Assembly (NCBI GenBank): GCA_964408235.1 | Contig: CAYOYN010000001.1 | Span: 77,450-141,449 of the forward strand | DNA length: 64,000 nucleotides | Reading direction: 5' to 3' | From: Candidatus Woesearchaeota archaeon | GTDB lineage: Archaea > Nanobdellota > Nanobdellia > Pacearchaeales > GW2011-AR1 | Shown: in pieces, positions 1 to 64,000 of the stretch | Position numbering within the stretch: position 1 is the first letter of the stretch | How the letters are laid out: every line of letters begins with the position of its first letter | Notes under the pieces: model-generated | Told to the model about the DNA's origin: nothing | Seen by the model: the letters and a program-made list of their open reading frames with translations, nothing else | Database searches by the model: none | Translations under genes and position numbers: made by a program

Positions 1-2748
1 AATTGTAAGTTCTTTCTGCTCTTCCTTAATTGCAGAATTTTCAATCTGAGGAATTTCAATTTCAAGAGTTTGAGTTTTACCGAATGTACCTAACATAAAT
101 TGAGAGATATAATCTACGATTGATGAAGCTGTTCTTATCTGAGTCCTTGTCTGATCTAGTGTTCCCTGTTCTTCAGCGTTTCGAACAAAACCGCTAGGCT
201 CGAATTTCTGATGTCTAAATTTAGCAAATAAATCATTAACTGAAACTCCATATTGTAGGTTCATAGACATAGATAATGACCATGCGTCTATCAAACCACG
301 AACAGTAGAACCTTGTTTTGCCATTGTTACAAATATTTCTCCTGGCCTACCATCATCATAAAGCCCTACAGTCAAATAACCTTTATGATCTGCAAGTTCA
401 AACTTATGAGTAAGAGATCTTCTAGTCTGAGGCAAAGGTTCTCTTGATTGTTTAACTGTAACGATCTCAGCTTTCTTTGTCATTTCCCCTTCAGTCTTTT
501 TAACATTCAAAGGTTGTGAGCGTTTAGAGTTCTCTCTGTAAATTGCAACCGCTTTTAGTCCGCGCTCCCATGCAAACATGTACGCATCCATTATCTCTTC
601 AACTGTAGCAGATTCTGGCATGTTAATTGTCTTTGAAATTGCTCCAGAGATATAAGGTTGACAAACAGCCATCATTAATACATGTCCTTTGTAGTGGATA
701 GAACGTTTACCTTTAGCTGCTTTAAATGCGCAATCAAACACTGGTAAATGTTCCGTTTTCAAACCAGGAGCACCTTCAATAGTATCGTTTTTATTGATGT
801 AATCTAAAATTTGTTTAGTGTCGTTCTCAGAGTAACCTAATCTACCCAAAGCCAACCCAACAGAACGATTAACTATCTTAAGCATTCCTCCTCCAGAAAG
901 TACCTTATATTTTACCATTGCAATATCTGGTTCAATTCCAGTAGTGTCACAATCCATCATGAATGCAATAGTTCCAGTTGGAGCCAACACTGTAGCTTGT
1001 GAGTTTCTATAACCATATTGTTTACCAAGTTCATAAGCGTCAGACCAAGAATCCCATGCTTCATTAACTAAATAACGTAAATCATAAGGGATTTTATTTA
1101 CATCAATATCTTTTACATGATCTCTGTGCATTTTAATTACTTCAAGCATAGATTCGCGATTCTCATTATAACGAGGGAAAGGCCCTACAACAGATGCAAT
1201 ATTTGCGCTTGCTTTGTAAGCTTGTCCGCACATTAATGCAGTTATAGCAGCACTAACTGCACGACCTTCATCAGAATCATAAGGTAAACCAAAGCTCATC
1301 AAAAGAGCACCTAAGTTAGCATATCCCAATCCAAGAGGTCTAAAGTCATGAGAGTTCTGAGCGATTTTTTCAGTAGGATATGAAGAACCATCTACTAATA
1401 GTTCCATTGACGTGATAAATCTATCAACTACTTTTTTGAAAGATTGAGCATCGAATTTACCATCGTTTCCTAAAAATTTCATTAAATTGATTGATGCTAG
1501 ATTACAAGCAGAATCGTCTAAGAACATATACTCAGAACAAGGGTTAGAAGCATTTATTCTTCCAGAGGCTTTAGAAGTATGATATTTGTTAATTATTGTA
1601 TCAAATTGCATTCCAGGGTCACCACAAATATGTGTTCCTTCAGCTATCTTTCTTAGCATATCTCGAGCCTTGAATGTTTCACAAACTCCTCCAGTCTTAA
1701 CGTACTTAGTTTGCCACTCGCCATCATTCTTTACAGCTTCCATAAATGAATCTGGAGCTCTAACAGACATATTACAATTTTGGAATGCAATAGAAGCATA
1801 AGCTTCTCCATTCATGCCTCCGGAATATCCTTGTTCAATTAAAGCCCAAGCTTTTTTCTCTTCTTTTTGCTTAGATTCAATAAAGTCAATAACATCTGGG
1901 TGATCCACATTAAGTATTTCCATTTTTGCAGCCCTGCGTGTCTTTCCTCCTGACTTAATGGCTCCAGCATAAGCGTCATAACCCCTCATAAAAGACATAG
2001 GTCCACTACTTCTTCCTCCGCCGGTCAATTTCTCTTTACTACTTCTCAAAGTTGAACGATTAGTTCCTGTTCCACTTCCGGCCTTGAATAAATTAGCTTC
2101 TGATACTTGAACTGCCATAATAGAATCCATTGTATCTTCCATGCTTTGAATGAAGCAAGCAGAACATTGAGGTCTATCCATTGTTTTTTGCGAATGAACT
2201 ATTTTATTTGTAGCAGAGTCCCAAACATAAGCTGAAACCCCTCCCGCGTTAGGGTGATATTCCTGAATTCCTACATTAAACCAAACAGGCGAATTAAATA
2301 CAGCCATTTGATTCAAACAAATGGATGCAACCTCATCCCTTAAAGAATCAGCTTGTTCTTGATTAAAATATTTCTGTTTTACTGCTTGTCTTGCTATAAA
2401 ACGAGAAACTCTTCCAATAATCTTTTCAACAGAATCCTCACGTTCATTTTTAGCCTGATCTCCCCAGAAATATTTACTTGCAACAACTTTCAAGGCAAGA
2501 GTGCTCCAGAATTCAGGTTTTTTAACGCCTCTTTGAGTAAATACTACTTTACCCATATCATCTGTAACTGCAACATCTTCACTTACCCAATTAATTTCTG
2601 CACCATACATATTGTATTTGTATGGGTCTCGCCCTAGCTTAGTAAAATACCTTTCAACTAAAGAATTAGGGTTTGCGAAATCGGTTGCCTGCTTTGAAAC
2701 AAAAATAGAAGAGTTTTCGTCTTCAGATCCATTGTTTTCAAAGTTCAT
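1..2748 (-). CDS. nrdJ: Class II (adenosylcobalamin-dependent) ribonucleotide reductase, C-terminus beyond window start
   Basis: Manual minus-strand translation from the ATG at 2748..2746 gives a continuous ORF to the window edge. It was not in the ORF track because it is open-ended. It contains long RNR-like stretches (e.g. ...SACNLASINL..., ...HKGYLTVGLYDDGRPGEIFV...). Large single-chain size is typical of NrdJ. Confidence 0.8.
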   Translation of the reverse strand, partial: MNFENNGSEDENSSIFVSKQATDFANPNSLVERYFTKLGRDPYKYNMYGAEINWVSEDVAVTDDMGKVVFTQRGVKKPEFWSTLALKVVASKYFWGDQAKNEREDSVEKIIGRVSRFIARQAVKQKYFNQEQADSLRDEVASICLNQMAVFNSPVWFNVGIQEYHPNAGGVSAYVWDSATNKIVHSQKTMDRPQCSACFIQSMEDTMDSIMAVQVSEANLFKAGSGTGTNRSTLRSSKEKLTGGGRSSGPMSFMRGYDAYAGAIKSGGKTRRAAKMEILNVDHPDVIDFIESKQKEEKKAWALIEQGYSGGMNGEAYASIAFQNCNMSVRAPDSFMEAVKNDGEWQTKYVKTGGVCETFKARDMLRKIAEGTHICGDPGMQFDTIINKYHTSKASGRINASNPCSEYMFLDDSACNLASINLMKFLGNDGKFDAQSFKKVVDRFITSMELLVDGSSYPTEKIAQNSHDFRPLGLGYANLGALLMSFGLPYDSDEGRAVSAAITALMCGQAYKASANIASVVGPFPRYNENRESMLEVIKMHRDHVKDIDVNKIPYDLRYLVNEAWDSWSDAYELGKQYGYRNSQATVLAPTGTIAFMMDCDTTGIEPDIAMVKYKVLSGGGMLKIVNRSVGLALGRLGYSENDTKQILDYINKNDTIEGAPGLKTEHLPVFDCAFKAAKGKRSIHYKGHVLMMAVCQPYISGAISKTINMPESATVEEIMDAYMFAWERGLKAVAIYRENSKRSQPLNVKKTEGEMTKKAEIVTVKQSREPLPQTRRSLTHKFELADHKGYLTVGLYDDGRPGEIFVTMAKQGSTVRGLIDAWSLSMSMNLQYGVSVNDLFAKFRHQKFEPSGFVRNAEEQGTLDQTRTQIRTASSIVDYISQFMLGTFGKTQTLEIEIPQIENSAIKEEQKELTI

Positions 2749-2977
2749 TATCTTTTTATCCTCTTTTCACCGTCGATAAAAAACATTTTGCGAATATTTT
2801 TTTCAACTTATTTTCCTCAAACAAATTCCATATATAAACTTTTATGTAATTAATTGCTTAATCAATTATTTCTTGATTAATTTTTTAGTAGTAATGTATT
2901 TTTTCATAAAAATATCAATATTTGATCAAATAATAAGAGACAGTAAAGCTTTTAACAGACTAAGTTAAGTAAATATC

Positions 2978-4384
2978 ATGAGATACTCAATTAAACTTTT
3001 ATTATCTTCATTTTTGATCCTAACCTCATTTTTCTTAATTCTTAGTAATTCTTCTGCAGTCGTAAGCACTTTTGATGAAATAAATTATTCTTCAGATTAT
3101 AATCTAATCTTAGTAATGGATGGAGACAGTATTACTGCAGACGTTAACAATCACGGAGTTCAGTTAAGAAGTCTTAGCGGTTATTTTGGAAAGGCAAGAT
3201 TCCACAATATTGCTATTCCATCTTTAACTGCAGATCAAATAAGAAATAAGTATTCAACAGATATCGTAGGGTATAAGCCATCCCAAATAAATGACGAAGG
3301 TTACTACATAGTTTATGCGGGAATAAATGATATCATGTTCTCGCAATCAGCGGATTCAACCTATTTAGAATTGAAAGATATTTGGGCTCAAGCAAGAGCA
3401 GATGGATTTAAAGTAGTGGCATTTACATTAGCCCCTACAATTTTCACTGAAACAATCGGAACAAACTCTCAAGAACTAGTTAAATTAAATAAACTAATAG
3501 TTAGCGATGCTAGTCTGTATGATTATTTAGTTAGGCCAGAATTCTTGATTAATAATTATACAAACACAGTTTATTATCAATCAGATCAAGTTCATTGGAC
3601 GCCTGAAGCCTATAAACAAGTTGCTAGAATGATATACAATCAAATCGAAGCAAGACCATTTCAAACCTCTGCTAGTCCTTCTTCAACATGTTCAGGTCTT
3701 AATTGTCAAGATTTGATACTTAATCCTGCTGGAAAAAAAGTATACATCGGCGCAAGAGGTTCCAATCTTGATTCATCTCTTAATATATACGAAAACTCTC
3801 CAAATACAGACAGCCATTCAGGAATAAGTATTGAACAAGAAGGATTAGGAGATTCAAAAATAGGATTTTTATTAAAAAATATAGCAACTTATAGTATTGG
3901 TTTAGATAATCTAGCACAAGGCTCTAAGTTTAGATTAGTTTCAGGCACAAACTTGAGCAGAAACATTATTTTTGAAGCAGCCTATCCAGGGTTTGCATTA
4001 TTTTCCATCGGCAACAAGCTAAGCCCTTCACAATTCAGAATAACAACTAATGATTCAAACAATTATGGTGATTCAAATATAATCCTTGAGCAATTAGGCT
4101 CTGGAGATCCAAGAATGCAATTTATAGTAAATGGAATATACGGTTTGAAGGTTTGGAATATTGGAGTAGATTATAGTGATGCCGGGAAGTTCAAGATAAG
4201 TCAAGGAGCGAAGGGACGTTTAGAAATTCAAACCGCTCTAGAAATAGACACTTCCGCTAATGTCAGATTACCTACTGGAAAATTAACTATATCTCAATTA
4301 AGTGGGAATTATGTTGCAGGTTCAGCATATGTTTGTGTCAAGAATAATGGAGAACTTTTTGCTAGCGAAACAGCTTGTCCTTAA
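2978..4384 (+). CDS. Secreted SGNH/GDSL-family hydrolase-like protein with beta-rich C-terminal extension
   Basis: N-terminal signal peptide/TM (LLLSSFLILTSFFLIL). A GDS block (LILVMDGDSITAD) near the N-terminus is typical of SGNH hydrolases. The C-terminal half is rich in S/N/G/T. Confidence 0.55.
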   Translation: MRYSIKLLLSSFLILTSFFLILSNSSAVVSTFDEINYSSDYNLILVMDGDSITADVNNHGVQLRSLSGYFGKARFHNIAIPSLTADQIRNKYSTDIVGYKPSQINDEGYYIVYAGINDIMFSQSADSTYLELKDIWAQARADGFKVVAFTLAPTIFTETIGTNSQELVKLNKLIVSDASLYDYLVRPEFLINNYTNTVYYQSDQVHWTPEAYKQVARMIYNQIEARPFQTSASPSSTCSGLNCQDLILNPAGKKVYIGARGSNLDSSLNIYENSPNTDSHSGISIEQEGLGDSKIGFLLKNIATYSIGLDNLAQGSKFRLVSGTNLSRNIIFEAAYPGFALFSIGNKLSPSQFRITTNDSNNYGDSNIILEQLGSGDPRMQFIVNGIYGLKVWNIGVDYSDAGKFKISQGAKGRLEIQTALEIDTSANVRLPTGKLTISQLSGNYVAGSAYVCVKNNGELFASETACP

Positions 4385-4457
4385 TTATTTAGAAGCATCA
4401 GTGAATTGAACGTCAAAAAAATCTTGCAGTTGATTTTTTGGACACTCACAATGCTCT

Positions 4458-5321
4458 TTAAGGTGGCATTGTGATGTCATCTGGTAGAAAAAGAGTAGCT
4501 TTCTTTTGTACTTCTTCAAAATTCTTTATATATTCCTCGTAAGTTGTATTATTATCCTTCTTATAATTGCACCAATCACAGTATCTTCCATTGCAAGAAG
4601 GCCATTCTGTGGTTGTTTCTATTTTCTTTATCAATTCAATTGTGTCTCGTTTTAATTTTTCAAGTTGTTCATCAGTTCTGGATGAAGTCACCTGCCTATT
4701 AAAATTCAAAAAATGCCAAACTAATTTTACTTTTATTTCTTGTCCAAAAGCTTCCTTCAAACCTATATGGTAAAAAGCAAGTTGCCTATCATTATCAAAA
4801 TCCTCTTTCTTCTTCATAGATTGGTTTGTTTTATAATCGTGGACTTCGTAAGTTCCATCCTCAGACATGTCTAATCTATCAATAAATCCTTGGACCTTAT
4901 ATTTCCCATCAGGGTCTAAAGAAAAAAGAACTTTTCTTTCTATTGCAAGCACATTTTGTTTGAATGGCTTGTTTTTAGTATAATAATCTGTTAAAAATCT
5001 AATTCCTTTATTATATGCTTCAATATCATCTCCATTTTCAGCCCTTAAACTTTCATCTTGCAATAAAGACATCCATTTCTCAGTAAAATATTCAGTTAAA
5101 TCATCAATACTTACCTCTCTATGTTTTACTTGATGATAAAGCCATTCAAGGGCTTCGTGAACTGCACTACCTAGAAATAGTGGAATAGTAGTAGGCATAG
5201 GAGGGGCCTTTTTATCGATATACTTTAACTTGTAAAATTCAGGACAAGATTCATACAACCAAAGTTTAGAGTGTGAATAGATTACTTCTCCGTTTCCATT
5301 GCCTGATTTTTTTGCCATCAT
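4458..5321 (-). CDS. PD-(D/E)xK nuclease, Cas4/RecB-like exonuclease with Cys cluster
   Basis: N-terminal Cys (LYESCPEFYKLKY) plus C-terminal CX..CDWC cluster (SCNGRYCDWCNYKK). Central D...D..EVHDYK motif consistent with Cas4-like DUF83 nucleases. Confidence 0.55.
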   Translation of the reverse strand: MMAKKSGNGNGEVIYSHSKLWLYESCPEFYKLKYIDKKAPPMPTTIPLFLGSAVHEALEWLYHQVKHREVSIDDLTEYFTEKWMSLLQDESLRAENGDDIEAYNKGIRFLTDYYTKNKPFKQNVLAIERKVLFSLDPDGKYKVQGFIDRLDMSEDGTYEVHDYKTNQSMKKKEDFDNDRQLAFYHIGLKEAFGQEIKVKLVWHFLNFNRQVTSSRTDEQLEKLKRDTIELIKKIETTTEWPSCNGRYCDWCNYKKDNNTTYEEYIKNFEEVQKKATLFLPDDITMPP

Positions 5322-5599
5322 CCTTTATCCTCTTATGTCAGAGACATAAAAACTCAGCTTATAAAAACATGTCTATAAAAATAGGTAAATTATCTTCCTG
5401 CAACTCTTCTAGATACTTTTCTCTTTAAGATTGCTTTTCTTCTTGATCTTCTTATTGTCTTTCTCATACCAAATAATTGTAAAAATTGTTTATAAACTTT
5501 ACCTTATGGAGTAATGTCACAAAAAAGGGATGTGAAATGCAAGGCCACATTCGGGACTTATTAAAATTAATTTACTAAATTTTCAATAATTGATGATTT

Positions 5600-6703
5600 T
5601 TAAATCAAACCTCTTAAAACTTTCAAGAAATAATCTGCATCACTCTTCTTTACATCATAAGGTAAGGAAATTCTAATAGAGCTTTTCATTTCTTTAGAAG
5701 ATAACCCGATACTTTTCAAAGCATTATCTTCAACATCTTTCCTAGAGTCACAAGCGCTTCCAATTGAAATGTATATTCCTTTGGAAGATAAATCATAAAG
5801 TAATCTTTCGGCATCTATAGACTGAAGGGTAACAAAAATATTATTTACTAATCTATTATCTATTGAACCAATCACTTTACCTCCAATTTTTTCAAGTTCA
5901 AAAATTAAATAATCTCTAATCTTTGAAACATTACTCCAATCTTTTTTTAAAGACATTTCAATAGCTTTAGCAAATCCAATAATTCCTGGAACATTTTCTG
6001 TTCCGCTTCGTAAACCTTTTTCTTGGCCCCCGCCTTGAATTAAAGGAGATATTTTAACTCCGTCTTTGACATATAAAATTCCTATTCCTTTAGGCCCGTT
6101 AATTTTATGTGCAGAAGCAGAAAGTAAATCAATATTCCAATCGTGGACTAGTATCTTTGTCTTTCCAAAAGTTTGTGCAGCATCCGTGTGAAATAAGGTG
6201 CCTTTTTTCTTGCATATGTCTCCTATTTTTTTTAAGTCTTGAATTGTTCCAAAGATATTATTTCCATGCATAACTGAAACAAAAAGAGTTTCTGAATCGA
6301 TATTTTCTTCGATAAAACCTAAATCAACAAACCCTTCATTATTTACTGGAATTTCTACTATTTTATAACCCCAATTCTTGAAAAGATTAGCAGTTTCGCG
6401 AACGGAAGGATGTTCAATAGAGGAAATTAAGATTTTCTTTTTTTGCGTTGTATGAGCAAGTCCTGAAAAGATCCAATTATTTGATTCTGTAGTGCCGGAA
6501 GTAAAATAAATCTCATAAGGTTTCGCACCTATTGCTCTTGCAATTTTGGTTCTTGATTCAAGAACTATTTTAGAAGCCTTGTCTCCTAAAGCATGAGAAG
6601 AGCTAGGATTCCCGTAATTTTTAATCATGCAATCCCTAACTACTTCAACAACTTCTTTATCTACGGCTGTTGTAGAGCTAGCATCAAAATACAATTCTTT
6701 CAT
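5600..6703 (-). CDS. iscS: Cysteine desulfurase (class V aminotransferase, IscS/NifS-like)
   Basis: PLP-lysine motif SASAHKINGPKGIGILY. HALGD, TSGTTESNN and catalytic Cys loop SIGSACDS are typical of NifS/IscS. Confidence 0.8.
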   Translation of the reverse strand: MKELYFDASSTTAVDKEVVEVVRDCMIKNYGNPSSSHALGDKASKIVLESRTKIARAIGAKPYEIYFTSGTTESNNWIFSGLAHTTQKKKILISSIEHPSVRETANLFKNWGYKIVEIPVNNEGFVDLGFIEENIDSETLFVSVMHGNNIFGTIQDLKKIGDICKKKGTLFHTDAAQTFGKTKILVHDWNIDLLSASAHKINGPKGIGILYVKDGVKISPLIQGGGQEKGLRSGTENVPGIIGFAKAIEMSLKKDWSNVSKIRDYLIFELEKIGGKVIGSIDNRLVNNIFVTLQSIDAERLLYDLSSKGIYISIGSACDSRKDVEDNALKSIGLSSKEMKSSIRISLPYDVKKSDADYFLKVLRGLI

Positions 6704-6753
6704 TACTCTCTAAATATAATAATCTTTATAAAACAATCTTCCAAGATAAAACT

Positions 6754-7095
6754 ATGACTTTAGATTTTTCAGGAGTTAGGGGAGGAATAGTTGTAGGTTA
6801 TCAATTTGATATTGTCGAAAAAAGACCTGTTAGAAGAGCAGTAGCATTTGAAGAGGCAGTATTACCCTATGCAGCAGTTAACCCTACAAGATGGGAAGCA
6901 TATGCTAACATGAGAGATCATGTAAAATCTATAGGTGAAAAACAAAGAAATAGAAGCGGTATAGATTTTGAGTTAGATGCCAAAGACGCTTTGAGAAAAG
7001 AAGTTTTAACTAAAACTATGCAATTAATAGCAGATGTTTACTTAAGCAAAGGTTTTATTCATAACGAACCAATTCCAAAGAAAGAAGTAAGATAA
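6754..7095 (+). CDS. Hypothetical protein
   Basis: 113-aa ORF with good coding composition. No recognisable motif. Confidence 0.45.
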   Translation: MTLDFSGVRGGIVVGYQFDIVEKRPVRRAVAFEEAVLPYAAVNPTRWEAYANMRDHVKSIGEKQRNRSGIDFELDAKDALRKEVLTKTMQLIADVYLSKGFIHNEPIPKKEVR

Positions 7096-7121
7096 TTAAA
7101 TAGAATATTATTTGATATTAC

Positions 7122-7877
7122 ATGAAAATAATTTCTTGGAATGTTAATGGGATTCGCGCAGCCATAAAAAAAGGATTTCTTGATTCAATGAAGAAAGAAA
7201 ATGCAGATATTATTTGCCTTCAAGAAATAAAGGCGCATCCAGAACAAGTTGATAAAATTCTTTCAGATTACGAGCATCATGTTTGGAATCCGGCAGAAAA
7301 GAAAGGTTATTCTGGAACTGCGATATTTAGTAAGGTCAAACCAATTTCAATAAAGCTAGGGAAAGAATTATTAGGGGACTCTGAAGGTAGAGTAATAGTT
7401 GCAGAGTTTGAAAGATTTTTTTTAGTAAATGTTTATACTCCGAATTCCCAAAGGGGATTATTAAGATTAAGCCACAGATTGGAGTGGGATAATAAATTCT
7501 TGAAAATGTTAAAATTTTTAGAAAATAAAAAGCCTATAATTTTCTGCGGAGACTTAAATGTTGCTCACAAGGAAATAGATATCGCTAGACCAAAGGATAA
7601 TGTAAAAAATGCAGGTTTTACTCCTGAAGAAAGGAATAGTTTTGAAAATTATATTACTCATGGATTCATAGATTCTTTCAGATATTTTCACCCAGATTTA
7701 AAAGACCAATATAGTTGGTGGAGTCAAATGCATAACGCAAGGGCAAAGAATATAGGGTGGAGAATAGATTATTTTTGTATCTCTGACTCTTTAAAGAATA
7801 ATTTAGTATCAGCAAATATCTTAAAAGATATTAAAGGTAGCGATCATTGCCCTATTTCAATTAATCTAAAATTCTGA
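7122..7877 (+). CDS. xthA: Exodeoxyribonuclease III / AP endonuclease (ExoIII family)
   Basis: MKIISWNVNGIRA N-terminus, QEIK, GDLNVAH and C-terminal SDHCPI are hallmark ExoIII/APE1 motifs. Confidence 0.85.
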   Translation: MKIISWNVNGIRAAIKKGFLDSMKKENADIICLQEIKAHPEQVDKILSDYEHHVWNPAEKKGYSGTAIFSKVKPISIKLGKELLGDSEGRVIVAEFERFFLVNVYTPNSQRGLLRLSHRLEWDNKFLKMLKFLENKKPIIFCGDLNVAHKEIDIARPKDNVKNAGFTPEERNSFENYITHGFIDSFRYFHPDLKDQYSWWSQMHNARAKNIGWRIDYFCISDSLKNNLVSANILKDIKGSDHCPISINLKF

Positions 7878-7878
7878 T

Positions 7879-8112
7879 CTATATTGAGCTCAAATAATCT
7901 TCTAATAATCTCTCTAATCTCTGCCTAACTTTTTTAGGTGCAAGTTCCTTAGAGTCTAGAGCACTCCACGTTCCCCAAGAGCCATAAAATTCCAACGCTT
8001 CGGTTTTTGACCTAAGAGGTAAACCAAAAAATGTAGGAGTATATTCAACAACCATCAAGTAATAATTTGGGTTTTCAACCGAACGCCTTAATTCCAATAA
8101 GCGATAATTCAT
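7879..8112 (-). CDS. Hypothetical small protein
   Basis: 77-aa ORF filling an intergenic gap. No motif. Confidence 0.3.
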   Translation of the reverse strand: MNYRLLELRRSVENPNYYLMVVEYTPTFFGLPLRSKTEALEFYGSWGTWSALDSKELAPKKVRQRLERLLEDYLSSI

Positions 8113-8148
8113 AGAAAAAACATTATGAAAATGCTTTTTTAAATATAA

Positions 8149-8520
8149 TCAATCAATATTGCAACCAGAAATTTGAATTAATTCTTCCAATTGCTTTACT
8201 CCATAAACTATTTGTTTACCTATGTGCCAAGCTGGAACCCCGCCCTCAGGACATTCGTTTACATTGGAACAGATAATTGTGTTAATGGTCTTAGAAGCTT
8301 CAGTTCCAAACAAACCCAGTTGTGTTTCGCAGTCCGGACATGTATTAGATACATAAAGCACAGCGTTTTTACCATTCAAACAAGTAGCAAGTTTCATTTT
8401 TTCATCTTCTCCAAGTACATAACCTGTAGTTTTTGAAAACCAATCGCTAAAATAATAAAGCCCAAACAAGACAAGAATAAGAACTCCAAAGGTAATCATT
8501 GTTTTTCTATACTGTTCCAT
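8149..8520 (-). CDS. Membrane-anchored thioredoxin-fold protein (CxxC)
   Basis: N-terminal TM helix (ITFGVLILVLFGLYYF) followed by a CPDC redox motif (YVSNTCPDCETQ). Glutaredoxin/thioredoxin-like size. Confidence 0.5.
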   Translation of the reverse strand: MEQYRKTMITFGVLILVLFGLYYFSDWFSKTTGYVLGEDEKMKLATCLNGKNAVLYVSNTCPDCETQLGLFGTEASKTINTIICSNVNECPEGGVPAWHIGKQIVYGVKQLEELIQISGCNID

Positions 8521-8580
8521 ATTTACTAAAGTATTAGAACCTATAAAAACATTTATAATAAGCTCAAATCAGTAGATATT

Positions 8581-9132
8581 ATGGTCTGGTTAGGAGTATC
8601 AATCGGAATAGCTATTTTATTAGTTGTAATGTTCATATATTATTATAACAGATTAGTTAGCCTAAGCAATCAAATTGACAATTCTCTTTCACAAATAGAT
8701 GTTCAACTTAAGAAACGTTCAGATTTAGTCCCTAACTTATTAGCTTCAGTTAAAGGTTATATGAAACACGAAAAAGAAGCAATATCTTCAGTTACAGAAG
8801 CAAGAAAAGCAATGTTAGGTGCAAAGTCCTTTGAAGGTAAAGTAAAAGCTGGAGCTAAACTAGAATCTGCTCTAGGTTCAATCTTTGTAATTGCAGAAAA
8901 CTATCCTCAATTGAGGGCTAGTGAAAATTTCACCCAATTACAACAAGAACTTTCATCAATAGAGGAAAAAATAGCATATGCTAGACAATTTTACAATGAT
9001 GGAATTTTGTCATATAACAATGCATGCACAACATTTCCTGGTAAACTTTTTGCATCAATTTACGGTAAGAAAGAAAAGAAATTTTTAGAGATTAAAGCAG
9101 AAGAACGCGCAGTTCCTAAAGTAAGCTTCTAA
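8581..9132 (+). CDS. lemA: LemA family protein
   Basis: N-terminal TM helix then YNRLV...QIDVQLKKRSDLVPNL...AENYPQLRASENF...AYARQFYN, typical LemA. Confidence 0.8.
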   Translation: MVWLGVSIGIAILLVVMFIYYYNRLVSLSNQIDNSLSQIDVQLKKRSDLVPNLLASVKGYMKHEKEAISSVTEARKAMLGAKSFEGKVKAGAKLESALGSIFVIAENYPQLRASENFTQLQQELSSIEEKIAYARQFYNDGILSYNNACTTFPGKLFASIYGKKEKKFLEIKAEERAVPKVSF

Positions 9133-9164
9133 ATATTTATATATTCAGGTTAATTGGTTTCAGA

Positions 9165-9785
9165 ATGATAAAAAGAGCCTATGTTTTCAGCTTGATTTCA
9201 TTAATTTTTCTTTCAACTTTAGTTTTGGGGGCAGGAATTTCTACGGGAGATACAGATGATTCAAATTCAGAAAACGAAAGAAAACCTACAGAGTCGAGAA
9301 TAGTTTGTGAAGAAAAAGAAACTTTAAGAGAAAGAGTTAAGTGCAGGTTAGAAAATAGGGCAGCATTAAAGAATTATGCATATAATGTAGTAGAGGAAGC
9401 TTGTAGAGATGGCAGATTCAAAGAAAGATGTGAAGCATTATATGAAAGGTCCGCCAAATGTTATAATGAAGATAACCCGGTTATCAAAAAAAGATGCTTT
9501 TTATCGGAAGCAGGGATTAATTTCAATTCCCAAGGAACATTTAGAGCAGCTCCAGATGAAGCTAAAAGAAATTATGTAGTTTTGTTATTGTATGAATTAC
9601 AAGAAAGAATAGAAAAAATGCAGGAAGAAGGAAAGATCACTACTGAACAAGCGACAAGCTTAGTTACAAAAATAGTAGAAATAAAAAAGATGATTTTAGC
9701 AGGAGATTCTAGGGAAGATATTGTAGTTAAAATGAAAGAATTTAAAGAAGAATATCGCACAGTGATGGCTGGAGTAGAGAAATGA
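9165..9785 (+). CDS. Secreted cysteine-containing hypothetical protein
   Basis: Signal peptide (LISLIFLSTLVLGAG). Several Cys in the mature part. Confidence 0.5.
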   Translation: MIKRAYVFSLISLIFLSTLVLGAGISTGDTDDSNSENERKPTESRIVCEEKETLRERVKCRLENRAALKNYAYNVVEEACRDGRFKERCEALYERSAKCYNEDNPVIKKRCFLSEAGINFNSQGTFRAAPDEAKRNYVVLLLYELQERIEKMQEEGKITTEQATSLVTKIVEIKKMILAGDSREDIVVKMKEFKEEYRTVMAGVEK

Positions 9786-9982
9786 TTAAAATAATTATGT
9801 GGATTATAGTTGCAATAGTGATTGTTGGAGGTTTAGTTTGGTTTATGTCTCCGGATCAATCCATTGACACAACAAATACAGATTCAGAAACAACAAATAC
9901 GGAAATAACTGAAACTTCAAGCATAACATCTTCAGATGAAGTTTTTACAGAAATAGATAGTGCATTAGAAGGCTTGGAATAG
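9782..9982 (+). CDS. Small membrane protein with acidic T/S-rich tail
   Basis: ATGA start/stop overlap with the upstream gene. One TM helix then DTTNTDSETTNTEITETSS. Confidence 0.4.
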   Translation: MIKIIMWIIVAIVIVGGLVWFMSPDQSIDTTNTDSETTNTEITETSSITSSDEVFTEIDSALEGLE

Positions 9983-10011
9983 TTTATTAATAATCAAATT
10001 TTACTAAAAAT

Positions 10012-10914
10012 ATGGATAGAATATCTTTTCGCGACGAAATTAACCGAAATAAAATAAAATCTTTTGTTTTAATGGGATTCATTGTAGTAATTCTTATTGC
10101 ATTAGGTTATGTGATTTCTATGCTCTTCGATCCATCTTACTTCTTTATTATAATGGTACTTTCAATAACAATTTCCCTATCTTACACTTTAATTAGCTAT
10201 TATAATGCCGACAAGTTAGCTTTAGCATCTGTAAAAGCTATCCCTGCTTCACCTATTAATCATAGGCAACTTCTTTCCTCTGTGGAAAATATGGCTCTTG
10301 CTTCCGGCCTTCCAATGCCTCGAGTTTATGTGATGAGTTCTCCTCAAATAAATGCATTTGCATCTGGAAGAAATCCGAAGAATGCGGTAATTTGTGTAAC
10401 AACAGGGACTTTAGAAAAATTAACAAAGCAAGAATTAGAAGGAGTAATTGCCCATGAAATGTCTCATATTGCAAATTATGATATCAGGTTTATGACATTT
10501 ACTGCAATAGCAATAGGAATGATTTCCATAATTGCGGAAATATTTCTAAGAAGTTTATGGCTTTCAGGAAATAAAGAAAGTAAAGATGGAAGGGCGCAAT
10601 TAATTTTAATTGTTATAGGAATCTTATTATCGATTCTAGCCCCAATCCTTTCAAATTTAGTTTCACTAGCAATATCTAGAAGAAGAGAATATGCTGCTGA
10701 TGCTACGGGCGTAAAACTAACTAGATACCCTCCAGGGTTAGCATCTGCACTAAAGAAAATAAAAAATGATCATGTATATAACGTAGATAAGCACAAATTT
10801 CCAAAAGCAGTAGCTCCTCTATTCATATCAGATCCTTTCAAGAAAAAAATCACCGGATTATTTTCAACACATCCAAATATAGACGATAGAATTTCAAAAC
10901 TAGAAAGAATGTAA
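10012..10914 (+). CDS. htpX: HtpX-like M48 zinc metalloprotease
   Basis: HEMSHI (HExxH) zinc motif, multiple TM helices, C-terminal STHPNIDDRI, typical HtpX. Confidence 0.85.
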   Translation: MDRISFRDEINRNKIKSFVLMGFIVVILIALGYVISMLFDPSYFFIIMVLSITISLSYTLISYYNADKLALASVKAIPASPINHRQLLSSVENMALASGLPMPRVYVMSSPQINAFASGRNPKNAVICVTTGTLEKLTKQELEGVIAHEMSHIANYDIRFMTFTAIAIGMISIIAEIFLRSLWLSGNKESKDGRAQLILIVIGILLSILAPILSNLVSLAISRRREYAADATGVKLTRYPPGLASALKKIKNDHVYNVDKHKFPKAVAPLFISDPFKKKITGLFSTHPNIDDRISKLERM

Positions 10915-11162
10915 AAATCTTGATTTTAATTTTTTATATGCTCAATGTTTTTATCAAATAAAATTCTATATGTAATCTTTAAAGTTCTGTTTAATTTAAG
11001 GTTCAAAAAAATAGAAAAGATTATAAACTAAATAGGTTAAGTAATAACATGAATAGCAATACAAATAGTATATTTGTAAAAATTACTAATTGTAAAGTTA
11101 TTAAGATTAAGGACGAGCTGTTTAATTAGTGTCCTCTAATTCTTTAAAATTCTTATCACAAA

Positions 11163-11498
11163 ATGAGCGACACTATTAACAATCCAAATGAAATTCTATT
11201 AAAGAATAGAGATAGGCAGAGCTGTGTTAGAGTAATCAGAAAATCTAACCTTCCTGTAATCTTAAAAGCTGAAACAGAAAGATTCATAGAGAGAAATACA
11301 TTGGAAGATTGCGGAAGAGTTCCTCCAAATTGTCTAAAAGCTTTTATGATTAGGACTGCTCAAAAAATGGGGTTAGAAAGAATAATCCCTTACGTAAAAA
11401 GTTTATTCAGGTCTGAAGTAGGTTATAATGGATATTATCTAGATGGAGGAAAGCTCTTCAGAGTTGATTTTTCGGATGACTTCAAGAACCTTACTTAA
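11163..11498 (+). CDS. Hypothetical protein
   Basis: 111-aa ORF. 3' end overlaps the convergent HAD gene by ~60 nt. Confidence 0.35.
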   Translation: MSDTINNPNEILLKNRDRQSCVRVIRKSNLPVILKAETERFIERNTLEDCGRVPPNCLKAFMIRTAQKMGLERIIPYVKSLFRSEVGYNGYYLDGGKLFRVDFSDDFKNLT

Positions 11499-12134
11499 AT
11501 CTGTAAGAAGATAGTCTGGCTTCTTTTGAACTATTGCCTTTCTAGGAGACCAAGAACTTTTGTTTGCAATTACCGTGCTATAAACTCCTGCTCCGCGAGC
11601 GACATCAACATCTATGTCTTTATCACCTATATACATTACTTCAGATCTAGAGAGGTTATATTTCTTACGTAGTTTGTTTATAATCCAAACTTTTCCATTC
11701 GGAGAAAATTTATCTGCTCCATAGACTCCATCAAAAAAATTAGCTTTCAAGAAATTTAGTGCTTTCTCAACAAAAAATGTAACGTTATTCGTAACTATCA
11801 CCTTCTTAACATTAAGATTTTTTACATCTGCAAGATTTTTACAAGGCTTTATTTTATGGTATTCTTTAGAAAAGTCATCATGTATTCCGGCGCAAACGCT
11901 TCTAACTAAGTCTGAAGGTAATCCTGCGAGAGTTAAATAATGGTCTAAAGGAGTATTTCCAAAAAATCTAATTAAATCCTTAGTTAAGGATATCTCGAAA
12001 TTAAGAAGGTGTTTTTTGATTATCCTAAGCATTAATTCCCTTGTATCTGCAAGAGTCCCATCAAAATCAAAGATTAGTAATTTTATCCCAGGATTCTCTC
12101 TATCTGAAATAATTCTTCTAAAAAGGTAAGTCAT
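11439..12134 (-). CDS. HAD-superfamily phosphatase (phosphoglycolate phosphatase-like)
   Basis: Motif I LLIFDFDGTLADT. Motif IV YIGDKDIDVDVARGAG. Confidence 0.8.
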   Translation of the reverse strand: MTYLFRRIISDRENPGIKLLIFDFDGTLADTRELMLRIIKKHLLNFEISLTKDLIRFFGNTPLDHYLTLAGLPSDLVRSVCAGIHDDFSKEYHKIKPCKNLADVKNLNVKKVIVTNNVTFFVEKALNFLKANFFDGVYGADKFSPNGKVWIINKLRKKYNLSRSEVMYIGDKDIDVDVARGAGVYSTVIANKSSWSPRKAIVQKKPDYLLTDLSKVLEVIRKINSEELSSI

Positions 12135-12136
12135 TT

Positions 12137-14221
12137 TTACTTATTCCTATCTGAAAATCTCTTAATGAAATCTCTGCTTGGAGAGTAATCTATAACTCTT
12201 GTTACTTCCCAAACTCCTTGGAATGAAGATTTTTCTGCCTTAACAGAGCTTATTAATTTCCTTCTAATTGAATCTGAAATGAATAATTTGGTATTTGATG
12301 CATGAGCTAATCTTTTAGCATAGCTTATCAAGTTTCCAGTACTTGTGAAATGGAATTTATTCCCTTCTATTTCACTTATTATTTCACCATCGCTAACTCC
12401 AATACCAAAATTAGTTACTTCGCTACCAACACTCATATGTTCAAGGAATAAAGCTTGCATACGTCTTGCAACATTCACAGCATTAGCTTCATTATCTTGG
12501 TTTCTAGTCAATCTAGGTGAGAATAAAACTATCTTATAATCTCCATCAATGTAAACCTTAGCACCTGTTTCTTGAGCAATAGATAATGCCCTATTCATGG
12601 TTTCAGCAACTGCAGGAGAATTAGCACTTACATATAATGCAATAGCAGCTGCGCGCTCGCGTATACCTTGGCCTTCTGTACCAAATAAGTTAGCAGGGTT
12701 GACTTTAGGTGCTGAAGAAAATGGAGCGCTTGTAGGTTGTGTAGCCACTTTAGGTTTATTGAACCAAGACATATCAAATTTCTTGTTATCAGTCATATCT
12801 AAACTGCTTCTGGTATTAGGTGTAAATTCAACTTTGCTAGGCTTAAATGTATTTAATGAATTAGTTACAGAGCTTGAAGAGCTAGAAAACTTAGGAGGCA
12901 TCCTTTGCATTCTAATCTTCACTTGAACTAAAACTACAACCAATATCAAAAGTGCAACGCCTAACCACCATATGACTGGGTTAGTAAATGTATATATTAC
13001 ATCTTCTTTAAAATCTGTTACTTTTACTGCATTTCCAGTCAAGAATGCGCTTCCAAGAGTTTTAGACTCTCCAGCCTCATCAGATATAGATATAGAATAA
13101 TCTCCGTCAGGAGCTCTCAATGTAAATTTCTGAGTTTCTCCAGGTCCAAGTTTAATTTGTTTTAATTCAACAAAAGAGCCAATAGTTACTTCCAATGGTC
13201 CAGAATATGGGGCGTTTCCTATATTTGTTACAATCAGAGTATTATTAATTAAACTAGTTTGTAAGGTATTTACTTCTGAAAGATAAAATAACTTTCTACT
13301 TGTAATTCCATCAACATCTGTTTCAATGCTCCAATAGCCAGGAGAATCGCTAAGCAAGAATGTGATTATCTGATCTTCTCCAGATTTAACAACTTTTTTT
13401 ATAAATGGAACTCCTTTCGGTTGATTTATTGTTAAACTAACGTCTCTACTCATAGGATCTCCAGCTTGATCAATAGCCTCAACCCTAAATGAAAATTCAG
13501 ACTCAGGCTGAGCAGTTTCTTGAGATAATTTTATATTTACTTGCTTCAATACTTGTCCAATAGTAAAAGAGGAAGTATCAGAACCAAAGTTTATTTTTTT
13601 AGAGTTATGGTCCGTATTATGGACTTCTATTGTAAAATTATGATTACCTGATTTTACATTATCTGGTAATATCAAAGTGATATTGAAAACTCCATTAACT
13701 ACGATAGCAGACTTGTAAAGGTTCAAAGCTGGAATGAATAATTCAACAAATCCATTAACTGGATTTCCGCTCTTTGTAGAAGCAGTTCCAGAGACTGAAA
13801 AAGTATTTCCAGGATTAAGATTCTCAAATTCCAAATTTGCTTCAACAGCTATATCCCTTGAAAGAGTAAATGTATTGCTCTCAACAAACTCATTATTAAA
13901 ACTAGCTCTCAAAAAGCAAGGAACAGTAACATTTTCAATCATAGGATCCAATAATTCAGTAGCCACAACCACTTTTTTTTCAACACCTGCTTGTGCTTCT
14001 AAAAAGTTGTTGAATATATTATAAGAAACTGAATTTCCACACTTTAAATCAACAATATAATGGGAGCTAATAGTTGTAGTTGAAACCAAAGTAGTTTCGA
14101 CGTTAATTTGATCTCCATAATTATAAACTGGTTTAAGCGGATCAATAAAAATACTAGATGAAGCTAAAGGCATTGCAAGGAAAGCACATGCAACTAAAAT
14201 CATCATCACCTTCATTCTCAT
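12137..14221 (-). CDS. Single-pass surface protein with extracellular Ig-like repeats and cytoplasmic nucleotide-cyclase-homology-like domain
   Basis: Signal peptide. ~400 aa beta-rich ectodomain. TM helix (WWLGVALLILVVVLV). C-terminal ~250 aa with cyclase-like blocks (NFGIGVSDGEIISEIEG...FTSTGNLISYAKRLAHAS...LFISDSI). Confidence 0.5.
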   Translation of the reverse strand: MRMKVMMILVACAFLAMPLASSSIFIDPLKPVYNYGDQINVETTLVSTTTISSHYIVDLKCGNSVSYNIFNNFLEAQAGVEKKVVVATELLDPMIENVTVPCFLRASFNNEFVESNTFTLSRDIAVEANLEFENLNPGNTFSVSGTASTKSGNPVNGFVELFIPALNLYKSAIVVNGVFNITLILPDNVKSGNHNFTIEVHNTDHNSKKINFGSDTSSFTIGQVLKQVNIKLSQETAQPESEFSFRVEAIDQAGDPMSRDVSLTINQPKGVPFIKKVVKSGEDQIITFLLSDSPGYWSIETDVDGITSRKLFYLSEVNTLQTSLINNTLIVTNIGNAPYSGPLEVTIGSFVELKQIKLGPGETQKFTLRAPDGDYSISISDEAGESKTLGSAFLTGNAVKVTDFKEDVIYTFTNPVIWWLGVALLILVVVLVQVKIRMQRMPPKFSSSSSSVTNSLNTFKPSKVEFTPNTRSSLDMTDNKKFDMSWFNKPKVATQPTSAPFSSAPKVNPANLFGTEGQGIRERAAAIALYVSANSPAVAETMNRALSIAQETGAKVYIDGDYKIVLFSPRLTRNQDNEANAVNVARRMQALFLEHMSVGSEVTNFGIGVSDGEIISEIEGNKFHFTSTGNLISYAKRLAHASNTKLFISDSIRRKLISSVKAEKSSFQGVWEVTRVIDYSPSRDFIKRFSDRNK

Positions 14222-14252
14222 GCGAATATAAGTTATGTTTAATATTTAAACG

Positions 14253-14729
14253 TTATCTAAAATGATCTTTAAGATACACTAATTCTCTTGGTTTAAGGGA
14301 ATTGAAAAATCCAGGCATTTTTCCGAGAGCGATTCTAGGCCTAGTCTTTGATTTAAACTTGTCCGCAAGAAATGGTCCTCCGGGAGATTGAGTATCAATC
14401 AATAATCCCATGTGAGTATAATCAACTCCTTCCTTGAGAGCAGCATCTCTATTTTTAGGTGAAGTAAATGCATAATTAAATCCTACAAGCATTCCTGGTA
14501 AGGCGAGTCCTTCCCTAGCCATTTCTTCAAGTTCTTCAGAAGAGCTTATAGGTATAGTTTCAATGCCATCATGAGCTCTTATTTTCCAAGCATTATCTCT
14601 AGGATAATCTAATCCAAACAAATCTTTTGCAGCAAGCCTGACATATCTAGCACAGTAAGATGTAGGAACCTGTCCACTAGAATAGATAGGTCCTCTTATT
14701 ACTTCATTGGGTGGGACTATTAAACTCAT
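14253..14729 (-). CDS. Hypothetical protein (possible papain-like/NlpC-P60-like fold)
   Basis: 158-aa ORF. Conserved-looking Cys (YCARYV) and His (YTHMG). Weak. Confidence 0.4.
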   Translation of the reverse strand: MSLIVPPNEVIRGPIYSSGQVPTSYCARYVRLAAKDLFGLDYPRDNAWKIRAHDGIETIPISSSEELEEMAREGLALPGMLVGFNYAFTSPKNRDAALKEGVDYTHMGLLIDTQSPGGPFLADKFKSKTRPRIALGKMPGFFNSLKPRELVYLKDHFR

Positions 14730-14836
14730 ATATTTCTGATTTTTAATCCCTATTTAAATGTTTGTATAATTGTCATATATCAGTAGTAACATTCCATAAT
14801 GGCATCTTTTAAATAATATCCAATTATAATCAATCT

Positions 14837-16552
14837 ATGAAAATATTAACGCTACATTGCGACTACATAAAGTTCAAGGCTCTAAAAAAAGCAGTAAAAG
14901 ACATAGAAGATACAACAGATAAAGAAGGAGAAGTGAAAGAATGTCTTGTTGTCCTAACTTCAGTAGAACAAGGAGACAATGAACAAACAGTAAAGCAATT
15001 AGTAGAAGCAGTCGAGAAAACAGCTAAAGAGGTTAAAACAGATAAGATTGTTCTTTACCCTTACGCGCATTTATCATCTAATTTAGCAAAGCCCCTAAAT
15101 GCATTAGAAATTCTTCAAGAAGCAGAATCAAAGCTAAAAAAGAATTTCAAAGTAACAAGAGCTCCATTTGGATACTACAAAGAATTCGAATTCAAGTGTA
15201 AAGGACATCCTCTAGCAGAATTAAGTAAAACCTTCTCTTCTTCTGGAGATACAGAAACAAAATCAAAAATAGTTTCAAAAGAAGAACCAATAGACACTTC
15301 AAAATTATTAAATCAAATATCTCGTTCAAAATTAGACACTTCAAAATTAAAAGATAATGACCATAGAATTTTAGGTCAGAAATTAGATTTATTCTCGTTT
15401 AATGAAGCTTCTCCAGGAAATCCATTTTTCCACCCTAATGGACAAATAATTTTCAATGAATTAATTAGATTGTCCAGAGAATTACAATCCGAGTTAGGTT
15501 ACCAAGAAGTAAATACTCCGCAAGTATTTGATACTAAATTGTGGAAGGTTTCAGGCCACTGGGACCATTACAAAGATAATATGTTCTTAACAGAATACGA
15601 AGGCAGATCTTCAGGCCTTAAACCAATGAATTGTCCAGGACATATGTTACTTTACAAGACTAATATGCACTCATATAAAGACCTTCCAATAAGATTTTCA
15701 GAATATGGTGGTTTGCATAGAGTAGAGTTATCTGGAGTTTTGAACGGATTATTCAGAGTAATAAGACTTCATCAAGATGATACTCACATATTTTGTACTT
15801 TAGAGCAATTAGAAGATGAAATTTCATCAATTCTAAGTCTGATAAATAAGATCTACAAAGAAATATTCAAATTTAAGAAAATAGAAGTAAAGTTATCTAC
15901 AAGACCTGAAAGTTTCATGGGTAAAAAAGAAGATTGGGATAAAGCAGAAAATATTCTTGAAAATTTATTAAAAAAATCAAAATTAAAATATGAAATCAAA
16001 AAAGGAGAAGGTGCTTTCTATGGACCAAAGATAGATTTTGATATAGAAGATTCATTAGAAAGAAAATGGCAATGTTCAACAATACAATTAGATATGCAAT
16101 TACCAAAGAGATTTGAGTTAACTTATAATGGGGAAGATAATAAACCTCATACTCCTTTAGTAATACATAGAGCAATATTTGGATCTCTTGAGAGATTTAT
16201 GGGAATCTTATTAGAGCACACAAACGGAGCACTGCCATTATGGTTATCTCCAAGACAAGTAAGAGTTATTTCCTTCACAGATAGAAACAATAAATCTACG
16301 GAAAAATTTGCTCAAGAATTAAAGAAGACAATCCCAAATATTAGAGTGGATACTGACACTAGGTCTGACACAGTTCAGTCTAAGATAAGGGATGCTGAAA
16401 TGTTAAAAATAAATTATATTATTGTAATCGGAGATAAAGAAGAAGAAAATGAAACTATCGCAGTAAGACAAAGAGGAGAAAAACCTCAATTTGGCGTAAA
16501 GAAAGATAATTTCTTTAAACAATTAAAAGAAGAATTAGCGCGTAGAAGTTAA
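14837..16552 (+). CDS. thrS: Threonyl-tRNA synthetase, archaeal type with N-terminal editing domain
   Basis: Class II aaRS motifs (FRVIRLHQDDTHIFC, zinc-binding CPGH). Archaeal-type N-terminal editing domain (MKILTLHCDYIKF). C-terminal anticodon-binding domain. Confidence 0.9.
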   Translation: MKILTLHCDYIKFKALKKAVKDIEDTTDKEGEVKECLVVLTSVEQGDNEQTVKQLVEAVEKTAKEVKTDKIVLYPYAHLSSNLAKPLNALEILQEAESKLKKNFKVTRAPFGYYKEFEFKCKGHPLAELSKTFSSSGDTETKSKIVSKEEPIDTSKLLNQISRSKLDTSKLKDNDHRILGQKLDLFSFNEASPGNPFFHPNGQIIFNELIRLSRELQSELGYQEVNTPQVFDTKLWKVSGHWDHYKDNMFLTEYEGRSSGLKPMNCPGHMLLYKTNMHSYKDLPIRFSEYGGLHRVELSGVLNGLFRVIRLHQDDTHIFCTLEQLEDEISSILSLINKIYKEIFKFKKIEVKLSTRPESFMGKKEDWDKAENILENLLKKSKLKYEIKKGEGAFYGPKIDFDIEDSLERKWQCSTIQLDMQLPKRFELTYNGEDNKPHTPLVIHRAIFGSLERFMGILLEHTNGALPLWLSPRQVRVISFTDRNNKSTEKFAQELKKTIPNIRVDTDTRSDTVQSKIRDAEMLKINYIIVIGDKEEENETIAVRQRGEKPQFGVKKDNFFKQLKEELARRS

Positions 16553-16792
16553 TTATAATACATAAACCCAATATTTATCTCTATTAAGGGCTACTAATCT
16601 TAGTGCCTGATTGCCAGGTAAACGCAGACCATTATCTTCGTAAGCTCTGACATTTACATCCATTCCAAGAATTTTATTAAAAGCTCTTCTTACTTCTTCA
16701 AAACTTCTTTTCTTTGCAGGGAGAATTGGGCATAATTCCCTCCTTATTAGGTATGCTTCTCTGCGAGTAATTATCGGTTCATAATCAACCAT
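16553..16792 (-). CDS. Small conserved hypothetical protein
   Basis: 79-aa basic ORF immediately after thrS stop. Confidence 0.4.
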   Translation of the reverse strand: MVDYEPIITRREAYLIRRELCPILPAKKRSFEEVRRAFNKILGMDVNVRAYEDNGLRLPGNQALRLVALNRDKYWVYVL

Positions 16793-16858
16793 ACATCACT
16801 TTAAATTGCGACATATTTAAATATCAACCATTCAATATTCTAACATTAAGAGGATTAT

Positions 16859-17500
16859 ATGAAAATTCAACCGTATGTTCAAAAACTTCAGGCTTCTGAA
16901 AAGTATAAAAAATTTATTCAAGAATATTCGGAATCATTTATCGTAGCAGGATTCTTTGTATTAGATTATGAAACTGGAATGAATGTTCATCAAATAGATT
17001 ATTATGTTCCTTCAAAAAAACAAGTAGCAGCTTTTAATTTGGATGGAGAAGTAGAAGTCCGCCTTTTGGACATGATGAATAAAGAGAAAAAACCAGAAAA
17101 ACTGGACATAAAAACCAAAGTTGATCTTGATGCCTTGAAGGGAATTTTAGAAGATGAAATGAAAAACAGAAATATTACTGAAACAATAAAGAAATGTGTA
17201 GCAGTTATTCAAATGGTAGATGGTAAAAAATTATGGGTTTTAAACTGCGTACTTTCTGGCATGGAAATATTAAAGGCCCATGTTGATGACGAATCAAGAA
17301 CTGTTCTAAAAATGGAAAAATCCTCAATGTTAGATTATGTAAAAAAGATGCCTCAATTACCTCCTCAACAGGCTCCTAAGGCAGACAAGGAAACATTGCA
17401 AAAGCAAATAGACCAATTAAATAAGCTTAAAGAACAATTAGAAAAAGAAAAATCTCAATTAGATAATAAATCTGCTAATGTTGAAGAAATAGAAGCATAA
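16859..17500 (+). CDS. Hypothetical protein with C-terminal coiled coil
   Basis: 213 aa. C-terminal QKQIDQLNKLKEQLEKEKSQL heptads. Confidence 0.45.
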   Translation: MKIQPYVQKLQASEKYKKFIQEYSESFIVAGFFVLDYETGMNVHQIDYYVPSKKQVAAFNLDGEVEVRLLDMMNKEKKPEKLDIKTKVDLDALKGILEDEMKNRNITETIKKCVAVIQMVDGKKLWVLNCVLSGMEILKAHVDDESRTVLKMEKSSMLDYVKKMPQLPPQQAPKADKETLQKQIDQLNKLKEQLEKEKSQLDNKSANVEEIEA

Positions 17501-18046
17501 TTATTTATTTTTTATATTCCACAATTGCTTAGTATATCCTCTTTCTTCACAATCTTTCTCACTAAACCCTAAAGCTTCTCTAACTTCTGCAACTTTCTTC
17601 CTAGCAAGATTAATATCTTTTTGAGGGCACAAAAACTCTAGTTCTAAAAACCAACCCAATCTTTTAACATAATTCAACTCAATATTCACTCCATTTTTAG
17701 TCTTATAGAGTTCAGTGGTTTTTTCTTTATGCAACCATTTTCTAAAACCAAAATCTTTTATCAAATCGAAAAAACCTTTAACATCAGATATTTGAAATTG
17801 AACTTCTTTTTTTGCATGAATTCCATTAACTAAACTAATTCTTTTTTTGAAGTTCACCTCCCTGACCTTTCCCATGTCTCTTACACGTAAACTCTTTTCA
17901 GGGTATTGAAAATATTCTAAGGTGTAATAATCATCTTTTTTTTCTTGTTTTTTAACAAATTTTGCAATCCTTTTTATTCTAGACCTCACAGAATTCAAAT
18001 CTTTTTGTTTGAAAGGTATCTTAGTCTCAACTTCAATCCAACTCAT
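17501..18046 (-). CDS. CYTH-domain protein (triphosphate tunnel metalloenzyme / CyaB-like)
   Basis: N-terminal ExExK signature (WIEVETKI). ~180 aa size. Basic tunnel residues. Confidence 0.65.
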   Translation of the reverse strand: MSWIEVETKIPFKQKDLNSVRSRIKRIAKFVKKQEKKDDYYTLEYFQYPEKSLRVRDMGKVREVNFKKRISLVNGIHAKKEVQFQISDVKGFFDLIKDFGFRKWLHKEKTTELYKTKNGVNIELNYVKRLGWFLELEFLCPQKDINLARKKVAEVREALGFSEKDCEERGYTKQLWNIKNK

Positions 18047-18086
18047 AAATCATCACATTAGGTAATTGAAATTATTCTTTTTAAAA

Positions 18087-18647
18087 CTAGCTCCCGTAGA
18101 TATAATATGGTTGTCCAGTTCCATATTCAAAACAAGTTACTTGAGGGCTAGTGCTAGGACATATAGTTTCACTTTTACCGACAACAGCACTAACAGTTAC
18201 ATAAGCAGGTATGTAGCTAGTAACATTTCTTATTAATGCATCATCGCTCTCGTATTCCACAAGGTCAGAGTAGTTTGTATCAACATTGAAAATGTCTCCG
18301 ATCTTTAGGTTTACAGGTTCTTCTAGATGGGTTTGTCCATTGGAGTCTAAAACTGAAAATCTTATTCCCTTTACTTCTTTGCCACCAGGCAAGCGTTCAA
18401 CATTTAGAAGGATTGATATTCCAGGCTCTTCGGGAAAAAATGTGTTTACGATATAAAGAGGAAGCACAACACAAGAATTTAATTTCAAATCTATTCCAAG
18501 GCAAGAAGCAGAATCGTTTGAAGTACTCTTATCTATGCTTCTTAAGAAAGCCCCTATTAATATTGAAGCTCCAACAACTGTCAATAAAATTATCAAACTA
18601 TAAGATACAATGGAGCCTATTCCTTTTCTTTTCATCTTAAGATACAT
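18087..18647 (-). CDS. Archaeal type IV pilin-like protein (class III signal peptide)
   Basis: MKRKG|IGSIVSYSLIILLTVVGASIL: basic residues, KG cleavage site, hydrophobic helix. Confidence 0.65.
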   Translation of the reverse strand: MYLKMKRKGIGSIVSYSLIILLTVVGASILIGAFLRSIDKSTSNDSASCLGIDLKLNSCVVLPLYIVNTFFPEEPGISILLNVERLPGGKEVKGIRFSVLDSNGQTHLEEPVNLKIGDIFNVDTNYSDLVEYESDDALIRNVTSYIPAYVTVSAVVGKSETICPSTSPQVTCFEYGTGQPYYIYGS

Positions 18648-19395
18648 ATTCCGGAGCGCCTCCAGTTATAGGATTATACTGACAGCATACAGTTAAGTTT
18701 CCAGGAGGAAGCCCTGTAGGTTGTCCGAGAGCATTAACCAAGTGGCCAAGAGAATCAAATTGATAATTAGGATCTCCACCATTATAACATTGACTTGTGT
18801 TTACTGGGTGTTGACAGCAATTGTCTGCTCTTCTATTATAACTAAAAGTCTCTAAGCCTGGATTAAATGTGGAGTTGGAGACCGCTCCGAAAGGCAATTC
18901 TGTTGAAATTATCGGACATGAAGCAATTTTAGATGTAATCGGACATACATCCATTTTAGGACCTATAAGCGCTGCAACTTTAACAGTTCCAGGATAAACT
19001 GGGATAGGTATGCCTTCAAAAGGTTGTGTAAATCTTATACTTCCTAATTCTTCAAGACCTTGAGAAGAAACAGATCTATCTTCAGTACCGCTAATTCCAT
19101 TAGGATCTTCAAAAATAAATCTTAGAGCGCTAACATTTCCTTTTCCAATATTTCTTTTAAGAAGTAAATCTGCCTCAAAATAATTCCACCCCTTTTCATA
19201 TCCACAAGTATGAACTGCCTGACAACTAATAACCTCTAAGTCTACAGTTAAACAGTCAGGGTCTATGACCTCACTTTTAGCATCATTGACATTTCTAGAT
19301 ACAAATGCCCATAATAATGATGCTCCAACAATTGTCCCTAAAACCAAGAGCGAAACACCAATTACCGAACTAAGCCCCCTCTTATTCATTAACAA
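18637..19395 (-). CDS. Archaeal type IV pilin-like protein (class III signal peptide)
   Basis: MNKRG|LSSVIGVSLLVLGTIVGASLL prepilin-like N-terminus. Overlaps the downstream pilin gene by 11 nt. Confidence 0.65.
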   Translation of the reverse strand: MLMNKRGLSSVIGVSLLVLGTIVGASLLWAFVSRNVNDAKSEVIDPDCLTVDLEVISCQAVHTCGYEKGWNYFEADLLLKRNIGKGNVSALRFIFEDPNGISGTEDRSVSSQGLEELGSIRFTQPFEGIPIPVYPGTVKVAALIGPKMDVCPITSKIASCPIISTELPFGAVSNSTFNPGLETFSYNRRADNCCQHPVNTSQCYNGGDPNYQFDSLGHLVNALGQPTGLPPGNLTVCCQYNPITGGAPEYVS

Positions 19396-19519
19396 AAGAA
19401 TCTTTTCCTGTATATAAATAATGCTAATTACATAGTTATATATACCCTCGGAAATGGGTGACTTAGTTATAAACCATATAAGGCTTTGAAAAATCCTTTT
19501 TTATATATAATCAAAGCCA

Positions 19520-19720
19520 ATGAATAATAGAAGAAATAATTTTTTTAGAAAAATGGACACAACAAGAGAGTGTTCATGTGGTAGAACTCTGAAACAAAAG
19601 AAAAGAGTAAATTATCCATTTGGAAGAAATTCATCCCCTATAACAAAAAAATTCTATAATTGCTCTAGTTGTAATAAAACATTGCAACCTTTAGTAAAAG
19701 AAGCTAGAAAATTAATCTAA
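19520..19720 (+). CDS. Small zinc-ribbon protein
   Basis: CSCG...NCSSC (CxC...CxxC) in a 66-aa basic ORF between pilin genes. Confidence 0.4.
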   Translation: MNNRRNNFFRKMDTTRECSCGRTLKQKKRVNYPFGRNSSPITKKFYNCSSCNKTLQPLVKEARKLI

Positions 19721-19769
19721 CCCCTTTCTTAATAAAAATTTTAAAAAATAAAATAAAAATAAATCTACT

Positions 19770-20204
19770 TTAACAGTTTACAGGTTGTGAAGTAACTTGA
19801 CACAATTGTCCTCCACTTCTCAATACTGTATTTACTGATACTGGTGCAGCCATTGTAGGGTTAACTCCAGTAACTGTTGTAGTACCAAGTTCTGTCAATG
19901 TAGTTATTCCGCTTGTAACAACTTCCGTGTTTCCGCTAGCATCTTCGAACAATAACTCTATGCTCTCAAATGTTCCGGATCCAGGATTCCTCTTAACGAC
20001 TACATTATAGTTTCCACCGCTAGGTGTACAACTAACAGGTTCTACGCTCACTGTAAAACAATCAGCTTGAACGCCGGCAGCTCCTTTATCGATTGTTGGT
20101 TTAACAACAGACCAGATAACAGCAATTCCGACAATTACCAGAAGTACTATGAGGACATTAGCGACTACTTCGCTTACTCCTTTTTTTGAATTAAACATTC
20201 TCAT
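19770..20204 (-). CDS. Archaeal type IV pilin-like protein (class III signal peptide)
   Basis: NSKKG|VSEVVANVLIVLLVIVGIAVIWS prepilin-like N-terminus. T/S/G-rich beta domain. Confidence 0.65.
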   Translation of the reverse strand: MRMFNSKKGVSEVVANVLIVLLVIVGIAVIWSVVKPTIDKGAAGVQADCFTVSVEPVSCTPSGGNYNVVVKRNPGSGTFESIELLFEDASGNTEVVTSGITTLTELGTTTVTGVNPTMAAPVSVNTVLRSGGQLCQVTSQPVNC

Positions 20205-20246
20205 AAACCTCCTTTACCACTATGGAATATCAAAAGACTTTATAAA

Positions 20247-20522
20247 TTATTCGTCTAATGACAAGAAACCTTTGGATACTAACTCTTCAATAGAATATCT
20301 TTTTTTCCCATCACAAAAATTTGCCGAATTTTCAAGCAATAACTTATTTCTTCTGTTCTCGTAAAACTCTGCAAAACCAACGCCTGAACAAATTAAAAAG
20401 TAAGCTGCTCCAATAAGATACGGAATAGACCTTTCATGAATTGAAGAACTCATCATAAAAGGTCCTCCAGCAGTAGATATCCCTACAGTTAAAGCAGCGC
20501 CCAAATATTTCTTATTAACCAT
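20247..20522 (-). CDS. Small membrane protein
   Basis: 91 aa, two hydrophobic segments. Confidence 0.35.
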   Translation of the reverse strand: MVNKKYLGAALTVGISTAGGPFMMSSSIHERSIPYLIGAAYFLICSGVGFAEFYENRRNKLLLENSANFCDGKKRYSIEELVSKGFLSLDE

Positions 20523-20540
20523 TTCAAATAAATCGTTTAA

Positions 20541-22217
20541 TTAAGGATGTGCAAACCAATATTCTGCAATTCCATCTTTAACAGAATCAAATCTTACAAA
20601 GCCAAATCTTTCAAATTGAATAATTGTCCCAGTTTTAACTTTAGCTGCGTTAGGTTCACAAAATCCTTCGATCCATTCTCCTTCAGGCATTAATATTCTA
20701 GTCTTAACCGCTCCAACAGAAACCCAGTTTATTTTAGGGATTTTTTTATTTTCAATAGTTGTTACCTCAGTTTTGTTTCCAACTTTAACATTGAATAAGT
20801 GCAACAACCTAACTTCATTTCCCTTATGTTTCTCAAAATCTTTACCTGAAATAACTATATCATCACTGACTAAAACCTCTCTAGTATCTTCAGGCCTATC
20901 AGGATGATTAGGCACAACTACCTTGCCTATTCCTTTCATATCCTCATTAGAAATATTCAATTTTTTAGGATTTTCAACAAAAGAATAACGCAATGTTTCT
21001 GCATCTATCATTTGTCTATTAATCGCATAAAGTGCTTCAATCGGAACAACAATATCCTGTTTATTCAACCCAATTCTCTTCACAAATTCTCTGATAGATT
21101 CTGGTTTTATTCCTCGGCGAGCTAGAGATTGCACTGACCAAGTTCGGGGGTCATCCCAACCACTAAATTGTCCTGAAGTAACTTCTTTTTGTGCCTTAGA
21201 CTTAGATAATGTCCCTCCAACGCCTTCAAGTCTGACTTTTCCACAATGTATCAAAACTGGATGTTTCCACTTAAATAAATCCCAAATGTATTTTTCCATA
21301 TCTGACTCAATCATCAAATCGTTACCTCTTATGATGTGAGTTATTCCCAAAAGATGGTCATCGATTGCCCAAGTCATTTCTAATGAGGGCCATACGCGAT
21401 ATTTTGTTCCAACTCTAGGATGAGGTCTATCAGCAATTTTAAACAAAACCCTATCTCTAAAAGCAGGATTAGGATGTTGCATATCAGTCTTTAATCTTAA
21501 AGATGCTTCTCCTTCCTTAACTCTAGGCTCAAACATTTCCTTCCATCGAGCTTTCACAATACCAATTGGATATTGTCTGCATGAACATTCACGTGCTTCA
21601 GCCCTATTTTTTCTTAATTCTTCAGTTTTACAATAACAAACATATGCCTTATTCATTTCAATTAACTTTTCAGCATACTCATAATAAATTTCAAGCCTAT
21701 CCGATTTATAGTAAGTTTTTTTAGTTTCAACGCCTAGCCATTTGAATCCTTGTGGAATTAAATCATAGCTATCCTTCATAAGAGCTTTTTCGGCACTTCC
21801 TATGGTATCATCCATTACAAGAAGCAAATCAGCATTATATTTTTCAGCATAAAGAGCATTAAGCAAAAAAGTCTTAGCATTCCCTAAGTGTAATGCACCA
21901 GAAGGAAATGGAGCAAGTCTCAAAACCATTTTCTTTCCAATTTCGCTAGGAGGCAATTCAGGCAATTCGTAATCTTCAGTTTTATCATGCTTTTTCACAA
22001 CATCATCCATTTTAGAAAACAGTTCTTCTCTTTGTTTTTCATTCATAGAGTTAACATCAGAAACAATCTTTGCAATATCCTTTACAATTAATGGAATTTC
22101 CTTTCTGTCAAGCCCATGCTGGAATAATTTAGTAAGCACTCTTCCAGCGTCAGCCTTGCCATGCTCCATAGCATTTTGTAATGCGTATGCAAGTATTTCT
22201 TTAGAAAAGTCTTTCAT
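20541..22217 (-). CDS. gltX: Glutamyl-tRNA synthetase (archaeal/eukaryotic type)
   Basis: HIGH-type motif (PSGALHLGNAKT). KMSKS-type motif (GGTLSKSK). ~560 aa archaeal GluRS architecture. Confidence 0.9.
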   Translation of the reverse strand: MKDFSKEILAYALQNAMEHGKADAGRVLTKLFQHGLDRKEIPLIVKDIAKIVSDVNSMNEKQREELFSKMDDVVKKHDKTEDYELPELPPSEIGKKMVLRLAPFPSGALHLGNAKTFLLNALYAEKYNADLLLVMDDTIGSAEKALMKDSYDLIPQGFKWLGVETKKTYYKSDRLEIYYEYAEKLIEMNKAYVCYCKTEELRKNRAEARECSCRQYPIGIVKARWKEMFEPRVKEGEASLRLKTDMQHPNPAFRDRVLFKIADRPHPRVGTKYRVWPSLEMTWAIDDHLLGITHIIRGNDLMIESDMEKYIWDLFKWKHPVLIHCGKVRLEGVGGTLSKSKAQKEVTSGQFSGWDDPRTWSVQSLARRGIKPESIREFVKRIGLNKQDIVVPIEALYAINRQMIDAETLRYSFVENPKKLNISNEDMKGIGKVVVPNHPDRPEDTREVLVSDDIVISGKDFEKHKGNEVRLLHLFNVKVGNKTEVTTIENKKIPKINWVSVGAVKTRILMPEGEWIEGFCEPNAAKVKTGTIIQFERFGFVRFDSVKDGIAEYWFAHP

Positions 22218-22247
22218 ACAAATTTGACTATTATTAGCTATTTAAAA

Positions 22248-22463
22248 TTACCTTCTGCTTTTATCAGAAATTTTAACCCATGATATTTCTTGATCGGATA
22301 TTCTCTTTTCTAAATTAGGACCATCTTCTCTTGAAATAACTTCCGCGTTATTAAAAAACAAACCATATGTTCCAAGAGCAATAGAAAAAAACACTATGGA
22401 TAAATCAATTGAATAATTATTCCTGCTTTGATAAGGATTATTACCCTTAAGCATAATTAACAA
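22248..22463 (-). CDS. Small membrane protein
   Basis: 71 aa, one TM helix. Confidence 0.3.
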   Translation of the reverse strand: MLIMLKGNNPYQSRNNYSIDLSIVFFSIALGTYGLFFNNAEVISREDGPNLEKRISDQEISWVKISDKSRR

Positions 22464-22483
22464 AATACGAGATTGTATATAAA

Positions 22484-24508
22484 TTATTCTAAAGGAGATC
22501 CAGAGAATGAACTGTTACTCGCTTTTCCAGGAATTTCAGAACCTAGGTACGCAGGTAGCCCTGAAAAACCTCCTCCGTAAATTGAATGGTGTCCTTCAGG
22601 ATTAATCGGGCCTAATCCTCCGAAATATCCTCCATCATTTAAGATAGCGTTATTCCAATAAGCACTTCCATCCATACTAGCACCCATGGAATAAACTGGA
22701 GCAGTCAATCCTGAAAGAGATTCAGTAACAGGGGTCTTACTCATTCCAAGTCCGCCTTGACGAGAAAACCAATCTCCGGTTTCAATCGCTTTCTTTACAT
22801 TCCTAAAATTATGCCCCCAATCTTTATTGTTAAGTATTTCATCAATAGGGACATTACCCATTCCAATAGGCAATTCAGCATCTTCAAAACCAAGGTTATC
22901 TGCAATATGCATGTGTTTTACATATGGAGCAATAGTTCCTGCTTGTCCAATAACATCTTGTTTATTGTATCCCCACTTCTGGATAGAATTAATGTGTCCA
23001 ACATCCCAAGTTGCACCTATTATTTGCTCTGCTTGTTTTTTAGCTTCATTTTGAGACAATCCTAATCCCCCCTTTTCTTTAGGAGCACTAGCCTTATCAA
23101 CAAATTTTCTTCTTGCTTCGATTACTAAATCTTTTAGTTCTTCCGCTCTTGTCAATCCGCTCATCCCAGCAGGAGGGTTTTCAATACTTATTACTCCAGG
23201 AGCACGATTATGAGCCTTAGCGTTTTGCAAAGCATGAATAGCGACATTTGCAAATGTCTCAGAACTTTTATCAATCGCAAATTCTCTAAGGGGTCTATAA
23301 ATATTCGGCCTTACATCTTCTTCTTTCAAAAGCCTGGTGCCTTGAGTAATTTTATTCTGGATCTCCATAAAATTATATTCTTTTTCAAACTTCTTGAAAG
23401 TTTCACTTAGATCTTTGGAATAATTATTTAGTTTTTCCAAAGCTTTCTTTTTTCTTTCAGCTTCCTCTTTTTTATTTTCAGCTTGAGCTTTTTTAAAAGA
23501 TATTTCAGCATCAGTATAAGCTTGATTATATAATTCCTTGAATTGATCATAAGATTCTTTTATGAAAAATTCTGCATTTTGTAAATTAGTAACTCCTGAA
23601 TTTATGGCGCGAGCAAGTTCTGGATTTTGTTTTCTTGCTTCTTCCAAATCTTTTTTATATCTTTCATAATCCGTATTATAAACTTTATATCCTTCAAACA
23701 AACCTCCTACAGATTCTGGAGAAATAGATTTTATTTTAGAGTCTTCTTCTTTAGCTCCAGTAAGCGCGTCAATAACCTCTCTATTTACTCTTGTGCTATT
23801 AACAACAACTGATTCTATCTGACGGTTCCACTTTTCTTTATTAAATTCTTCAAATCGGCTCACTACACTTTCTTCTTTTTTATCAAAATGATTGTATCTC
23901 GCGTTAAATGGTAAAGTCCCTATTTCTCCAGTCCAAGGATTATATACTGACATGCTAACAACTTTTTCTTGAGGACTCCCATCTTTGTTTCTCCCAACAA
24001 CTACTTTCCTTTCAACTTCAGGCAAATCATTGTTGGAGTGAAAAGTCATTACAACTCCTTTTTTATCTTTTTCAGCAGTAGATGAATTCATTTGTTGAGC
24101 GAGTTCAACAGCAGCTTTCATTTGTTTCTCAGCTTCAATTCTTTGATCTTCAGACCAATTCCCTCTAGAAAAACCGGTTGATTCAACTAAGGGTCCATGG
24201 AATGTTAAGTCTACTCCTGTCAACTTCCTTAATCTATCTATTTCTTTCCAATGCTGTTTTGGAATAGAAGCCAAGTGTTTCATTGGTCCACGAGCATTTA
24301 ATCCCAAACCTGAAACTTCAATATTCTGCGCACCAGTATTTATTTTATCAGAAACTTTCTTTAATTGATTTGCAGTTAATGGATCAGTAGGATAAGCTAT
24401 ATCTTTAACAGAAGGATGATAAGCATTATCTCCTGTAAATCCACCATAAGGTTTCTCAAAACTATATTTTGAACCGTTTACAGGATAAAAAGTTTCGTAA
24501 CTAGCCAT
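22484..24508 (-). CDS. Large hypothetical protein with Gly-rich C-terminus (possible xylose-isomerase-like TIM barrel region)
   Basis: 674 aa. WDVGHIN...HMHIADN His/Asp pattern. C-terminal GGYFGGLGP...GGGFSG low complexity. Confidence 0.6.
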   Translation of the reverse strand: MASYETFYPVNGSKYSFEKPYGGFTGDNAYHPSVKDIAYPTDPLTANQLKKVSDKINTGAQNIEVSGLGLNARGPMKHLASIPKQHWKEIDRLRKLTGVDLTFHGPLVESTGFSRGNWSEDQRIEAEKQMKAAVELAQQMNSSTAEKDKKGVVMTFHSNNDLPEVERKVVVGRNKDGSPQEKVVSMSVYNPWTGEIGTLPFNARYNHFDKKEESVVSRFEEFNKEKWNRQIESVVVNSTRVNREVIDALTGAKEEDSKIKSISPESVGGLFEGYKVYNTDYERYKKDLEEARKQNPELARAINSGVTNLQNAEFFIKESYDQFKELYNQAYTDAEISFKKAQAENKKEEAERKKKALEKLNNYSKDLSETFKKFEKEYNFMEIQNKITQGTRLLKEEDVRPNIYRPLREFAIDKSSETFANVAIHALQNAKAHNRAPGVISIENPPAGMSGLTRAEELKDLVIEARRKFVDKASAPKEKGGLGLSQNEAKKQAEQIIGATWDVGHINSIQKWGYNKQDVIGQAGTIAPYVKHMHIADNLGFEDAELPIGMGNVPIDEILNNKDWGHNFRNVKKAIETGDWFSRQGGLGMSKTPVTESLSGLTAPVYSMGASMDGSAYWNNAILNDGGYFGGLGPINPEGHHSIYGGGFSGLPAYLGSEIPGKASNSSFSGSPLE

Positions 24509-24553
24509 TTAACACCTCAAGGATATAATCAATTCAGAATATATAAACCTAAT

Positions 24554-25156
24554 TTATCGTATAATCTGTCTAAACTTCCTAACTATTTTATCAGGGCCTT
24601 CTTTCTCAACAATTTCCCATGATCTTTTATAATCTGAAGATACATTTGAATTCCACATATCTCTCATTAATCTATCTGCTCCGAAAAAATCTAGATAAAG
24701 GGCCATATGCACAGCATTTAAAAAAATATGATCTTTAGTAGTTTTAGTTTCACGAGGATATTCATCATCGAGATATTTTTGCCACTTTTCCCATTTTTTA
24801 TCATTTACATTAGCTTGCAATGTATGAATCAATTCGTGTGTCAAAATATCTATTGCATGAGTGATATCATTACATATTTTAATTGTTAAAGGATCTGACA
24901 TTGGCCTACAAGCTCCTACAATATAACAAGAGATTTCATGATTTTTCCATTTCAAACCTGAAATACTACTTATTTCTTCTAAGATTTTATTTCCCTCTCT
25001 TTTCCAAACAACTTCAAGATCATTCATGAAATTTATTATCTCCATAGGATTGGGATATTTTTTACCTATTTTTTTTAATAGTTTTTTAAGTTCGTGAGAG
25101 TTCCTAAACAAATCATCATAAATGTAAGAATACTTGAATTCAATTTTTGGGATCAT
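24554..25156 (-). CDS. Putative zincin-like metallopeptidase (HExxH)
   Basis: THELIHTLQ HExxH motif in a 200-aa protein. Confidence 0.4.
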   Translation of the reverse strand: MIPKIEFKYSYIYDDLFRNSHELKKLLKKIGKKYPNPMEIINFMNDLEVVWKREGNKILEEISSISGLKWKNHEISCYIVGACRPMSDPLTIKICNDITHAIDILTHELIHTLQANVNDKKWEKWQKYLDDEYPRETKTTKDHIFLNAVHMALYLDFFGADRLMRDMWNSNVSSDYKRSWEIVEKEGPDKIVRKFRQIIR

Positions 25157-25199
25157 CTAAATTAAAAATCAATTCATCTATAAAAACCTTACATAAATT

Positions 25200-25658
25200 T
25201 TACATTAAGTTTCTTTTTCTATCTTTACTTTGTCCTTGTTCCCCAGCATAATTTCTTTCTTGGTTTTCGCGACTTTCCATCCTATTATCTTGCAAATTCC
25301 TATCTTGCCCTAAATTTCTCTCGCCTAAATCTCTAGCCTGGCTCGAAGATTCAGATGATCCAACCGGAGTATAAGAATTTCCTTTGTAAGAGTTACCTCC
25401 TCCAATATATGATGGCCTAAAATTTATTTCTTCCCTGTCTTCCCTAGAAATTCTAGTCTGCCTTTCTTCAAAAGTTTCCTGTCTAGATTCGGTTGCCTCT
25501 AAAGTGGAAGTCCTGTTATGCCTTACCCGAGAAAAAGAAAGATTATCTAATTCCCCATAATCTTCCTCATCTTCAAATTCATCATCAATAGATTCTATTT
25601 CCTTAGGAACCTCCTTAATATTAGATTCAATTTTCTTTATTTCTTTTATTTTAGACAT
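25200..25658 (-). CDS. Low-complexity charged (likely disordered) protein
   Basis: 152 aa rich in E/R/S/N/Q. No hydrophobic core. Confidence 0.4.
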   Translation of the reverse strand: MSKIKEIKKIESNIKEVPKEIESIDDEFEDEEDYGELDNLSFSRVRHNRTSTLEATESRQETFEERQTRISREDREEINFRPSYIGGGNSYKGNSYTPVGSSESSSQARDLGERNLGQDRNLQDNRMESRENQERNYAGEQGQSKDRKRNLM

Positions 25659-25691
25659 AATCTTAGGCAGAAAGCAAACTTAAATATTTTC

Positions 25692-27332
25692 CTATCCATC
25701 AAATGGACTTGCATGCGAGGGCATTCCGTGTGCTTTCTTATATGTGTCAAATATTGTAAAGCACATAGATCTAGAATCGATAGCACATTGAGATCTAACT
25801 ACTTTTTCATATTCGTTGTCAGGTGCAGGATTTACAGTTTTTTTCTCATCAAATTTTTCTTTTTCTTTTTTCTTAATTTTAAATGCAGAAAATAAAGCCT
25901 TCAGCCCAAAATCATCTCCCTTCGCTTTTTCTTCTTTCTTTCTAATAGCATCTTCCTTCTTTTGCTTATCTTCCTTATCTATTTCTTCATCTTCTTTGCC
26001 TTCAGTTAAAGCTCTAATGTCTTTATCAATTTGGTCAAGACTTTCTTTAGTAGCTCCTTCTACAAGACCCAATACACTTTTAAGATCATCTTTATTGAGC
26101 TCATTATTCAAAACTTTAAGTTCTTGTTCATTCAAAGCATAACTTGTAAATTTAATATCTACTTTGCCCCCGAAAGACCAATCTCCTCTTTGAGAAACTC
26201 TTTGAGGTATACCTCTAAAATCTAATTCAAGAACTAAAACTTTATGATATTCTCTCCCCTTATAATTATTAAACAAATCCGGTAATAATCCTGCAGCAAC
26301 ATCGTCTTTTATATCATAAGGTGAAGTCGCAATTAATTTTAATTCAAGGATCATAGTGTTAAATGCTGTAACTAAGGCTGCATTTTTGCTCTCATAATTT
26401 TGTTGAAGTTTCTGTGCTGCGACAAGGTATGGCTTAACCCATTTGGCATATAATTTAAGCATATTAACTTGAGATTTCAAATAATTTCTTTCAATTTCAT
26501 ACCTTTGTTTAAGAGAAGAATAAGACTCTTTTATCCATAAGAAGAATTCTTCAGCTCTCTGTATCAATATTTTCTTTACTCTTTCATTTAAATCAAGTCC
26601 GCCTTTGTTTTCTGGTAAAGATGCTTGTTCAACAGACCTTATTGACATAAAAGCGTCTCTCAAAGTAACAAAATCAAGTTCTCCGGAAGACAAAGCGTTA
26701 ATACTTCCCCTTCCTTTTCTTATATCTACATTATCTAGCCAAATTTGTTTCAAAGATAATAGGGCCTTATACTTTTCTTCTTGATTAGACTTTTCGTCCG
26801 TAAAAGTTTTGTAAGGTTTTAATCTAATCCTAAATTCCTTCAGATCATAAACTAAATTCAAAACAGACTTTAAAACAGTGTTTACATTTCCCATAGTTCT
26901 TGAGGCTTCCTGCTGCATTTGAGTAGCTTTTCCTTGCATTTCAGAAAAGTGTCCAGATCCAGGAGAAGCTACAAAATTATCAGTTATCTTTTCAACACTT
27001 CTATAAGGGCCATTAAGAAAATCAAGCAACCAAAAATAAACTGGTTCTATTCCTTCTAGAGGAGAATCATAAGTTAATTTATGTTGTTCTATTGGAGACT
27101 TTAAACCCCATAAATTAAGAGCATCTGCTTTAGCTGCATCATAATTATAAAAAGGTAAATCTTTCCAGTTTAATGGCGTAGCTAATTTCAAAACATCATC
27201 TGTCAAACCATCAATTTTAGCTAGAAATTTTATTTTTTTAGGCAGATTAACTTCTTCGCCTTCAATTTCTTTAGTCTTTTGACAATAAACATCTGGACTA
27301 ATAGCAGCAATTAATTTATGAATATCAGCCAT
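25692..27332 (-). CDS. Large hypothetical protein with Lys/Glu-rich coiled segment
   Basis: 546-aa ORF. KEDEEIDKEDKQKKEDAIRKKEEKAK stretch. Confidence 0.6.
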   Translation of the reverse strand: MADIHKLIAAISPDVYCQKTKEIEGEEVNLPKKIKFLAKIDGLTDDVLKLATPLNWKDLPFYNYDAAKADALNLWGLKSPIEQHKLTYDSPLEGIEPVYFWLLDFLNGPYRSVEKITDNFVASPGSGHFSEMQGKATQMQQEASRTMGNVNTVLKSVLNLVYDLKEFRIRLKPYKTFTDEKSNQEEKYKALLSLKQIWLDNVDIRKGRGSINALSSGELDFVTLRDAFMSIRSVEQASLPENKGGLDLNERVKKILIQRAEEFFLWIKESYSSLKQRYEIERNYLKSQVNMLKLYAKWVKPYLVAAQKLQQNYESKNAALVTAFNTMILELKLIATSPYDIKDDVAAGLLPDLFNNYKGREYHKVLVLELDFRGIPQRVSQRGDWSFGGKVDIKFTSYALNEQELKVLNNELNKDDLKSVLGLVEGATKESLDQIDKDIRALTEGKEDEEIDKEDKQKKEDAIRKKEEKAKGDDFGLKALFSAFKIKKKEKEKFDEKKTVNPAPDNEYEKVVRSQCAIDSRSMCFTIFDTYKKAHGMPSHASPFDG

Positions 27333-27418
27333 CTTCTTTTAATTACAAACATAATCTATTTATTTAAAGGTATTCCACCCCCAGATAAGATTATATAGAA
27401 TAATTCATTCAATAAAAC

Positions 27419-27796
27419 ATGTTCAAAAAGAGAGAGGGTATAGACATTTTAGACTTGCCAGAACTACACAGAAAGAAGTTAATTCAACTACCTGAAACTA
27501 AGAAAAATGAAGAAACAAAAATAACAAGCGACGGTTATTTTGTTTTATCCGAAGAAAATCAAAAACAAGAAACAATTCAAACTACTCAAATAGAATCTCC
27601 TAAAGTAGACATGGTTACTCCTCAAGTAAGTAATTTTTTATCTGATTTTGCCTCGATAGGCTCAAGTATCCCTCAAATAACTCCAGAAGCTAAAATTGAA
27701 GATAAAGAAGAGATAAAGGACTTAAAATGGAGACTTGAAAACTTAGAATTCAAGCTAGAACAACTAATTGAAAGAATAGATTCTATAAACAGATAA
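27419..27796 (+). CDS. Hypothetical coiled-coil protein
   Basis: 125 aa. C-terminal LKWRLENLEFKLEQLIERI heptads. Confidence 0.45.
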   Translation: MFKKREGIDILDLPELHRKKLIQLPETKKNEETKITSDGYFVLSEENQKQETIQTTQIESPKVDMVTPQVSNFLSDFASIGSSIPQITPEAKIEDKEEIKDLKWRLENLEFKLEQLIERIDSINR

Positions 27797-27859
27797 ACCA
27801 ATATATACTTTCGAGAGCAATGTTTAAATAATACTCTGCAGTTTAACTGTCGAATAGAG

Positions 27860-28723
27860 ATGGTGAAAAAAGAAAAAAATAGTTCTGCAAAGAAGACTCA
27901 AGAAGTAAAAACTAAAAATTATTCTAAATTCAGAACAGAAAAAGAAATTGCAATGGACTTTGCAACAAAAGTTCAAAGAAAATTTGACCACCTTGTAAAA
28001 GCCACAGTTTTATTCGGTTCTCAAACTTCAGGGGAAGTAAAACCTGGTTCAGATATAGATATTGTAATAATATTAGACGACGCAGCCATAAGTTGGGATA
28101 TGGAATTAACTGCTTGGTATAGAGAAGAGCTAGGCAGATTAATTGCAGAGCAAAATTACTCAAGAGATCTTCACATAAATACAATTAGATTAACAACTTG
28201 GTGGCGTGACTTAATGCATGGAGACCCAGTAATACTTAACATAATAAGGCAAGGACAAGTATTAATCGATATTGGGGGATTTTTCAACCCAATAAAATCT
28301 TTAATGGTTCAAGGGTATATTCATTCAACTCCAGAAGCAGTATATGCCTCACTTCAAAGATCTCCTTATCACTTAACTAGAAGTAAAATGTCTATGTTAA
28401 ATGCAGTAGAAGGAGTTTATTGGTGCATGGTAGAAGCAGCTCAAGCAGCCTTAATCACTTTAGGAAAATTACCTCCTTCCCCAGAACACATAACAAAAAT
28501 GTTGCATGAAAATTTTGTAGAAACAGGAGTGCTAAAGTCAGATTATGTTAAATGGTACCATAACGTATTCATGCTTCACAAACAAATAGCTCATGGAGAC
28601 GTAAAAGTAGTAAGGGCCACAGAAATAGAAATGTGGCAAGGAAAAGCCGAAGAATTTATGAAAAAAATGGTAGAATTAATAGACAAATTAATAGAAGCTC
28701 GTAAAAATCAAGATAAAAAATAA
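27860..28723 (+). CDS. Minimal nucleotidyltransferase (Pol-beta superfamily) domain protein
   Basis: LFGSQTSGEVKPGSDIDIVIILDD = GS...DxD NTase signature. Confidence 0.65.
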   Translation: MVKKEKNSSAKKTQEVKTKNYSKFRTEKEIAMDFATKVQRKFDHLVKATVLFGSQTSGEVKPGSDIDIVIILDDAAISWDMELTAWYREELGRLIAEQNYSRDLHINTIRLTTWWRDLMHGDPVILNIIRQGQVLIDIGGFFNPIKSLMVQGYIHSTPEAVYASLQRSPYHLTRSKMSMLNAVEGVYWCMVEAAQAALITLGKLPPSPEHITKMLHENFVETGVLKSDYVKWYHNVFMLHKQIAHGDVKVVRATEIEMWQGKAEEFMKKMVELIDKLIEARKNQDKK

Positions 28724-28724
28724 A

Positions 28725-29432
28725 TTATTGACTATCTGCTAAAGCCTTAGCAATTTCATAAGCTTCAGGTTTCTTAGCCTTATCATCCAAAGATTGGTAT
28801 CTTCCAACTGCATAGCTAGTTAACTTTTGAGCTTCAACGCCCTCGAATTTCTTTATTTTTTCAGAAGCGTCTTTTTGAACAGCTCCAACTGAAATATCAG
28901 GATTATTATTCAAAACCCAAGCAATTGCGCCCTTCAAAGAGTTTTTCTTTGTAGCTCCAATAACTTTTTCTTGATATGATTTAACAGCTTTACCTAATTC
29001 TTTTTCATCACTTAATAATTTTCTAGCCTTAACTGCTCCTTCATAAGCTCCAAAAACTTCTTGATCTGCACCCTTATAATTTACAGGCTTTTTATTTAAT
29101 AAATAATTTCTCAAAACTTCAGGCTTTGTTCCTTCAATAGCCTCTCTGGCCTTAGGTAGGGTTATTCCAATAACTTCTTCAATAACCTCTCCAACATAAG
29201 CTTCAAGTGTTTCTCTTTGTCTAGCAGGAGTCATATCAGCAGCATGAGCCCTAAGAGCGGCATATCCAGCAGGATTAGATTTATCCATACCCTCTATTTT
29301 AGCAAGATCTAAAGCAGCAATAAAACTACCTCCGCTTTCATCGAATTTAATTCTATAGGCTTCTACCTTTTTTGCCTTACTTCCTGCTCCGATTACATCG
29401 TCTAATGCCATATAAATCCTAGAAGTTCGCAC
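28725..29432 (-). CDS. Hypothetical alpha-helical protein
   Basis: 235 aa, Ala/Lys/Glu-rich. Confidence 0.5.
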   Translation of the reverse strand: MRTSRIYMALDDVIGAGSKAKKVEAYRIKFDESGGSFIAALDLAKIEGMDKSNPAGYAALRAHAADMTPARQRETLEAYVGEVIEEVIGITLPKAREAIEGTKPEVLRNYLLNKKPVNYKGADQEVFGAYEGAVKARKLLSDEKELGKAVKSYQEKVIGATKKNSLKGAIAWVLNNNPDISVGAVQKDASEKIKKFEGVEAQKLTSYAVGRYQSLDDKAKKPEAYEIAKALADSQ

Positions 29433-29473
29433 TATTTAAACCTTTCGATTATGTATCTACGTTATAGTAACAA

Positions 29474-32209
29474 CTATTCAACACTCATTTCCTGTTGGCC
29501 GTGTTGGTCAAGCATCTTTTTAACAGCAGGATTACTATCCACTTCAGAGAAAACTAGTGCATTAAACAAAACATCTTGTTGGATTTCAAAAGGTATTTCC
29601 GAAACTTCCATATTTTCTGACAAATCTATCATATTCTCTTCAACACTCTTAGGTACAAAGTCTTCACTAGAGACAGAAATTGCATCATTTAAAGCAGGAA
29701 TATCATGCTTATGTCCTTTAGTTCCAGGATTATATTCATCATTTCCCCATGTATCTATTTGCTTCATAACTTCATTATGGGATATAGTAGGAGGAAGTTT
29801 TTCAGAAGCTTGTAGCATAGGCCTTATTGTTTGTAATCCAAGCCCAATATTAACATGAGGCTCTGTACCAATTCTCTTTATCTTAATCGTTCTTTCTTCT
29901 CTAAATGGAATTTCTTCCTTAGGTTTTTGAACTTTATTTTCAATTTCATTTATTAATAATGAAACTGCATGGGCAGCATCTGCATTAACGGAAATTGAAT
30001 CTATTCCTTCTGAAAGCAAAAATTTAACCATGTCTGGCTTACTTCCAGCCTGTCCACAAATAGATGTCTCCACTCCATACTTCCTACATCTTCTTATAAC
30101 ATAAGATATTGAATTCAAAACTGCAGGATTTAATTCATTGTACAAATTCTGAACGTCTTCATTATTCCTATCAAGGGCAAGTGTATACTGGGTTAAATCA
30201 TTTGTTCCGAAACTAACAAAATCAATTCCTTCTTCACATAAATCATTTATTATCTGAACAGCAGCAGGAGTCTCAACCATTATACCAAATTTAACGTTAC
30301 TTGGAAATTTTACCTTTGAAGCTATTTTCTTAGCAGATCTGACTTCCTGAACAGAAATAATCTGAGGATACATTACCCCAAATATCTTTTTAGGATATTC
30401 GTCCGCAATTTCCTTTATTGCCATAAACTCAGCTTCAAGTAAATCTTCATTCTTCAAACTAAATCTTATACCATGATCTCCAAGCATAGGGTTCATTTCA
30501 ATAGTTTCAGGTGCACCTTCCAAATTCCTATATTCATCACTTCTAACGTCGCTAGTTCTAACCCACATTTCGTCAAAATACTTAGCTATTTTCTTGAGCC
30601 CTCCATTAATAACTGAAACATATTCATTCAGTTTATTTTTTTTAACAAACCATACAGGGTGTTTTCCACTCATAGCAATTAAAGTTTCAAGCCTTATTAG
30701 CCCAACACCTTTAACTCCGGATAAAGCTGCGCGTTCAGCATAATCTGGTAAATCAACAATAGTTTTAATCTTAGTATGTTTAGTAGGGACAATAGGTTTT
30801 ATTTCAACTTTCTTCTCGACAGTTTTCCCATCAAATATTCTTCCAGTGAATCCGTCTACAGTAACTAATTGCCCATCCTTAAGTCTTTCAGTAGAATTTC
30901 TAGTTCCTACGACTGCAGGTATACCCATTTCACGAGAAACTATTGCTGCATGGGAAGTTGCGCCGCCTTCATCAGTTACAATTGCAGAAGCTTTTGCCAT
31001 AGCTACAACCATATCAGGATTAGTCATTTTTGTTACAAGAATGCTTCCCTTAGTAACCTTGGAAAGTTCATCAAGTGAATGAATGATCTTAACAACTCCA
31101 GAAGCAACTCCAGGAGAAGCAGCCAAACCAGATAACAAAACATTTCCTTCTATCTCTTGAGTATTTTCTCTAACTACAGTTGTAATGGGTCTAGATTGGA
31201 CTATAAACACCCCATCTCTATCTATTGCAAATTCTATATCTTGGGGTTTTCCATAATGTTCTTCAAGTTTAAGACCGTATTGCCCTAATATCTTCAATTC
31301 ATGCCCGTTCAAAACCTCTCTCTGACTTATTTCAGGACTTAACTTAACTTCTTCAGTCTTACCGCTAGAACTTCTAGTAAGTGCAATTTTTTTATCTGAT
31401 ACTTTTTGTTCTATCAATTCTAATTTTGTATTCAAAACATAATGGTCTGGAGAGATCATCCCAGAAACTATCCCCTCTCCAAGTCCGAAAACCGCTTCAA
31501 TTACTATATTCCCATCATTCTTTAAAGGATTTTTAGAAAACATAACTCCAGATTTTTGAGAGTCAATCATTCTCTGAACGACGACTGCTAAATACCCTTT
31601 TTCTGTAGCAAAACCCTTTTTCTTCCTATAATAAATAGCTCTTGCTGTAAATAAAGAAGCAAAACATTTCTTGACAGACTCAACCAAACTATCAACACCC
31701 TTAACATTCAAGAAAGTTTCCTGCTGTCCTGCAAAAGAAGCATCTGCCAAGTCTTCCATAGTAGCGCTACTTCTAACAGCAACAAATGGAGGTTCATGAG
31801 AATTTCTTAGTATTGCAAGAGCGCTCTCTGTAACTCCTCTCTGCTTTATTTTATCCCTTTCAACATCTAATACCTCATAAGCTTCTGCAATATCATTTCT
31901 CATTTCAGAAGGAACTGAAGCGTCCACTATTATTTCTCTAATTTTCCTAGCTGTAGATTCTAACTGCTTAGTATCATCCACATCTATAGAATTAACAAGA
32001 TTGATTATCTGGTTTCGTAAGCCCGACTTCTCTATAAAATAATCGTAAGCCTGAGCGGTCACAATAAAACCAGGAGGTACTGGAAACTTATTGTTATACA
32101 TTTCAGCCAAGGAAGCTCCTTTTCCACCAGCAATTGAAATATCTTTATTACTTAGCTCTGAAAACCACTTTACAAACGCTCTACCATCACCCATAAAGAA
32201 AACACACAC
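29474..32209 (-). CDS. ppsA: Phosphoenolpyruvate synthase (pyruvate, water dikinase) with ~120-aa C-terminal extension
   Basis: N-terminal ATP-grasp block (IAGGKGASLAEM). Phosphohistidine swivel domain (GGATSHAAIVSREMGIPAVVG). C-terminal PEP-utilising TIM barrel. True start probably the internal M at residue 6. Confidence 0.85.
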   Translation of the reverse strand: MCVFFMGDGRAFVKWFSELSNKDISIAGGKGASLAEMYNNKFPVPPGFIVTAQAYDYFIEKSGLRNQIINLVNSIDVDDTKQLESTARKIREIIVDASVPSEMRNDIAEAYEVLDVERDKIKQRGVTESALAILRNSHEPPFVAVRSSATMEDLADASFAGQQETFLNVKGVDSLVESVKKCFASLFTARAIYYRKKKGFATEKGYLAVVVQRMIDSQKSGVMFSKNPLKNDGNIVIEAVFGLGEGIVSGMISPDHYVLNTKLELIEQKVSDKKIALTRSSSGKTEEVKLSPEISQREVLNGHELKILGQYGLKLEEHYGKPQDIEFAIDRDGVFIVQSRPITTVVRENTQEIEGNVLLSGLAASPGVASGVVKIIHSLDELSKVTKGSILVTKMTNPDMVVAMAKASAIVTDEGGATSHAAIVSREMGIPAVVGTRNSTERLKDGQLVTVDGFTGRIFDGKTVEKKVEIKPIVPTKHTKIKTIVDLPDYAERAALSGVKGVGLIRLETLIAMSGKHPVWFVKKNKLNEYVSVINGGLKKIAKYFDEMWVRTSDVRSDEYRNLEGAPETIEMNPMLGDHGIRFSLKNEDLLEAEFMAIKEIADEYPKKIFGVMYPQIISVQEVRSAKKIASKVKFPSNVKFGIMVETPAAVQIINDLCEEGIDFVSFGTNDLTQYTLALDRNNEDVQNLYNELNPAVLNSISYVIRRCRKYGVETSICGQAGSKPDMVKFLLSEGIDSISVNADAAHAVSLLINEIENKVQKPKEEIPFREERTIKIKRIGTEPHVNIGLGLQTIRPMLQASEKLPPTISHNEVMKQIDTWGNDEYNPGTKGHKHDIPALNDAISVSSEDFVPKSVEENMIDLSENMEVSEIPFEIQQDVLFNALVFSEVDSNPAVKKMLDQHGQQEMSVE

Positions 32210-32237
32210 ATTCTATTAATAAACATTATGCAAGAAA

Positions 32238-33311
32238 TCACTTATTCAGCTTATTCTTAACAAATTCAATAATATTTTGCTTAAAAGCCTCTAAATCCTT
32301 CTTCAAAAATGACCCTCCGGATGCATTAGCATGACCGCCACCAAGGGCGCTACTAAAATCCTTAATTGCATATCTTAGCATTTCATTCATAGGATAAATA
32401 AGATTTTCTGCATTGTTTCTTGTAGAAACTTTCAAAAGATCTGTCCCTTCTATTTCAGAAAATATTATTATTGTAGAACCTTTATTCCTTACAGAAATAG
32501 TAGTCCCGATGGCAGACCCTATAGAAAATTTAGACTTGAAAAAGTAAAATATCAATTGCCCATTAAAGTGTCTTTCAGCATTTTTCTCAAAATCTAATAT
32601 GCATTTGTCAAATTCTTCACTAACCTCTTTATGTATCTGATCTATCTTTTTTTCATTTCTTTCAAGAATTAATTCATAAGCTTTGAAAGAGTCTTTTGAA
32701 TAATAAGTTACTATTGAGTTAAGTCTTAGCGTTTTTTTGAATATTTCTGAATTTTGGTAATCTTTAGGATTAAATTCGTAATTTTTCTGAATAAACTTCA
32801 AATTGTCATCGTTCTTGTAAGAAAATTCTGAAACTGCAGCGACGCAAGCAAGTTCGGTCCATCTACTATCTTTTAATAAATCATTCCCAAGATGGTAAAG
32901 AACAAGGGAAGTACAATCATCTGAAATAGTCTTAATTATATTATCATTTAGTTTCAATTCCTTATTAAGGGGGTGGTGATCTATAAACATAACTTCAAAT
33001 TTATCAAAAAATCTTTCTGTTTCTTCGAATTGATTCATATCTATATTAGCATCTAAAATAAATATTTTTTTTATTCCCTCCCTATTGAATATTCCAGTAT
33101 ATTCATCAAGAACACCTATTTTGTAAGGGATAAAACCAACATGGGGCTTGACCATTTTAGGAAATTTTTTCTTTAATATTTCCATTAAAAAGACTGTTGA
33201 AATCATTCCATCGGGACAATTAGCATGTGCAAGTATACCAATCTTTTCATTCTCATTAATTTTGTCTAAAAAAGCATCAAAATTCTTTTTATGTTTTTCA
33301 AAATCTTGCAT
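32238..33311 (-). CDS. DHH/DHHA1 phosphoesterase (NrnA/RecJ-like)
   Basis: DHH motif region (ILAHANCPDGMIS). DHHA1 GGGH motif (ALGGGHANASGG). Confidence 0.7.
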   Translation of the reverse strand: MQDFEKHKKNFDAFLDKINENEKIGILAHANCPDGMISTVFLMEILKKKFPKMVKPHVGFIPYKIGVLDEYTGIFNREGIKKIFILDANIDMNQFEETERFFDKFEVMFIDHHPLNKELKLNDNIIKTISDDCTSLVLYHLGNDLLKDSRWTELACVAAVSEFSYKNDDNLKFIQKNYEFNPKDYQNSEIFKKTLRLNSIVTYYSKDSFKAYELILERNEKKIDQIHKEVSEEFDKCILDFEKNAERHFNGQLIFYFFKSKFSIGSAIGTTISVRNKGSTIIIFSEIEGTDLLKVSTRNNAENLIYPMNEMLRYAIKDFSSALGGGHANASGGSFLKKDLEAFKQNIIEFVKNKLNK

Positions 33312-33345
33312 ATAAAGTTCAAAAAATCAGCGTATAAAATACTTT

Positions 33346-34458
33346 CTAAAATGGTACTCCAGCCAGCCTATTTTCATTTTCAGCATTTGCAATTCTTACC
33401 CTATCAAAATACTCATCTTCAGTTTCCCATCTACATAATCTCTCTAAAAGGTCCAATTTTTCCTGATCAACACCATGTCTTTCACCATAAAAATGAATCA
33501 ATTGTCTTCTCCTTGTTTCATCAACTCCTCCATTGTAGAAATGATCAAAGCCTCTTACTCCTAATCTTACTTCGCCTCTTTCAATCCATTCTTTTACTTC
33601 GTCCCTTTCTTTTTTTATTTTGTCGAGTCTAGGCCTCACCCTCTTAACAGTACCCTTCAATTCATCAACTATTTTTTGATCTCTTTGACTATGCAAAATA
33701 AACAATTTTGAACCACCTACTCCCTCCAAACATGTTCTGGCATAATCATCATAATCTGTATATTCTCTCGCAGCTCTAAAAAATCTAGCCAATGTTTCTT
33801 TTTGGTCTTCATTTTTAACTCCATTAAATTCACCTTCAAATATTGCTCTTGAAGAAGAAAAAGGTAACGAAACCCAAGCATCATTATCTCTCTCATCATA
33901 TAATGATGAACCTGATCTAACTGACCTTTTAACAAAATTTTTTAATTTTCTGGAAGTATCTCTCATCTTTTCACCATTCTTCCTAGATAAGACTGCAGCA
34001 TAATAATGGAATATTAGTTCAGAGGGCAATAAATGTAAATCTCCCCATTGAACTCTAACCATTGCATAATCTCCTACTAACTCATCGCAAGAAAGACCAT
34101 CAACTCTTTGAGCCAGACCATAAAAAACTCTCTCCCCTTCATCAACAAAAAGTCTAGTGGTTCCATTTTTAGCAAAGGGATTTCTTTTATTTTTTCCAAA
34201 AAATTCTCTCCAATCTCCCATATTATTAATTCCGTAAACTAGTTGAGATCTAAGTAATATTCCTCTTTTTCCACCCTTAAGCTCGACAGAAAATTGCTGA
34301 TTATAATCATGCAAATTTGGATCCACAATAAGGTCAGGCCTAATATTCCCATTAGGGTTTATACCCATTTGAAAAAGTTTAGAGGCATAATACTCAGAAG
34401 CATCTCCAAACGCGGTAGTTTTATGATGGTTACCTATTTTTGCCATAAAGAAAGACAA
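33346..34458 (-). CDS. Hypothetical protein (possible PD-(D/E)xK fold)
   Basis: 370 aa. PDLIVDPN...FSVELKGG pattern. Weak. Confidence 0.5.
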   Translation of the reverse strand: MSFFMAKIGNHHKTTAFGDASEYYASKLFQMGINPNGNIRPDLIVDPNLHDYNQQFSVELKGGKRGILLRSQLVYGINNMGDWREFFGKNKRNPFAKNGTTRLFVDEGERVFYGLAQRVDGLSCDELVGDYAMVRVQWGDLHLLPSELIFHYYAAVLSRKNGEKMRDTSRKLKNFVKRSVRSGSSLYDERDNDAWVSLPFSSSRAIFEGEFNGVKNEDQKETLARFFRAAREYTDYDDYARTCLEGVGGSKLFILHSQRDQKIVDELKGTVKRVRPRLDKIKKERDEVKEWIERGEVRLGVRGFDHFYNGGVDETRRRQLIHFYGERHGVDQEKLDLLERLCRWETEDEYFDRVRIANAENENRLAGVPF

Positions 34459-34485
34459 AAATTAGCCTATATAATAATTTAGAAA

Positions 34486-35055
34486 CTAATTAACTACAGG
34501 ACTAGGAGAATGTTTAACATCTTCTATTTTATCGAACAAAACGCGTGTCTTACAAGGCAATTTTGCTTTAGCCATAGAGATTATTTCACGAGCAACTTTA
34601 ACTGTAGACTCAGAATCACAAGCAACCATAAACATTTCTTGTCCTCCAAGCACTCTAGCAGCGCGTCCTTCAATAATTCCAAATGATTGCTTCATACCAG
34701 TACTAAGACGGTCAGCTCCAGCTCCAGCAGCTGCTTTGTTGTTTCTCAATATGTGATGAGGATGTATTTTTACCCAAAGATAAAACTTACCTGCAAGTTT
34801 TGTTTCAAGATTCTTTGTTAAAATCATTCTTGCAGCTTCAATAGCCAAGTCTTTGATCACTATTTGTTCATCAGAAATTAAACTCAAAACAAAAGGCAAT
34901 TTACCATCAACATAAGCTCTTTGATTTCCAATATTATATTTTACTACTTTGTTTGGGGGTACGACCTTAATGTAAGACTTTGATTTAGCTTTAGAAACAC
35001 GTGTATATGGTCTACTGTGTTTCTTAGAATAGGATAATGATTTTCTTACTGCCAT
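34486..35055 (-). CDS. rpl10e: 50S ribosomal protein L10e (uL16)
   Basis: MAVRKSLSYSKKHSRPYTRVSK... N-terminus and ~185-aa size typical of archaeal L10e. Confidence 0.8.
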   Translation of the reverse strand: MAVRKSLSYSKKHSRPYTRVSKAKSKSYIKVVPPNKVVKYNIGNQRAYVDGKLPFVLSLISDEQIVIKDLAIEAARMILTKNLETKLAGKFYLWVKIHPHHILRNNKAAAGAGADRLSTGMKQSFGIIEGRAARVLGGQEMFMVACDSESTVKVAREIISMAKAKLPCKTRVLFDKIEDVKHSPSPVVN

Positions 35056-35056
35056 A

Positions 35057-35311
35057 TTACTTAACCTCTACGTCTGTAGTTACAGCTTGTCCAGGTAAAC
35101 CTGTCTCAAAAATAGCACGAACTAAACCCTTATTTCCATGAGCATCGCTTATTTTACCATGAATTGCTTTTCCAGCTGTACTTTTCCAAGTAACTTCCTT
35201 ACCAACTAGTTTTTTGGCATCATCACGGCTAGCACAACCTAAGTCTAACAAGTAATGCCTTTCATGAATTCTATGCCTGCTTCTTCTAAATTGTACAATG
35301 ATACCTTTCAT
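35057..35311 (-). CDS. rpl35ae: 50S ribosomal protein L35Ae (eL33)
   Basis: 84 aa. GKISDAHGNKGLVRAIFETGLPGQA resembles the L35Ae core. Adjacent to L10e. Confidence 0.7.
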   Translation of the reverse strand: MKGIIVQFRRSRHRIHERHYLLDLGCASRDDAKKLVGKEVTWKSTAGKAIHGKISDAHGNKGLVRAIFETGLPGQAVTTDVEVK

Positions 35312-35377
35312 GTTTTGAGAGTAGAAAATACGCTTTTTAAAGACTTCTATTGATCTAAATAATTGAAAACAATTGAA

Positions 35378-35680
35378 TTAAGCCTCTTCATCTCTTAGCC
35401 CCAATAAACCTTCTCCATAAAGTCTACCAGCCTGGTAAAATGTAAAAGGTAAAATGCCGCCGTTATCTTTAGAAAATGAATAAATAGCTCCAATAGTGAC
35501 ACCTGCCCCCAATAAAGTAGAAAATGGTTCTGTCAAAAACCTAGGATTAGATTGTAATAAGCTAAGGGGCAAATAAGAAATTGATTTTCCAGCAAAAAAT
35601 GGAACGGCTATTGAAGCGCTAGCTGCAATAGTTCCTAAAACTTTACAAAGCCCCTTGCCAACTAAATCTGTAGCTCTCAT
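35378..35680 (-). CDS. Small membrane protein
   Basis: 100 aa, 3 hydrophobic segments. Confidence 0.4.
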   Translation of the reverse strand: MRATDLVGKGLCKVLGTIAASASIAVPFFAGKSISYLPLSLLQSNPRFLTEPFSTLLGAGVTIGAIYSFSKDNGGILPFTFYQAGRLYGEGLLGLRDEEA

Positions 35681-35722
35681 TAAAAATAATAAAAATAAAG
35701 ATGTTTTAAACTTATGTTAAGA

Positions 35723-37543
35723 TTACAGCAAAATCTCAAAATCTCCAAGTTCTTTCTGTAAAGCCCCAAGTACAGAGGAAGGAATCTTAACCTCTGTATT
35801 CTTTTTATGACTAGAAAGAGCTTTTTCAAGAGCAATGCTATCGCTTAACTTAAAACTATTTCCAACTATTAACATAACTCTTCCAGATTCGATAAAGAAG
35901 TTAGAAGAATCTGTCAAAACAAGCTCTCCTTTTTTATCTCCGAATTTTACATCTATAACTTCCTTCTCTTCTAATAACAAATCTGCCCTTTGAGTATAAT
36001 CAAGTAATTCTTTAATCAACTCAGTAGCATCCCTGCGCAATGCACTCATTTCAAGAGGGGTTACCTTTCCAGATTTAACTTTATTTTTCATTACCAAAAT
36101 TTCTTTCAAAGATTTAGAAAATCTAGGCTGTAATTTTCCTTTAGAAATCAATTCACTATTAACATCTTTTACTAAAGATTCAATACTTTTATCCCCGAAT
36201 ATTTTTCTAAGTAAAGAAAAAACTTCTTCATAAGATCTATCCGCATCACGAACAATTAACTTAGCTTCAAGCTTCTTCCTTATCTCCTGTAATTTTTTAT
36301 CATAATTTTTGGATTCAACAAGTAACTCATCAACAGTTTTTCCAGGAATAGTTTTCAAAGTCCCATGTTCATAATCTTTGTAATATTTGATAACTTTCTC
36401 TAAAAACTTTAATTCTGGGGCAGACATTACCTTCTCTGTATCGACTAAAACTTTTTTTACATCAGCAACCATATGTTTAGGTGCAGGTGGCGCATGCCCT
36501 GCAAGCATAACCAAAGCTTGAGTTGGAGTAACAACCCCCCAATAAATATCAACCATAGCATCAATCAGTCTTCTTGAAACAAGAGATTCATTTTGTTCCC
36601 CATATTTCATGAATTTATCAACTGCTTCAGGAGATGGTTTAACTTTGCCCATTTGTAAAAGCAATTTCCAAGGTAAGAAAGTTCCACGGTCGTACATTGG
36701 AACTCCATCTCTAATAAATGTAAATATCACAGGATTAGCATCCTTAACATTGTCCCAGAAATCAGTCATTAAGTAAACTTGGACATTCAAAACATTCTTA
36801 GTTCCAGATAAGGCTGTAGCCTCACGAATATAATCATGAATCATCCCACGCAATTTTTCTAATAATTGCAACCTAGGCATTCTCTTTACATCAGTATCAT
36901 CAATAATTACGAAAGTATCTACATCTGAATCTTTTCCTGCAGTTCCCCTAACTAAACTTCCTCCAACAACATATGATGCAACATATTTCTCAAACTTGCG
37001 TAAAACTAATGTCTTATGGATATTAGCAAGCCTCATTGAACCAAGCAACCCCTTATCATGAAGAGGGAAAGAAGAAGAAATTGCATCTATAAAATCAAAC
37101 TTGGAATCTAAACCATAGTTCCACAAGTCCACTTCAGTCTTAATATGGACCCACAGTTCTTGCTTACTTTCCTTAATCAATTTCAAAACTTCCGGCTTAA
37201 TTTTCTTAGGAATTTCCTTAAACTGATCCTCTGGAATTAACATAAACAAATGCAATGGTTTCTTAGCAATTTCTTCTGGTAAGAGACCCTCATCTTCCTC
37301 AAAAATTTTGAATGCTTGCGTAGGTAAAACGCTCAAAAAAGTAGTAAATGGAAATTTTTTGACTAATTTTTTCTTAAAATCTTCTAATTGCTCTTTGAGT
37401 TTATCATTTTTCTTTTCATCTTCAGCAGAAATTTGAGGCATAGCACCAGGAATTTTACTTGGAGGAACATAACTCCTAGAAGAAGACATAGCATCATTTA
37501 AGCCATGAGTTTTCTTTTCCTGCATATTACTAAAATGAAGCAA
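35723..37543 (-). CDS. Large nucleotidyltransferase-domain protein
   Basis: VVGGSLVRGTAGKDSDVDTFVIIDD = GS...DxD Pol-beta-type NTase signature inside a 606-aa protein. Confidence 0.6.
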   Translation of the reverse strand: MLHFSNMQEKKTHGLNDAMSSSRSYVPPSKIPGAMPQISAEDEKKNDKLKEQLEDFKKKLVKKFPFTTFLSVLPTQAFKIFEEDEGLLPEEIAKKPLHLFMLIPEDQFKEIPKKIKPEVLKLIKESKQELWVHIKTEVDLWNYGLDSKFDFIDAISSSFPLHDKGLLGSMRLANIHKTLVLRKFEKYVASYVVGGSLVRGTAGKDSDVDTFVIIDDTDVKRMPRLQLLEKLRGMIHDYIREATALSGTKNVLNVQVYLMTDFWDNVKDANPVIFTFIRDGVPMYDRGTFLPWKLLLQMGKVKPSPEAVDKFMKYGEQNESLVSRRLIDAMVDIYWGVVTPTQALVMLAGHAPPAPKHMVADVKKVLVDTEKVMSAPELKFLEKVIKYYKDYEHGTLKTIPGKTVDELLVESKNYDKKLQEIRKKLEAKLIVRDADRSYEEVFSLLRKIFGDKSIESLVKDVNSELISKGKLQPRFSKSLKEILVMKNKVKSGKVTPLEMSALRRDATELIKELLDYTQRADLLLEEKEVIDVKFGDKKGELVLTDSSNFFIESGRVMLIVGNSFKLSDSIALEKALSSHKKNTEVKIPSSVLGALQKELGDFEILL

Positions 37544-37621
37544 TGCTATTTAAGGCTTACCAAAAGAAACAACTTAAGAGTTATAAAGTCAGATAACAAT
37601 TAATTATATCAAAGAGGAAAT

Positions 37622-38164
37622 ATGCCACAAGCAGTAACCCACGTTTTAGTCCCGATAATTCTACTTTCCATATTTAGACATCTTTATCAAAAGAAAACCG
37701 GCAAAAAATTCCACCTTCAATATGTTTTAATTGGTGGTCTTGCGGGAATCATCCCAGATTTAGATATTCCTCTATTTTGGGTGATGCATTATTTTGGATA
37801 TGCCCTAGATGAAATTCACAGAACATTCACCCACACAATATTTGTCCCTCTAATCTTTCTCTTCCTTGCATTTATCTCTAAATTAACAATAAAGAAAAAA
37901 ATAGGGCGAAACAAACTATCCGTTGCAATAATATTACTTCTTCTTTCGTTCGGAAGTTTAATACATTTAATCTTAGATGCGACTCTTGCAGGATACATAA
38001 TGCCGCTCTACCCTCTATCCATGATAAAGGTAGGGACCGGTTTCCCATTCACAGTATTTCCAGACCACATAGCCATGCTTTTTTTAGCAACACTTGATGG
38101 AGTACTCTTTATTCTTTGGATATTATACTTAGAATTAAAACACAAAATATCAGATTTTATATAA
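37622..38164 (+). CDS. Membrane-bound metal-dependent hydrolase (YdjM/DUF457-like)
   Basis: Polytopic membrane protein. HRTFTHTIF histidine cluster typical of COG1988 proteins. Confidence 0.55.
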   Translation: MPQAVTHVLVPIILLSIFRHLYQKKTGKKFHLQYVLIGGLAGIIPDLDIPLFWVMHYFGYALDEIHRTFTHTIFVPLIFLFLAFISKLTIKKKIGRNKLSVAIILLLLSFGSLIHLILDATLAGYIMPLYPLSMIKVGTGFPFTVFPDHIAMLFLATLDGVLFILWILYLELKHKISDFI

Positions 38165-38165
38165 A

Positions 38166-38297
38166 ATGCAAATTCAAGAAAATGAAATAGATCCAAATTA
38201 TGTCTGCGAAGCTTGTGGTAAAACCCTAGAAGAACTAAAGTGTAAATTAATATGTAAAAGGTGCGGTTACTTTAGATCTTGCTCAGACTTATTCTAA
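38166..38297 (+). CDS. Unlisted 43-aa zinc-ribbon mini-protein
   Basis: Manual translation: MQIQENEIDPNYVCEACGKTLEELKCKLICKRCGYFRSCSDLF, CxxC...CxxC. Starts 2 nt after the upstream gene stop. Below the ORF-track length cutoff. Confidence 0.35.
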   Translation: MQIQENEIDPNYVCEACGKTLEELKCKLICKRCGYFRSCSDLF

Positions 38298-38534
38298 TTA
38301 TTTGCCCCAAGCCCAACGAGGCTTTTCGCCTTTTTTATAACAAATATACATTAATAAAGCAATAGATATCCCAAGCAAAACAAAATATTCAACAAACCTT
38401 CCAACTACTAAAAATTCTGTAGCAATATAAACAAGGAATAAAATAAACATCAAAGTAATAATCCATCCCTGCCACGTACATGGAGTCCATCCCCAACCGT
38501 AAAGCTTTCTCTTAAACCAAATCTCTTTTTTCAT
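38298..38534 (-). CDS. Small 2-TM membrane protein
   Basis: 78 aa with two Trp-rich TM helices. Confidence 0.4.
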   Translation of the reverse strand: MKKEIWFKRKLYGWGWTPCTWQGWIITLMFILFLVYIATEFLVVGRFVEYFVLLGISIALLMYICYKKGEKPRWAWGK

Positions 38535-38584
38535 TAAAATATAATATAGAGTAAATTTAAATAAGCTCTTATGTTCAAAATAAA

Positions 38585-39046
38585 ATGAGATGGTTGGTGT
38601 TTAGCATACTATTTATCGGCTTATTTTCTTTATCTGTAAGTGCTGAGGAAACTTGCATTACTTTTAATTCAACAAACACATTAGAACTTATATCAGATAT
38701 TCCTTCTATTAGTTCCGAACTTTCAAGTTGTAATATTGCTCTACCTGAACAAATTAGTTCCTTACTGAATAACAAAAATGTTTTAATTAGCATAAATATG
38801 AATTCGGGATCTGTTGAAAAATTCTATTTATCTATGGTTGACGGATACATTTCATCATTAAATCCTGGACAACCAGAAACTTACTCTTACAACATCATAT
38901 TGAGTGAAACAACATTGGATAATATATTATCTTCTGAAAATATGGTCGATTCATTAATCTTAGCTTATAACAATGATCAAATAGTTGTAGACCCTTCTGG
39001 TGTTTGGAACAATATGGTATGGTTTTTTGCTAGTTGGTTTATTTAG
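38585..39046 (+). CDS. Secreted hypothetical protein
   Basis: Signal peptide (LVFSILFIGLFSLSVSA). S/N-rich mature part. Confidence 0.5.
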   Translation: MRWLVFSILFIGLFSLSVSAEETCITFNSTNTLELISDIPSISSELSSCNIALPEQISSLLNNKNVLISINMNSGSVEKFYLSMVDGYISSLNPGQPETYSYNIILSETTLDNILSSENMVDSLILAYNNDQIVVDPSGVWNNMVWFFASWFI

Positions 39047-39081
39047 AATTAGTTTTTATAGTTCTTTTTCTTTAGTAATTC

Positions 39082-39438
39082 ATGAAAAATAATCTTAAGT
39101 GGTTGCCAAGAGTTTTAGCAATTGCATATATACTATTTATTAGCATATTTGCCTTTGATGTATTTTCCCCAGAATATAGTATTTTTGATATGATTATTGG
39201 TTTTTTGATTCACCTTATTCCTAGTTTCATATTAATAATTGTAACAATAATTGCATGGAAAAAAGAGTTTTTAGGAGGAATTCTGTTTATTTTGTTAAGT
39301 ATTTTGTTTACAATATTTTTCAACACCTACAAAGAAATAATCAGTTTTACCCTTATTTCATTGATCTTGTTTGTTATCGGCCTATTGTTTATTTTGTCTA
39401 GTAGGATTAGATTAAATCTCAAGAAGACTAAAAAATAA
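39082..39438 (+). CDS. Small polytopic membrane protein
   Basis: 118 aa, 3-4 TM helices. Confidence 0.5.
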   Translation: MKNNLKWLPRVLAIAYILFISIFAFDVFSPEYSIFDMIIGFLIHLIPSFILIIVTIIAWKKEFLGGILFILLSILFTIFFNTYKEIISFTLISLILFVIGLLFILSSRIRLNLKKTKK

Positions 39439-39439
39439 A

Positions 39440-39511
39440 TGGCCCCACGCAGACTCGAACTGCGAATTACTCGGTGTAAACGAGTCGTTTGAACCCTTAG
39501 ACTATGGGGCC
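39440..39511 (-). tRNA. tRNA-Val (anticodon UAC)
   Basis: Reverse complement folds as a cloverleaf. Acceptor GGCCCCA/TGGGGCC. Anticodon arm ACTCG-TTTACAC-CGAGT (U33, anticodon TAC, A37). T-arm CGCAG-TTCGAGT-CTGCG. Discriminator A. No CCA encoded. D-stem has one mismatch. Confidence 0.65.
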
Positions 39512-39540
39512 TTTCGATCCAATAAAAGATTAAAATAAAC

Positions 39541-39552
39541 CTTTATAAAACC
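39541..39552 (+). promoter_or_regulatory. Palindromic TATA box (TTTATAAA) between divergent tRNA genes, ~26 nt upstream of tRNA-Gly
   Basis: cctttataaaacc centred ~26 nt before position 39573. A second A/T box (gattaaaataaac, 39527-39539) lies ~22 nt from the tRNA-Val 5' end on the other strand. Confidence 0.4.
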
Positions 39553-39572
39553 TTTCTGTCCAGTACATTAAA

Positions 39573-39644
39573 GCGCGGGTAGTATAGTGGTTAGTATACG
39601 ACGTTGCCAACGTTGTGGCCCGGGTTCAATTCCCGGCCCGCGCA
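39573..39644 (+). tRNA. tRNA-Gly (anticodon GCC)
   Basis: Acceptor GCGCGGG/CCCGCGC. D-arm GTAT-loop-(G)TAT. Anticodon arm CGACG-TTGCCAA-CGTTG (U33, GCC, A37). T-arm CCGGG-TTCAATT-CCCGG. Discriminator A. 72 nt, no CCA. Confidence 0.8.
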
Positions 39645-39645
39645 T
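39632..39645 (+). repeat. attL core (cccggcccgcgcat) at the tRNA-Gly 3' end
   Basis: Exact 14-mer reoccurs at 61992-62005. A 14-mer offset by 2 nt reoccurs at 63255-63268. GC-rich in an AT-rich genome. Confidence 0.7.
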
Positions 39646-39784
39646 CATACCTTTCGCGCATCTTCATGCGAACTATTTGATTGTCGCGAACTTTTCTAGA
39701 GGAATTGCATATCATCGATAGCTTCCAATGTATCCGTTCACTCTCGACAATGCTTAAAAGTAAACGAGATCAGACATTAAGTCG

Positions 39785-41002
39785 ATGGCTGACAAGATCG
39801 ACCCACATAAAACTAAAGAAAGATACATGAAGTGGAAGAGTAATGTTTTAACAAATGGAATTCAAGGCTTGAATGAGGATAATTCTAAGATAATTTTGAA
39901 ATACATACAAGACATGGAGCAGGGGATTAACGTTGCTTCCACTAATAAAAGAGGGGCAAGAAGTAGTGCTAGACTAAACAGTGTAAGTACAAGACTCGTT
40001 ACAGTGGCTAAAGGATTATGGGAAAGAAGTAAGATCAATCTTTTAGAAGCAGAAGAATCTCATTTATTTGCATTTTTTGCTGATATGAGAAATGGAACTA
40101 TAAGAAAAAATAATGGTTCTTTATACAAATCTATCGCAGATTATGTAAAAGATGTAAAAGCTTTTTGGCACTGGCACATGAAAGTTAATCGTAAAAATGG
40201 AATAGAAATTAAAGATATAACTTTAGATCTCGATACTAGCAAAGAGAAGCCTGACTGGGTATACTTAACTGAAGATCAAATAAAACAACTTTGTTCTCAT
40301 GCAGACTATAAGTATGAGGTTTTAATTTGGTTTTTGTTTGATACTGGAATACGCTCACCAACAGAATTAGTAAATGTAAAAATATCTGATTTCTTTAATG
40401 ATTTTAAGGAGCTTAATATTAGGGAAGAGATTAGCAAAACCTTTGGGAGAAGAATAAAGCTTATGCTTTGTTCTAACTTAATTAAAGATTACATAAAACA
40501 ACTTAATCTAAAAACCGAAGATTACCTATTTTCTTTAGAACAAAGTGTTGCTAATAGGTATCTGAAGAATTTAGCTAAAAGAGTACTAGGTGAAGGAATT
40601 AGTCCAGCAGGTCAGAAATACTCAGAACTTACAATGTATGATTTTAGACATAACTCTTGCTGTTATTGGCTTCCTAGATATAAGTCTGAATCTGCTCTAA
40701 AATATAGATTTGGCTGGAAGAAGTCAGAGAAGATTCATTATTACTCTGAGCTCTTAGGTATGAGAGACACTATAACTCAAGATGATATGTTAGTAGATGT
40801 AACTAAGACTGAAATTGAGCAGAGATTAACCAAATCTGAAAGAGAAAAGATGTTAATGAAAGATGAAATGGTTGATATGAGAAATCAAATATTAACTATG
40901 GGTAATTTGACAAAACAAATATATTTGGTTCTTTCAGAAGAGCAGAAGGCTAAGTTAGCAATGCAGATAAAGATTAAAAAAAGTTATTTTGAAGATGGAT
41001 GA
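39785..41002 (+). CDS. int: Tyrosine recombinase / integrase
   Basis: C-terminal catalytic domain pattern: R (DTGIRSPTEL), H-x-x-R (YDFRHNSCCYW), terminal Tyr region (EKIHYYSELLG). Position next to a tRNA gene. Confidence 0.8.
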   Translation: MADKIDPHKTKERYMKWKSNVLTNGIQGLNEDNSKIILKYIQDMEQGINVASTNKRGARSSARLNSVSTRLVTVAKGLWERSKINLLEAEESHLFAFFADMRNGTIRKNNGSLYKSIADYVKDVKAFWHWHMKVNRKNGIEIKDITLDLDTSKEKPDWVYLTEDQIKQLCSHADYKYEVLIWFLFDTGIRSPTELVNVKISDFFNDFKELNIREEISKTFGRRIKLMLCSNLIKDYIKQLNLKTEDYLFSLEQSVANRYLKNLAKRVLGEGISPAGQKYSELTMYDFRHNSCCYWLPRYKSESALKYRFGWKKSEKIHYYSELLGMRDTITQDDMLVDVTKTEIEQRLTKSEREKMLMKDEMVDMRNQILTMGNLTKQIYLVLSEEQKAKLAMQIKIKKSYFEDG

Positions 41003-41031
41003 TTCAGAAGATTTGATTAATTTGACTTACT

Positions 41032-41754
41032 TCAACTTTTATCCTCCATTCCTTTTTGCAAAATCATTATCTGATCTTCTAAATGAATAAGCTCGTTTAT
41101 CTCTCTTGCATAAAGACGTTTTATTAACTCGTAAAAGCATGTATAAAATGATTTAACCCATTTATGATAAATTTCTACCACTTCTTTTAGATCAATATTT
41201 TCTTTTTTATTTTCAAGATAAGATCGTGATTCGCGACTCCATCCTTTCCAATCTAAAAGGTTGGTCTTATCAAGAAGAATATCTTGTTTATAGATTCCCT
41301 TGCCAGTCTGATTTAGTCCGGTAACAAGCATTCTTGCTGATATAAATGGTAACTTATAATGCTGAACAAAGTTTCTAAGTTCTTGAATAAAGAGAGATTT
41401 TTCATCTATTTTTAATTCTTTTACTAGTAATTTATGACCTTCAGAGAGTTTTTCATTGTTTAAGTCTCTTAAAAAATTGCGGGTGTGTTCTATTAAAGAA
41501 AATATGCTGAGAGAATAATTATGTAAAAGTCTCAACATTTCTTTTTGTAAAGAATCAAGCTTATCTCTATATTCTATAGACCAGAGATTTAAATCTTTTT
41601 CATAATCTTCAATAAGGTTCAATAAATCTTCATAATTTTTATCTAATATATACTGTGAATTTTGCAAGTTCATTACTTTATAAGTTATTTTCGTTCCTTC
41701 AAGCTGATCTCTCTTCTTAATTAATTCAATCCATAATTTAGCCCGCTCGCTCAT
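41032..41754 (-). CDS. Hypothetical protein co-transcribed with hsdM
   Basis: 240-aa ORF. 4-nt overlap with the hsdM start. Confidence 0.5.
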   Translation of the reverse strand: MSERAKLWIELIKKRDQLEGTKITYKVMNLQNSQYILDKNYEDLLNLIEDYEKDLNLWSIEYRDKLDSLQKEMLRLLHNYSLSIFSLIEHTRNFLRDLNNEKLSEGHKLLVKELKIDEKSLFIQELRNFVQHYKLPFISARMLVTGLNQTGKGIYKQDILLDKTNLLDWKGWSRESRSYLENKKENIDLKEVVEIYHKWVKSFYTCFYELIKRLYAREINELIHLEDQIMILQKGMEDKS

Positions 41755-43226
41755 ATATCTAACCCATTTAGATCTTTTATTATCTCCTCTTCTAACTCCA
41801 AGATTTTCTTCTTCAAAACTTCAGGTTTCTCATACTTTTGCTCTTCGTATTCATCTTCCTTATATTTTGAGATGGTTAAGTCAAACTCATTATCTTCAAT
41901 TTCCTTAGTCGAAACAAAGAAGTGTTTCTTTTTTCTATTAGTATTATCTTCTTCATATCTATTAGAGAATCTTTCAATTATATCAGGAATGTCATTCTTA
42001 TCAGGTTGAGGAGTTCTTTTGTCATCAAAACTATAACCGTCAGCTTGCATTTTATAAAACCAAACTTTCTGCGTAGGTTCTCCTTTTTGGAATATTAAGA
42101 TAGCAGTTTGTACTCCTGCATACGGCTTGAAAACTCCGGAAGGCATAGAAATGACTGCATCTAACCTACAGTCTTTGATAAGCAACTTTCTAATGTCTTT
42201 ATGAGATTTAGAATTACCAAATAAAACTCCTTCTGGAACAATGACTGCGCATCTTCCCGTAGGCGCTAATACTTGACGGATTAGTTCTAAAAATAATAGT
42301 TCTGTCTTCTTTGTCTTAATTTTAGACAGCCTATCACTTATTTCAGCCTCATTTATACTTCCCTTGAAAGGAGGATTCGCAAGGACTACATCAAACATGT
42401 TTACCGCTAATTTATCCTCTCCAATTTTTGATAATGTGTTAAGCCTATCTATCTTAGGCTTTTGTAAGCCGTGCATTATAAGATTCATTAAAGCTATTCT
42501 AGTCATAGTCTCATCAATATCATATCCCCAAATTGAATCGTTATCTAAGATTTCTTTCTGTTTTTGAGTTAAAGTACTAACGCCGTCTTTCTTATTGTTC
42601 TCGAGAATATATTCATAAGAGTTAACCAAAAATCCTCCAGTTCCACAAGCAGGATCTAAAATAGTCTCACCATATTTTGGTTTAACAAGATCAATCATCA
42701 TCTTGATTATGTGCCTAGGAGTTCTGAATTGTCCATTCTTACCTGAACTTTGTAACTCGCTTAGAAGATACTCATAAATGTCTCCTTGTGTATCTCGATT
42801 CTGTTCTTTAATATGCATATCGTTGATGATATTGACTGCTTCTATCAAGAGTGAAGCGGTAGGGATACCAAAATTGGCATTTTTCATATATTGAGCGTAA
42901 AGAGAATTTTCTCCGCCTAAATTTCTCATAAATGGAAATACCTTATCTCTAACGTGATCTAATATTTCCTGAGCAGGAAGGCCAGTCCATTCGTTCCATT
43001 TACAATTCTCGTGTCCTTCAAAAATAGATTTATGTTTCTTTCCCATAAAAGAAGCTTCTTGTACTTTTTTATTATCTTCGTCTTCCAATTTCTTCATAAA
43101 TATGAGATAAGACATCTGCATGATTGCTTCTATCGGGTTAGTCAATCCTCCAGACCAGAATCTATCCCATAGCTTTCTTATTTGTGATTTGAGTGTTGCG
43201 TCTAACATGTTAATAATGCCCTCCAC
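41751..43226 (-). CDS. hsdM: Type I restriction-modification system, DNA methyltransferase subunit M
   Basis: N6-adenine MTase motifs: motif I (LDPACGTGGFLV), motif IV (NPPF in VLANPPFKGS). HsdM N-terminal domain. Confidence 0.9.
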   Translation of the reverse strand: MEGIINMLDATLKSQIRKLWDRFWSGGLTNPIEAIMQMSYLIFMKKLEDEDNKKVQEASFMGKKHKSIFEGHENCKWNEWTGLPAQEILDHVRDKVFPFMRNLGGENSLYAQYMKNANFGIPTASLLIEAVNIINDMHIKEQNRDTQGDIYEYLLSELQSSGKNGQFRTPRHIIKMMIDLVKPKYGETILDPACGTGGFLVNSYEYILENNKKDGVSTLTQKQKEILDNDSIWGYDIDETMTRIALMNLIMHGLQKPKIDRLNTLSKIGEDKLAVNMFDVVLANPPFKGSINEAEISDRLSKIKTKKTELLFLELIRQVLAPTGRCAVIVPEGVLFGNSKSHKDIRKLLIKDCRLDAVISMPSGVFKPYAGVQTAILIFQKGEPTQKVWFYKMQADGYSFDDKRTPQPDKNDIPDIIERFSNRYEEDNTNRKKKHFFVSTKEIEDNEFDLTISKYKEDEYEEQKYEKPEVLKKKILELEEEIIKDLNGLDI

Positions 43227-43623
43227 TATTTCGAGTTGAAAAGTAAATTATTATAAAAATAACAACCAGTGCTGCTGAGCCTATTAAGAATATTCCTGGG
43301 AAAGTTTCATTCCAAAATCTATCAGAGGCAGCTATTTCTGCTAACTGGGCTTGCAATTTCCTATCTTGAATTTGTTGATTTAACCTTTCAACTATCGAGG
43401 TGTCTTTCGTTCTAAAACATAATCTATTTCCTTCGGTTTGAGTATAACTTACTTGAACTCCCTGTGCAGCTACCGAGATATCCGACCGACTTATATCTTC
43501 AAAACAATATTCTGGACCATTCAAGACTGTTTGAAACCATCCATCAAAACCCTGGTAGATACTGCTTCCAAAGAAGAATAAAGCAATTAATCCGCCAGCG
43601 ATTAACAACATCTTTAGATTCAT
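43210..43623 (-). CDS. Small membrane protein inserted between hsdM and hsdS
   Basis: 137 aa. N- and C-terminal TM helices. Overlaps both neighbours. Confidence 0.5.
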   Translation of the reverse strand: MNLKMLLIAGGLIALFFFGSSIYQGFDGWFQTVLNGPEYCFEDISRSDISVAAQGVQVSYTQTEGNRLCFRTKDTSIVERLNQQIQDRKLQAQLAEIAASDRFWNETFPGIFLIGSAALVVIFIIIYFSTRNSGGHY

Positions 43624-44753
43624 GATACTAGTCCTCCATTAAACGCTTTTTGCATTAATGAATTGAACATTTCCCCAATATAATCTTTGTTCTTTAGTTG
43701 TTTTTCTTTCATTTTTTCAACATGTTCAATAATTGCAGCAAATTTATTTTGAAGTTCTATTGGAGGAAGAGGTATTTTTAGAGCCTTTATCTGTTTCAAA
43801 TAAAGACCTCTAACTGTTGCAGTATTGGTTCCTCCAATCATATAAGAAGTCATATTTGGTAAAGAAAGCATAGACTCGACAAATCTAGGGTTTACCTTTG
43901 TTTTATTTAATTTGAGTAAAGCCACACTTCTAGCAAATACAAATTTATCTTTTACATCAATTCTTTTTACTCTTCCAATTGTTCCAACACAAGTAATCAA
44001 TATATCATTAAATTCTGGTAGACATCTACGTGTTATTGAACTATAAGTTTCCTCAGTAACGAATGAGTTAACCTCGAGATTTATTGAATTATTAATGTCT
44101 TTAGCAGAAATGTAGGGGATGCCTTCATCAACTAGATTCGGAGTTGAATGTTCACCATCAGTTACCTTATTACAAATTTCTTCTACTGTACTGACTCTCC
44201 ATTTTTTTTTATTGTGTAATGGATCTCCAAACATCTCATAAAACATACTCTTCTGATATTCATGTGTAAATTTATCTGCCATTTCTCTTTTTTGTTTTAA
44301 GGCTTCAGCTTTTTCGAGAATTGCGACTATTTTATTTTGGGTTTCGATAGGGGGAAGTAAAATACTAAGGTCCTTTAGAAATTTGTAATGCCTACTATAT
44401 CCGGCCGAAGGTATGTCTGCCTTTCTCAGAGCATAGTAAAAATACTTACAATGAATATTATCCTTAGGAACTAATATTTTAACTCCATCCGCTCCAATTG
44501 CAAATGGAAAATCAACAAATTTTAGAATTCTAGTGTGATCTCCAAATACTACGACTGGAAGTTTGCCTGAGTAGACTTTAGAATTATCATTGGTGTATCC
44601 GGCAATAAAATTTTCTCCTTGATCAATGATAGGATATTCACCATTATCTAGAAATTCACTTTGCGGAATTTTTAATTTATTTTCAGACGCTTCTCCTTCT
44701 AAACAATCTAAAAAATCTTCTTTCTTCCAGCTAAGTTCTTTTTCAGTTTTCAT
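43620..44753 (-). CDS. hsdS: Type I restriction-modification system, specificity subunit S
   Basis: Two target-recognition halves, each followed by conserved helical repeats (QNKIVAILEKAEALKQKR / QNKFAAIIEHVEKMKEKQ). Confidence 0.85.
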   Translation of the reverse strand: MKTEKELSWKKEDFLDCLEGEASENKLKIPQSEFLDNGEYPIIDQGENFIAGYTNDNSKVYSGKLPVVVFGDHTRILKFVDFPFAIGADGVKILVPKDNIHCKYFYYALRKADIPSAGYSRHYKFLKDLSILLPPIETQNKIVAILEKAEALKQKREMADKFTHEYQKSMFYEMFGDPLHNKKKWRVSTVEEICNKVTDGEHSTPNLVDEGIPYISAKDINNSINLEVNSFVTEETYSSITRRCLPEFNDILITCVGTIGRVKRIDVKDKFVFARSVALLKLNKTKVNPRFVESMLSLPNMTSYMIGGTNTATVRGLYLKQIKALKIPLPPIELQNKFAAIIEHVEKMKEKQLKNKDYIGEMFNSLMQKAFNGGLVS

Positions 44754-45570
44754 TTGCCTTCACCATAAATAGTTGTTTGAACATCTCGAATATTTTATTA
44801 TTAAGACCTTCAGATAAATTCAGTTTTTGATCATTAACGAGTTCTTCTTCAGCGAATCTTATTAGACTAAGGCCACTGATAGAAATTAATGCAAAACATC
44901 TGAACAAATGAGATTTTTCAGCAAATTCTTTTTCTAAATTATTCAATGCGATACTAGGGTGATGATAAAGGGACATATCTCTAAAGAATCCATCCAGCTG
45001 AGATTTCTTAATGGAATTTCCTTTAAAGGTTAAAAAATATTTCTCGATAAATTCTGGCAGATTATTTTCGTTTATATTGGGAAATAATTCGTGCCAAATT
45101 TTATGGATCTTTTCATGAGGATAGTTATCCTCTTTTAACTTAGAAAAATTATTTTTTCCACTGCTTTCATCCATAATGTCCAAGAATTTTTGATAATCTA
45201 AATTCCCCATCTTCCCACCAACGAAACCTATAGAACATAAGAAATATTTTATAGCGAGATCTTTTTTTTCATTTTCTCTCAGATGATTGTAATATACTAT
45301 ATCGGCTGATTGCTCAATAGTTACCCTTACCCATGGTTGCACCAATGGATTTTCAATATTCTCACTTAATGTTTTAAATAATTTCCAGAAGCCTTCAAAG
45401 AGATAGTAAAAAAATAAATCTGGCTCTGTTAAGATCTGTTCAACAGGCCTATTTGAAAATTTATTGTTTCTCTCCTTTAAAATATTAGTAATCTTTTGGC
45501 CAGCCCTATAAATCTCGTTTAAGACTTCTTGTGATTTTTCAATTCTATCTCCCATCATTTCATCCTCCAT
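44743..45570 (-). CDS. Hypothetical protein embedded in type I RM locus
   Basis: 275-aa soluble ORF. Overlapping starts/stops with neighbours. Confidence 0.5.
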   Translation of the reverse strand: MEDEMMGDRIEKSQEVLNEIYRAGQKITNILKERNNKFSNRPVEQILTEPDLFFYYLFEGFWKLFKTLSENIENPLVQPWVRVTIEQSADIVYYNHLRENEKKDLAIKYFLCSIGFVGGKMGNLDYQKFLDIMDESSGKNNFSKLKEDNYPHEKIHKIWHELFPNINENNLPEFIEKYFLTFKGNSIKKSQLDGFFRDMSLYHHPSIALNNLEKEFAEKSHLFRCFALISISGLSLIRFAEEELVNDQKLNLSEGLNNKIFEMFKQLFMVKANEN

Positions 45571-45941
45571 TTTGTGTATCCATCTATGGGATAAGTTGCT
45601 AGTTTTTTATTTGCTATCTTGAATCTTTCTAGATTTGATGAAGTGTTGCCTTTATTTCTAAAGTCTTGCTCTAAGTTTTTGAAATCTGCCGCCAGTTCAC
45701 GGTAGCCGTGTAGCTTCTCTATTTTCTCTTTAAAAACTAAAGGGAGGATAGTACAAATAAGAGCAAATGATCCCATAATGAATATTATCAAAGCGTTATT
45801 TATCCAATTCCCAAGAAGAATAATGCTTATAATTATTGATGCAAGAATCCATAAAGTATAAAGTAGCGAATATCTATTAGCAATCATCTCCAAGGATTCC
45901 GATATATGCAGACACTTATTGCAATTTGTATTTTTACTCAT
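45555..45941 (-). CDS. Membrane protein embedded in type I RM locus
   Basis: 128 aa, 2 TM then soluble tail. Confidence 0.45.
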   Translation of the reverse strand: MSKNTNCNKCLHISESLEMIANRYSLLYTLWILASIIISIILLGNWINNALIIFIMGSFALICTILPLVFKEKIEKLHGYRELAADFKNLEQDFRNKGNTSSNLERFKIANKKLATYPIDGYTKWRMK

Positions 45942-46153
45942 CTTTTGTTAATTGCCTCCCAAACTGAGACAATGATCATAAGAATGAATAACAATGCAAG
46001 AACTCCTCCAAGAGCACCAAATACACTAAATGCTTCAAAAAAATTAGAAATGATCCCTGAGGAAAATATTAGCCCTATAAATATGAAAAATATTATAATT
46101 CCACCTATAGCTTGCACAACATTTTCAACATCACTTCTTCCTTTCTTGTTCAT
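45938..46153 (-). CDS. Small membrane protein
   Basis: 71 aa, 2 TM. 4-nt overlaps with both neighbours on the same strand. Confidence 0.4.
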   Translation of the reverse strand: MNKKGRSDVENVVQAIGGIIIFFIFIGLIFSSGIISNFFEAFSVFGALGGVLALLFILMIIVSVWEAINKR

Positions 46154-46338
46154 CTTCGACCTCCAAGACCAAGCAAAGTAGCAATTATTGCAATTACTAT
46201 TAGAATTCCAATTATTATACCATAAAAGCCCATTGCTGAGCCGAAACCACTAATTATTTCTCCAAATGCTCCAGTTGATGCTATGAGCAGAACTACAACA
46301 ATGCCAAAAGCTAATGCGATTATTGCTTTGAGTTTCAT
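46150..46338 (-). CDS. Small membrane protein
   Basis: 62 aa, 2 TM, G/A/I-rich. Confidence 0.4.
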   Translation of the reverse strand: MKLKAIIALAFGIVVVLLIASTGAFGEIISGFGSAMGFYGIIIGILIVIAIIATLLGLGGRR

Positions 46339-46703
46339 TCTACAAAGTCCCGAGGAACAGCCACGCTATCTCCCTTATGTTTGTGTATGAGTTGCTCGCG
46401 TTCTTTGAGCTTTAATTGGATCTCTTTCTGAAGTTGCTCTAGAAACTCAGAGTTTATATCTTCTGAAACAACTGCTTCCTTACCCATATCTGTTTTGACT
46501 TTCCAGGTGAATTTGTCCAGATCAGGAATATATTCAATGAGATTTCTACCAGCTACCTGAGATACATTGCCAGTCTCAAGCATCCCTTTAACAGAGTCCC
46601 TTACAAATGTAGATACATTGTCGTATCCAATATGGTTTGCGAATTTTTTAATCGCTTCAAAGTCACCCGAGTCCCATCGAACAGCCACTACTTTATTAGT
46701 CAT
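46335..46703 (-). CDS. Hypothetical protein immediately downstream of hsdR
   Basis: 122 aa. 4-nt overlap with the next gene. Confidence 0.45.
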   Translation of the reverse strand: MTNKVVAVRWDSGDFEAIKKFANHIGYDNVSTFVRDSVKGMLETGNVSQVAGRNLIEYIPDLDKFTWKVKTDMGKEAVVSEDINSEFLEQLQKEIQLKLKEREQLIHKHKGDSVAVPRDFVE

Positions 46704-46761
46704 GCCAACTGGAGAAAATCGGACTTTATAAGCTTTATTGTAATACGGCGTATTACAACTT

Positions 46762-49497
46762 TTATTGGATCCTTATACGTTCTACCTGCTTGATAATAGT
46801 ATCAAGCTGTTCAGGAGTGAATTTCTCAAGAGGTCTTTCATCAGCTAAAGGATAGGAAACAAGGTCCTTCTTATCAAGGTGTTTGTTTATAGCAAAGAAA
46901 GAAGCTAGAATTCTTAAAAACTGAATTTGGTCAGCATTGTACTCTTTATTCTTCACAATAATAAGCCCATCAAATTGTCTTCTGATTTCCTCTTCTGGGT
47001 TAGGCAAGTCATGGAGTTCTAAAATATTTCTTAGGAACATAACAAAGTCTTGATTTTTTTGAATGTTTTCCAGAGACCATTGAGAGTTAAGTTTAGAAAG
47101 ATCTTGCGATATTTGTAAGAGTTCTTTCCAGGTAACTCCTTCTTTTGCCATCTTAGAAACAAGAGGATTCTGCTTAAACTTTTCAAAGGCAGGATTTTCT
47201 TTGATCTCCATTTTTGACCGCTCAATATTTAATATAAAGTCTGGAGCATCTACCTTGAGAATACGATTTCTCTCTTTTTCATAGAAGATCATTAATGGGG
47301 CTATCTCACGTATCAAGAAATCAATATCTTCAAAACTTATTTCTTCCCAGAAACTATCTTGCAAGACTTTTATGATCTGTTCTGATTTTCTCTTTACAGT
47401 TTCTAAGTTTGTTGCCCAGACACTTTCAACTCTTTTTTTAACAAAATCTTTTTCTTTATCTATGGCTTCAAGGTTACTTTCTTTAACGTATTTGAAGAGC
47501 TCTGTACAATGTAAAATAAACGTCTGAACTCTGCCATCTCCAAACTCAGAAAACTTTAACAGAGGAGCAACTTCATTCTTTAGTTCTTGTATATGTTCTT
47601 CTAAGTTATATTTCTTAGAAACTACTTTCTTAATCATCTCAGCTTTCGGTTTAACAATAAAAGACTTCTGGTCTATCTTTGATAATTCTCCGACTATTCG
47701 AGTTTCAATAATTTTTTTTTCTTCAGGACTTAATTTTTTCTTAAGAAGCTCCAACTCTTTTTCAAATATTTTTATCCTAACATCTTCTGTTAATTTCTTG
47801 TTATCGGAAGTTTCTAGTTTATGTTCTTTAACATTAGAATAATCTCCGAACTTAAAATCGAATATTCTGAAGTCTTTCTTATCATGAACATCATCGAAAA
47901 CAGGTAACCATTTAATTCCTTGAGGATTACTTATCGCAGATTGGTTTCTTGTTCCTCTACCAACCATTTGCCAAAATCTGATGTAAGAAAAAACAGGTGT
48001 AACAAATACAAGATTGCAAACTTCGGGAATATCAACACCAGTATCAAGAACTCCAACCGAAAGAGCTATTCTGGGGCTGGATTCTTTTTGGAATCTTTCA
48101 ACAGCATCCATATATCGATCATAACGAGAAACTATTACTTCTACGTCTTTTGCCTCAACATTGGGATATAATCGTTTGAAAGTGCCTCTTAAAGCTTCAG
48201 CATGCTTCACATTAATGCAGAAGAAAATAGTTTTACACGGCTTACCATCATCAGACTTATAACATCGATTCATAAACTCAGTGACAATTAAAGAGTTAGT
48301 TTTCTCATCAGTAAAATGCTTAACGAATTTTGTTCCAGGAATCTCAAAGTGTTCTGGATCTTCATCTTGCTTAATCAAATTTGTCTTAAGTTCTTTATCT
48401 AAGTCCATTCCTCTAATTCCTAATCCAAGAACTTTTGTTTCGATAACCTGGGCATCATAAGGGACAAGAACAGCATCTTTAACTGCTTCGTCATAACTAT
48501 ATTCAACAGTAGGTTTTCCTCTTTCACATTCAAATAAATCATAAGTGTTTTTTGCTTCGCTCTTTGAAGGTGTTGCAGTTAGTCCTATATTAAGAGAATC
48601 GAAATATTTCATCACTAGATTTTGCCTATCATAATAAGATCTATGTGCTTCATCAAATACTATTAAATCAAAAAATCCTGGTCCAAATTTTTGAAAATAA
48701 AATCCTCCTTCAGGACTTTTAGCCATTAGAGTTTGAACTGTTGAAACATATATTCTTTTATCTTTAGAAAACTCTTGTTCATTTAACAAACAAGCAGGCT
48801 CACTATGAAGAAATTTCTGGAATCCCTTATAGAAAGCATTTCTACCTAAAGAGATTCTATCCACAACAAACAATACATTTTGAACACGTTTAGCTCTAAT
48901 AAGAGATTCGATAATCGCAACAGCAACTCTTGTTTTTCCAGTTCCGGTTGCCATATTAATTAGAGCTTTTCTGTGCCCTAAACTGAAGTGTTCTAAAGTT
49001 CTTCTAGTAACTTCTATTCCTTTAGATCTATCAACAATGTTAGTATTAACTTCTAGTTTCAAGAGATCTTTTTTATTTTTGTATAAATCATACTTTCTCT
49101 TGAGATCTTTTTGGGAAAATGGTCCGGCAACTTCTCTTAATCCATAATCCTTTTCTTTAATATACCATTTCTTACCATTAGTAAGAAATATTGGAATCGG
49201 ATAACCTGTTTGGGCTTCCACGTCTTTTTGATAAGTTGTTGCTTGAATAACTCCCTTCTCTGCGTCTAACGAAAATCTTTTAGCTTCTATAACTGCTAAA
49301 GGAGTGTTATCTTCCCAAACAAGTAAGTAGTCCATGAACCTTCCTGAAGCATCTTTAAAATAATATTCGAATTTTCCAACTTTGAACTTAGAAGAAACAG
49401 AATTAACTTCTTTCTTAACATATTTATCAAGCCATCCTTCTTCTTTTAGGAGTGGATCAATGTGCCTTTCTCGCGTTTCTTTCTCGGATAGGTCCAT
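46762..49497 (-). CDS. hsdR: Type I restriction enzyme, R subunit (helicase-nuclease)
   Basis: N-terminal PD-(D/E)xK (LLVWED...VIEAKRF). Walker A (ATGTGKTRVAVA). DEAH-box (VFDEAHRS). SF2 helicase motifs (TATP, QMVGRGTR). Confidence 0.9.
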   Translation of the reverse strand: MDLSEKETRERHIDPLLKEEGWLDKYVKKEVNSVSSKFKVGKFEYYFKDASGRFMDYLLVWEDNTPLAVIEAKRFSLDAEKGVIQATTYQKDVEAQTGYPIPIFLTNGKKWYIKEKDYGLREVAGPFSQKDLKRKYDLYKNKKDLLKLEVNTNIVDRSKGIEVTRRTLEHFSLGHRKALINMATGTGKTRVAVAIIESLIRAKRVQNVLFVVDRISLGRNAFYKGFQKFLHSEPACLLNEQEFSKDKRIYVSTVQTLMAKSPEGGFYFQKFGPGFFDLIVFDEAHRSYYDRQNLVMKYFDSLNIGLTATPSKSEAKNTYDLFECERGKPTVEYSYDEAVKDAVLVPYDAQVIETKVLGLGIRGMDLDKELKTNLIKQDEDPEHFEIPGTKFVKHFTDEKTNSLIVTEFMNRCYKSDDGKPCKTIFFCINVKHAEALRGTFKRLYPNVEAKDVEVIVSRYDRYMDAVERFQKESSPRIALSVGVLDTGVDIPEVCNLVFVTPVFSYIRFWQMVGRGTRNQSAISNPQGIKWLPVFDDVHDKKDFRIFDFKFGDYSNVKEHKLETSDNKKLTEDVRIKIFEKELELLKKKLSPEEKKIIETRIVGELSKIDQKSFIVKPKAEMIKKVVSKKYNLEEHIQELKNEVAPLLKFSEFGDGRVQTFILHCTELFKYVKESNLEAIDKEKDFVKKRVESVWATNLETVKRKSEQIIKVLQDSFWEEISFEDIDFLIREIAPLMIFYEKERNRILKVDAPDFILNIERSKMEIKENPAFEKFKQNPLVSKMAKEGVTWKELLQISQDLSKLNSQWSLENIQKNQDFVMFLRNILELHDLPNPEEEIRRQFDGLIIVKNKEYNADQIQFLRILASFFAINKHLDKKDLVSYPLADERPLEKFTPEQLDTIIKQVERIRIQ

Positions 49498-49543
49498 TTT
49501 ATAATGACTATTTTGTTCTATAAAAAACTATCCCACCTAGATA

Positions 49544-49861
49544 TTATTGGCTTTCTTTTACCTTACCCAATAGTAGAAAGATAGGAACAACCCCATTTTT
49601 TTCTAACTCATCAATTATCTTTCTCGATTCCTTAAATGAACGATTATAGAACATAGTATAACCAAAATTGCTCCTTTTTTCTCTAAGTTGAGGAAATAAA
49701 TCAATAATCTCTTTTTGTAATTGAATTACATTCCAAGAACCCAAGCTTTCCTTATAAGAAAGTCTTCCATTAATTTGGATAGTTTCCTTTGGTTCGAGAT
49801 ATGAGAGCATCTCGGATAAAAGCTCTTCTTTACTTTTCTCTTTTTGTAGTGTGTTCCTCAT
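49544..49861 (-). CDS. Hypothetical small protein, last gene of radical-SAM operon
   Basis: 105-aa ORF, 23 nt after the phosphatase gene on the same strand. Confidence 0.45.
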   Translation of the reverse strand: MRNTLQKEKSKEELLSEMLSYLEPKETIQINGRLSYKESLGSWNVIQLQKEIIDLFPQLREKRSNFGYTMFYNRSFKESRKIIDELEKNGVVPIFLLLGKVKESQ

Positions 49862-49884
49862 TAATTAATCCAATCACTACACCT

Positions 49885-50457
49885 CTAATTTTTTCTATTT
49901 TGAATAAGTGGAATCTGTTTTGATTCTAGATTCTTTAAATCCAACTTGATAATTTGACAATTTTTTATGCTTACTTTATCATCTGCTTCATAAGCATTCA
50001 TATTCATTGTTGCACCTATAATCATTTTACTTAGGCAACCATGAGTGATTAATAGTATTCTACCTTTTTCTTGAATTAATTTGTTAAGAATAACTTTAGC
50101 TCTTTGCATTAATTGATCTAAATCTTCTCCGTGTTTAGGTCTTTTATTCTGTGCTATAAGCTTCTTGACTTCTATTTTTTTCATACCTATCCAATCTCCA
50201 CTATTTACTTCACGAAGCATGGAATCATAATTGATATTTATCTCAGATTCATTAGAAAATGTTTCAGCAAGTTCTTTACATCGTGCAGAATCGCTAGAGT
50301 AGACCTTAGAAATTTCTAAAGATAATAAATTTTTAACTGCCTCAGGTATCTGAGACTTACCATATTCAGATAAATCTCCACCCATTGGATCTTCAATAAT
50401 CTTTTCTTTATTATTGATTGTTTCTGGATGCCTTATGATAAATATCTCTGGCAACAT
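49885..50457 (-). CDS. Histidine phosphatase (phosphoglycerate-mutase/CobC-like) family protein
   Basis: N-terminal RH motif (IFIIRHPET). Second His in LLITHGCLS. ~190 aa. Confidence 0.6.
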   Translation of the reverse strand: MLPEIFIIRHPETINNKEKIIEDPMGGDLSEYGKSQIPEAVKNLLSLEISKVYSSDSARCKELAETFSNESEININYDSMLREVNSGDWIGMKKIEVKKLIAQNKRPKHGEDLDQLMQRAKVILNKLIQEKGRILLITHGCLSKMIIGATMNMNAYEADDKVSIKNCQIIKLDLKNLESKQIPLIQNRKN

Positions 50458-50969
50458 TATTTGTTAGCCTCATCTAATTTTTTGAAATGATCTTTACCAA
50501 TAGGCTCTAGAATTCCTTTAAACAAACTAGTAACTTTTTCAACCTCTTCTTTAGTTTTACCTTCAATCTCTACAAAATCAACTTCTGCAGGCTCCAATAT
50601 CTTCATTATTCCTAATTCTGAACCTTGCACATTCCAATATTCTCTAATTGTTCTGTTTTTTAGAATTCTTTTAAATCCAAGGCTTTTTAGGACAAGTTCC
50701 ATCTTTTCAGAATCTCCAATTGGAACATTAATTTCAACCCTTTCCCAAACATTGCTATCTGTTTCTCTCTTTCCCTTGAATGTCAGTTCTGAAACTCCTT
50801 TTTTTGTTCTTATCCTTAATAGATTTTCAGCAGTTTTCATATTTTCTCCATCTTTTCCATAATAACAATCAATAATTTCATAGGTTTCTGTGTGTTTTCC
50901 AACATTCTTTATCTTTTTTCTTAGCGCATTTTCATCGCCGTACTTTAGTTTAATCTCTATTTCTTTCAT
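50457..50969 (-). CDS. CYTH-domain triphosphate tunnel metalloenzyme (CyaB-like)
   Basis: N-terminal ExExK (MKEIEIKLKY). 170 aa. Stop overlaps the next gene start. Confidence 0.65.
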   Translation of the reverse strand: MKEIEIKLKYGDENALRKKIKNVGKHTETYEIIDCYYGKDGENMKTAENLLRIRTKKGVSELTFKGKRETDSNVWERVEINVPIGDSEKMELVLKSLGFKRILKNRTIREYWNVQGSELGIMKILEPAEVDFVEIEGKTKEEVEKVTSLFKGILEPIGKDHFKKLDEANK

Positions 50970-51595
50970 GGTTGTGTTAGATCTCCACCATTTTTAACTT
51001 TTTTCGATGATATTTCCCTTAAGGCTGATTGAAGGGTATCTTCTGCACTTCCGCCAGTATAAACGCTTACAATGCCTTTTTTTGCCCTTTGTAAAGCAGA
51101 ATACTGATCAAATAACCTACCTAATTCAGCAGTATTATCTCTTGTGTTAAGCCCAACGCACATATGAGAATAGTCTAGGCCTTCGTCTCTTTGAGAACCA
51201 ATTCTAGCTAGAGAAGTTACTGGATCTACAAGAAAGATTAAAGGAAGATCGATTTTTGGTTCTAAACTAAGCAATCTTTGGGTTGCATCTCTATAAACTT
51301 GATCCCCTATTTTCCCGTCTCGATGATCTGCTTCTAGCATAACTTGTCTATCATAAGGTCCTCTGTCCATCAATAAGTAATGGGGATTTCTTCCTTGAGC
51401 TTCTGGAATTTTTTGTTCTAGATATAATAGCATTTTTTGATGAAAGTCTTCAAGATCTCTACAACCTTTGAAATCTATTGGAGCTCTTCCAATTACTTCA
51501 CATCTTTCCCCATTGGCTTCGAAATGTGAAGCAAGGCTTCTCAAAGTAGAAGTTTTACCTGTTCTTGAAATACCAAATAATTCAATTGTAAGCAT
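50966..51595 (-). CDS. P-loop nucleoside/nucleotide kinase-like protein
   Basis: Walker A (FGISRTGKTSTL). DR motif (LLMDRGPYDR) as in dNMP/thymidylate kinases. Low-Lys, Arg/Gly-rich composition unlike neighbours. Confidence 0.55.
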   Translation of the reverse strand: MLTIELFGISRTGKTSTLRSLASHFEANGERCEVIGRAPIDFKGCRDLEDFHQKMLLYLEQKIPEAQGRNPHYLLMDRGPYDRQVMLEADHRDGKIGDQVYRDATQRLLSLEPKIDLPLIFLVDPVTSLARIGSQRDEGLDYSHMCVGLNTRDNTAELGRLFDQYSALQRAKKGIVSVYTGGSAEDTLQSALREISSKKVKNGGDLTQP

Positions 51596-52271
51596 AATTA
51601 ATCTTAACCTCTTTGTAGAAATTATTGGTAAGAAACTCGTACAGTAATGGAGACCTTTTCTCTATGTCTTCTTTAAATAAATTTAAGTCTTCCAATTTAT
51701 TGAGATCACCTTTTAATTTTAACAGATAACTTTTGCTTTTACTATTCTTCACTAAATCTTTAAGAGAATTTTCAGTACTCCATCTAATCCTATCAAAAAT
51801 ATTGTCTGGATTCTTATTCATTCCGATAAGATATACTCCGCCATTGTATTCTGGACCAAAAACATAGTTATTATTTTCCAAAATATTAAATGCATTAATT
51901 AGGCTAGATTCGGCGATTGATGGAACATCACTTGGAATTAAAATCACTTTTTCATAGCTTTTCTTAAAATGAGAGAAGAGAAATGAAAATCTTTGACTCT
52001 GGTCGCTTTGTAATAAAGATTCATTTAAAACATAAACATTAAGGCCAAGTTTCTCTCTAAAAAATTGAGACTCTGCCTCGCTATTAACTACGGCAATAAA
52101 ATCATAACTTTTTGAATTGCTTACTTTGTTAATAGTATCTTTAAGTGTGCAAAGACTTACAATATACGCAAATAATTCTGTGCTTTCTTTTGCTATTCTT
52201 GTTTTTGATTTTCCGATTTCAGGGAACTTTGTATATAAAATTACTAAGTTTTTATTCATCTTTGCTCCCAA
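51582..52271 (-). CDS. MobA/CofC-like (DUF2064-type) nucleotidyltransferase
   Basis: N-terminal LVILYTKFPEIGKSKTRIA resembles the K-x-P-x-x-G-x-x-K-T-R-L signature of the CofC/DUF2064 GT-A-fold NTases. Confidence 0.5.
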   Translation of the reverse strand: MGAKMNKNLVILYTKFPEIGKSKTRIAKESTELFAYIVSLCTLKDTINKVSNSKSYDFIAVVNSEAESQFFREKLGLNVYVLNESLLQSDQSQRFSFLFSHFKKSYEKVILIPSDVPSIAESSLINAFNILENNNYVFGPEYNGGVYLIGMNKNPDNIFDRIRWSTENSLKDLVKNSKSKSYLLKLKGDLNKLEDLNLFKEDIEKRSPLLYEFLTNNFYKEVKINYAYN

Positions 52272-53239
52272 TAGGTTTTACCTAATCCGGGTTGTGTGCG
52301 TAAGAATGCTCTTGATTCCATTATTGAACCGACAAGTGCTCCTTCATCTCTACTATCAATTGCTTCTTTAAGAGAAATTTCATGACTGCTCATTTTGCAG
52401 GGTTTTATGCTAAGTTTAGGAGTTACATAGATTTCGTTAGAATCATGACAACTTCTACATACTTCAGGTCTTCCGCAACCAACATCAATAACAACTCCTT
52501 TGGTTCCTTTGTAACCAAACCATTGAATTGGTAAGTAAGAATCCTGCCCTCTGAAAACTCCTCCTTGTTCAGGAAGATGAACTGCTCCTAAATCTCTGAC
52601 TCTTTGTCTAATAACTTCCGCATCCTGCACTAGACCGACCTGTCCAGCATGTATTGCTTCAAAATTTAGAAATTTAAATTTGAAACCATATTGAGCGCAT
52701 AAATCTAGAGTACCTCTCAAAGATTCAGAGTCATCATTCATACCTTTTACTGTAACATGCTTTACCTCTACTTTTTGTCCCAATCCTTTTTCCCCTAGAG
52801 ATTTTAATCCAGCCATTACTTTATCATAATGTGCAGGTCTACCCCTAGTTATTTGGCTGTATCTAGCAGAATCAGTTGTATGTAGTGAAACTCCAATTTT
52901 AGTAAATCTTTCAAGAGCATCTGCTAATCCATCTCTTCCAAGAAGTATCCCATTGGTATGATAGAATCTTTGAGGAATTCCTGATTCATTAGCAATTTCA
53001 ACCATTTCTCGCGCAGCAGGATGAGCAGTTGGATCTCCGCCCGAAAGAGAAATATGATTTAATCCGTGATTTCTTAAAGTAGTTGCTAAATATCTAAAAT
53101 CTTCTGGTTGCATTGAAACTTGGTTACGTTCTGCTCCTAAACCTTCATTTGAACAGAAAACACAAGACAAATTACAATTATCTGTAATAGAAACGCGTAA
53201 AGGGAATCTTCCCAATACATTCTCTATTGTTTGAGTCAT
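52256..53239 (-). CDS. Radical SAM enzyme, MoaA-like (GTP 3',8-cyclase family) with C-terminal auxiliary Cys cluster
   Basis: CX3CX2C (DNCNLSCVFC) at residues 22-29. GG(D/E)P motif (SLSGGDPTA). C-terminal CX5CX2CX16C (CGRPEVCRSCHDS...KPC). 327 aa like MoaA. Confidence 0.7.
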   Translation of the reverse strand: MTQTIENVLGRFPLRVSITDNCNLSCVFCSNEGLGAERNQVSMQPEDFRYLATTLRNHGLNHISLSGGDPTAHPAAREMVEIANESGIPQRFYHTNGILLGRDGLADALERFTKIGVSLHTTDSARYSQITRGRPAHYDKVMAGLKSLGEKGLGQKVEVKHVTVKGMNDDSESLRGTLDLCAQYGFKFKFLNFEAIHAGQVGLVQDAEVIRQRVRDLGAVHLPEQGGVFRGQDSYLPIQWFGYKGTKGVVIDVGCGRPEVCRSCHDSNEIYVTPKLSIKPCKMSSHEISLKEAIDSRDEGALVGSIMESRAFLRTQPGLGKTYWEQR

Positions 53240-53270
53240 AACTCATATATCTGAGGTTTTATTATATACT

Positions 53271-53310
53271 TATTGTGTGTATAAACACACATTGTATAAA
53301 TATGTGTACA
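53271..53310. promoter_or_regulatory. Overlapping dyad symmetries around a TATA box in the divergent promoter region
   Basis: TGTGTGT-ataa-ACACACA (53274-53291). ACACAT-tgtataaat-ATGTGT (53287-53307) spanning TATAAAT ~50 nt upstream of the regulator start. Confidence 0.45.
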
Positions 53311-53350
53311 TAACCATAAATTTAAATAAAGAACTTATATTTCTCGAACT

Positions 53351-54280
53351 ATGAAGAGAAAAGTTGTAAAGCACGGAGAAGGTACTCTTACTGTCTCGCT
53401 TCCATCTAACTGGGTAAAAAATAATAATCTCAAACAAGGACAATTAGTTAATGTAGAACCTTCACGTGGAAAGCTTGTTATATCAATACAAGACAAATCT
53501 TTTGAGCCAGTAACAATTCCTTTAGAAAACGGAGGTGAATGGTATATTGGAAGAATTATTCGCCATCTATACACTTCTGGATTTGATGAAATCAATATAA
53601 AATATACTTCACCTAAACAATTACCCCAAATTAGAGAAGATCTTAGATTATTAACTGGCCTTGAATTAGTAAAGAGCGATAATAATATATGTAGGCTTAA
53701 GTGTATGGTACATACAGATGATTCAGAATATGACCAAATTGTAAGAAAGATAATGTGGATTTTACTTTCAAAGTTAGATTATTTGTTAGAAGAAGGTGAA
53801 AAAGGCAATTTTGAGATGAGTTATGAGATAAAAGAACTTCACACTACTCTATGCAGATTATGCAATTTATCAAAGCGTTTAATAAATAAAAGAGAAATAT
53901 TCGACTCTGTAAACTCAAAATATGCTTATGACTTTTTTAACGCGATTATTGAGATTTCTCTTCTTATCAACTATTCCTATGATCATCTTAATACTCAAAA
54001 GAAACCAAAATTAAGCGAATTCGAATTAAGACTCCTTAAAGAAGTAAGAGACCATTATCAAGAACTTTACAACGCGGTAGTTAATGATAAAAAAGACAAT
54101 GTACAGAAGTTCTTTGAATCAAGAAAAGGAAACTTTGAGAGTAATCTTGAACTTATTAAAAAAGAAGATCCGATAATAATCCATTATTTCCTTATGATGC
54201 TTAGGACATTAACTCCAATAGGCAACCATATAGCTATGTTAAACGTAGAAAAAGAAAGAAGGCTAGAGGCAGATAAATGA
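53351..54280 (+). CDS. SpoVT/AbrB-domain plus PhoU-like helical domain transcription regulator
   Basis: N-terminal swapped-hairpin pattern (KHGEGTLTVSLPSNW...GQLVNVEP). Long helical C-terminal region resembling archaeal AbrB-PhoU (COG0704) proteins. Confidence 0.5.
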   Translation: MKRKVVKHGEGTLTVSLPSNWVKNNNLKQGQLVNVEPSRGKLVISIQDKSFEPVTIPLENGGEWYIGRIIRHLYTSGFDEINIKYTSPKQLPQIREDLRLLTGLELVKSDNNICRLKCMVHTDDSEYDQIVRKIMWILLSKLDYLLEEGEKGNFEMSYEIKELHTTLCRLCNLSKRLINKREIFDSVNSKYAYDFFNAIIEISLLINYSYDHLNTQKKPKLSEFELRLLKEVRDHYQELYNAVVNDKKDNVQKFFESRKGNFESNLELIKKEDPIIIHYFLMMLRTLTPIGNHIAMLNVEKERRLEADK

Positions 54281-54807
54281 AACTCCTTAAAGAGTTTAAA
54301 GATCCTGATTTTAAAGAAAATTCTAATATTAAGCTTCGTGAGGCTTCAAGAGCTGTTCTTTTTGATGAAAATAATTTAGTTCCAATATTGTTTGTTGCAA
54401 GCGGGAATTTTCATAAGCTTCCAGGCGGAGGCATAGATAAAGGGGAAACTAAAGAAGATGCTTTACTAAGAGAAGCTCTTGAGGAAGTTGGAGCTAAAAT
54501 AGAAATAAAATCCGAAGTTGGTAAAATTGTAGAATATCGTTCTGATAAAAATTTCAACTGGGGATCTGATATGAAACAGATATCTTATTGCTATCTTGGA
54601 AAGATTTTGTCTAAAGGAAAGCCTCAATTTACCGAGAAAGAAATGATTGAAGAGTTTGAGTTAGTTTGGATGACTTTGGATAAATCTATTGAAACTTTTG
54701 AAAATGATAAACCCCTTAATGTTGAAGGTAAATTTATTAGAGATAGGGATTTGACTTTCTTGAAAGAAGCTAAGAAGATTTTAGATGCTCGCTTGCCCTT
54801 TCAATAA
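54277..54807 (+). CDS. Nudix hydrolase
   Basis: Nudix box GGGIDKGETKEDALLREALEEVGA (Gx5Ex7REUxEExGU). 4-nt overlap with the regulator gene. Confidence 0.8.
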   Translation: MKLLKEFKDPDFKENSNIKLREASRAVLFDENNLVPILFVASGNFHKLPGGGIDKGETKEDALLREALEEVGAKIEIKSEVGKIVEYRSDKNFNWGSDMKQISYCYLGKILSKGKPQFTEKEMIEEFELVWMTLDKSIETFENDKPLNVEGKFIRDRDLTFLKEAKKILDARLPFQ

Positions 54808-54988
54808 TTTCTCCAAGTTTTATTACTCCATCAGCAATAAAATCTCTTCCTTCAGGAGTGGACATTTTTTCTAGCATGTTCTTTCTGAATTCTTCTTTTT
54901 GTCTTTGATCCATATACTAAATAGAAAGATATCAATAGAACTAAATTTATGTGGTAGGATGTATATTTTTACCAATATGACTGAGGGC

Positions 54989-55030
54989 CAAAGAGAAAGA
55001 AGAGAAAGAGAGAGTGAGAGAAGAGAGAAT
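54989..55030. repeat. ~42-nt polypurine (GA-rich) tract
   Basis: aagagaaagaagagaaagagagagtgagagaagagagaa in the convergent intergenic region. Confidence 0.6.
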
Positions 55031-55130
55031 TCCTTAAGTGACAATTAGCAGTTATTTTATTTTTAATAGACGATATAATTGCATTTTATAGCTAAAAACG
55101 AGATTTTTTCAGTGCCAGCCTGTTGACACT

Positions 55131-57434
55131 TCAATTTTTGGTGACAATCCTACTAATTATGCTTGCTAAATGTCTTTTGTCATGACATTTGCCTAATTTT
55201 GAATAACTTGTTCTTAAGTTTCTATTAGTTACAACAAAAAACCACCTATCAGGATAATTTTTATTCAAATTCTCAATTTTATTTAACAAATCTTTTTGAT
55301 TATGTTTAAGCAATTTTCCTGTTTCAACTTCAATAGCATATTCTTTCCCATCAACTTTGAAAACAATATCTGGCTTAACTGTCTCAAACATCTGTACTTT
55401 ATTTGTAAACTTCTTTATGTAGTTAAAAATATCATGGGTCATGAATATATGTTGAGGACTTTCATTATCTCTTTTTTCTATAAGATATCTTTCCTTTCTT
55501 TTTGATAAGATTCCTTGAAATGAATATGGCTTGTACCCTAAGTTTTTGAGGTAGTCTATATCTTCATCAGAGAGATCCTTTAATTTAACACAACCAATAT
55601 CCTCATCAACATTTATCTGAGTCTTTTGTCTTTTTTTCTTTTCTTTAGTTTGTCGATCCATATGCTTCTGTACTTCATCTAAACGTTCTTCCTCAGTTTG
55701 AATATGTGAATTAGCAAGCAATTCATCAGGTTTCGTGGTTATAATATTATGTTCTTCTGGAGATGAAACTATCTTTATTTCTGAATGTTCGTCATCCATA
55801 ATCAAGATTCCTTCCCCGATTCCTGCAGTAAGTAAGGAATTAACTTCTGACTCGCTTAAAAAGAAGGTCTTTTGTATATTCCTTATTACTGCTGGTTTTT
55901 GTCTCATAAGCAATGTGTAAGAGCTGTTAGCCAATACAGATTTCCCAGCTTCAGATTCAAGCATGCCTTCAACTTCTTGATTAATAAGAAATAATGCAAG
56001 GTTAAACTTTCTGCAGGTTTTTACTATCTCAAAAATGTAAGATGCATCGCTAGATTGTCTCAAAAGCGACCAAGCCTCATCAATAACAAGTAACTTTCTG
56101 TTAAGATCTCTTTTCATTTTCATATAAATATAATCAAGCACCAAAAACATCATTAAAGGTTTGATTTGTTTTGGTAGATTAGCTATATTAAAACAAACAA
56201 ATTGATTATCGAAGTTAATCTTAGTTTTTTGATTAAGGAATGAAAATACTCCGTTTACATACCAATCTAAACGGCTGGTTAAACTTCTCAAAGTTTGTTT
56301 TTCAGACATGATTGTCTTCTTTTCCATATCTTTAAGGACTTTAAGCAAATCCTCTAATAATGGAGGTTTTCTACTCCAACTCTTTACTTTATTGGCATAA
56401 ATTTTCTTTTTCTGGTAAGTTTTTGTTAGGGCTCTCTCCATAATTGCTTTTTGAGGTTCTGAAAGATCTCCAAGCATGATTGGTAAAATATCCCACAATG
56501 CGAGTCTTTTTTCAGGATAATCATGTCCCATTAAATCTAATGGATTAATTATAGTTTCAGAAATTGTGCTTAAATCGATTAATTGCCCATTAAAACGCTC
56601 AACAAGGGCTTTGTATTCTCCTTGGGGATCAATAACCATTACTTTAGTGCCATTTAGTAAATACCTTGAAATTAATAGCTTTGCCATATAACTCTTACCT
56701 GAACCAGAACTAGCCAAACATAATCCATTTGGATTACTTAGATTAAAAATATCTTTTATTATGGGAATATTATTCTTATTTTGGCCAAACCAGATCCCTG
56801 TTTTATCTGCTTGAAGGAAAGAAGAAGTAAATGGGAAGAAAGCAGATAATGCTTCTGTAGGCACACTTCTAACTTGATTTAACTTGTTAATCGCTAAAGG
56901 CGAACAAGACTGAAAACCTTGAGCCATCCTAAATGTAGGTTGCCTTGGAATAATTAGAAGAGAGTTAAGTTCTGCCTGTATCCTTCTTGTCAATAAGTCT
57001 AATTCTTCCCTATTTTTAGCCCTACAGTTAAAGTATAAACTTACATTAAACAACTTATCCTTACCCTTCTGCAAGTTTGATAAAACTGCTTTAGTGTCTT
57101 TGTATTTTATTTGCAAGCTTGGGTTAAGAATATTCTTGCTTTTAGCAGAGAATAAATCTCCTCTTTGTTTTTGGAGTTCTCTATTAAGAAAAACCATCAT
57201 AGTTTCAATGTCATATGGCTCTATGTGCATTGAAAGATCAAAATTACCTGTTGTGCTAATAATCTTATCAAGAAAGCCTGTTTCTACACTTCTTGGATAG
57301 CCATGAGCGTAAATAGTCCTATTGAGAATATTAGTATGTTCATTAGAAATACTTAGATAATTAGAAGAGTTTTCTATTTTAATTGGAAAAAAGTCTAAAT
57401 TCTCATTCTTACTTTCCTTTTTCTTCCAAAACAT
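55131..57434 (-). CDS. VirB4/TrbE/CedB-like conjugation ATPase with C-terminal PD-(D/E)xK-like domain
   Basis: Walker A (LASSGSGKSYMA). VirB4-type Walker B DEAW (LLVIDEAWSLL). C-terminal ~120 aa with D-x-n-E-x-K pattern (DIVFKVDGKEYAIEVETGK). Confidence 0.75.
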   Translation of the reverse strand: MFWKKKESKNENLDFFPIKIENSSNYLSISNEHTNILNRTIYAHGYPRSVETGFLDKIISTTGNFDLSMHIEPYDIETMMVFLNRELQKQRGDLFSAKSKNILNPSLQIKYKDTKAVLSNLQKGKDKLFNVSLYFNCRAKNREELDLLTRRIQAELNSLLIIPRQPTFRMAQGFQSCSPLAINKLNQVRSVPTEALSAFFPFTSSFLQADKTGIWFGQNKNNIPIIKDIFNLSNPNGLCLASSGSGKSYMAKLLISRYLLNGTKVMVIDPQGEYKALVERFNGQLIDLSTISETIINPLDLMGHDYPEKRLALWDILPIMLGDLSEPQKAIMERALTKTYQKKKIYANKVKSWSRKPPLLEDLLKVLKDMEKKTIMSEKQTLRSLTSRLDWYVNGVFSFLNQKTKINFDNQFVCFNIANLPKQIKPLMMFLVLDYIYMKMKRDLNRKLLVIDEAWSLLRQSSDASYIFEIVKTCRKFNLALFLINQEVEGMLESEAGKSVLANSSYTLLMRQKPAVIRNIQKTFFLSESEVNSLLTAGIGEGILIMDDEHSEIKIVSSPEEHNIITTKPDELLANSHIQTEEERLDEVQKHMDRQTKEKKKRQKTQINVDEDIGCVKLKDLSDEDIDYLKNLGYKPYSFQGILSKRKERYLIEKRDNESPQHIFMTHDIFNYIKKFTNKVQMFETVKPDIVFKVDGKEYAIEVETGKLLKHNQKDLLNKIENLNKNYPDRWFFVVTNRNLRTSYSKLGKCHDKRHLASIISRIVTKN

Positions 57435-58194
57435 TCGTCACCTCCATTTTATCTCTAGAAATAAAGAATTTTCTTACCAAAGAGTCTAATTCCAAGTCAT
57501 TTAATCTAAAACTCTTTAGTCCAATATTTGCAAGTTTGCTTTGACAAATTTGTAGTTGAATATTTATATCAGATTTTTCTAAGATTACTAGATAAAATAC
57601 TCTATTCATTACATCATTCTCTTTAGCAAGAGATTCTAATTGTCTTTTATATCCCTCAAAAAGTTCTTTGAATTTTTTAGAATCGATTAACCTTTTCTTA
57701 AATTCTTCAAAATATTCAGTAAGATTAAGCTGTTCAGTACTCATTATTATCTGGACCTTGAAGTCAAGGCTATTAAGAAATTTCTGAAATGCTATAGCAA
57801 TTGCTTGTTTAGATTCTTCTGGCTTAATTGAGAAATTAATAGGGCTTATCTTTAGAATTGCTAATTTCTTGTTGTCTTTTGTAAATATTAGACTTTCTTT
57901 TATTTCCTTAATTGGGATAAATTTGCCTAACTTATTTGGTAATTGAATTAACTTCGATTTATACCAATAATACCAGTTTCTTACATGCTTATCTAATTCT
58001 AGAAAAATAAATCCTATTCCTAGGCCACTCAACATAGAAATAATTGGTATCTTTATAGCAAGATGTAGATCTGTCTTAAAAAATATAGTAAGAATAATTG
58101 GAGCAAACACAAAAAGATAAGCTAGTTGCTTAAAGTTTAGACCAAACATTATTTTTTCTTTGTATTCTAAAGATTGAGGTATCTCATAGCCCAT
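57409..58194 (-). CDS. VirB3-like membrane protein with cytoplasmic extension
   Basis: Two N-terminal TM helices. Gene immediately precedes and overlaps the VirB4-like gene by 26 nt, the canonical VirB3 position. Confidence 0.45.
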   Translation of the reverse strand: MGYEIPQSLEYKEKIMFGLNFKQLAYLFVFAPIILTIFFKTDLHLAIKIPIISMLSGLGIGFIFLELDKHVRNWYYWYKSKLIQLPNKLGKFIPIKEIKESLIFTKDNKKLAILKISPINFSIKPEESKQAIAIAFQKFLNSLDFKVQIIMSTEQLNLTEYFEEFKKRLIDSKKFKELFEGYKRQLESLAKENDVMNRVFYLVILEKSDINIQLQICQSKLANIGLKSFRLNDLELDSLVRKFFISRDKMEVTNVLEEKGK

Positions 58195-59003
58195 TATTTA
58201 TTCCACCTTCCTACTTTATTGTAAATGCTAAATGCAGCCCTTGTAATAGCAAAAAATAACAGAACAACCATTAATATATCGATGAGGAGGAATGCTGAGA
58301 TTAAGATAATAATCTGTAAATTACTGAAAACTCCGACATTCATTAATGCTGAAAATCCAATTAATAATATTGCATCAAAGAACGTTATAAAAATCGAAAT
58401 TCCTAATATATTTAGTATCAAAGAACCAAAACCCCTTAGTTTAGGTAAAAAGTAAAAGAAAATGCCTATGGGCAAAAGAACTATGCCTATTGCAACTATC
58501 GCATACCTTAAAGTTAATACAAGAGCAGTTAAAATTAATACTGCAACGTAAACTATTCCTAAACTTAATGCTAAACCAAGCCCTATTGTGCTACTTACTT
58601 GTATGCTAAAGAAATTTTCATCAACAATATTCAATGTTGCAGAAGTCATAGAAGATGCCAGATCTAAAACTAATTGGTAGAGAAAGAATGAAGATTGAAC
58701 TAAAACAATCATTATTATGATATTTCTTATCCATTCCTTTGCTGATTCTCTTTTTTCAGAATCATAACCTGAAATAAGAAAGCTTATTCCGACTCCAACT
58801 AAAAGCAACGCATAGAACATAGAAAGCATGTAGACAATAATTACCCATAAACTCAAGAAAATCTGAGTATGAACATCTGCAGATAATAAATTAAGAACTA
58901 TTTGCAAAAATGGCTGAATTGGAGCATTAACTACGTTAAATAGAAAATTAAAGAACATCTCTGGAAGACAAGCTCCAAGATTAACTAATCCACAATTAGG
59001 CAT
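58194..59003 (-). CDS. Polytopic membrane protein (VirB6/TrbL-like candidate) containing a pilin-like motif
   Basis: 6-7 TM helices. Internal DSEKRESAKEW segment paralogous to the pilin-like gene motif SDPGKRESSKN. Confidence 0.5.
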   Translation of the reverse strand: MPNCGLVNLGACLPEMFFNFLFNVVNAPIQPFLQIVLNLLSADVHTQIFLSLWVIIVYMLSMFYALLLVGVGISFLISGYDSEKRESAKEWIRNIIIMIVLVQSSFFLYQLVLDLASSMTSATLNIVDENFFSIQVSSTIGLGLALSLGIVYVAVLILTALVLTLRYAIVAIGIVLLPIGIFFYFLPKLRGFGSLILNILGISIFITFFDAILLIGFSALMNVGVFSNLQIIILISAFLLIDILMVVLLFFAITRAAFSIYNKVGRWNK

Positions 59004-59391
59004 ATTTTCTAAAAAATGAAGTCTTAGTTAGAAATGAGAATATAATATAATTAAACAAAAGAAGGATAACTATTTTAAAAAATAAAATGAATCTACTTGT
59101 TTCTATTTCATTAAGAGAAAAAGTAAAGTTTGCTTGTGCTTGAGGATAATTTGGACCTTGAGATCCTTGGAATCCGTATTCTTGATCCCATAGAATGCAA
59201 ACCGCCTCTCTTCTTTCTTGTCCAGATGTTTGGCCCCAAATATAATTGCAATCAGCCCTCTTATCCATATTAGTAAAATTAGAGCATTTCAAGTTTGAGG
59301 GACAAGCAGTAACTACTTGCAAAGGCAATAATAAAATCAAAATTCCTATTGCAAGTAAATATACTGCTTCTCTGGTTAATGGTTTATTCAT
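58996..59391 (-). CDS. Secreted Cys-rich protein with C-terminal TM anchor
   Basis: Signal peptide. 4 Cys in the mature domain. C-terminal hydrophobic helix. Confidence 0.45.
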   Translation of the reverse strand: MNKPLTREAVYLLAIGILILLLPLQVVTACPSNLKCSNFTNMDKRADCNYIWGQTSGQERREAVCILWDQEYGFQGSQGPNYPQAQANFTFSLNEIETSRFILFFKIVILLLFNYIIFSFLTKTSFFRKYA

Positions 59392-59392
59392 G

Positions 59393-59719
59393 CTAAATCA
59401 TAAACTGCACAAACCAAGGTGCTGCCCAAATTATTGCAAGTCCAATAAACACATACATAATAGTGTTCTTTGAACTTTCGCGCTTTCCAGGGTCAGAACC
59501 ACTAGTAATGTAACTAACTCCTGCAATTACAAGCATTATAACTGCAATAAAAGTCGCAGCATACTTGATTAGATTATAGATACGTATAATTGGCTCAAGT
59601 ATTGTATTGAATGTCTGTTGCTCTTCTTGGGAGATAGTTCCATTAAACTGAGCACTGACAATCTGTAAAGCAAAGATATATGCAATAATCAAAAGGCTGG
59701 CAAGTTTTTGTACTTTCAT
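59393..59719 (-). CDS. VirB2/TrbC-like conjugative pilin candidate
   Basis: Signal peptide (ASLLIIAYIFALQIVSA). Two hydrophobic helices separated by a short polar loop. ~108 aa. Heads the transfer operon. Confidence 0.5.
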   Translation of the reverse strand: MKVQKLASLLIIAYIFALQIVSAQFNGTISQEEQQTFNTILEPIIRIYNLIKYAATFIAVIMLVIAGVSYITSGSDPGKRESSKNTIMYVFIGLAIIWAAPWFVQFMI

Positions 59720-59931
59720 TCTTCCACCTCCTTTTCAGTTGATTGTTCACGCCATTCGTCCAAGTAAGCTTTAACTTTACGAAATCTCTCTAGCTGTTCC
59801 TCGAAATCGTTTTCGTACTTCCATTTTATGAAAGTTAAACAGTTTTCGCAGAACTCTCTTTCTTTAGTTTCAGCTTCGCAGATAATGCAAATTTTCATGT
59901 CTGTGCTGTGATCTAAAATGTTTATAGGCAA
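59716..59931 (-). CDS. Small zinc-finger protein
   Basis: CIICEAETKEREFCENC (CxxC...CxxC) in 71 aa. 4-nt overlap with the pilin-like gene. Confidence 0.4.
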   Translation of the reverse strand: MPINILDHSTDMKICIICEAETKEREFCENCLTFIKWKYENDFEEQLERFRKVKAYLDEWREQSTEKEVEE

Positions 59932-60682
59932 TCGGAGACCATTTAGTCAACTAACTGGACGTCTAAGTAGTCGACTAGATAGACGCCCAGTTAGTCCCCG
60001 ATTTTTTATAACTCTCAAAAAGAGAAATCCAGTTATGGAAATGAATAAGTTAATTTTAGGCGAATGCCTGGAAGTAATGAAAAATATGCCCAATCAATCT
60101 GTTGACTTAATTATTACAGATCCACCTTACGGAGATAATATTGCTTATTATGGGAATAAAACCATAGAAAATAATGAAAATCCCTTACTAAACTGTAGGG
60201 CTTTGGTTGAAGCTTACAGAATACTAAAGAAAAATAAAACAGTTTACAACTTTACTAATTGGAAACACTTGCCTTTTCTTACAGAATTTGTTACTAAATA
60301 TACCAAATTTAAGATAAGACATGTAATTGTATGGAAAAAGCCAAACTTTGGGATGGGTTATGCTTTTAGACATCAATTTGAGCTTATTCTAGTATTGGAA
60401 AAGGGAAATCCTAAATATAACCTAACAAACTTCTCAAATGTGCAGGAATCTAAGTTTATTTCAGGTAAGTCTATCCATCCTCACCAGAAACCTTTAGATC
60501 TATTGACTAAAATGGTTAAACATAGTTCAAAAGAAGGAGATTTAGTATTTGATCCATTTTGCGGAAGTGGATCTACTTGCATTTCTGCTAAAATGAATGG
60601 TAGAAACTGGCTCGGAATAGAACTAGATCAAAAATACTTACAAATTGCTAAGGAAAGGTTAGAAGAGGATCAAAATGGATAA
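59918..60682 (+). CDS. DNA methyltransferase (beta-class N4-C/N6-A, DPPY motif); real start probably at 60035
   Basis: Motif IV DPPY (LIITDPPYGD) precedes motif I (VFDPFCGSGSTCI). Listed ORF starts at 59918, but the first 39 residues are Arg/Pro-rich and run through the dyad. MEMNKLILGECLE at 60035 is the likely start. Confidence 0.75.
   Translation: MFIGNRRPFSQLTGRLSSRLDRRPVSPRFFITLKKRNPVMEMNKLILGECLEVMKNMPNQSVDLIITDPPYGDNIAYYGNKTIENNENPLLNCRALVEAYRILKKNKTVYNFTNWKHLPFLTEFVTKYTKFKIRHVIVWKKPNFGMGYAFRHQFELILVLEKGNPKYNLTNFSNVQESKFISGKSIHPHQKPLDLLTKMVKHSSKEGDLVFDPFCGSGSTCISAKMNGRNWLGIELDQKYLQIAKERLEEDQNG
59950..59995. promoter_or_regulatory. 46-bp perfectly centred dyad: 12-bp inverted arms flanking a 10-bp palindrome
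   Basis: ACTAACTGGACG (59950-59961) and CGCCCAGTTAGT (59984-59995; 11/12 complementary) flank TAGTCGACTA (59968-59977). All share a centre at 59972.5. Lies between the divergent transfer operon and the MTase gene. Confidence 0.5.
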
Positions 60683-60810
60683 TCTCCGATTAGATGAAAC
60701 TGATTCCGAGTATATTATTTGGATGCTTAAGGAGATACTTAGATACTTGAAGGAAAAACAGGTAAATCTACAATAAGGAAGATTATTAAGTCTTAATTCT
60801 ATCTTAAATA

Positions 60811-61230
60811 ATGCTTGATGGTGTATGGCTTGCAATTTTAGCAATAATTGTTTTTTTATTAATGTTTTATTTTATGTTTAATAAAAATAAGATTAATAGA
60901 CCAATTATTAAAATTGGAACTGTCTGGAAATGGGTAATAGGTTTCGGAATTTATGCATTAATTTCCTTTTTATTTGGTCTTATGGTTTATGACGGCTCTT
61001 CTGGAGAAGGTGGACCACTATATGTATTATGGTTGCCTCCTTTTTGGCCATTAATACCATTTACTATTTTTTCTTCAATGATAGTCGCTTCACTAAATTT
61101 ACACTCGTATTTACCACCAGATGCTTCTGATCTTATAGCTCTTTTTCTTAATATAATTTGGTCTGCGTTAATAGGATTTTTAATTGGTAAATTAATAGTT
61201 AAAGTAAGGAGAAAAAATAATGAAAAATAA
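60811..61230 (+). CDS. Small polytopic membrane protein, paralogue 1 of 3
   Basis: 4 TM. Shares a DGSSGEGGP loop motif and basic C-terminus with the next two genes. Confidence 0.5.
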   Translation: MLDGVWLAILAIIVFLLMFYFMFNKNKINRPIIKIGTVWKWVIGFGIYALISFLFGLMVYDGSSGEGGPLYVLWLPPFWPLIPFTIFSSMIVASLNLHSYLPPDASDLIALFLNIIWSALIGFLIGKLIVKVRRKNNEK

Positions 61231-61639
61231 CCTAATTTGGATTTTACTTGGATCAGTGATTTTTGGTTTAGCTGGTTTCTTAGTTTCAAGTAACCCTCTT
61301 GTTTACTTCTTAACTTTTCTTCCGGGAGCTCTTCTAGCATCTTCATTTTATGGTGGAGAAATTCCATTTATTACTTATGGAGCATTAATTAGCGGTTTAA
61401 TCTTTTGGGCAATTATCTCTTGGATAATATACTTTTCATTAAATAAATTTAGATCTAATTTAGATTACGCAATGCTTTCCTTAATTTTTGTAATATTTTG
61501 GCCAATTGGAGTTGCTATGGGAATTAATTTCTCGCAGTTTGCTTATTGGACAGATAATATTTCATATGTGCTTATGGGAATACCTCTAATTTCAGCAGTT
61601 GCTATTTTATTAGGTTTATGGAGAAAATTTAGAAAATGA
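61220..61639 (+). CDS. Small polytopic membrane protein, paralogue 2 of 3
   Basis: MKNNLIWILLGS start. 4 TM. Overlaps both neighbours. Confidence 0.5.
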   Translation: MKNNLIWILLGSVIFGLAGFLVSSNPLVYFLTFLPGALLASSFYGGEIPFITYGALISGLIFWAIISWIIYFSLNKFRSNLDYAMLSLIFVIFWPIGVAMGINFSQFAYWTDNISYVLMGIPLISAVAILLGLWRKFRK

Positions 61640-61956
61640 AAAATAAAATAACTTGGATATTTGGCTCTATTTTTGGACTTTATGCTTTATCTTATGTTTT
61701 GGCAGGCTATTATGGAGTAATCCATTACGGAAATTACTATGAACTATTAAATAAACCAATTTTCTTTCTGGTTAGTATTTCTTTTTATGTTATAGCTGTT
61801 CCTTTTTATTTTTCAGGTTTAATTCCTGGAGATGGTTCTGGACCTATAGATCGTTTTTGGATTGAAGGGGTTATTCTTCCAATTCTTATTATAACAATAT
61901 GGACTTTGTTCGGAATGGTCATCGGCTGGTTAATTCAAAAGAGACAAGAGAAATAG
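61636..61956 (+). CDS. Small polytopic membrane protein, paralogue 3 of 3
   Basis: MKNKITWIFGS start. GDGSGPID loop motif. Basic C-terminus (QKRQEK). Confidence 0.5.
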   Translation: MKNKITWIFGSIFGLYALSYVLAGYYGVIHYGNYYELLNKPIFFLVSISFYVIAVPFYFSGLIPGDGSGPIDRFWIEGVILPILIITIWTLFGMVIGWLIQKRQEK

Positions 61957-61991
61957 AATAGTTCCCATCAGGATGCGCGGAATGTATTGAA

Positions 61992-62005
61992 CCCGGCCCG
62001 CGCAT
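61992..62005 (+). repeat. attR-like direct repeat of tRNA-Gly 3' end (cccggcccgcgcat) inside an 8-bp-stem hairpin
   Basis: Exact 14-nt match to 39632-39645. Embedded in atgcgcgg...ccgcgcat inverted repeat (61981-62005). Confidence 0.65.
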
Positions 62006-62076
62006 ATGGAACTTTTGTCTAATTTCGTGAGCATTTAAGATTTGAGCCGGATCATATAAATGTTTAAATATCATGT

Positions 62077-62565
62077 TTGCAGTTTTTTATAATGGTCAAA
62101 AAAGTTAATGTTTTACCAAATTCTACTGATTCTACTCTTGAAACTCTTGCCGAGTTAAGTGTTTTAATGCTTGGAAATGTAAGTCTTGATAACCCCCGTA
62201 GTAGAGGGTTTAAGGTTTTAGTTGTCGATTCAACAGCTAAAGGTTCTGTAATGGGTGGTTGTTATGCAGGTCACGATGGGCGCGCTTATGTAAGTAGGAA
62301 AAACATATTTGTTCCTTCACACCAAGTTGACGACCCATTACTAATATTTTATACAGGATTTGTTAATTCCCTTACTTGGAGAAAAGATAAGGTTGTTGTC
62401 CCTGTAAGAGAAGAGGCTTATGACTTAATTAGAGATTTAAGTGAAAGAAAAGGTTATGAACTTAGAGAACTCCGTAGTTTAGATGAGCTATCAGGGTTTA
62501 GGTCCTCTGACGGCCGTACAATGATGCATAATTATAAGAACCCTATGGAGCTTTTAGGATTATAG
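62077..62565 (+). CDS. Hypothetical protein
   Basis: 162-aa ORF, Arg/Gly-rich. Confidence 0.45.
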   Translation: MQFFIMVKKVNVLPNSTDSTLETLAELSVLMLGNVSLDNPRSRGFKVLVVDSTAKGSVMGGCYAGHDGRAYVSRKNIFVPSHQVDDPLLIFYTGFVNSLTWRKDKVVVPVREEAYDLIRDLSERKGYELRELRSLDELSGFRSSDGRTMMHNYKNPMELLGL

Positions 62566-62729
62566 CTCTAAATTATTAATTTATCTTATCTCGACAATGC
62601 TTATAAATCCCAAGCATTTTTGTTGTTTGTTAAATTAGTGAACACAAATGCTCATCAGATTAGACAAAACTTGCTAGTGCACGGCCCACAATCCCAATAT
62701 TTATATACTAACTATAGTGCCTATATAAC

Positions 62730-62966
62730 ATGGAAAAGACAACTATCCAAATAAGCAACAGAACTCTTGAAAGATTGAAAATGCTAAAAGTTGTTGAGAA
62801 ACAATCTTATGATGATATACTGAATAGTTTAATTGATAATCAAGATGAATATTCTCTTAGCGCTGATGAAATAGATGAAATTAAAATTGGATTAGATGAT
62901 ATTAAAGCAGGAAGAGTAAAATCTATTGAACAAGTTGCTAGAGAGCTGGGAATAGCATTAAAGTAA
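62730..62966 (+). CDS. Type II antitoxin (RHH/Phd-like)
   Basis: 78-aa acidic protein directly upstream of the RelE/ParE-like gene with 1-nt spacing. N-terminal TTIQISNRTLERLK typical of RHH antitoxins. Confidence 0.55.
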   Translation: MEKTTIQISNRTLERLKMLKVVEKQSYDDILNSLIDNQDEYSLSADEIDEIKIGLDDIKAGRVKSIEQVARELGIALK

Positions 62967-62967
62967 A

Positions 62968-63216
62968 ATGTATTCTATTGAGATTACTGCAAATGCTGAA
63001 AAATTCTTAAAGAAACTTGAGAATAAAGATGCTGAACTGATTTTAAGAAAGATCTATGAATTACGCGAAAATCCTTTTAGATTTCTAAAGAGGTTACAAG
63101 GAGAGAAACTTTGGAGACTAAGAATTGCCGATTTTAGAGCTATACTTGATGTAGTAGTTTCTGGAAATAAAATAGTTGTAGTAAGAATTGGACGTAGAAA
63201 GAACGTTTATGATTAA
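62968..63216 (+). CDS. RelE/ParE-family toxin
   Basis: 82 aa. FLKKL...DAELI..K..EL.ENP....K.L.GE.LWRLRIADFRAI pattern characteristic of RelE/ParE. Confidence 0.65.
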   Translation: MYSIEITANAEKFLKKLENKDAELILRKIYELRENPFRFLKRLQGEKLWRLRIADFRAILDVVVSGNKIVVVRIGRRKNVYD

Positions 63217-63254
63217 TCCCGTATCAATCTAAAATGGCTGAAGAACCATGAGTG

Positions 63255-63268
63255 CGGCCCGCGCATAT
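63255..63268 (+). repeat. Second att-like repeat copy (cggcccgcgcatat)
   Basis: Exact 14-nt match to 61994-62007. 11-nt core ggcccgcgcat shared with the tRNA-Gly 3' end. Confidence 0.55.
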
Positions 63269-63297
63269 TTATATAAAATCTCAACATATCTAAATTT

Positions 63298-63603
63298 ATG
63301 AAAAATATATCTTCGGGCACAATCCATAAAATGCCTTCAGATCTAAAGAAAGTTCTTTTAGAACATCAAGAAGCTTTAGATCAATGGGAAAGTCTTACGC
63401 CTCTTGCTAGAAATGAATTTATCTGCTGGATAGAAGATGCTAAGAAAAATGAGACTAGGATAGAAAGGATTGGTAGGACACTTAATGACTTGATTAATGG
63501 CAAACGCAGACCTTGCTGTTGGATTGGATGTATTCATAGAACTGACAAAGCAATAAGCCCTTCAATTAAAGGTATACTTGCTAGAAGAACCAAGAAAAAA
63601 TAA
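63298..63603 (+). CDS. YdeI/OmpD-associated (DUF1801/DUF1905-like) family protein
   Basis: LARNEFICWIEDAKKNETRIERI resembles the conserved core of YdeI-family proteins. Confidence 0.5.
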   Translation: MKNISSGTIHKMPSDLKKVLLEHQEALDQWESLTPLARNEFICWIEDAKKNETRIERIGRTLNDLINGKRRPCCWIGCIHRTDKAISPSIKGILARRTKKK

Positions 63604-63635
63604 GCTTAACTTAGAAAAATCTAAAACCAAATTAT

Positions 63636-63860
63636 TCAAGCAGATTTTCTATCTTTAGAATAATTGAAATAAGTTTGAACCCTGTCATAATCTGCAAGTT
63701 GATGGTCCACTAATCTTGGTTGATAAGATGGGCTAGAGTAAGGGTTTAACCCCATAGTCATATCCTTATCTGCAACTTTTTCAAGAGCAAGTTTATCCCT
63801 TTTTGCAGCTTCAAATTCCAAAGTCCTTTCAAGAAGAACTCTTATTAAATCTACATTCAT
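63636..63860 (-). CDS. Hypothetical small protein
   Basis: 74-aa ORF, no motif. Confidence 0.3.
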   Translation of the reverse strand: MNVDLIRVLLERTLEFEAAKRDKLALEKVADKDMTMGLNPYSSPSYQPRLVDHQLADYDRVQTYFNYSKDRKSA

Positions 63861-64000
63861 AACTTTAACTCTAAAGTAACAGTATTTAAGGCTTTTGAAA
63901 AAAACTAAATAAGATTATGTAGTTACTATATAATAATTACAATAAGTAAGATTTAAATACCTATATGAAACTACTTATAAGTGAACAAAATGGCAAACAA

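Follow-up and report, generated by a model that had tools for sequence, protein, structure and literature searches.

An integrative element with a minimal type IV secretion cluster at a tRNA-Gly gene of a DPANN archaeon

Boundaries of the element and its integrase

This locus raises the question of whether the block of genes beside a tRNA-Gly gene is a mobile element, where such an element would end, and whether it could carry itself between cells. The stretch of DNA analysed, hereafter the window, is 64,000 nucleotides long and comes from a tiny, symbiotic archaeon of the DPANN group (Pacearchaeota/Woesearchaeota-type MAGs). Our results support positions 39646-62005 of the window as a site-specific integrative element of about 22.4 kb in this Pacearchaeota-type archaeon. 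We give a probability of roughly 60% to the reading that it is ICE-like, inserted at tRNA-Gly beside a relic and likely moved by its own minimal type IV secretion system (T4SS).

ARAGORN and Rfam agreed on the target, tRNA-Gly(GCC) at 39573-39644 (+ strand; Rfam tRNA score 66.2 bits), confirming the end point given in the initial annotation, and both placed a divergent tRNA-Val upstream at 39440-39511 (-). The core, CCCGGCCCGCGCAT, consists of the last 13 nt of tRNA-Gly(GCC) and the single base that follows them. This exact 14-mer was observed twice, as previously reported, at 39632-39645 (+; attL) and 61992-62005 (attR). At two or fewer mismatches the window held three matches; 100 dinucleotide-preserving shuffles of it averaged 0.01, and none (0/100) reached three. 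The third copy, TGCGGCCCGCGCAT at 63253-63266 (+), matched at 12 of 14 positions. All three copies are confined to the tRNA-Gly locus, so the motif is not a dispersed one. At the right end (61973-62005, +) the attR core is enclosed by an inverted repeat, ATGCGCGG (61973-80) and CCGCGCAT (61998-62005), and this sequence was kept in L003, L044, L045 and L043. GC content showed no step at either element boundary.

Because the degenerate third core bounds a further unit, the locus is a tandem array whose true chromosomal flank begins at 63267. The element limits proposed earlier stand at 39646 and 62005, while the island as a whole runs on to 63266. From its core copies and family matches, the additional 1.26-kb unit (62006-63266, +) was recognised as an integrase-less, CIME-like relic; it carries a 157-aa ORF (62092-62565, +), a DUF7557 antitoxin-like gene (62730-62966, +) and a ParE-like toxin gene (62968-63216, +), with the third core at its outer end. 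The flank past this core matches the flank past the distal core copy in L012.

The integrase gene begins at 39785, 140 nt past the tRNA-Gly end as annotated, and encodes a 405-aa tyrosine recombinase (39785-41002, +) that is intact after integration. The window protein itself had no Pfam match at E <= 0.01, and its identity was thus established by other means: a match to the PHROG_1 integrase (E=2.6e-14), PF00589 in 9 of 30 close homologues, a family profile matching archaeal XerA (4a8e), and a Foldseek search of the PDB with the integrase model in which the best 50 matches were all tyrosine recombinases. Residues R190, K218, Y285, R288, H289, W311, H318, Y319 and Y320 were invariant across the family. 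Between core and gene lies a non-coding, integrase-proximal arm (39646-39784, +), kept in the elements of L012, L035 (P0002 element) and L008. The arm region includes direct repeats CGCGCATC (39639-46 and 39655-62), a second repeat pair GCGAACTATT/GCGAACTTTT (at 39668 and 39686) and an inverted repeat ATTGTCGCGA/TCTCGACAAT (39680-89/39742-51), which are candidate integrase-binding and int-promoter sequences and may act in binding.

Integration at a tRNA by a tyrosine integrase, together with defence genes, is also typical of proviruses and virus satellites, and the PHROG_1 match would fit such an origin. We nevertheless consider an integrated provirus or satellite extremely improbable: neither Pfam nor PHROGs detected a capsid, portal, terminase or other virion gene, the integrase matched none of 50,697 phage records, the right-end att motif had no match in IMG/VR contigs, and a T4SS cluster is present instead of virion genes.

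Presence and absence in related strains

Related strains were compared at the same locus. The first 30 nt of contig L033 (Logan DRR685535) were 100% identical to window 39616-39645, and from nt 17 on the contig was 99.9% identical to 61992-63269, so that this contig links the tRNA 3' end to the right flank across a single 14-mer and lacks the 22.4 kb. The empty tRNA-Gly site sought in a relative was in this way observed as a junction rather than as a complete site, since L033 carries only 30 nt of the tRNA; the junction is attB-like, and an intact tRNA is likely upstream of the contig start. Four conspecific contigs (L046, L048, L050, L051), with left flanks of about 98.8% identity, diverged from the window exactly after 39646, where a different 3.8-kb segment starts exactly after the core. 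Contig L035 was 100% identical to the last 1.85 kb of the element and continued exactly after 62005 into a different integrase element. L033 and L025, the latter with a degenerate core copy, diverge from the window before 61992. One Logan contig starts precisely at the second core copy and one within the third, and L026 begins at the third copy. No relative with the genes of this locus and no flanking repeats was found. The near-identical strains without the block at exactly the tRNA-Gly site show that it is mobile.

A decayed island, with a dead integrase or dead sites and with strain differences left by old events or by homologous recombination of the flanks, would account for the relics that abound here (the degenerate third core, the degenerate L025 core and the L012 deletion derivative) and for the failure to find an attP form in the contigs scanned. 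We judge it very unlikely, as all 27 of the 27 catalogued ORFs of the element were uninterrupted, both outer cores were perfect (14/14), and the catalytic residues of the integrase were invariant across the family. Contigs L029 and L032, which cover the element ends in another sample, were 100% identical to it. Taken with the identical right end in the different tandem context of L035 and the absence of the element from a 99.9%-identical strain, the intact ORFs, perfect cores and identity elsewhere indicate recent movement. The excised circle with an attP junction that had been anticipated was not observed, either as a junction or as a circular contig (0 matches in the viral-contig scan; 3 metagenome matches, all attR-type). 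Excision and circularisation would be expected of the element.

Backbone, secretion cluster and cargo

Judged from its genes, the element is a member of a large Pacearchaeota family whose backbone comprises the integrase, a 105-aa protein, VirB4, VirB3/TrsD, a VirB6-like protein, a VirB2 pilin and an orphan methyltransferase. The P0002/P0123 element has the order seen here (core, integrase, cargo, VirB4 cluster, methyltransferase, core), and the P0006/P0128 element carries the backbone genes between two core copies, inverted relative to the tRNA. The VirB4 cluster was linked to an integrase within att-bounded units in three elements. The island in L012 resembles a derivative formed by deletion, its left arm abutting the sequence downstream of the methyltransferase. 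The 105-aa protein (49544-49861, -) had homologues 70-73% identical in the P0002 and P0006 elements and 22 homologues in total, the two named ones coming from Pacearchaeota/Nanoarchaeota MAGs. Its structure model was of too low quality for use, and we can only speculate that it is possibly a regulator or excision factor.

The secretion cluster includes a 767-aa, MPF-FATA-like VirB4-type ATPase (55131-57434, -) with a Pfam P-loop_TraG match, a Walker A motif at residue 241, and NCBIfam matches to the CD1110 family (7e-87), Mbov_0397 (5e-75) and CedD (6.6e-13). Next to it, a 261-aa protein with two TM segments (57409-58194, -) fuses VirB3 (Pfam PrgI) to a TrsD/TraC-like VirB4 N-domain (NCBIfam TrsD, VirB4 N-terminal region). 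This part is fused to VirB4 in most relatives and is a separate gene here; the split was also observed in the 14 closest VirB4 relatives and in L039 and L041, so it does not mark a pseudogene. A 269-aa polytopic membrane protein with six predicted TM segments (58194-59003, -) had no direct match in Pfam or the PDB, and we infer its VirB6-like assignment from a 79%-identical orthologue with a weak TrbL_3 match and from a local match with the pilin (E=1.3e-4). A 131-aa Cys-rich membrane or secreted protein (58996-59391, -) kept in the cluster is followed by the 108-aa VirB2/TrbC-type pilin (59393-59719, -; Pfam T4SS_pilin 1.4e-14, TrbC 3.6e-8; NCBIfam Mbov_0395 pilin-like). At the head of the operon, a small protein with two CxxC pairs (59716-59931, -), kept in L039 and L041, is zinc-ribbon-like by eye, its sole Pfam zinc-ribbon match being weak. 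Divergent from the operon is the orphan N4/N6 DNA methyltransferase (59918-60682, +; Pfam N6_N4_Mtase 3.3e-36), with orthologues 81-83% identical at the equivalent position in L039 and L041. We detected no coupling ATPase in the element, where the only Walker-A proteins were VirB4 and a kinase-like AAA_28 protein, and no relaxase, replication or partition genes with Pfam, NCBIfam or PHROGs.

The cargo, which is exchangeable and often defence-related across the family, here includes a complete type I restriction-modification system (41751-49497, -) with hsdM (41751-43226, -; Pfam N6_Mtase/HsdM_N), hsdS (43620-44753, -; Methylase_S) and hsdR (46762-49497, -; ResIII/EcoEI_R_C/HSDR_N). A 137-aa ORF with two TM segments (43210-43623, -) lies between hsdM and hsdS, and small ORFs occupy 44743-46703 (-). 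The neighbouring 240-aa protein (41032-41754, -), absent from the sister elements, was left without an assigned function, with no match in Pfam, NCBIfam, PHROGs or PADLOC. Family searches identified a five-gene operon (49885-53239, -) encoding a CobC-like histidine phosphatase, a CYTH (CyaB-like) protein, an AAA_28 P-loop protein, a TIGR04282/DUF2064-like protein and a MoaA-like radical SAM enzyme, for which a PADLOC pVip match was set aside as weaker than the MoaA matches. They also identified, at 53351-54807 (+), a 309-aa protein whose N-terminus is AbrB/MazE-like and, after it, a NUDIX hydrolase. TM prediction indicated three small multi-TM proteins (139, 139 and 106 aa; 60811-61956, +), two of which have homologues in L039. 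The restriction-modification genes, radical-SAM operon, VirB4 module and orphan methyltransferase of the initial annotation were thus all recovered, whereas the three small membrane proteins that it called paralogues showed no detectable paralogy (BLASTP E >= 0.12).

Mode of transfer and known systems

With neither a coupling protein nor a relaxase present, the sequence is compatible with a conjugative element and with one that only integrates; the integrative part of the earlier proposal is borne out by the L033 junction and by strain divergence at the cores. In the most probable sequence of events, the recombinase would join the attP core of a circular element to the identical 14 bp at the tRNA-Gly(GCC) 3' end. 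Integration would duplicate the core as attL and attR, and the tRNA gene would stay intact because the element supplies a replacement end. Insertion beside an older, integrase-less relic with a degenerate core would amount to tandem accretion of the ICE-CIME type. The most likely life cycle would continue with excision to a circle by the integrase, delivery into another Pacearchaeota cell by the minimal T4SS that the element encodes, and a new integration at the recipient's tRNA-Gly, with the methyltransferase and restriction-modification genes protecting and stabilising the element. Self-transfer by conjugation would make the element ICE-like in that sense, though lacking a bacterial-type relaxase or coupling protein.

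We regard as possible, if tentative, an integrase-driven island that is not conjugative and carries VirB2/3/4/6 as cargo. The apparatus would then serve symbiont-host contact, a role proposed for Patescibacteria and nanohaloarchaea, or Ced/Ted-like DNA import, and the island would spread by vesicles, by uptake and recombination, or through mobilisation by another element. The missing coupling protein and relaxase are consistent with this, as is a gene set equal to that of the chromosomal Patescibacteria T4SS, usually without a relaxase nearby (PMC12102498). VirB4-type ATPases of nanohaloarchaea have likewise been proposed for host interaction. Large proteins of FG-GAP or beta-helix type (975-1038 aa), which may be exposed on the surface, are encoded beside the VirB4 cluster in the sister elements. 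In more distant Pacearchaeota the cluster seems to be chromosomal: it has housekeeping genes nearby or is placed on the 5' side of tRNA-Gly, and no homologue of the integrase was seen within 10 kb of it. Against it, cluster and integrase are linked in the three att-bounded units and the cluster travels with an orphan DNA methyltransferase. An essential host-contact organelle is also hard to reconcile with conspecific strains that have no cluster at the locus, unless a copy lies elsewhere, and VirB4 matches conjugative families (CD1110) far more strongly than CedD.

The conjugation-type reading finds its closest family-level matches for VirB4, the pilin-like protein and PrgI in the MPF-FATA ICEs and plasmids of Firmicutes, Actinobacteria and Mollicutes (CD1110-family VirB4; Mycoplasma ICE Mbov_0395/0397); among catalogued plasmid VirB4 proteins the nearest belong to the CD1110 type, and the plan of an integrase-bearing element at a tRNA 3' end is shared. 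However, identity was only 27-32%, with VirB4 under the NCBIfam cut-offs (292 vs 325 bits), and the bacterial members have the relaxase and coupling protein absent here. The MPF-FATA-related T4SS of Patescibacteria (CPR), ultrasmall episymbionts, is alike in VirB4, TrsD, PrgI/VirB3, VirB6 and a VirB2-like pilin (PF18895/PF04956) and in usually having no relaxase or coupling protein nearby (PMC12102498). It is bacterial, chromosomal and often near the replication origin, whereas the present cluster is archaeal and on an att-bounded, strain-variable island; no VirB3-VirB4 fusions were seen in Patescibacteria, while most archaeal relatives of this cluster are fused. In the one strain tested, that system was essential for epibiotic growth and not for conjugation (PMC12102498). 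The Ced/Ted import systems of Sulfolobales and Thermoproteales share a minimal VirB4-like ATPase, VirB6-like channel and VirB2-like pilin, the lack of relaxase and coupling protein, and the local VirB2-VirB6 homology also seen here, but they are chromosomal DNA importers outside integrative elements and sequence similarity is weak (PMC9905601).

Streptococcal ICE-CIME accretion (ICESt1/ICESt3) resembles this locus in an integrase-bearing element at a target-gene 3' end, an adjoining decayed unit that keeps att sites without integrase or transfer genes, and arrays of such units at one hotspot (PMC5704250). Those arrays are bacterial and experimentally demonstrated, while ours is read from sequence and its relic has a degenerate outer core (12/14).

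The remark that archaeal ICEs are poorly catalogued applies more narrowly than it was made: they are catalogued in Sulfolobales and Thaumarchaeota (PMC6563490, PMC9905601), and full-text literature searches returned no description of an ICE in DPANN. We found no published account from this group of archaea that brings together an integrase, defence genes and a pared-down secretion apparatus of the conjugation type. A relaxase is absent from all archaeal conjugative elements described so far (PMC9905601, PMC6563490). Thaumarchaeal (Nitrososphaeria) ICEs such as NCAV2-E1/E2 and NitEve-E6 (Krupovic et al. 2019, PMC6563490) are likewise archaeal elements integrated by tyrosine recombinases, with att repeats that are short (median 17 bp) and often lie at tRNA genes, VirB4, VirB3 and VirB6 homologues, no relaxase, variable cargo and, in some arrangements, tandem or nested copies. 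They occur in a different host phylum and are much larger (median 64 kb) than the 22.4-kb element; most have a VirD4/TraG coupling ATPase, all have TFIIB, in most cases beside a ParB-like gene, and frequent further components are TadC, FlaI and PilT ATPases (PMC6563490), none of which was detected here. Unlike these ICEs, the present element carries a clearly recognisable VirB2/TrbC pilin.

Site-specific insertion at tRNA-Gly

ARAGORN and Rfam both placed a tRNA-Gly(GCC) at 39573-39644 on the forward strand, divergent to a tRNA-Val at 39440-39511 on the reverse strand. Exact matching located the core 14-mer CCCGGCCCGCGCAT, which comprises the last 13 nt of tRNA-Gly and one more base, at 39632-39645 and 61992-62005, so that both the tRNA and the repeat pair of the initial annotation were confirmed. 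With up to 2 mismatches allowed, three matches were observed in the 64-kb window against a mean of 0.01 in 100 dinucleotide-preserving shuffles, and 0/100 shuffles gave three. The third copy, TGCGGCCCGCGCAT at 63253-63266 (12/14), had been missed previously. All three copies lie at the tRNA-Gly locus, and the core is therefore not a dispersed motif, the alternative that had been raised against an insertion. A composition check found no step in GC content at the element boundaries. The window, a close relative (L012) and L046 have a tRNA-Gly(GCC) without an intron, while orthologues in several related Pacearchaeota (L002, L003, L005, L006, L041, L044) carry an intron of ~21-23 nt right after the anticodon, which ARAGORN reported as a tRNA of 93 nt or with a 4-nt anticodon.

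The window is part of a 137-kb metagenome contig (ENA ERZ4216102 NODE_27). The flanks of the element (39646-62005, ~22.4 kb) carry archaeal housekeeping genes, including those for ribosomal proteins L10e/L16 and L35Ae, PPDK and the thermosome. A flanking 606-aa gene matched only Pacearchaeota, Woesearchaeota, Nanoarchaeota or Parvarchaeum MAGs (at most 93% identity), and ~12.7 kb of the fetched locus of the closest relative, L012, aligned collinearly to the window (83-86% nucleotide identity); together these identify the host as a DPANN archaeon rather than a thaumarchaeon, to which the AT-rich composition had seemed to point. DPANN archaea are a large, mostly uncultured group with tiny genomes and host dependence, and gene exchange among them is little known.

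Loci from related strains were compared with the window across both ends of the block. A Logan contig (L033, DRR685535), opening with tggcccgggttcaattCCCGGCCCGCGCATatggaacttttgtc, matches the window in two places. Its nt 1-30 align to 39616-39645 (the T-arm and acceptor end of the tRNA) at 100% identity and its nt 17-1294 to 61992-63269 at 99.9%, and what both alignments share is precisely the 14-mer. Such an attB-type junction is expected with the 22.4 kb absent. The contig holds 30 nt of the tRNA, so the empty tRNA-Gly site anticipated in a related genome was seen as a junction rather than as a complete site. Four loci from other samples (L046, L048, L050, L051) were ~98.8% identical to the left flank and parted from the window exactly after 39646, continuing into an unrelated 3.8-kb segment; the alignment of L046 resumed at 62675. 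A further locus (L035, JGI 3300045379) was 100% identical to window 60157-62005 and, directly past the core, ran into a different element opening with an 80%-identical integrase. The assembly GCA_053576675.1 was 99.5% identical from 61991 on, with unrelated sequence and a degenerate core CACGGCCAGCGCAT upstream. Two other contigs began at exactly 61992 (L027) and at 63255, two bases inside the third copy (L026), while in two from SRR12487035 (L029 and L032) the element ends were 100% identical to those in the window and both junctions were preserved.

The aligned junctions followed the classical attL/attR/attB pattern, with attL GGTTCAATTCCCGGCCCGCGCATCATACCTTTCGCGC, attR GAATGTATTGAACCCGGCCCGCGCATATGGAACTTTTGTC, the attB-type junction GGTTCAATTCCCGGCCCGCGCATATGGAACTTTTGTC and a predicted attP of GAATGTATTGAACCCGGCCCGCGCATCATACCTTTCGCGC. 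None of the loci compared carried the same genes here in the absence of flanking repeats, and the junctions were nucleotide-precise. In a search for an excised attP or circular form, a pattern of right end plus core gave 0 matches in viral contigs, and its 3 matches in metagenome contigs (Hainich groundwater) were all attR-type to other units, with no attP. The comparisons establish that the block inserted site-specifically at the 3' end of tRNA-Gly, duplicating 14 bp, and that it is gained and lost at the level of strains. We are highly confident that the block is an integrase-driven mobile island, a cleanly delimited mobile element in DPANN with natural occupied, empty-type and alternatively occupied alleles.

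The integrase and its attachment arms

The integrase placed 140 nt past the tRNA by the initial annotation proved to be a 405-aa ORF starting at 39785. The window's Int had no Pfam match at E<=0.01 and a weak NCBIfam integron-integrase match (3e-4), and PHROG_1 'integrase' matched it at E=2.6e-14. It had >2,200 homologues; the best 120 were all at least 57% identical, and the taxon-named ones among these were Pacearchaeota, Nanoarchaeota, Nanobdellota or unclassified archaeal MAG proteins. PF00589 was matched by 9 of 30 aligned homologues (at least 57% identity; best 1.9e-10), and the family profile matched archaeal XerA (4a8e) over the Arg-I and HxxR boxes. Residues R190, K218, Y285-D-F-R288-H289, W311 and H318-Y319-Y320 were invariant in the 30-member alignment, with Y285 a Tyr in place of the first His of the H-x-x-R box. 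The AlphaFold model had a mean pLDDT of 75, with low confidence in segment 296-343 (containing W311 and Y319/320), and its top 50 Foldseek matches in the PDB were tyrosine recombinases only, each at probability 1.00, including XerA, Cre, Tn1549 Int, XerH, lambda Int and IntI4. Catalytic residues, family models and the predicted two-domain fold all point to a tyrosine recombinase.

Int is intact, its ORF being full length in comparison to homologues of 380-400 aa, and we regard it as very unlikely that the element is a dead relic. A provirus is less likely still, as no virion genes were found and Int was without a match in the phage collection. In integrases of pNOB8 type (non-partitioning), as distinct from SSV type, att lies outside int, which stays intact after integration (PMC7253208). 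Since int is not split by integration here, Int is of the pNOB8 kind. Int and its 14-bp site in tRNA-Gly are a candidate tool for inserting DNA into genetically intractable DPANN archaea.

Repeats were observed around both cores: a perfect inverted repeat at the attR core (ATGCGCGG, 61973-80, and CCGCGCAT, 61998-62005), a direct repeat CGCGCATC at the attL core (39639-46 and 39655-62), GCGAAC-containing repeats in the left arm (39668 and 39686), and an inverted repeat ATTGTCGCGA/TCTCGACAAT upstream of int. The non-coding arms around the cores are kept in sister elements, and these repeats are candidate integrase-binding or regulatory sites. A scan for sigma-70 promoters and terminators was uninformative for an archaeon. 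One of the sister elements (L008, 3190-4770) has a 67%-identical integrase behind a different, tRNA-like 3' end core, CCCGGCAGGGGCAT; its arm is nonetheless conserved with that of the window, which suggests target switching inside the integrase family.

Tandem units and sister elements

The sequence past the third core (tatttatataaaatc...) matches that past the distal core in L012 (tatttttataaaatc...), and both flanks run into the same OmdA-like gene, from which we conclude that the chromosome proper resumes at 63267. Between the second and third cores lies a separate 1.26-kb unit (62006-63266), enclosed by core copies of 14/14 (61992-62005) and 12/14 (63253-63266). The genes in this unit are limited to a 157-aa ORF and the toxin-antitoxin pair DUF7557/ParE; an integrase and transfer genes are absent. 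By its sequence it fits the definition of a CIME, with a putative capacity for cis-mobilisation, and the layout of the locus is that of the ICE-CIME accretion model of streptococci (PMC5704250). Related genomes behave alike, with three core copies each in L002, L003 and L044, and two, together with right-end relics, in L012. Tandem accretion at tRNA-Gly is established. The L012 unit appears to derive from a window-type element by deletion: the initial 70 nt of the left arm run straight into window 60712-60756, downstream of the methyltransferase gene, which means that everything from Int to the methyltransferase is gone. In L033, the attB-junction contig, at 1281-1309 the third core copy is perfect and is followed by another unit (tgttgacattttgtccc...) resembling the left end at L002 5234, so the hotspot of this strain is occupied further downstream.

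Two sister elements were recovered with homologous Int and VirB4 proteins. The first (P0002/P0123, on L034/L035 and L039; Int 80%, VirB4 77% identity) opens with the core, Int, an HTH protein, ThsB-like TIR, 8xMP, a helicase and methyltransferase, and an FG-GAP protein of 975 aa, followed by further genes, the VirB4 cluster, the orphan methyltransferase, UDG, small membrane proteins and the core. The second (P0006/P0128, on the 674-kb contig Ga0172278_1397; Int 69%, VirB4 73% identity) contains Int, a MORC-like ATPase with a Dam methyltransferase, a beta-helix protein of 1038 aa and, again, the VirB4-methyltransferase block. It lies between tRNA-Gly and the next core copy, ~25 kb away, and is inverted with respect to the tRNA; the GGDEF, hydrolase and thermosome genes beside it are those found in the right flank of the window as well. 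The backbone common to these elements consists of Int, a 105-aa protein (70-73% identical), the T4SS cluster, a small CxxC protein, the orphan methyltransferase and some of the small membrane proteins. This is a large family of elements with a fixed backbone and swappable cargo, often defence genes. The structure model of the 105-aa protein (pLDDT 53) was unusable, and a PHROGs search with nine ORFs of unknown identity returned nothing.

On Ga0172278_1397 (JGI 3300013121; L037 and L041) the backbone from Int to the T4SS runs the other way round relative to the tRNA than it does in the window. Between Int and the distal core lies an S8 peptidase gene. The inverted backbone may reflect an internal inversion, or the partly palindromic core may allow both orientations.

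The T4SS cluster and its proposed role in transfer

Six proteins make up the T4SS cluster (55131-59931, reverse strand). VirB4, PrgI/TrsD and the VirB2-type pilin were assigned by direct matches. The best NCBIfam matches of VirB4 were the CD1110 family (7e-87) and Mbov_0397 of a Mycoplasma ICE (5e-75); a 261-aa protein with two TM helices matched PrgI (VirB3) and the TrsD/VirB4 N-domain, and the 108-aa VirB2/TrbC pilin (59393-59719) matched Pfam T4SS_pilin (1.4e-14) and the NCBIfam Mbov_0395 pilin-like family. A 269-aa protein (58194-59003) with six predicted TM segments had no Pfam match at E<=5, and its profile found none among PDB sequences. It is tentatively called VirB6-like, judging by its position, its topology, a weak TrbL_3 match in a 79%-identical orthologue and a local similarity to the pilin. 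This similarity (E=1.3e-4; 40% identity over 35 aa, with the shared motif SG.D..KRES.K) echoes the relationship of VirB2/VirB6 and CedA1/CedA described by Beltran et al. (PMC9905601). The other two proteins of the cluster are a small one with two CxxC pairs and a Cys-rich membrane protein of 131 aa.

VirB4 had >1,200 homologues, and the taxon-named ones among the best 120 were all DPANN. Most are ~990-aa VirB3-VirB4 fusions, while the window and its 14 closest VirB4 relatives share a split into ~260 aa and ~770 aa; being common to these relatives, the split is no pseudogene. The nearest catalogued plasmid VirB4 proteins were of Firmicutes/Actinobacteria CD1110 type, at 27-32% identity. Within the element no coupling ATPase was found: Walker A motifs occurred just in VirB4 and in a kinase-like AAA_28 protein, and no other element protein matched a VirD4-type domain. 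Pfam, NCBIfam and PHROGs likewise gave no relaxase, Rep or partition gene.

Compared with bacterial ICEs (CONJScan-style), the element has the flanking repeats, the attB-type junction and a VirB4 with membrane T4SS components, but lacks both a type IV coupling protein (VirD4/TraG/TcpA) and a relaxase; it works like an ICE but fails the bacterial definition on these two points. Archaeal conjugative elements are in general without relaxases (PMC9905601, PMC6563490), so that the absence of one is compatible with an archaeal-style mechanism. Thaumarchaeal ICEs (PMC6563490) span tens of kb and have paired VirB4 and VirD4, TFIIB and a ParB-like protein, whereas the element, at 22.4 kb a third of their median size, has no VirD4, TFIIB or ParB. 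Ced/Ted DNA import systems occupy a chromosomal, non-mobile locus; the element's cluster lies in a mobile island, and its CedD match (6.6e-13) was far below those to the VirB4 families. In gene content (VirB4, TrsD, PrgI(VirB3), VirB2-like pilin; PF18895/PF04956) the cluster is closest to the Patescibacteria/MPF-FATA type, in which VirB4, TrsD, PrgI, VirB6 and a VirB2-like pilin usually occur with no relaxase or T4CP (PMC12102498).

We favor a full ICE-like cycle, at a probability of roughly 60%, in which Int would excise the element as a circle that is then transferred via the element's own T4SS. This reading draws on the T4SS accompanying the integrase in three elements, on conspecific strains that lack the T4SS at the tRNA-Gly locus, and on the general lack of relaxases in archaeal conjugative elements. 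In the main alternative, which we hold to be possible though rather unlikely, the T4SS would be part of the cargo and serve cell contact or uptake. In its favour are the missing coupling protein and the large, possibly surface-located proteins that adjoin the cluster in the sister elements. Seemingly chromosomal copies also occur in distant Pacearchaeota (GCA_964573625.1 and L053), where a pilin/VirB6-like/VirB3-VirB4 cluster had no integrase homologue within 10 kb; the first of these is found close to the thermosome, 5' of tRNA-Gly, and the second abuts a type I RM/Vsr/DNA-methylase island. Such roles have been proposed for the T4SS of Patescibacteria (PMC12102498) and for nanohaloarchaeal VirB4-type ATPases (PMC10266531). 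The locus raises the question of whether VirB2/3/4/6 without relaxase and coupling protein moves DNA or serves symbiont-host contact.

We tentatively extend the ICE-like cycle to a large, undescribed DPANN (Pacearchaeota) family of self-transmissible elements, whose Int-excised circles would be moved by a relaxase-free, coupling-protein-free VirB2/3/4/6 apparatus, shuttling defence systems and, in sister elements, large repeat-domain, possibly surface, proteins between strains. If this extended reading holds, ultrasmall episymbiotic archaea would own a means of conjugation, one related to the T4SS of Patescibacteria, which are just as reduced, and the tRNA-Gly hotspot would be a natural entry point for DPANN genetic tools. 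Integration at a tRNA is textbook; the interest lies in which hosts carry the element, in how large the undescribed family is and in how little the apparatus contains. The full-text literature covered, which is incomplete, contained no account of ICE-like elements in DPANN, nor of this T4SS family there.

Cargo genes

Pfam confirmed most of the cargo listed in the initial annotation (Hsd genes, radical-SAM operon, VirB4 module and methyltransferase), while the claim of membrane-protein paralogues found no support when tested. The type I restriction-modification system is complete, with HsdM, HsdS and HsdR all in the element. Its layout is unusual for such an operon: hsdM and hsdS are parted by a 137-aa two-TM ORF (43210-43623), hsdS and hsdR by five small ORFs (44743-46703). 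An orphan N4/N6 DNA methyltransferase and three small membrane proteins were also observed in the element.

A five-gene cargo operon within 49885-54807 encodes a CobC-like histidine phosphatase, a CYTH protein, an AAA_28 P-loop protein, a TIGR04282/DUF2064-like protein and, at its end, a MoaA-like radical-SAM enzyme. It looks like a nucleotide-modifying pathway. We do not assign this operon to a known defence system, since the PADLOC match to pVip was generic and weaker than that to MoaA, and the NUDIX match was weak. A divergent 309-aa protein with an AbrB N-terminus and a NUDIX hydrolase follow the operon. The CYTH protein passed the NCBIfam cut-off for class IV adenylate cyclase (59.2 against 57.95 bits), and a 77%-identical CYTH gene was observed in a relative (L006) beside a YdjM-like flanking gene, outside any integrase-bearing element.

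Follow-up and report, generated by a model that had tools for sequence, protein, structure and literature searches.

What do the eight genes between positions 49544 and 54807 of the window (the whole stretch of DNA analyzed here, 64,000 nucleotides long, from a very small, symbiotic archaeon) do together? The initial annotation had described an overlapping operon of nucleotide-handling enzymes with a divergent regulator and a Nudix gene. The eight ORFs are indeed there, six tightly packed on the minus strand and two divergent from them, and the overlaps between them are real:

49544..49861, minus strand: conserved 105-aa protein, last gene of the transcription unit; no family match
49885..50457, minus strand: 190-aa histidine phosphatase of branch 1, accessory (Pfam His_Phos_1, 3.3e-28)
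50457..50969, minus strand: CYTH / triphosphate-tunnel metalloenzyme, 170 aa (Pfam CYTH, 2.9e-16)
50966..51595, minus strand: 209-aa P-loop protein resembling nucleoside/nucleotide kinases (Walker A, G.SR.GKT; DRGxYDR motif invariant)
51582..52259, minus strand: putative nucleotidyltransferase, DUF2064 / CofC-MobA-like, 225 aa when started at ATG 52259, alternative TTG 52271 (Pfam DUF2064, 8.7e-16)
52256..53239, minus strand: MoaA-like "twitch" radical SAM enzyme rSAM1, 327 aa, signature gene of the cassette (Pfam Radical_SAM, 4.6e-22)
53240..53350, no strand: bidirectional promoter region with two TATA-like boxes and a candidate operator, read from the sequence
53262-53269: TATA-like box, operon side
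53274-53291: 7-4-7 palindrome TGTGTGT-ATAA-ACACACA, candidate operator
53320-53328: TATA-like box, regulator side
53351..54280, plus strand: 309-aa transcription regulator of AbrB/MazE type (MazE_antitoxin/AbrB N-terminal domain, helical C-terminal part)
54277..54807, plus strand: 176-aa Nudix hydrolase whose translation is coupled to that of the regulator (Pfam NUDIX, 1.9e-14)

The first overlap depends on the start codon chosen. The gene callers start the DUF2064 gene at ATG 52259, which leaves 4 nt (ATGA) shared with rSAM1, whereas position 52271 is the TTG start of the mechanically defined ORF. DUF2064 and the kinase share 14 nt (51582-51595), the kinase and CYTH 4 nt (50966-50969), CYTH and the histidine phosphatase a single nucleotide (50457) and the regulator and Nudix 4 nt (54277-54280), while 23 nt separate the histidine phosphatase from the 105-aa ORF. 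Domain and profile matches bore out the enzyme assignments (radical SAM, nucleotidyltransferase, kinase, CYTH, histidine phosphatase and Nudix), and judged from sequence all the cassette enzymes have these folds with intact catalytic motifs. The arrangement is not a product of chance, since the gene order is repeated in 35 non-redundant loci. A literature search found no account of the cassette and no described pathway that matched it; the gene set is apparently undescribed, as had been proposed. Our best explanation, to which we give a probability of about 0.45, is a new nucleotide-modifying pathway carried as a mobile 5.2-kb unit with its own regulator, probably conflict-related, with a product and an antiviral role that we infer.

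The first evidence comes from the distribution. All 35 loci are on low-GC contigs, nearly all of them labelled as DPANN archaea or CPR bacteria. The family spans the divide between archaea and bacteria and, conserved as a unit, is confined to these two groups of ultra-small organisms. In the 21 complete non-redundant loci, rSAM1 and DUF2064 are always present, CYTH is found in 19 and a kinase in 18, and these four form the core. Members are very few (33 representatives at E<=1e-30 out of 1.84 billion) and their distribution is extremely patchy, with a pattern scan finding it in 26 of 185,579 species genomes; the viral contigs searched contained no member. The cassette behaves as a discrete 5.2-kb unit with flanks that are unrelated among loci, and when compared with a 92%-identical relative the homology ends exactly at the cassette ends. 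These comparisons indicate that it would be accessory and horizontally mobile in character.

The window itself agrees with the mobile and defence setting initially suggested: the island around the cassette is variable and encodes type I restriction-modification, toxin-antitoxin and type-IV-secretion-like functions. Across the family this holds for the archaeal loci, but not for the CPR ones. The restriction or defence neighbours of the archaeal loci change from one to another: type I restriction-modification, a C5 methylase with a HATPase_c_3 protein, DUF4238, a SNF2 helicase with a NOV_C protein, or a HEPN/nucleotidyltransferase pair. The bacterial loci have housekeeping flanks instead (sigma-70 and aminoacyl-tRNA synthetases, for example), among which no family recurs. 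In many relatives a second, paralogous radical SAM gene precedes the cassette, and 11 of the 21 complete loci, archaeal ones included, are accompanied by a GreA/GreB homologue (GreB E=1e-18); neither gene is present in the 64-kb window. Since this is a genuine GreA/GreB homologue, the cassette appears to be linked to RNA polymerase. Besides, related loci also hold an RNase_T exonuclease and an Exo_endo_phos protein.

We have compared rSAM1 with the known radical SAM families. Among 22 homologues the motifs CNLSCVFC and SGGDP are kept, and the invariant cysteines are C22/C26/C29 and a C-terminal cluster, C255/C261/C264/C281. The AF2 model of rSAM1 has a pLDDT of 91.7. In structural comparisons the enzyme comes closest to MoaA, the GTP 3',8-cyclase, and next to viperin and BlsE, which act on nucleotides. 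MoaA and rSAM1 have in common the N-terminal CxxxCxxC and a C-terminal auxiliary cluster (CxxC...C), although rSAM1 has a fourth invariant cysteine and a spacing of x16 instead of x13. The triphosphate-binding R17 and R192 of MoaA correspond to the conserved R15 and K189, whereas K69, R71 and K163 are replaced and, like the guanine-binding arginines, unconserved in the rSAM1 family. As the nearest structures are MoaA, viperin and BlsE, and R15 and K189 match the MoaA residues, the evidence points to a nucleotide substrate.

Ordinary molybdenum-cofactor synthesis, with a MoaA and a MobA-like guanylyltransferase, would agree with MoaA being the top family and top structural match, with the label "cyclic pyranopterin phosphate synthase" that one source gives to a homologue, and with DUF2064 belonging to the CofC/MobA-like transferase class. 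However, homology searches do not place rSAM1 among bona fide MoaA orthologues: identity is 18-19% and the NCBIfam MoaA equivalog gives 105 bits, far under its cut-off of 284. There is no Mob_synth_C match in Pfam, a domain that true MoaA matches at <=30% identity do have, nor arginines at the guanine-binding positions. The missing C-terminal GG had been noticed at the outset, as had the absence of MoaC/MoaD/MoaE, and both were confirmed; no MoaC, MoaB, MoaD or MoaE was found among the Pfam-labelled genes, which cover about 42 kb of the window. The conserved partners CYTH, kinase and Nudix play no part in Moco synthesis. We thus rejected rSAM1 as a true MoaA, and this already largely refuted explanation is hardly credible.

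The same comparison bears on a divergent prokaryotic viperin (pVip) that, with its kinase, would make a 3'-deoxy-3',4'-didehydro-NTP chain terminator. In structural comparisons of rSAM1 the viperins form a second tier, PADLOC pVip models match at 54.6 and 50.6 bits, and the adjacent nucleotide kinase recalls many pVips and viperin/CMPK2. Actually, both systems belong to the same radical SAM clade, have the logic of an NTP-acting enzyme beside a nucleotide kinase and are patchily and horizontally distributed, with the defence-island neighbours found in the archaeal loci of the cassette. But rSAM1 reaches 41.9 bits with the NCBIfam viperin model, whose cut-off is 180, MoaA outscores viperin in every comparison, and the invariant MoaA-type auxiliary cluster is absent from viperins, for which rSAM1 was rejected as one of them. 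pVips are single enzymes without conserved DUF2064, CYTH and Nudix genes, while the cassette has DUF2064 and CYTH as companions, usually Nudix, and often two paralogous radical SAM genes. A pVip is therefore very improbable here.

The DUF2064 protein matches Pfam CofC weakly (1.1e-4), TIGR04282 at 99.5 bits (under the cut-off of 134) and the "putative nucleotide-diphospho-sugar transferase" PDB 3cgx at 9e-13. A DUF2064/TIGR04282-like transferase beside a radical SAM enzyme is also found in the ArsS/TIGR04282/TIGR04283 "rSAM-associated transferase" cluster of arsenosugar biosynthesis; the cassette differs in its sub-threshold TIGR04282 score, in its MoaA-like rSAM1 (39 bits with ArsS against 300), in lacking a TIGR04283 transferase and in its other accessory genes. 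The kinase, with weak Pfam matches, resembles in profile searches the PDB thymidylate kinases (1.6e-6) and the dAK/dCK 8j5g (7.5e-5, residues 10-172). The histidine phosphatase reaches no NCBIfam equivalog, its best match being alpha-ribazole phosphatase, under cut-off; it is present in only 5 of the 21 complete loci and a metallophosphoesterase (Metallophos) in 4, with both in one and either in 8.

These proteins could instead synthesize a metabolite unrelated to defence, such as a cofactor derived from a nucleotide, a head group resembling a pterin or deazaflavin and bearing a nucleotide-activated tail, or a nucleoside natural product secreted for episymbiosis. DUF2064 would then act like CofC/MobA, activating with GTP or CTP a phospho-intermediate made by the kinase, with the phosphatases completing the molecule. 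The assembly of F420/Fo and of Moco dinucleotide follows a logic similar to two paralogous radical SAM enzymes with a CofC-like protein and a kinase, and the gene combination recalls it. In the same way, the CofC (F420), MobA (Mo-bisMGD) and CobY/CobC (cobalamin) pathways share with the cassette the grouping of such a transferase with kinase and phosphatase genes in an operon, and the weak CofC and alpha-ribazole-phosphatase similarities recall their nucleotide-activation steps. The multi-enzyme operon with a dedicated regulator, the housekeeping neighbours in CPR and the confinement to two episymbiotic lineages, which suggests a lifestyle function, also favor this explanation. Against it, none of the equivalog thresholds of those enzymes was reached, and the cassette has neither a CofD-/CobS-type transferase nor a cofactor-using enzyme nearby. 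The rarity and patchiness described above, the variable flanks, the sharp unit boundaries and the archaeal loci in defence-gene hot spots are also against it. Nucleoside antibiotic pathways (BlsE in blasticidin S, for instance) likewise tailor a nucleoside scaffold with several enzymes, but similarity is low, accessory genes are not shared, and their hosts are actinomycetes rather than DPANN/CPR with minimal metabolism. We consider metabolite synthesis unlikely, though it deserves more weight than any of the other alternatives.

The CYTH protein scores 59.2 bits with TIGR00318 (cut-off 57.95), has the ExExK motif at residues 3-7, and among solved structures is nearest to the triphosphatase SaTTM Saci_0718 (6e-11). 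The Nudix box is intact and canonical (GX5EX7REUXEEXGU, read from the sequence). The inclusion of the Nudix gene in the system was well founded: many relatives (at least 10 of the 21 complete loci) carry a Nudix domain as a fusion with DUF2064, for which we take it as a real partner, apparently recruited repeatedly, and a near homologue of the Nudix in the window (5e-39) lies beside a CPR cassette.

RNA triphosphatases belong to the CYTH superfamily, and this favors a system for processing, repairing or capping RNA ends. There, CYTH would serve as RNA triphosphatase, the healing of ends would fall to the kinase and phosphatases, DUF2064 would be the nucleotidyltransferase and Nudix a decapping enzyme or pyrophosphohydrolase; Gre would connect the system with RNA polymerase during transcription, and rSAM1 would be a base modifier like TYW1. 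Searches by sequence and by structure both list TYW1 among the matches of rSAM1, the best NCBIfam matches of the Nudix protein are RNA pyrophosphohydrolases (all under cut-off), and the RNase_T, Exo_endo_phos and Gre genes of related loci would fit. However, the kinase profile is that of mononucleotide/nucleoside kinases and not of polynucleotide kinases, SaTTM is a small-molecule triphosphatase, the DUF2064 fold is of MobA/CofC type, unlike ligases or capping enzymes, and neither RNA ligase nor methyltransferase is conserved across loci, all of which makes this system improbable.

The 105-aa protein is doubtful as a pathway member. Family searches gave no match, its AF2 model is poor (pLDDT 56), and the gene, present in 5 of the 21 complete loci, is also found outside the cassette as a 73%-identical stand-alone homologue beside a Dam methylase and a MORC-like ATPase. 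Restriction- or defence-type genes adjoin it at the stand-alone locus and at six of seven cassette loci; at the seventh of these the neighbour is a Csa3-like gene.

The regulator, present in 10 of the 21 complete loci, had been described as AbrB-PhoU with operator-like dyads in its promoter. The AbrB part stands, as all 8 family members have the MazE_antitoxin/AbrB domain (2e-9 at best), but the PhoU part is unproven, Pfam PhoU matching one of the eight (E=0.08). The family is a large one of DPANN proteins of about 313 aa that some sources name "phosphate uptake regulator PhoU". As to the dyads, there is one perfect palindrome, kept only in the three closest loci, and the wider arm pair that a repeat finder placed around it is 72% complementary. 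Across 8 divergent loci neither A/T box varies, and each is located some 23-31 nt upstream of its own start codon.

In the nucleotide-modifying pathway that we favor, the cassette would convert a nucleotide into a radical-SAM-modified derivative under its own AbrB-type repressor, which would bind the palindrome between the divergent TATA boxes. A salvaged nucleoside or nucleotide would be phosphorylated towards the NTP by the TMPK/dNK-like kinase, and the two-cluster MoaA-like enzyme would abstract a ribose hydrogen of this NTP, probably not GTP in the manner of MoaA, leading to a cyclisation or dehydration rearrangement. DUF2064 might then, as a guess, link an NMP to a phosphate of the intermediate or activate it as an NDP-conjugate. 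The final phosphorylation state would be set by CYTH acting on the triphosphate, Nudix on the diphosphate link and the histidine phosphatase on the monophosphate; alternatively, these enzymes would prevent accumulation of the product. The order initially proposed, from kinase to rSAM1 to stripping by CYTH and phosphatase, is plausible.

With six to eight enzymes and its own regulation, the operon resembles a biosynthetic pathway more than the known single-enzyme antiviral radical SAM systems, and the CPR flanks and the viral contigs without members also speak against a role in conflict. The defence-type archaeal neighbours, the accessory and mobile character and the Gre homologue speak for it. 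The product would probably be an antiviral or otherwise toxic nucleotide analogue directed against a polymerase, by a logic similar to that of viperin and its kinase but with other chemistry and more tailoring steps.

The cassette at window positions 49544-54807 is a conserved, mobile and self-regulated set of intact enzymes around a new MoaA-like radical SAM family, which we call rSAM1. The six minus-strand and two plus-strand open reading frames of the initial annotation were all present in the ORF list:

49544-49861, minus strand, gene for a 105-aa protein, last of the operon
49885-50457, minus strand, histidine phosphatase gene
50457-50969, minus strand, CYTH gene
50966-51595, minus strand, kinase gene
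51582-52271, minus strand, DUF2064 gene (gene callers start it at an ATG overlapping the rSAM1 stop by 4 nt)
52256-53239, minus strand, rSAM1, MoaA-like radical SAM gene
53351-54280, plus strand, AbrB regulator gene
54277-54807, plus strand, Nudix hydrolase gene

The translational coupling claimed for the minus-strand genes was borne out. The 4-nt rSAM1/DUF2064 overlap comes from independent gene calls on the source contig, and the remaining overlaps are 14, 4 and 1 nt. The 105-aa gene begins 23 nt past the histidine phosphatase gene, and the Nudix gene begins within the last 4 nt of the regulator gene. The intergenic region between the two divergent units (111 bp) contains two A/T-rich boxes that are invariant across eight divergent loci, one box for each start codon and ca. 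23-31 nt ahead of it. Such spacing suits archaeal TATA boxes whose transcripts have a short leader or none. Operator-like dyads had been described here; we found a single perfect 7-4-7 palindrome between the boxes (53274-53291), but it is kept only in the three closest loci. It is a plausible candidate binding site for the AbrB regulator. Rfam detected neither a riboswitch nor any further known RNA element in window 49000-55200. As to the regulator itself, annotated as AbrB-PhoU, the N-terminal AbrB/MazE/SpoVT domain was found in all eight family members (best value 2e-9; the window protein alone scores 19.9 bits, cut-off 24.7), but the PhoU part is unproven, Pfam PhoU appearing in one of the eight at E=0.08. 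Profile searches gave no PDB relative. The family is a large DPANN group of AbrB proteins of ca. 313 aa, some of which NCBI and JGI name 'phosphate uptake regulator PhoU'.

We have compared rSAM1 with the two groups to which it had been likened, MoaA and the viperins. It matches Pfam Radical_SAM (4.6e-22) and has the CxxxCxxC motif, a C-terminal auxiliary Cys motif and the overall MoaA fold. In the family alignment C22/C26/C29, SGGDP, HTNG and FKFKFLN are invariant, as is the C-terminal cluster of cysteines (C255, C261, C264 and C281). The AlphaFold model is confident (pLDDT 91.7), and with it Foldseek retrieved MoaA at the top, with full-length TM values of 0.72-0.74, and viperins second, at ca. 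0.6. A role in housekeeping molybdenum cofactor (Moco) synthesis can be rejected on thresholds, motifs and gene context, in agreement with the initial annotation. The scores against the MoaA equivalogs TIGR02666 and TIGR02668 were 105.2 and 99.1 bits, the cut-offs being 284.05 and 325.25. Pfam gave no match to Mob_synth_C (PF06463), a domain present only in rSAM1 matches of 30% identity or less. MoaA has a C-terminal Gly-Gly tail; it is absent here, where rSAM1 ends in PGLGKTYWEQR and the family consensus is PGLGxxYWxQ. The guanine-binding arginines of Staphylococcus aureus MoaA (R266/R268) follow the CxxC of the auxiliary cluster. At that place, matched by motif position only because HMMER left the C-terminal domains unaligned, the rSAM1 family has C-x-x-C-x-x-S-N-E and no Arg. 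In the part aligned by HMMER, R15 and K189, conserved in the rSAM1 family, stand opposite S. aureus R17 and R192, and H, S and E opposite K69, R71 and K163. The Pfam-labelled genes of L001 and L043, together ca. 42 kb of the window, include none of MoaC, MoaB, MoaD or MoaE.

Membership of the viperins was rejected as well. The score on the prokaryotic viperin model NF038283 was 41.9 bits, the cut-off being 180, and the PADLOC pVip models reached only 54.6 and 50.6 bits, over the core. Viperin holds a single [4Fe-4S] cluster and has no auxiliary cluster, whereas the four C-terminal cysteines are invariant in the rSAM1 family. In a published analysis MoaA itself served as distant outgroup for the viperins and, having no antiviral activity, as negative control (10.1101/2023.09.13.557418). 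Because of the family scores, the invariant motifs and the AlphaFold/Foldseek comparison rSAM1 forms a family of its own, neither MoaA nor viperin; judged from sequence and model it is a two-cluster 'twitch' radical SAM enzyme with MoaA as its nearest relative.

The isolation of this family was also apparent in large searches. Among 5.8 billion proteins, rSAM1 retrieved only about 24 at 40-96% identity, followed by an abrupt fall to 30% or less, where the matches are true MoaA with Mob_synth_C. When the profile was run over 1.84 billion cluster representatives, only 33 had E<=1e-30; about eight full-length clusters scored above 280 bits, then came a gap to ca. 180, and from ca. 129 downward MoaA-length single-domain proteins. 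Two radical SAM relatives of intermediate score (P0068 and P0069) are on short contigs without the cassette partners. Five other entries from the profile search (P0072, P0075, P0077, P0081 and P0082) are giant proteins of ca. 1,000-1,900 aa with three or four repeats of a MoaA/viperin-like radical SAM core.

Each cassette enzyme belongs to a nucleotide- or phosphate-handling family, and Pfam, NCBIfam and profile searches gave the same enzyme assignments as the initial annotation. The DUF2064 protein has a clear Pfam match (8.7e-16, 58.3 bits, cut-off 25.8) and a weak one to CofC; its closest solved relative (9e-13) is PDB 3cgx, an uncharacterised 'putative nucleotide-diphospho-sugar transferase'. 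On TIGR04282 it scores 99.5 bits (cut-off 134). The set differs from the ArsS/TIGR04282/TIGR04283 cluster in that the adjacent rSAM1 scores 39 vs 300 on ArsS, and the second transferase that would represent TIGR04283 is absent from every mapped locus. For the kinase, Pfam found only weak P-loop matches, below cut-off. A profile of 11 homologues, in which the Walker A and a DRGxYDR motif are invariant, matched thymidylate kinases (1.6e-6, mainly over the P-loop) and deoxyadenosine/deoxycytidine kinase (7.5e-5, residues 10-172). The CYTH protein (Pfam 2.9e-16, 60.3 bits, cut-off 23.2) carries the ExExK motif in its N-terminus MKEIEIK (residues 1-7) and is barely over the TIGR00318 cyaB cut-off (59.2 vs 57.95). 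Its closest solved relative (6e-11) is SaTTM of Sulfolobus acidocaldarius, PDB 7ns8, deposited as a triphosphate tunnel metalloenzyme and reportedly a triphosphatase. A second CYTH gene is found outside the cassette, at window 17501-18046 on the minus strand (E=2.6e-13 to the cassette CYTH profile); presumably it codes for the host's own triphosphate tunnel enzyme, the cassette copy being an extra paralogue. The histidine phosphatase (His_Phos_1, 3.3e-28) and the Nudix hydrolase (NUDIX, 1.9e-14) have strong Pfam matches. Only the 105-aa protein had no Pfam or NCBIfam match, and its AF2 model is poor (pLDDT 56).

Loci were collected by exact-protein look-ups, a one-genome-per-species scan and a metagenome scan, and the resulting 51 were reduced to 35 non-redundant ones at 95% rSAM protein identity; ORFs were called and an HMM built for each component was mapped on them. 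The gene set recurs across these 35 loci, and the counts among the 21 complete ones were as follows.

Table. Components of the cassette among the 21 complete loci
rSAM1: 21/21
DUF2064: 21/21
CYTH: 19/21
Kinase (window type, or TMPK/CMPK-like type in CPR loci): 18/21
Second radical SAM gene: 13/21
Nudix: at least 12/21
c5, a ca. 160-aa family, Gre homologue: 11/21
AbrB regulator: 10/21
Histidine phosphatase or metallophosphoesterase: 8/21
105-aa protein: 5/21

Two architectures were apparent. The first, archaeal and represented by the window, has the regulator divergent from rSAM1-DUF2064-kinase-CYTH, followed in some cases by the phosphatase and the 105-aa protein gene. The second, found in CPR bacteria and some DPANN, has the second radical SAM gene directly upstream of rSAM1, to which it is paralogous and whose motifs and Cys cluster it shares, and a DUF2064 protein with a Nudix domain fused at its C-terminus. 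We rejected the window Nudix as an orthologue of this fused domain, their likeness being limited to the Nudix-box level, yet a close homologue of the window Nudix adjoins one CPR cassette. Nudix enzymes have thus been recruited more than once, which speaks for a genuine functional link to the cassette.

The cassette is restricted to two ultra-small episymbiotic lineages, DPANN archaea and CPR bacteria. Named rSAM homologues come from Nanoarchaeota, Pacearchaeota and Woesearchaeota, and the bacterial hosts in the genome scan were Saccharibacteria, Buchananbacteria, Falkowbacteria and other Patescibacteria. The source contig, metagenomic and 137 kb long, also carries ribosomal protein genes of archaeal/eukaryotic type, namely L35Ae and L16 (homologue of archaeal L10e); these genes and the named homologues identify the host as a DPANN archaeon. 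Six loci (L027, L028, L031, L037, L038 and L039) bear the label 'uncultured Gammaproteobacteria' or 'Methanosarcinales'; their cassettes show no other architectures and their GC is 28-40%, L031 has the archaeal AbrB regulator, and the labels are probably binning errors. A viral origin was rejected, the IMG/VR scan giving no family member and only an unrelated radical SAM gene at 23% identity. This hit lies in a viral contig (L042, IMGVR_UViG_3300017917_000647) that has, at ca. 7.7-18.7 kb, six distinct radical SAM ORFs packed into 11 kb, none of them related to the cassette family.

DNA comparisons delimited the cassette sharply. In the relative with 92% nucleotide identity, homology covers exactly window 49551-54280 and 54275-54766 and nothing adjacent. 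This locus (L015, rSAM protein identity 96%) has a 1.4-kb insertion between regulator and Nudix (L015:7567-8963), found also in L049, which codes for a second, paralogous histidine phosphatase and for a protein of 267 aa without Pfam match. In a relative with 75% DNA identity, homology covers window 49554-54779 and a VirB4-like gene, with 7 kb of other genes between them. Since homology coincides with the cassette and the surroundings are unrelated, these coordinates describe a discrete mobile unit. The 7 kb between the VirB4-like gene and the cassette in L005 (72% protein, 75% DNA identity; L005:2105-8415) holds genes for a short, 185-aa reverse transcriptase (RVT_1), a 483-aa ATPase (AAA_5) and three proteins without family match, and may form a defence module.

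In the window the cassette is found in a variable stretch, after a tRNA-Val/tRNA-Gly pair and conserved chromosomal genes. As had been noted, this stretch has type I restriction-modification and conjugation-type genes (TrbC-pilin, TraC-like and VirB4-like); it also has ParE-type toxin and DNA methylase genes. The divergent tRNA-Val(TAC)/tRNA-Gly(GCC) pair (39440-39644) is at the border with the conserved genes (ribosomal proteins, PPDK) and may be an island attachment site. Past the cassette, window 55131-59391 and ca. 59.9-60.7 kb contain a type-IV-secretion-like set in a DPANN archaeon: a VirB4/TraG-like ATPase (767 aa), whose last 100 residues resemble by eye a PD-(D/E)xK nuclease motif, a TraC-like protein, a TrbC/VirB2-type pilin and an N6/N4 DNA methylase.

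A defence-type neighbourhood is apparent in the archaeal loci of window type but not in those of CPR, and judged from these neighbours the cassette may be a defence-island resident in the archaea only. The gene following the cassette varies each time in the other archaeal loci and is mostly of defence type:

a second type I system
a C5 methylase and a HATPase_c_3 protein
a DUF4238 protein
an SNF2 helicase and a NOV_C protein
HEPN/nucleotidyltransferase and PIN genes

No flanking family recurs among the 149 flanking proteins of 19 loci (maximum 3/149 per family). The 105-aa gene is followed by restriction- or defence-type genes in six of seven cassette loci and by a Csa3-like gene in the seventh. 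A stand-alone homologue with 73% identity is found without cassette at L045:8001-8306 (and in L046), where its neighbours are a Dam-type methylase, a MORC-like HATPase_c_3 ATPase and a divergent double-HTH regulator. Because of this company the 105-aa gene may be part of the defence hot spot next to the cassette and not of the pathway. The bacterial loci are flanked by genes that include housekeeping ones, such as sigma-70 and aminoacyl-tRNA synthetases. These CPR flanks, together with the organization as a multi-enzyme regulated operon, speak for the main rival reading, biosynthesis of a cofactor or a secreted metabolite.

An additional component was apparent in the relatives. The c5 family is a full-length homologue of GreB and GreA (E=1e-18 and 3e-16), with 4e-11 to Gfh1; the acidic residues at the tip of the coiled coil are kept and a TWHD(E/N) motif is conserved. 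The window lacks both this gene and the second radical SAM gene, and the 105-aa protein was rejected as a truncated Gre factor, hhalign finding no similarity. The c5 gene appears on either side of the cassette, and it does so also on archaeal contigs:

L012:9956-10444
L018:3101-3580
L019:13389-13868
L024:6935-7468
L025:6774-7274

It is found on seven further contigs as well (L028, L030, L032, L035, L036, L038 and L039). Gre factors are regarded as bacterial, and the archaeal RNA polymerase uses TFS for transcript cleavage. The linked Gre factor points to RNA polymerase as target or partner. Speculatively, it might remove a 3'-terminal analogue from the polymerase of the producer itself, but such self-protection would be an awkward fit in archaea, where TFS has this task.

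In the order that we infer, the kinase would charge the substrate, the radical SAM enzyme would remodel an NTP, the DUF2064 protein would perform a nucleotidyl transfer, and CYTH, Nudix and phosphatase would trim phosphates or limit accumulation. A conflict-related nucleotide analogue is the role that we favour over a cofactor or secreted metabolite, because the cassette is patchily distributed across two domains and sharply bounded, lies in defence hot spots in archaea and is linked to a Gre factor. A system modifying RNA ends would be a weaker rival. Specifically, the product might be a new tailored nucleotide analogue that acts on RNA polymerase, as chain terminator or secondary-channel ligand, and serves the episymbiont as an immune or warfare molecule, with Gre for self-protection or as effector partner; we give this detailed version roughly one chance in five.

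In the literature we found no description of this gene set, as the initial annotation had anticipated. The component families and the logic of a radical SAM enzyme acting on a nucleotide together with a kinase are known already; what is new is their combination, the enzyme family and the range of hosts. Metabolism in DPANN archaea and CPR bacteria is minimal, and they rely on their hosts for nucleotides. Against this background, an investment of six to eight regulated genes in nucleotide chemistry needs explaining. rSAM1 represents a small new family between MoaA and viperin and probably performs a novel reaction on a nucleotide scaffold. Being small (5.2 kb) and sharply defined, the cassette is open to direct synthesis and testing either way. 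If the product is an immune or warfare analogue that does act on RNA polymerase, no two-cluster (MoaA-type) radical SAM enzyme would have been known in immunity before, nor any 'antiviral nucleotide factory' of several steps, and archaea and bacteria would for the first time be seen to share a system of this sort. An antiviral or toxic nucleotide as product would extend the viperin principle to a second enzyme lineage and to multi-step tailoring, provide the first function for DUF2064 and account for archaeal genomes that carry a Gre factor of bacterial type. With a cofactor or a signal as product, the cassette would mark a new metabolic trait of these uncultured lineages.

What the first reader, a model, noticed from the sequence alone, without database searches (positions are those of the whole stretch)
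55131..57434. VirB4-type ATPase fused to a C-terminal PD-(D/E)xK-like nuclease-fold domain
The 767-aa protein has the canonical VirB4/TrbE Walker A (GSGKS) and the family-specific DEAW Walker B. Its last ~120 residues (from FMTHDIFNYIKK to the end) show a D...E-x-K pattern (DIVFKVDGKEYAIEVETGK) with flanking basic residues, typical of restriction-endonuclease-fold domains. I am not aware of a nuclease-fold domain in bacterial VirB4 or archaeal CedB/TedB-type ATPases. It could process DNA during transfer or import, replacing a missing relaxase. No relaxase or VirD4 coupling protein is recognisable in the element.
Basis: partly seen in the sequence, partly recalled or inferred. Interest (0 to 1): 0.65.

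Follow-up and report, generated by a model that had tools for sequence, protein, structure and literature searches.

The report
VirB4 secretion motor with tethered nuclease module
A DPANN-archaeal type IV secretion ATPase carries, on a flexible tether, a conserved restriction-endonuclease-fold module that elsewhere in these archaea sits right behind integrase genes, which suggests how these relaxase-less systems might cut the DNA they move.

Summary
ORF 55131..57434(-) encodes a 767-aa VirB4-type ATPase (core residues 12-566). A variable charged linker (567-606) joins it to a conserved 160-aa C-terminal module (607-767) that matches no Pfam, NCBIfam, PADLOC or PDB sequence profile.

All 120 closest homologues (DPANN archaea) carry the module. 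AlphaFold2 models are confident (pLDDT about 91) and show a small beta-alpha-beta-beta subdomain plus an alpha-beta-beta-beta-alpha-beta core. Foldseek hits are almost exclusively PD-(D/E)xK nucleases (Cdn1, Can2, Hjc, NucS, R.BspD6I), but their E-values are weak.

The invariant residues are E658, H662, D689, E702, E704 and K719, so the motif is PD...ExE.

The gene ends a conserved six-gene minimal T4SS operon with no relaxase or coupling protein, often beside a DNA methyltransferase. The same module also occurs free or anchored by two transmembrane (TM) helices, directly downstream of tRNA-flanking tyrosine integrases. One such integrase lies in this window (39785..41002).

The best reading is a DNA-cutting module held at the motor's cytoplasmic end. 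Catalysis and direction of transfer are untested. I found no prior description. I rate it a new variant of a known kind.

The parts
55131..57434 (-). Full ORF, 767 aa: VirB4-type ATPase plus linker plus C-terminal nuclease-fold module
55737..57401 (-). VirB4 core (residues 12-566): part of the N-terminal domain plus the RecA-like ATPase domain
   Evidence: NCBIfam CD1110-type VirB4 7e-87 (residues 34-548); PDB 4ag5 8e-31 (residues 210-566); Pfam P-loop_TraG
56691..56705 (-). Walker A, GSGKS (residues 244-248)
56070..56081 (-). Walker B, DEAW (residues 452-455)
55617..55736 (-). Charged flexible linker (residues 567-606; 10 K/R and 9 D/E). It has 29% mean identity and is 20-76 aa long in homologues
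55476..55616 (-). N-terminal subdomain of the module (residues 607-653), predicted beta-alpha-beta-beta. L621, Y628, L629 and E648 are conserved
55134..55475 (-). PD-(D/E)xK-fold core (residues 654-767), alpha-beta-beta-beta-alpha-beta-alpha-alpha. Invariant residues are E658 and H662 (helix 1), P688-D689 (strand 2), E702-x-E704-T-G (strand 3) and K719 (helix 2)
   Evidence: AF2 pLDDT 90.8-91.5; Foldseek hits to PD-(D/E)xK nucleases; conservation
57409..58194 (-). VirB3/PrgI-like hairpin of two transmembrane (TM) helices plus TraC-like N-terminal VirB4 domain (261 aa). It overlaps the VirB4 ORF by 26 nt and is fused to VirB4 in most homologues
   Evidence: Pfam PrgI; PF26593 TraC-like in orthologues; TM prediction
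58194..59003 (-). Polytopic membrane protein (269 aa, about 6-8 TM helices), VirB6/TrbL-like
   Evidence: TM prediction; the 79%-identical orthologue in L110 has a weak TrbL_3 hit
58996..59391 (-). Conserved 131-aa operon protein of unknown role with an N-terminal and a C-terminal hydrophobic segment; about 440 aa in some loci
59393..59719 (-). VirB2/TrbC-type T4SS pilin (108 aa)
   Evidence: Pfam T4SS_pilin 1.4e-14 and TrbC 3.6e-8
59716..59898 (-). 60-aa CxxC...CxxC (zinc-ribbon-like) first gene of the operon
   Evidence: Homologous ORFs lie at the same position in L108 and L110
60035..60682 (+). Divergently transcribed beta-class DNA methyltransferase (DPPY motif; the ORF is open from 59918, and the likely start is M at 60035)
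   Evidence: Pfam N6_N4_Mtase 3e-36; 83% identical orthologue at the same position in L110; MT-A70 at that position in L108
39785..41002 (+). c1-type tyrosine integrase next to tRNA-Gly. It belongs to the same family that directly precedes free or membrane-anchored copies of the module in other DPANN genomes
   Evidence: phmmer about 1e-159 to c1 integrases; c1 matches PHROG integrase 2.4e-15 and XerA 3.8e-4
39573..39644 (+). tRNA-Gly(GCC), the likely integration target flanking the integrase
39742..39759 (+). Left copy of the candidate boundary repeat TCTCGACAATGCTTAAAA (weak; it may be a promoter motif)
62589..62606 (+). Right copy of the candidate boundary repeat (17 of 18 identical), 22.8 kb from the left copy

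Best explanation
The protein is the motor ATPase of a minimal, six-gene type IV secretion-like apparatus of DPANN archaea. The operon runs Zn-ribbon protein, VirB2-like pilin, p131, VirB6-like channel protein, VirB3 plus VirB4 N-domain, then VirB4. A flexible charged tether of 20-76 residues at the C-terminus of the ATPase carries a 160-aa module made of a small beta-alpha-beta-beta subdomain and a restriction-endonuclease (PD-(D/E)xK) fold core. The core has an intact, invariant metal-site-like constellation: E658 and H662 on helix 1, P-D689, E702-x-E704, and K719 on the following helix. VirB4 hexamers sit at the cytoplasmic base of the T4SS channel (established knowledge from R388 and other T4SS structures). 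The tether would therefore hold several nuclease modules at the cytoplasmic mouth of the channel. I infer that they cut or nick the nucleic acid handled by the machine and so supply the DNA-processing step that relaxase plus coupling protein provide in bacterial conjugation. The same module occurs as a free protein, or as one anchored by two transmembrane (TM) helices, encoded directly behind tRNA-flanking tyrosine integrases. I read it as a dedicated mobile-DNA processing module of DPANN integrative elements. On this reading, integrase-plus-module cassettes resemble mobilisable elements, and integrase-plus-T4SS elements with the module welded to VirB4 resemble conjugative ones. What is shown: the domain architecture, conservation, predicted fold, operon composition, absence of relaxase and coupling protein, and the integrase linkage. 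What is inferred: catalytic activity, DNA as the substrate, the site of action, and the direction of transfer (export or import).
For: The VirB4 core ends at about residue 566, and the tail has no sequence-family match. The tail is present in 120 of 120 best homologues. Mean identity to the window protein is 73% for the ATPase, 50% for the nuclease core, 41% for the N-subdomain and 29% for the linker, and the linker length varies from 20 to 76 aa. AF2 gives pLDDT 91.5 and pTM 0.85 for the whole module and 90.8 for the core, with alpha-beta-beta-beta-alpha-beta topology. The top Foldseek hits in PDB and BFVD are nearly all PD-(D/E)xK nucleases, with TM-scores of 0.50-0.59 normalised to the query, probabilities up to 1.00, and a best E-value of 3.6e-4. 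E658, H662 and K719 lay outside the retrieval pattern and are nearly invariant in both fused and free forms. In the register with Hjc, PD689 aligns with PD42, E702 with E55 and E704 with K57. The operon is conserved in dozens of DPANN genomes, and no relaxase, T4CP or second large ATPase was seen. In 13 of 28 complete short-form loci the module gene lies directly downstream of a c1 tyrosine integrase, often overlapping it. c1 integrases accompany the VirB4-module in L108 and in this window, next to tRNA-Gly. The forms with two TM helices have a basic stretch after TM2, which suggests a cytoplasmic, membrane-proximal site of action. Archaeal conjugative and Ced/Ted systems have no known relaxase (PMC9905601).
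Confidence: 0.5

Rival explanations
1. Import-side nuclease. The apparatus imports host or environmental DNA (or RNA), as Ced and Ted do. The tethered nuclease degrades or fragments the incoming polymer at the cytoplasmic exit, either to feed nucleotide-auxotrophic DPANN cells or to restrict foreign DNA. The adjacent methyltransferase would protect the cell's own genome from the membrane-tethered nuclease.
For: The gene set (pilin, VirB6, VirB4, no T4CP or relaxase) is the same minimal composition as the DNA-importing Ced/Ted systems. Many operons are chromosomal, with no integrase in 10 kb of flank. A divergent DNA methyltransferase lies upstream in about 8 of 21 loci with enough flank, and it comes from two unrelated families, N6_N4 and MT-A70. 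T4SS pili are proposed to access host nucleic acid in CPR epibionts (bioRxiv 10.64898/2026.06.21.733656).
Against: This does not explain why the same module is encoded as a two-gene unit with tyrosine integrases away from any T4SS genes. The methyltransferase is absent from more than half of the loci. Conjugative elements also often carry orphan methylases.
Confidence: 0.25
2. Non-catalytic DNA-recognition or docking domain. A nuclease fold has been re-used to bind a specific DNA site or structure, or the integrase-DNA complex, and load it onto the motor. This would be analogous to the FtsK gamma domain or to inactive restriction-fold domains.
For: The canonical lysine is replaced by Glu. There is an extra N-terminal beta-alpha-beta-beta subdomain that could bind DNA. 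Co-transcription with integrases is compatible with an accessory or directionality-factor role.
Against: Six polar or charged positions that map to the classical active site are strictly invariant across more than 200 sequences, down to 33% identity. That is the pattern expected for catalysis rather than binding alone. E-x-E variants such as BamHI are active enzymes (own knowledge).
Confidence: 0.15
3. Selfish, addiction or defence nuclease that merely hitch-hikes. The module is a restriction-like toxin or defence effector of mobile islands, paired with a methyltransferase or a retron-like RT, and its fusion to VirB4 has no role in translocation.
For: The neighbourhoods are rich in defence and mobile genes: type I R-M, HEPN, AbiEii, ParE, and RT with RT-16 RNA. 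A methyltransferase is often adjacent.
Against: The fusion is fixed in every one of the 120 closest VirB4 homologues and in 70 species-level genomes, with a conserved tether architecture. No PADLOC defence profile matches the module. The RT genes are convergent with the module gene and not co-transcribed with it.
Confidence: 0.08
4. Ordinary VirB4 C-terminal region, or a chance motif or annotation artefact.
For: Short D...E-x-K-like strings are common by chance in AT-rich, Lys/Glu-rich proteomes.
Against: Known VirB4 profiles and the 4ag5 structure end at about residue 566. The tail is a separately folding, conserved 160-aa module that also exists as an independent gene.
Confidence: 0.02

Closest known systems
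VirB4/TraC/TrbE ATPases of monoderm-type (MPF-FATA; CD1110/PrgJ-like) type IV secretion systems
   Same: Walker A and B motifs. Homology over residues 12-566 (NCBIfam 7e-87; PDB 4ag5 8e-31). Operonic with VirB2-like pilin, VirB3/PrgI and VirB6-like genes.
   Different: It has an extra linker and a 160-aa nuclease-fold module at the C-terminus. No VirD4, relaxase, VirB8 or VirB1 partners were detected. Scores are below the NCBIfam equivalog cut-offs. The N-terminal VirB3/TraC-N part is a separate overlapping ORF here.
Archaeal Ced (CedA/A1/B) and Ted (TedA/B/C) DNA-import systems
   Same: Minimal T4SS derivative consisting of pilin, VirB6-like channel and VirB4-like ATPase, with no relaxase or coupling protein (PMC9905601).
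   Different: There is no significant sequence membership (NCBIfam CedD 48 bits against a cut-off of 600). Ced and Ted ATPases are not reported to carry a nuclease domain. The lineage differs (DPANN versus Sulfolobales and Thermoproteales). The direction of transfer is unknown here.
HerA-NurA and viral terminase large subunits (translocating ATPase working with, or fused to, a nuclease)
   Same: The logic is the same: an FtsK/HerA-superfamily or packaging motor is physically coupled to a nuclease that creates or processes the DNA end being translocated (own knowledge; the HerA-NurA role in archaeal DNA transfer is proposed in PMC9905601).
   Different: NurA and terminase nucleases have RNase H-like folds, not PD-(D/E)xK. 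HerA-NurA is a two-protein complex for end resection. Terminases package DNA into capsids.
PD-(D/E)xK nucleases Cdn1, Can2/Card1, Hjc, NucS/EndoMS and R.BspD6I small subunit
   Same: These are the best structural matches to the predicted core, with TM-scores of 0.50-0.59 normalised to the query. The PD and E-x-[K/E] motifs lie on strands 2 and 3 in the same register as Hjc.
   Different: There is no detectable sequence-profile relationship. There is no CARF domain. Glu replaces the canonical Lys, an invariant His lies on helix 1, and a conserved Lys lies on the following helix. The partners (VirB4, integrase, TM hairpin) are unique.
Conjugative relaxases (MOB families) and bacterial ICE/IME organisation
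   Same: The proposed function is the same: DNA processing at the secretion motor. The genomic logic of integrase plus a processing enzyme (IME-like), or those plus a T4SS (ICE-like), is also the same (the IME concept is in PMC5357655).
   Different: There is no HUH or Rep_trans fold, no catalytic-Tyr motif and no homology. Covalent attachment and oriT nicking are not implied. This is an analogy only.
SPEARE giant proteins of Nanohaloarchaeota
   Same: DPANN proteins with a VirB4/TraG-like ATPase domain for which a restriction-endonuclease domain was once claimed (PMC10266531).
   Different: In SPEARE the endonuclease claim was re-examined and rejected in that paper. Here a compact C-terminal PD-(D/E)xK-fold module is supported by structure prediction and conservation. 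The architectures are unrelated (giant Ig-repeat surface proteins versus a 767-aa cytoplasmic motor).

Membership tests
VirB4/TraC-type T4SS ATPase | P-loop ATPase domain with Walker A and Walker B, homologous to the VirB4 C-terminal domain | tested here: met
   GSGKS at 244-248 and DEAW at 452-455; PDB 4ag5 8e-31 over residues 210-566; Pfam P-loop_TraG 1e-24
VirB4/TraC-type T4SS ATPase | Score above the curated family cut-off (NCBIfam equivalog or subfamily) | tested here: not met
   Best hit is CD1110 family at 292 bits against a cut-off of 325; VirB4_CagE at 99.8 against 643. It is a divergent lineage-specific clade, not a member of any curated equivalog
VirB4/TraC-type T4SS ATPase | Encoded with other T4SS core genes (VirB2 pilin, VirB3, VirB6) | tested here: met
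   Pilin (T4SS_pilin 1.4e-14), PrgI/VirB3 and a polytopic VirB6/TrbL-like protein lie directly upstream. The same order is found in dozens of loci
PD-(D/E)xK (restriction endonuclease-like) superfamily | alpha-beta-beta-beta-alpha-beta core fold | tested here: met
   AF2 models with pLDDT about 91 give H-E-E-E-H-E-H-H
PD-(D/E)xK (restriction endonuclease-like) superfamily | Significant structural similarity to known members | tested here: inconclusive
PD-(D/E)xK (restriction endonuclease-like) superfamily | Catalytic signature: acidic residue on helix 1, (P)D on strand 2, (D/E)-x-K on strand 3 | tested here: inconclusive
   E658, P688-D689 and E702 are invariant, but the K position holds the invariant E704. 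An invariant K719 lies on the next helix and an invariant H662 on helix 1. The variant is compatible with activity (E-x-E as in BamHI, own knowledge), but activity is not proven
PD-(D/E)xK (restriction endonuclease-like) superfamily | Sequence-profile match to a described PD-(D/E)xK family | tested here: not met
   No Pfam, NCBIfam, PADLOC or PDB-profile hit. PHROG has only an unknown-function family at 4e-4
PD-(D/E)xK (restriction endonuclease-like) superfamily | Metal-dependent phosphodiester cleavage | not testable with these tools
   Requires biochemistry
Ced/Ted archaeal DNA-import systems | Homology of the ATPase to CedB/TedB (NCBIfam CedD model) | tested here: not met
   48 bits against a cut-off of 600
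Ced/Ted archaeal DNA-import systems | Minimal composition: pilin, VirB6-like and VirB4-like proteins, with no relaxase or T4CP | tested here: met
Integrative conjugative element (ICE) | Integrase plus T4SS within one delimited, tRNA-flanked element | tested here: inconclusive
   A c1 integrase lies next to tRNA-Gly 14 kb from the operon. The only boundary repeat is 17 of 18 nt. L108 has the integrase 1.3 kb from the operon, but L110 has none within 10 kb
Integrative conjugative element (ICE) | Relaxase and type IV coupling protein | tested here: not met
   No Pfam hit to relaxase or T4CP families in the window ORFs scanned or in the precomputed Pfam annotation of L108 and L110. There is no second large P-loop ORF
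Can2/Card1/Cdn1 CRISPR ancillary nucleases | CARF sensor domain fused to the nuclease domain | tested here: not met
   No CARF match was found. The region N-terminal to the core is a 47-aa beta-alpha-beta-beta subdomain preceded by VirB4

The most novel reading that the evidence does not exclude
The module is the long-sought DNA-processing enzyme of relaxase-less archaeal DNA transfer. In this reading a PD-(D/E)xK nuclease cuts the excised element or chromosomal DNA at the T4SS motor, and so functionally replaces relaxase plus coupling protein. Integrase-plus-module cassettes would be archaeal counterparts of mobilisable elements that use a resident T4SS, and the VirB4 fusion would be the conjugative version. 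This would define a new, nuclease-initiated mode of T4SS-mediated DNA transfer that is widespread in DPANN archaea.
Probability: 0.3. Interest if true: 0.85.

Novelty: new variant of a known kind. Interest (0 to 1): 0.68.

Why it matters
How archaeal conjugative elements and Ced/Ted-like systems generate and feed their DNA substrate without a relaxase or coupling protein is an open question (PMC9905601). A nuclease-fold module welded to the VirB4 motor is conserved across hundreds of DPANN lineages. The same module is independently paired with integrases. Together these give a concrete, mutationally testable candidate for that missing step. The finding also defines a new sequence family of restriction-endonuclease-fold proteins. 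It bears on how ultra-small symbiotic archaea exchange or acquire nucleic acids, and it flags a family of tRNA-targeting integrative elements in DPANN genomes.

Tried and rejected
- Sequence-family searches of the tail gave no usable hit in Pfam, NCBIfam, PADLOC, PHROGs or a PDB sequence profile.
- hhalign of the core profile against Hjc (sequence verified as 1hh1_A) was not significant at probability 1.2%. I used it only for motif register.
- The search for related loci with the tail alignment failed because no stretch was conserved enough. I replaced it with a degenerate DNA motif scan. That scan forces D689, F692, E702, E704, T705 and G706, so their invariance in the 107 loci is circular.
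- The same motif scan of IMG/VR viral contigs gave 0 hits, so a viral origin was rejected.
- I tested whether the short proteins in the representative search are merely VirB4 fragments. Many are, but about 37 loci are not, and these have no T4SS genes nearby.
- The search for att sites flanking the window's candidate element found only a 15-nt exact (17 of 18) repeat. This is not enough to delimit the element.
- I tested whether the RTs next to module genes are group II introns. Rfam gives RT-16 RNA instead.
- The first strict Walker-A scan was too stringent, because it missed VirB4 itself. I repeated it with a looser pattern.
- Literature searches for a VirB4-nuclease fusion or a DPANN T4SS description found nothing specific. 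Iyer et al. 2004 is not held in the library.
Full report
1. THE OBSERVATION

The ORF at 55131..57434 on the minus strand encodes 767 aa. Walker A (GSGKS, residues 244-248) and Walker B (DEAW, residues 452-455) are present. Three sequence comparisons place residues about 12-566 in the VirB4/TraC family:
- NCBIfam CD1110-type VirB4, 7e-87, residues 34-548 on model positions 207-729 of 752.
- PDB 4ag5 (VirB4 C-terminal domain), 8e-31, residues 210-566.
- Pfam P-loop_TraG (1e-24), DUF87 and AAA_10.

All of these matches stop near residue 566. The last 200 residues are therefore not the usual VirB4 C-terminus. Alone, the tail matches nothing in Pfam, NCBIfam, PADLOC or a PDB sequence profile.

2. 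THE TAIL IS A CONSERVED, SEPARATELY FOLDING MODULE

A search of 5.8 billion proteins returned more than 1200 VirB4 relatives. Those that carry a source name are labelled Nanoarchaeota, Pacearchaeota or Nanoarchaeia, that is, DPANN.

All 120 listed relatives carry the tail at 35-70% identity over about 160 residues. In this set, which was retrieved by whole-protein similarity and is therefore unbiased for the motif, the following are invariant or nearly so: E658, H662, D689, F692, E702, E704 (119 of 120), T705, G706, K719, W731, F733, T736 and Y744.

Mean identity to the window protein differs by region:
- ATPase domain: 73%.
- VirB4 N-terminal domain: 66%.
- Nuclease-like core: 50%.
- N-terminal subdomain of the module: 41%.
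- Linker: 29%, with length varying from 20 to 76 residues.

This is the signature of a flexible tether joining two constrained domains. The conserved lysine is K719.

3. FOLD

AlphaFold2 on a 44-sequence alignment gives a confident model (pLDDT 91.5, pTM 0.85). It shows beta-alpha-beta-beta (residues about 615-653) followed by alpha-beta-beta-beta-alpha-beta-alpha-alpha. A core-only model gives the same result (pLDDT 90.8).

- Foldseek against the PDB returns almost only PD-(D/E)xK nucleases: Cdn1, Can2, AF2093, R.BspD6I, Hjc, NucS/EndoMS, McrC, the R2 restriction-like endonuclease domain, YaeQ, RecU, MUS81 and TnsA.
- For the core alone, TM-scores normalised to the query are 0.50-0.59 and probabilities reach 0.99, but E-values are only 0.003-0.05.
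- Against BFVD (predicted structures of viral proteins), two hits pass E = 1e-3. The named hits are annotated as restriction endonuclease, VRR-NUC, endonuclease or competence protein.
- A profile comparison with Hjc is statistically insignificant, but it places P688-D689 on Hjc P41-D42, E702 on E55 and E704 on the catalytic K57. The Hjc sequence was verified as identical to 1hh1_A.

The motif is therefore E/H (helix 1) ... PD (strand 2) ... E-x-E (strand 3) ... K (helix 2). E-x-E variants such as BamHI, and lysines relocated to a neighbouring helix, are known in active members of the superfamily (own knowledge).

I consider fold membership well supported, at about 0.85. I consider catalytic competence likely but unproven.

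4. GENOMIC CONTEXT IN THE WINDOW

The gene is the last of a six-gene minus-strand operon:
- 59716..59898: 60-aa CxxC...CxxC protein.
- 59393..59719: VirB2/TrbC-type pilin.
- 58996..59391: conserved 131-aa protein.
- 58194..59003: polytopic VirB6/TrbL-like protein.
- 57409..58194: VirB3/PrgI hairpin plus TraC-like N-domain, overlapping the VirB4 ORF by 26 nt.
- 55131..57434: VirB4 with the tethered module.

A beta-class DNA methyltransferase is transcribed divergently at 60035..60682.

No relaxase or coupling protein was detected. Pfam scans of the surrounding ORFs found none. The only other P-loop ORF downstream of 39 kb is a 209-aa AAA_28-like protein.

Fourteen kilobases away, next to tRNA-Gly (39573..39644), lies a 405-aa tyrosine integrase (39785..41002). 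Type I R-M genes lie in between.

The only candidate boundary repeat is a 17-of-18-nt match at 39742 and 62589. That is too weak to delimit an element.

5. CONTEXT ELSEWHERE

A degenerate DNA scan for the two motifs in one genome per GTDB species found 107 loci. Almost all are labelled DPANN, and several genomes hold two or three copies. None was found in IMG/VR viral contigs.

Seventy loci are VirB4 fusions, usually about 900-1060 aa with VirB3 also fused. These show the same pilin, p131, VirB6-like, VirB4 order.

A methyltransferase lies upstream in about 8 of 21 loci with enough flank. It belongs to two unrelated families: N6_N4 in the window and L110, and MT-A70 in L108.

Thirty-seven loci encode the module without a VirB4 core and without T4SS genes nearby. 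These are either about 150-210-aa free forms, or 270-430-aa forms with two N-terminal TM helices and a charged coiled linker.

In 13 of 28 complete short-form loci the module gene lies directly downstream of a roughly 390-aa protein, c1, on the same strand and often overlapping it. c1 is a tyrosine recombinase (PHROG integrase 2.4e-15; archaeal XerA 3.8e-4).

Independent contigs reproduce the integrase-then-module pair. In L113 the pair is inserted among housekeeping genes and the integrase gene overlaps a tRNA gene.

The window's integrase is a c1 member (about 1e-159). So is the integrase 1.3 kb upstream of the VirB4-module operon in L108.

E658, H662 and K719 were not part of the search pattern. 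They are invariant in both fused and free forms.

6. MECHANISM

Shown: a VirB4 motor of a minimal T4SS with no relaxase or coupling protein; a tethered, conserved PD-(D/E)xK-fold module with an intact polar constellation; and the same module paired with integrases or anchored to the membrane.

From established knowledge, VirB4 hexamers sit at the cytoplasmic base of the channel. The tether would therefore place several modules at the channel mouth. In the two-TM forms the basic residues follow TM2, which also predicts a cytoplasmic, membrane-proximal location.

Inferred: the module cuts or nicks the nucleic acid that the machine moves. This would supply the processing step for which archaeal conjugation and Ced/Ted systems have no known enzyme (PMC9905601). 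Integrase-plus-module cassettes would then resemble bacterial mobilisable elements, and T4SS elements with the fused module would resemble conjugative ones.

I put this reading at about 0.5. The rivals are:
- An import-side degradative or restriction role, with the methyltransferase protecting self DNA (0.25).
- A non-catalytic DNA-docking domain (0.15).
- A hitch-hiking selfish or defence nuclease (0.08).
- Chance, or the ordinary VirB4 C-terminus (0.02 or less).

7. COMPARISON AND NOVELTY

The ATPase is a divergent VirB4 and scores below all NCBIfam equivalog cut-offs. In composition the system resembles Ced/Ted, but it is not a sequence member of those families.

The module belongs to no described PD-(D/E)xK family at the sequence level. 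Conceptually, the coupling of a motor to a nuclease recalls HerA-NurA and viral terminases, which use different nuclease folds.

An earlier claim of a restriction-endonuclease domain in DPANN VirB4-containing SPEARE proteins was rejected by later authors (PMC10266531). That case is unrelated to this one in architecture.

I found no description of this fusion in the searchable literature. That library omits many subscription papers.

Verdict: a real, conserved and apparently undescribed variant of a known kind of system. Interest is 0.68.

Noticed in passing
window 39573-41002: A c1-type tyrosine integrase (39785..41002, +) lies 140 nt downstream of tRNA-Gly(GCC), with tRNA-Val divergent at 39440..39511. 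It has no Pfam hit, but it is about 1e-159 to a DPANN integrase family (PHROG integrase, XerA-like) that elsewhere directly precedes free copies of the nuclease module.
   Followed up: yes
window 39742-39759 and 62589-62606: A direct repeat TCTCGACAATGCTTA[A/T]AA (17 of 18) occurs 22.8 kb apart. It brackets the integrase, type I R-M genes, T4SS operon and methylase. It may be attL/attR of an integrated element, or a shared TATA-like promoter motif.
   Followed up: partly
window 57409-57434: The VirB3/PrgI plus TraC-N ORF (57409..58194) and the VirB4 ORF overlap by 26 nt in different frames. Most homologues (about 990 aa) have the two fused, while the closest clade (P0001-P0014, L108, L110) keeps them split. 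The split therefore looks like a genuine, conserved gene fission with probable translational coupling and not a sequencing error.
   Followed up: partly
window 59716-59898 (-): A small 60-aa CxxC...CxxC (zinc-ribbon-like) ORF is the first gene of the T4SS operon. Homologous 61- and 62-aa ORFs occupy the same position in L108 and L110. Its function is unknown.
   Followed up: partly
window 59918-60682 (+); L108 6813-7388; L110 6753-7406: A DNA methyltransferase is divergently transcribed upstream of the operon. It is N6_N4_Mtase (DPPY) in the window and L110 but the unrelated MT-A70 family in L108. This non-homologous replacement at the same position suggests a functional link with the nuclease-bearing operon. 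The likely true start of the window gene is 60035, not 59918.
   Followed up: partly
L108 12439-14182; L112 6693-8015; L113 10638-11923: Reverse-transcriptase genes (Pfam RVT_1), each with an upstream Rfam RT-16 RNA motif (RF03019, 66-104 bits), lie convergent and immediately 3' of module-bearing genes. This holds for both the free forms and the VirB4 fusion. RT genes also neighbour the module in L055, L076, L082 and L094. No such unit is present in the window.
   Followed up: partly
Proteins P0127, P0132, P0142, P0151 and others; loci L045, L056, L057, L060: A membrane-anchored architecture of the same module exists. It has two N-terminal TM helices, a Lys/Glu-rich coiled linker of 60-150 aa, and then the module. 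It is often encoded right after the c1 integrase.
   Followed up: partly
window 41751-49861: A complete type I R-M system lies between the integrase and the T4SS operon: hsdM 41751..43226, hsdS 43620..44753 and hsdR 46762..49497. A 105-aa protein (49544..49861) is 64% identical to a protein beside the otherwise dissimilar type I R-M system in L108.
   Followed up: partly
L014, L020, L044, L015, L054, L067-L069: Contigs with the typical DPANN VirB4-module or free module are labelled Babeliales bacterium, Bacteroides sp., 'bacterium' or Methanosarcinales in their MAG records. This is probably mis-binning or mis-labelling and not true occurrence outside DPANN.
   Followed up: no
L008/L026/L071; L013/L073; L036/L037; L024/L051; L016/L046: Several single genomes carry two or three copies of the module, either VirB4-fused, short, or both. 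This fits spread by mobile elements.
   Followed up: no
window 53351-54280 (+): An AbrB/MazE-like N-terminal domain protein of 309 aa and a NUDIX hydrolase (54277..54807) are the convergent downstream neighbours of the VirB4 gene. The downstream side of the operon is not conserved among loci.
   Followed up: no
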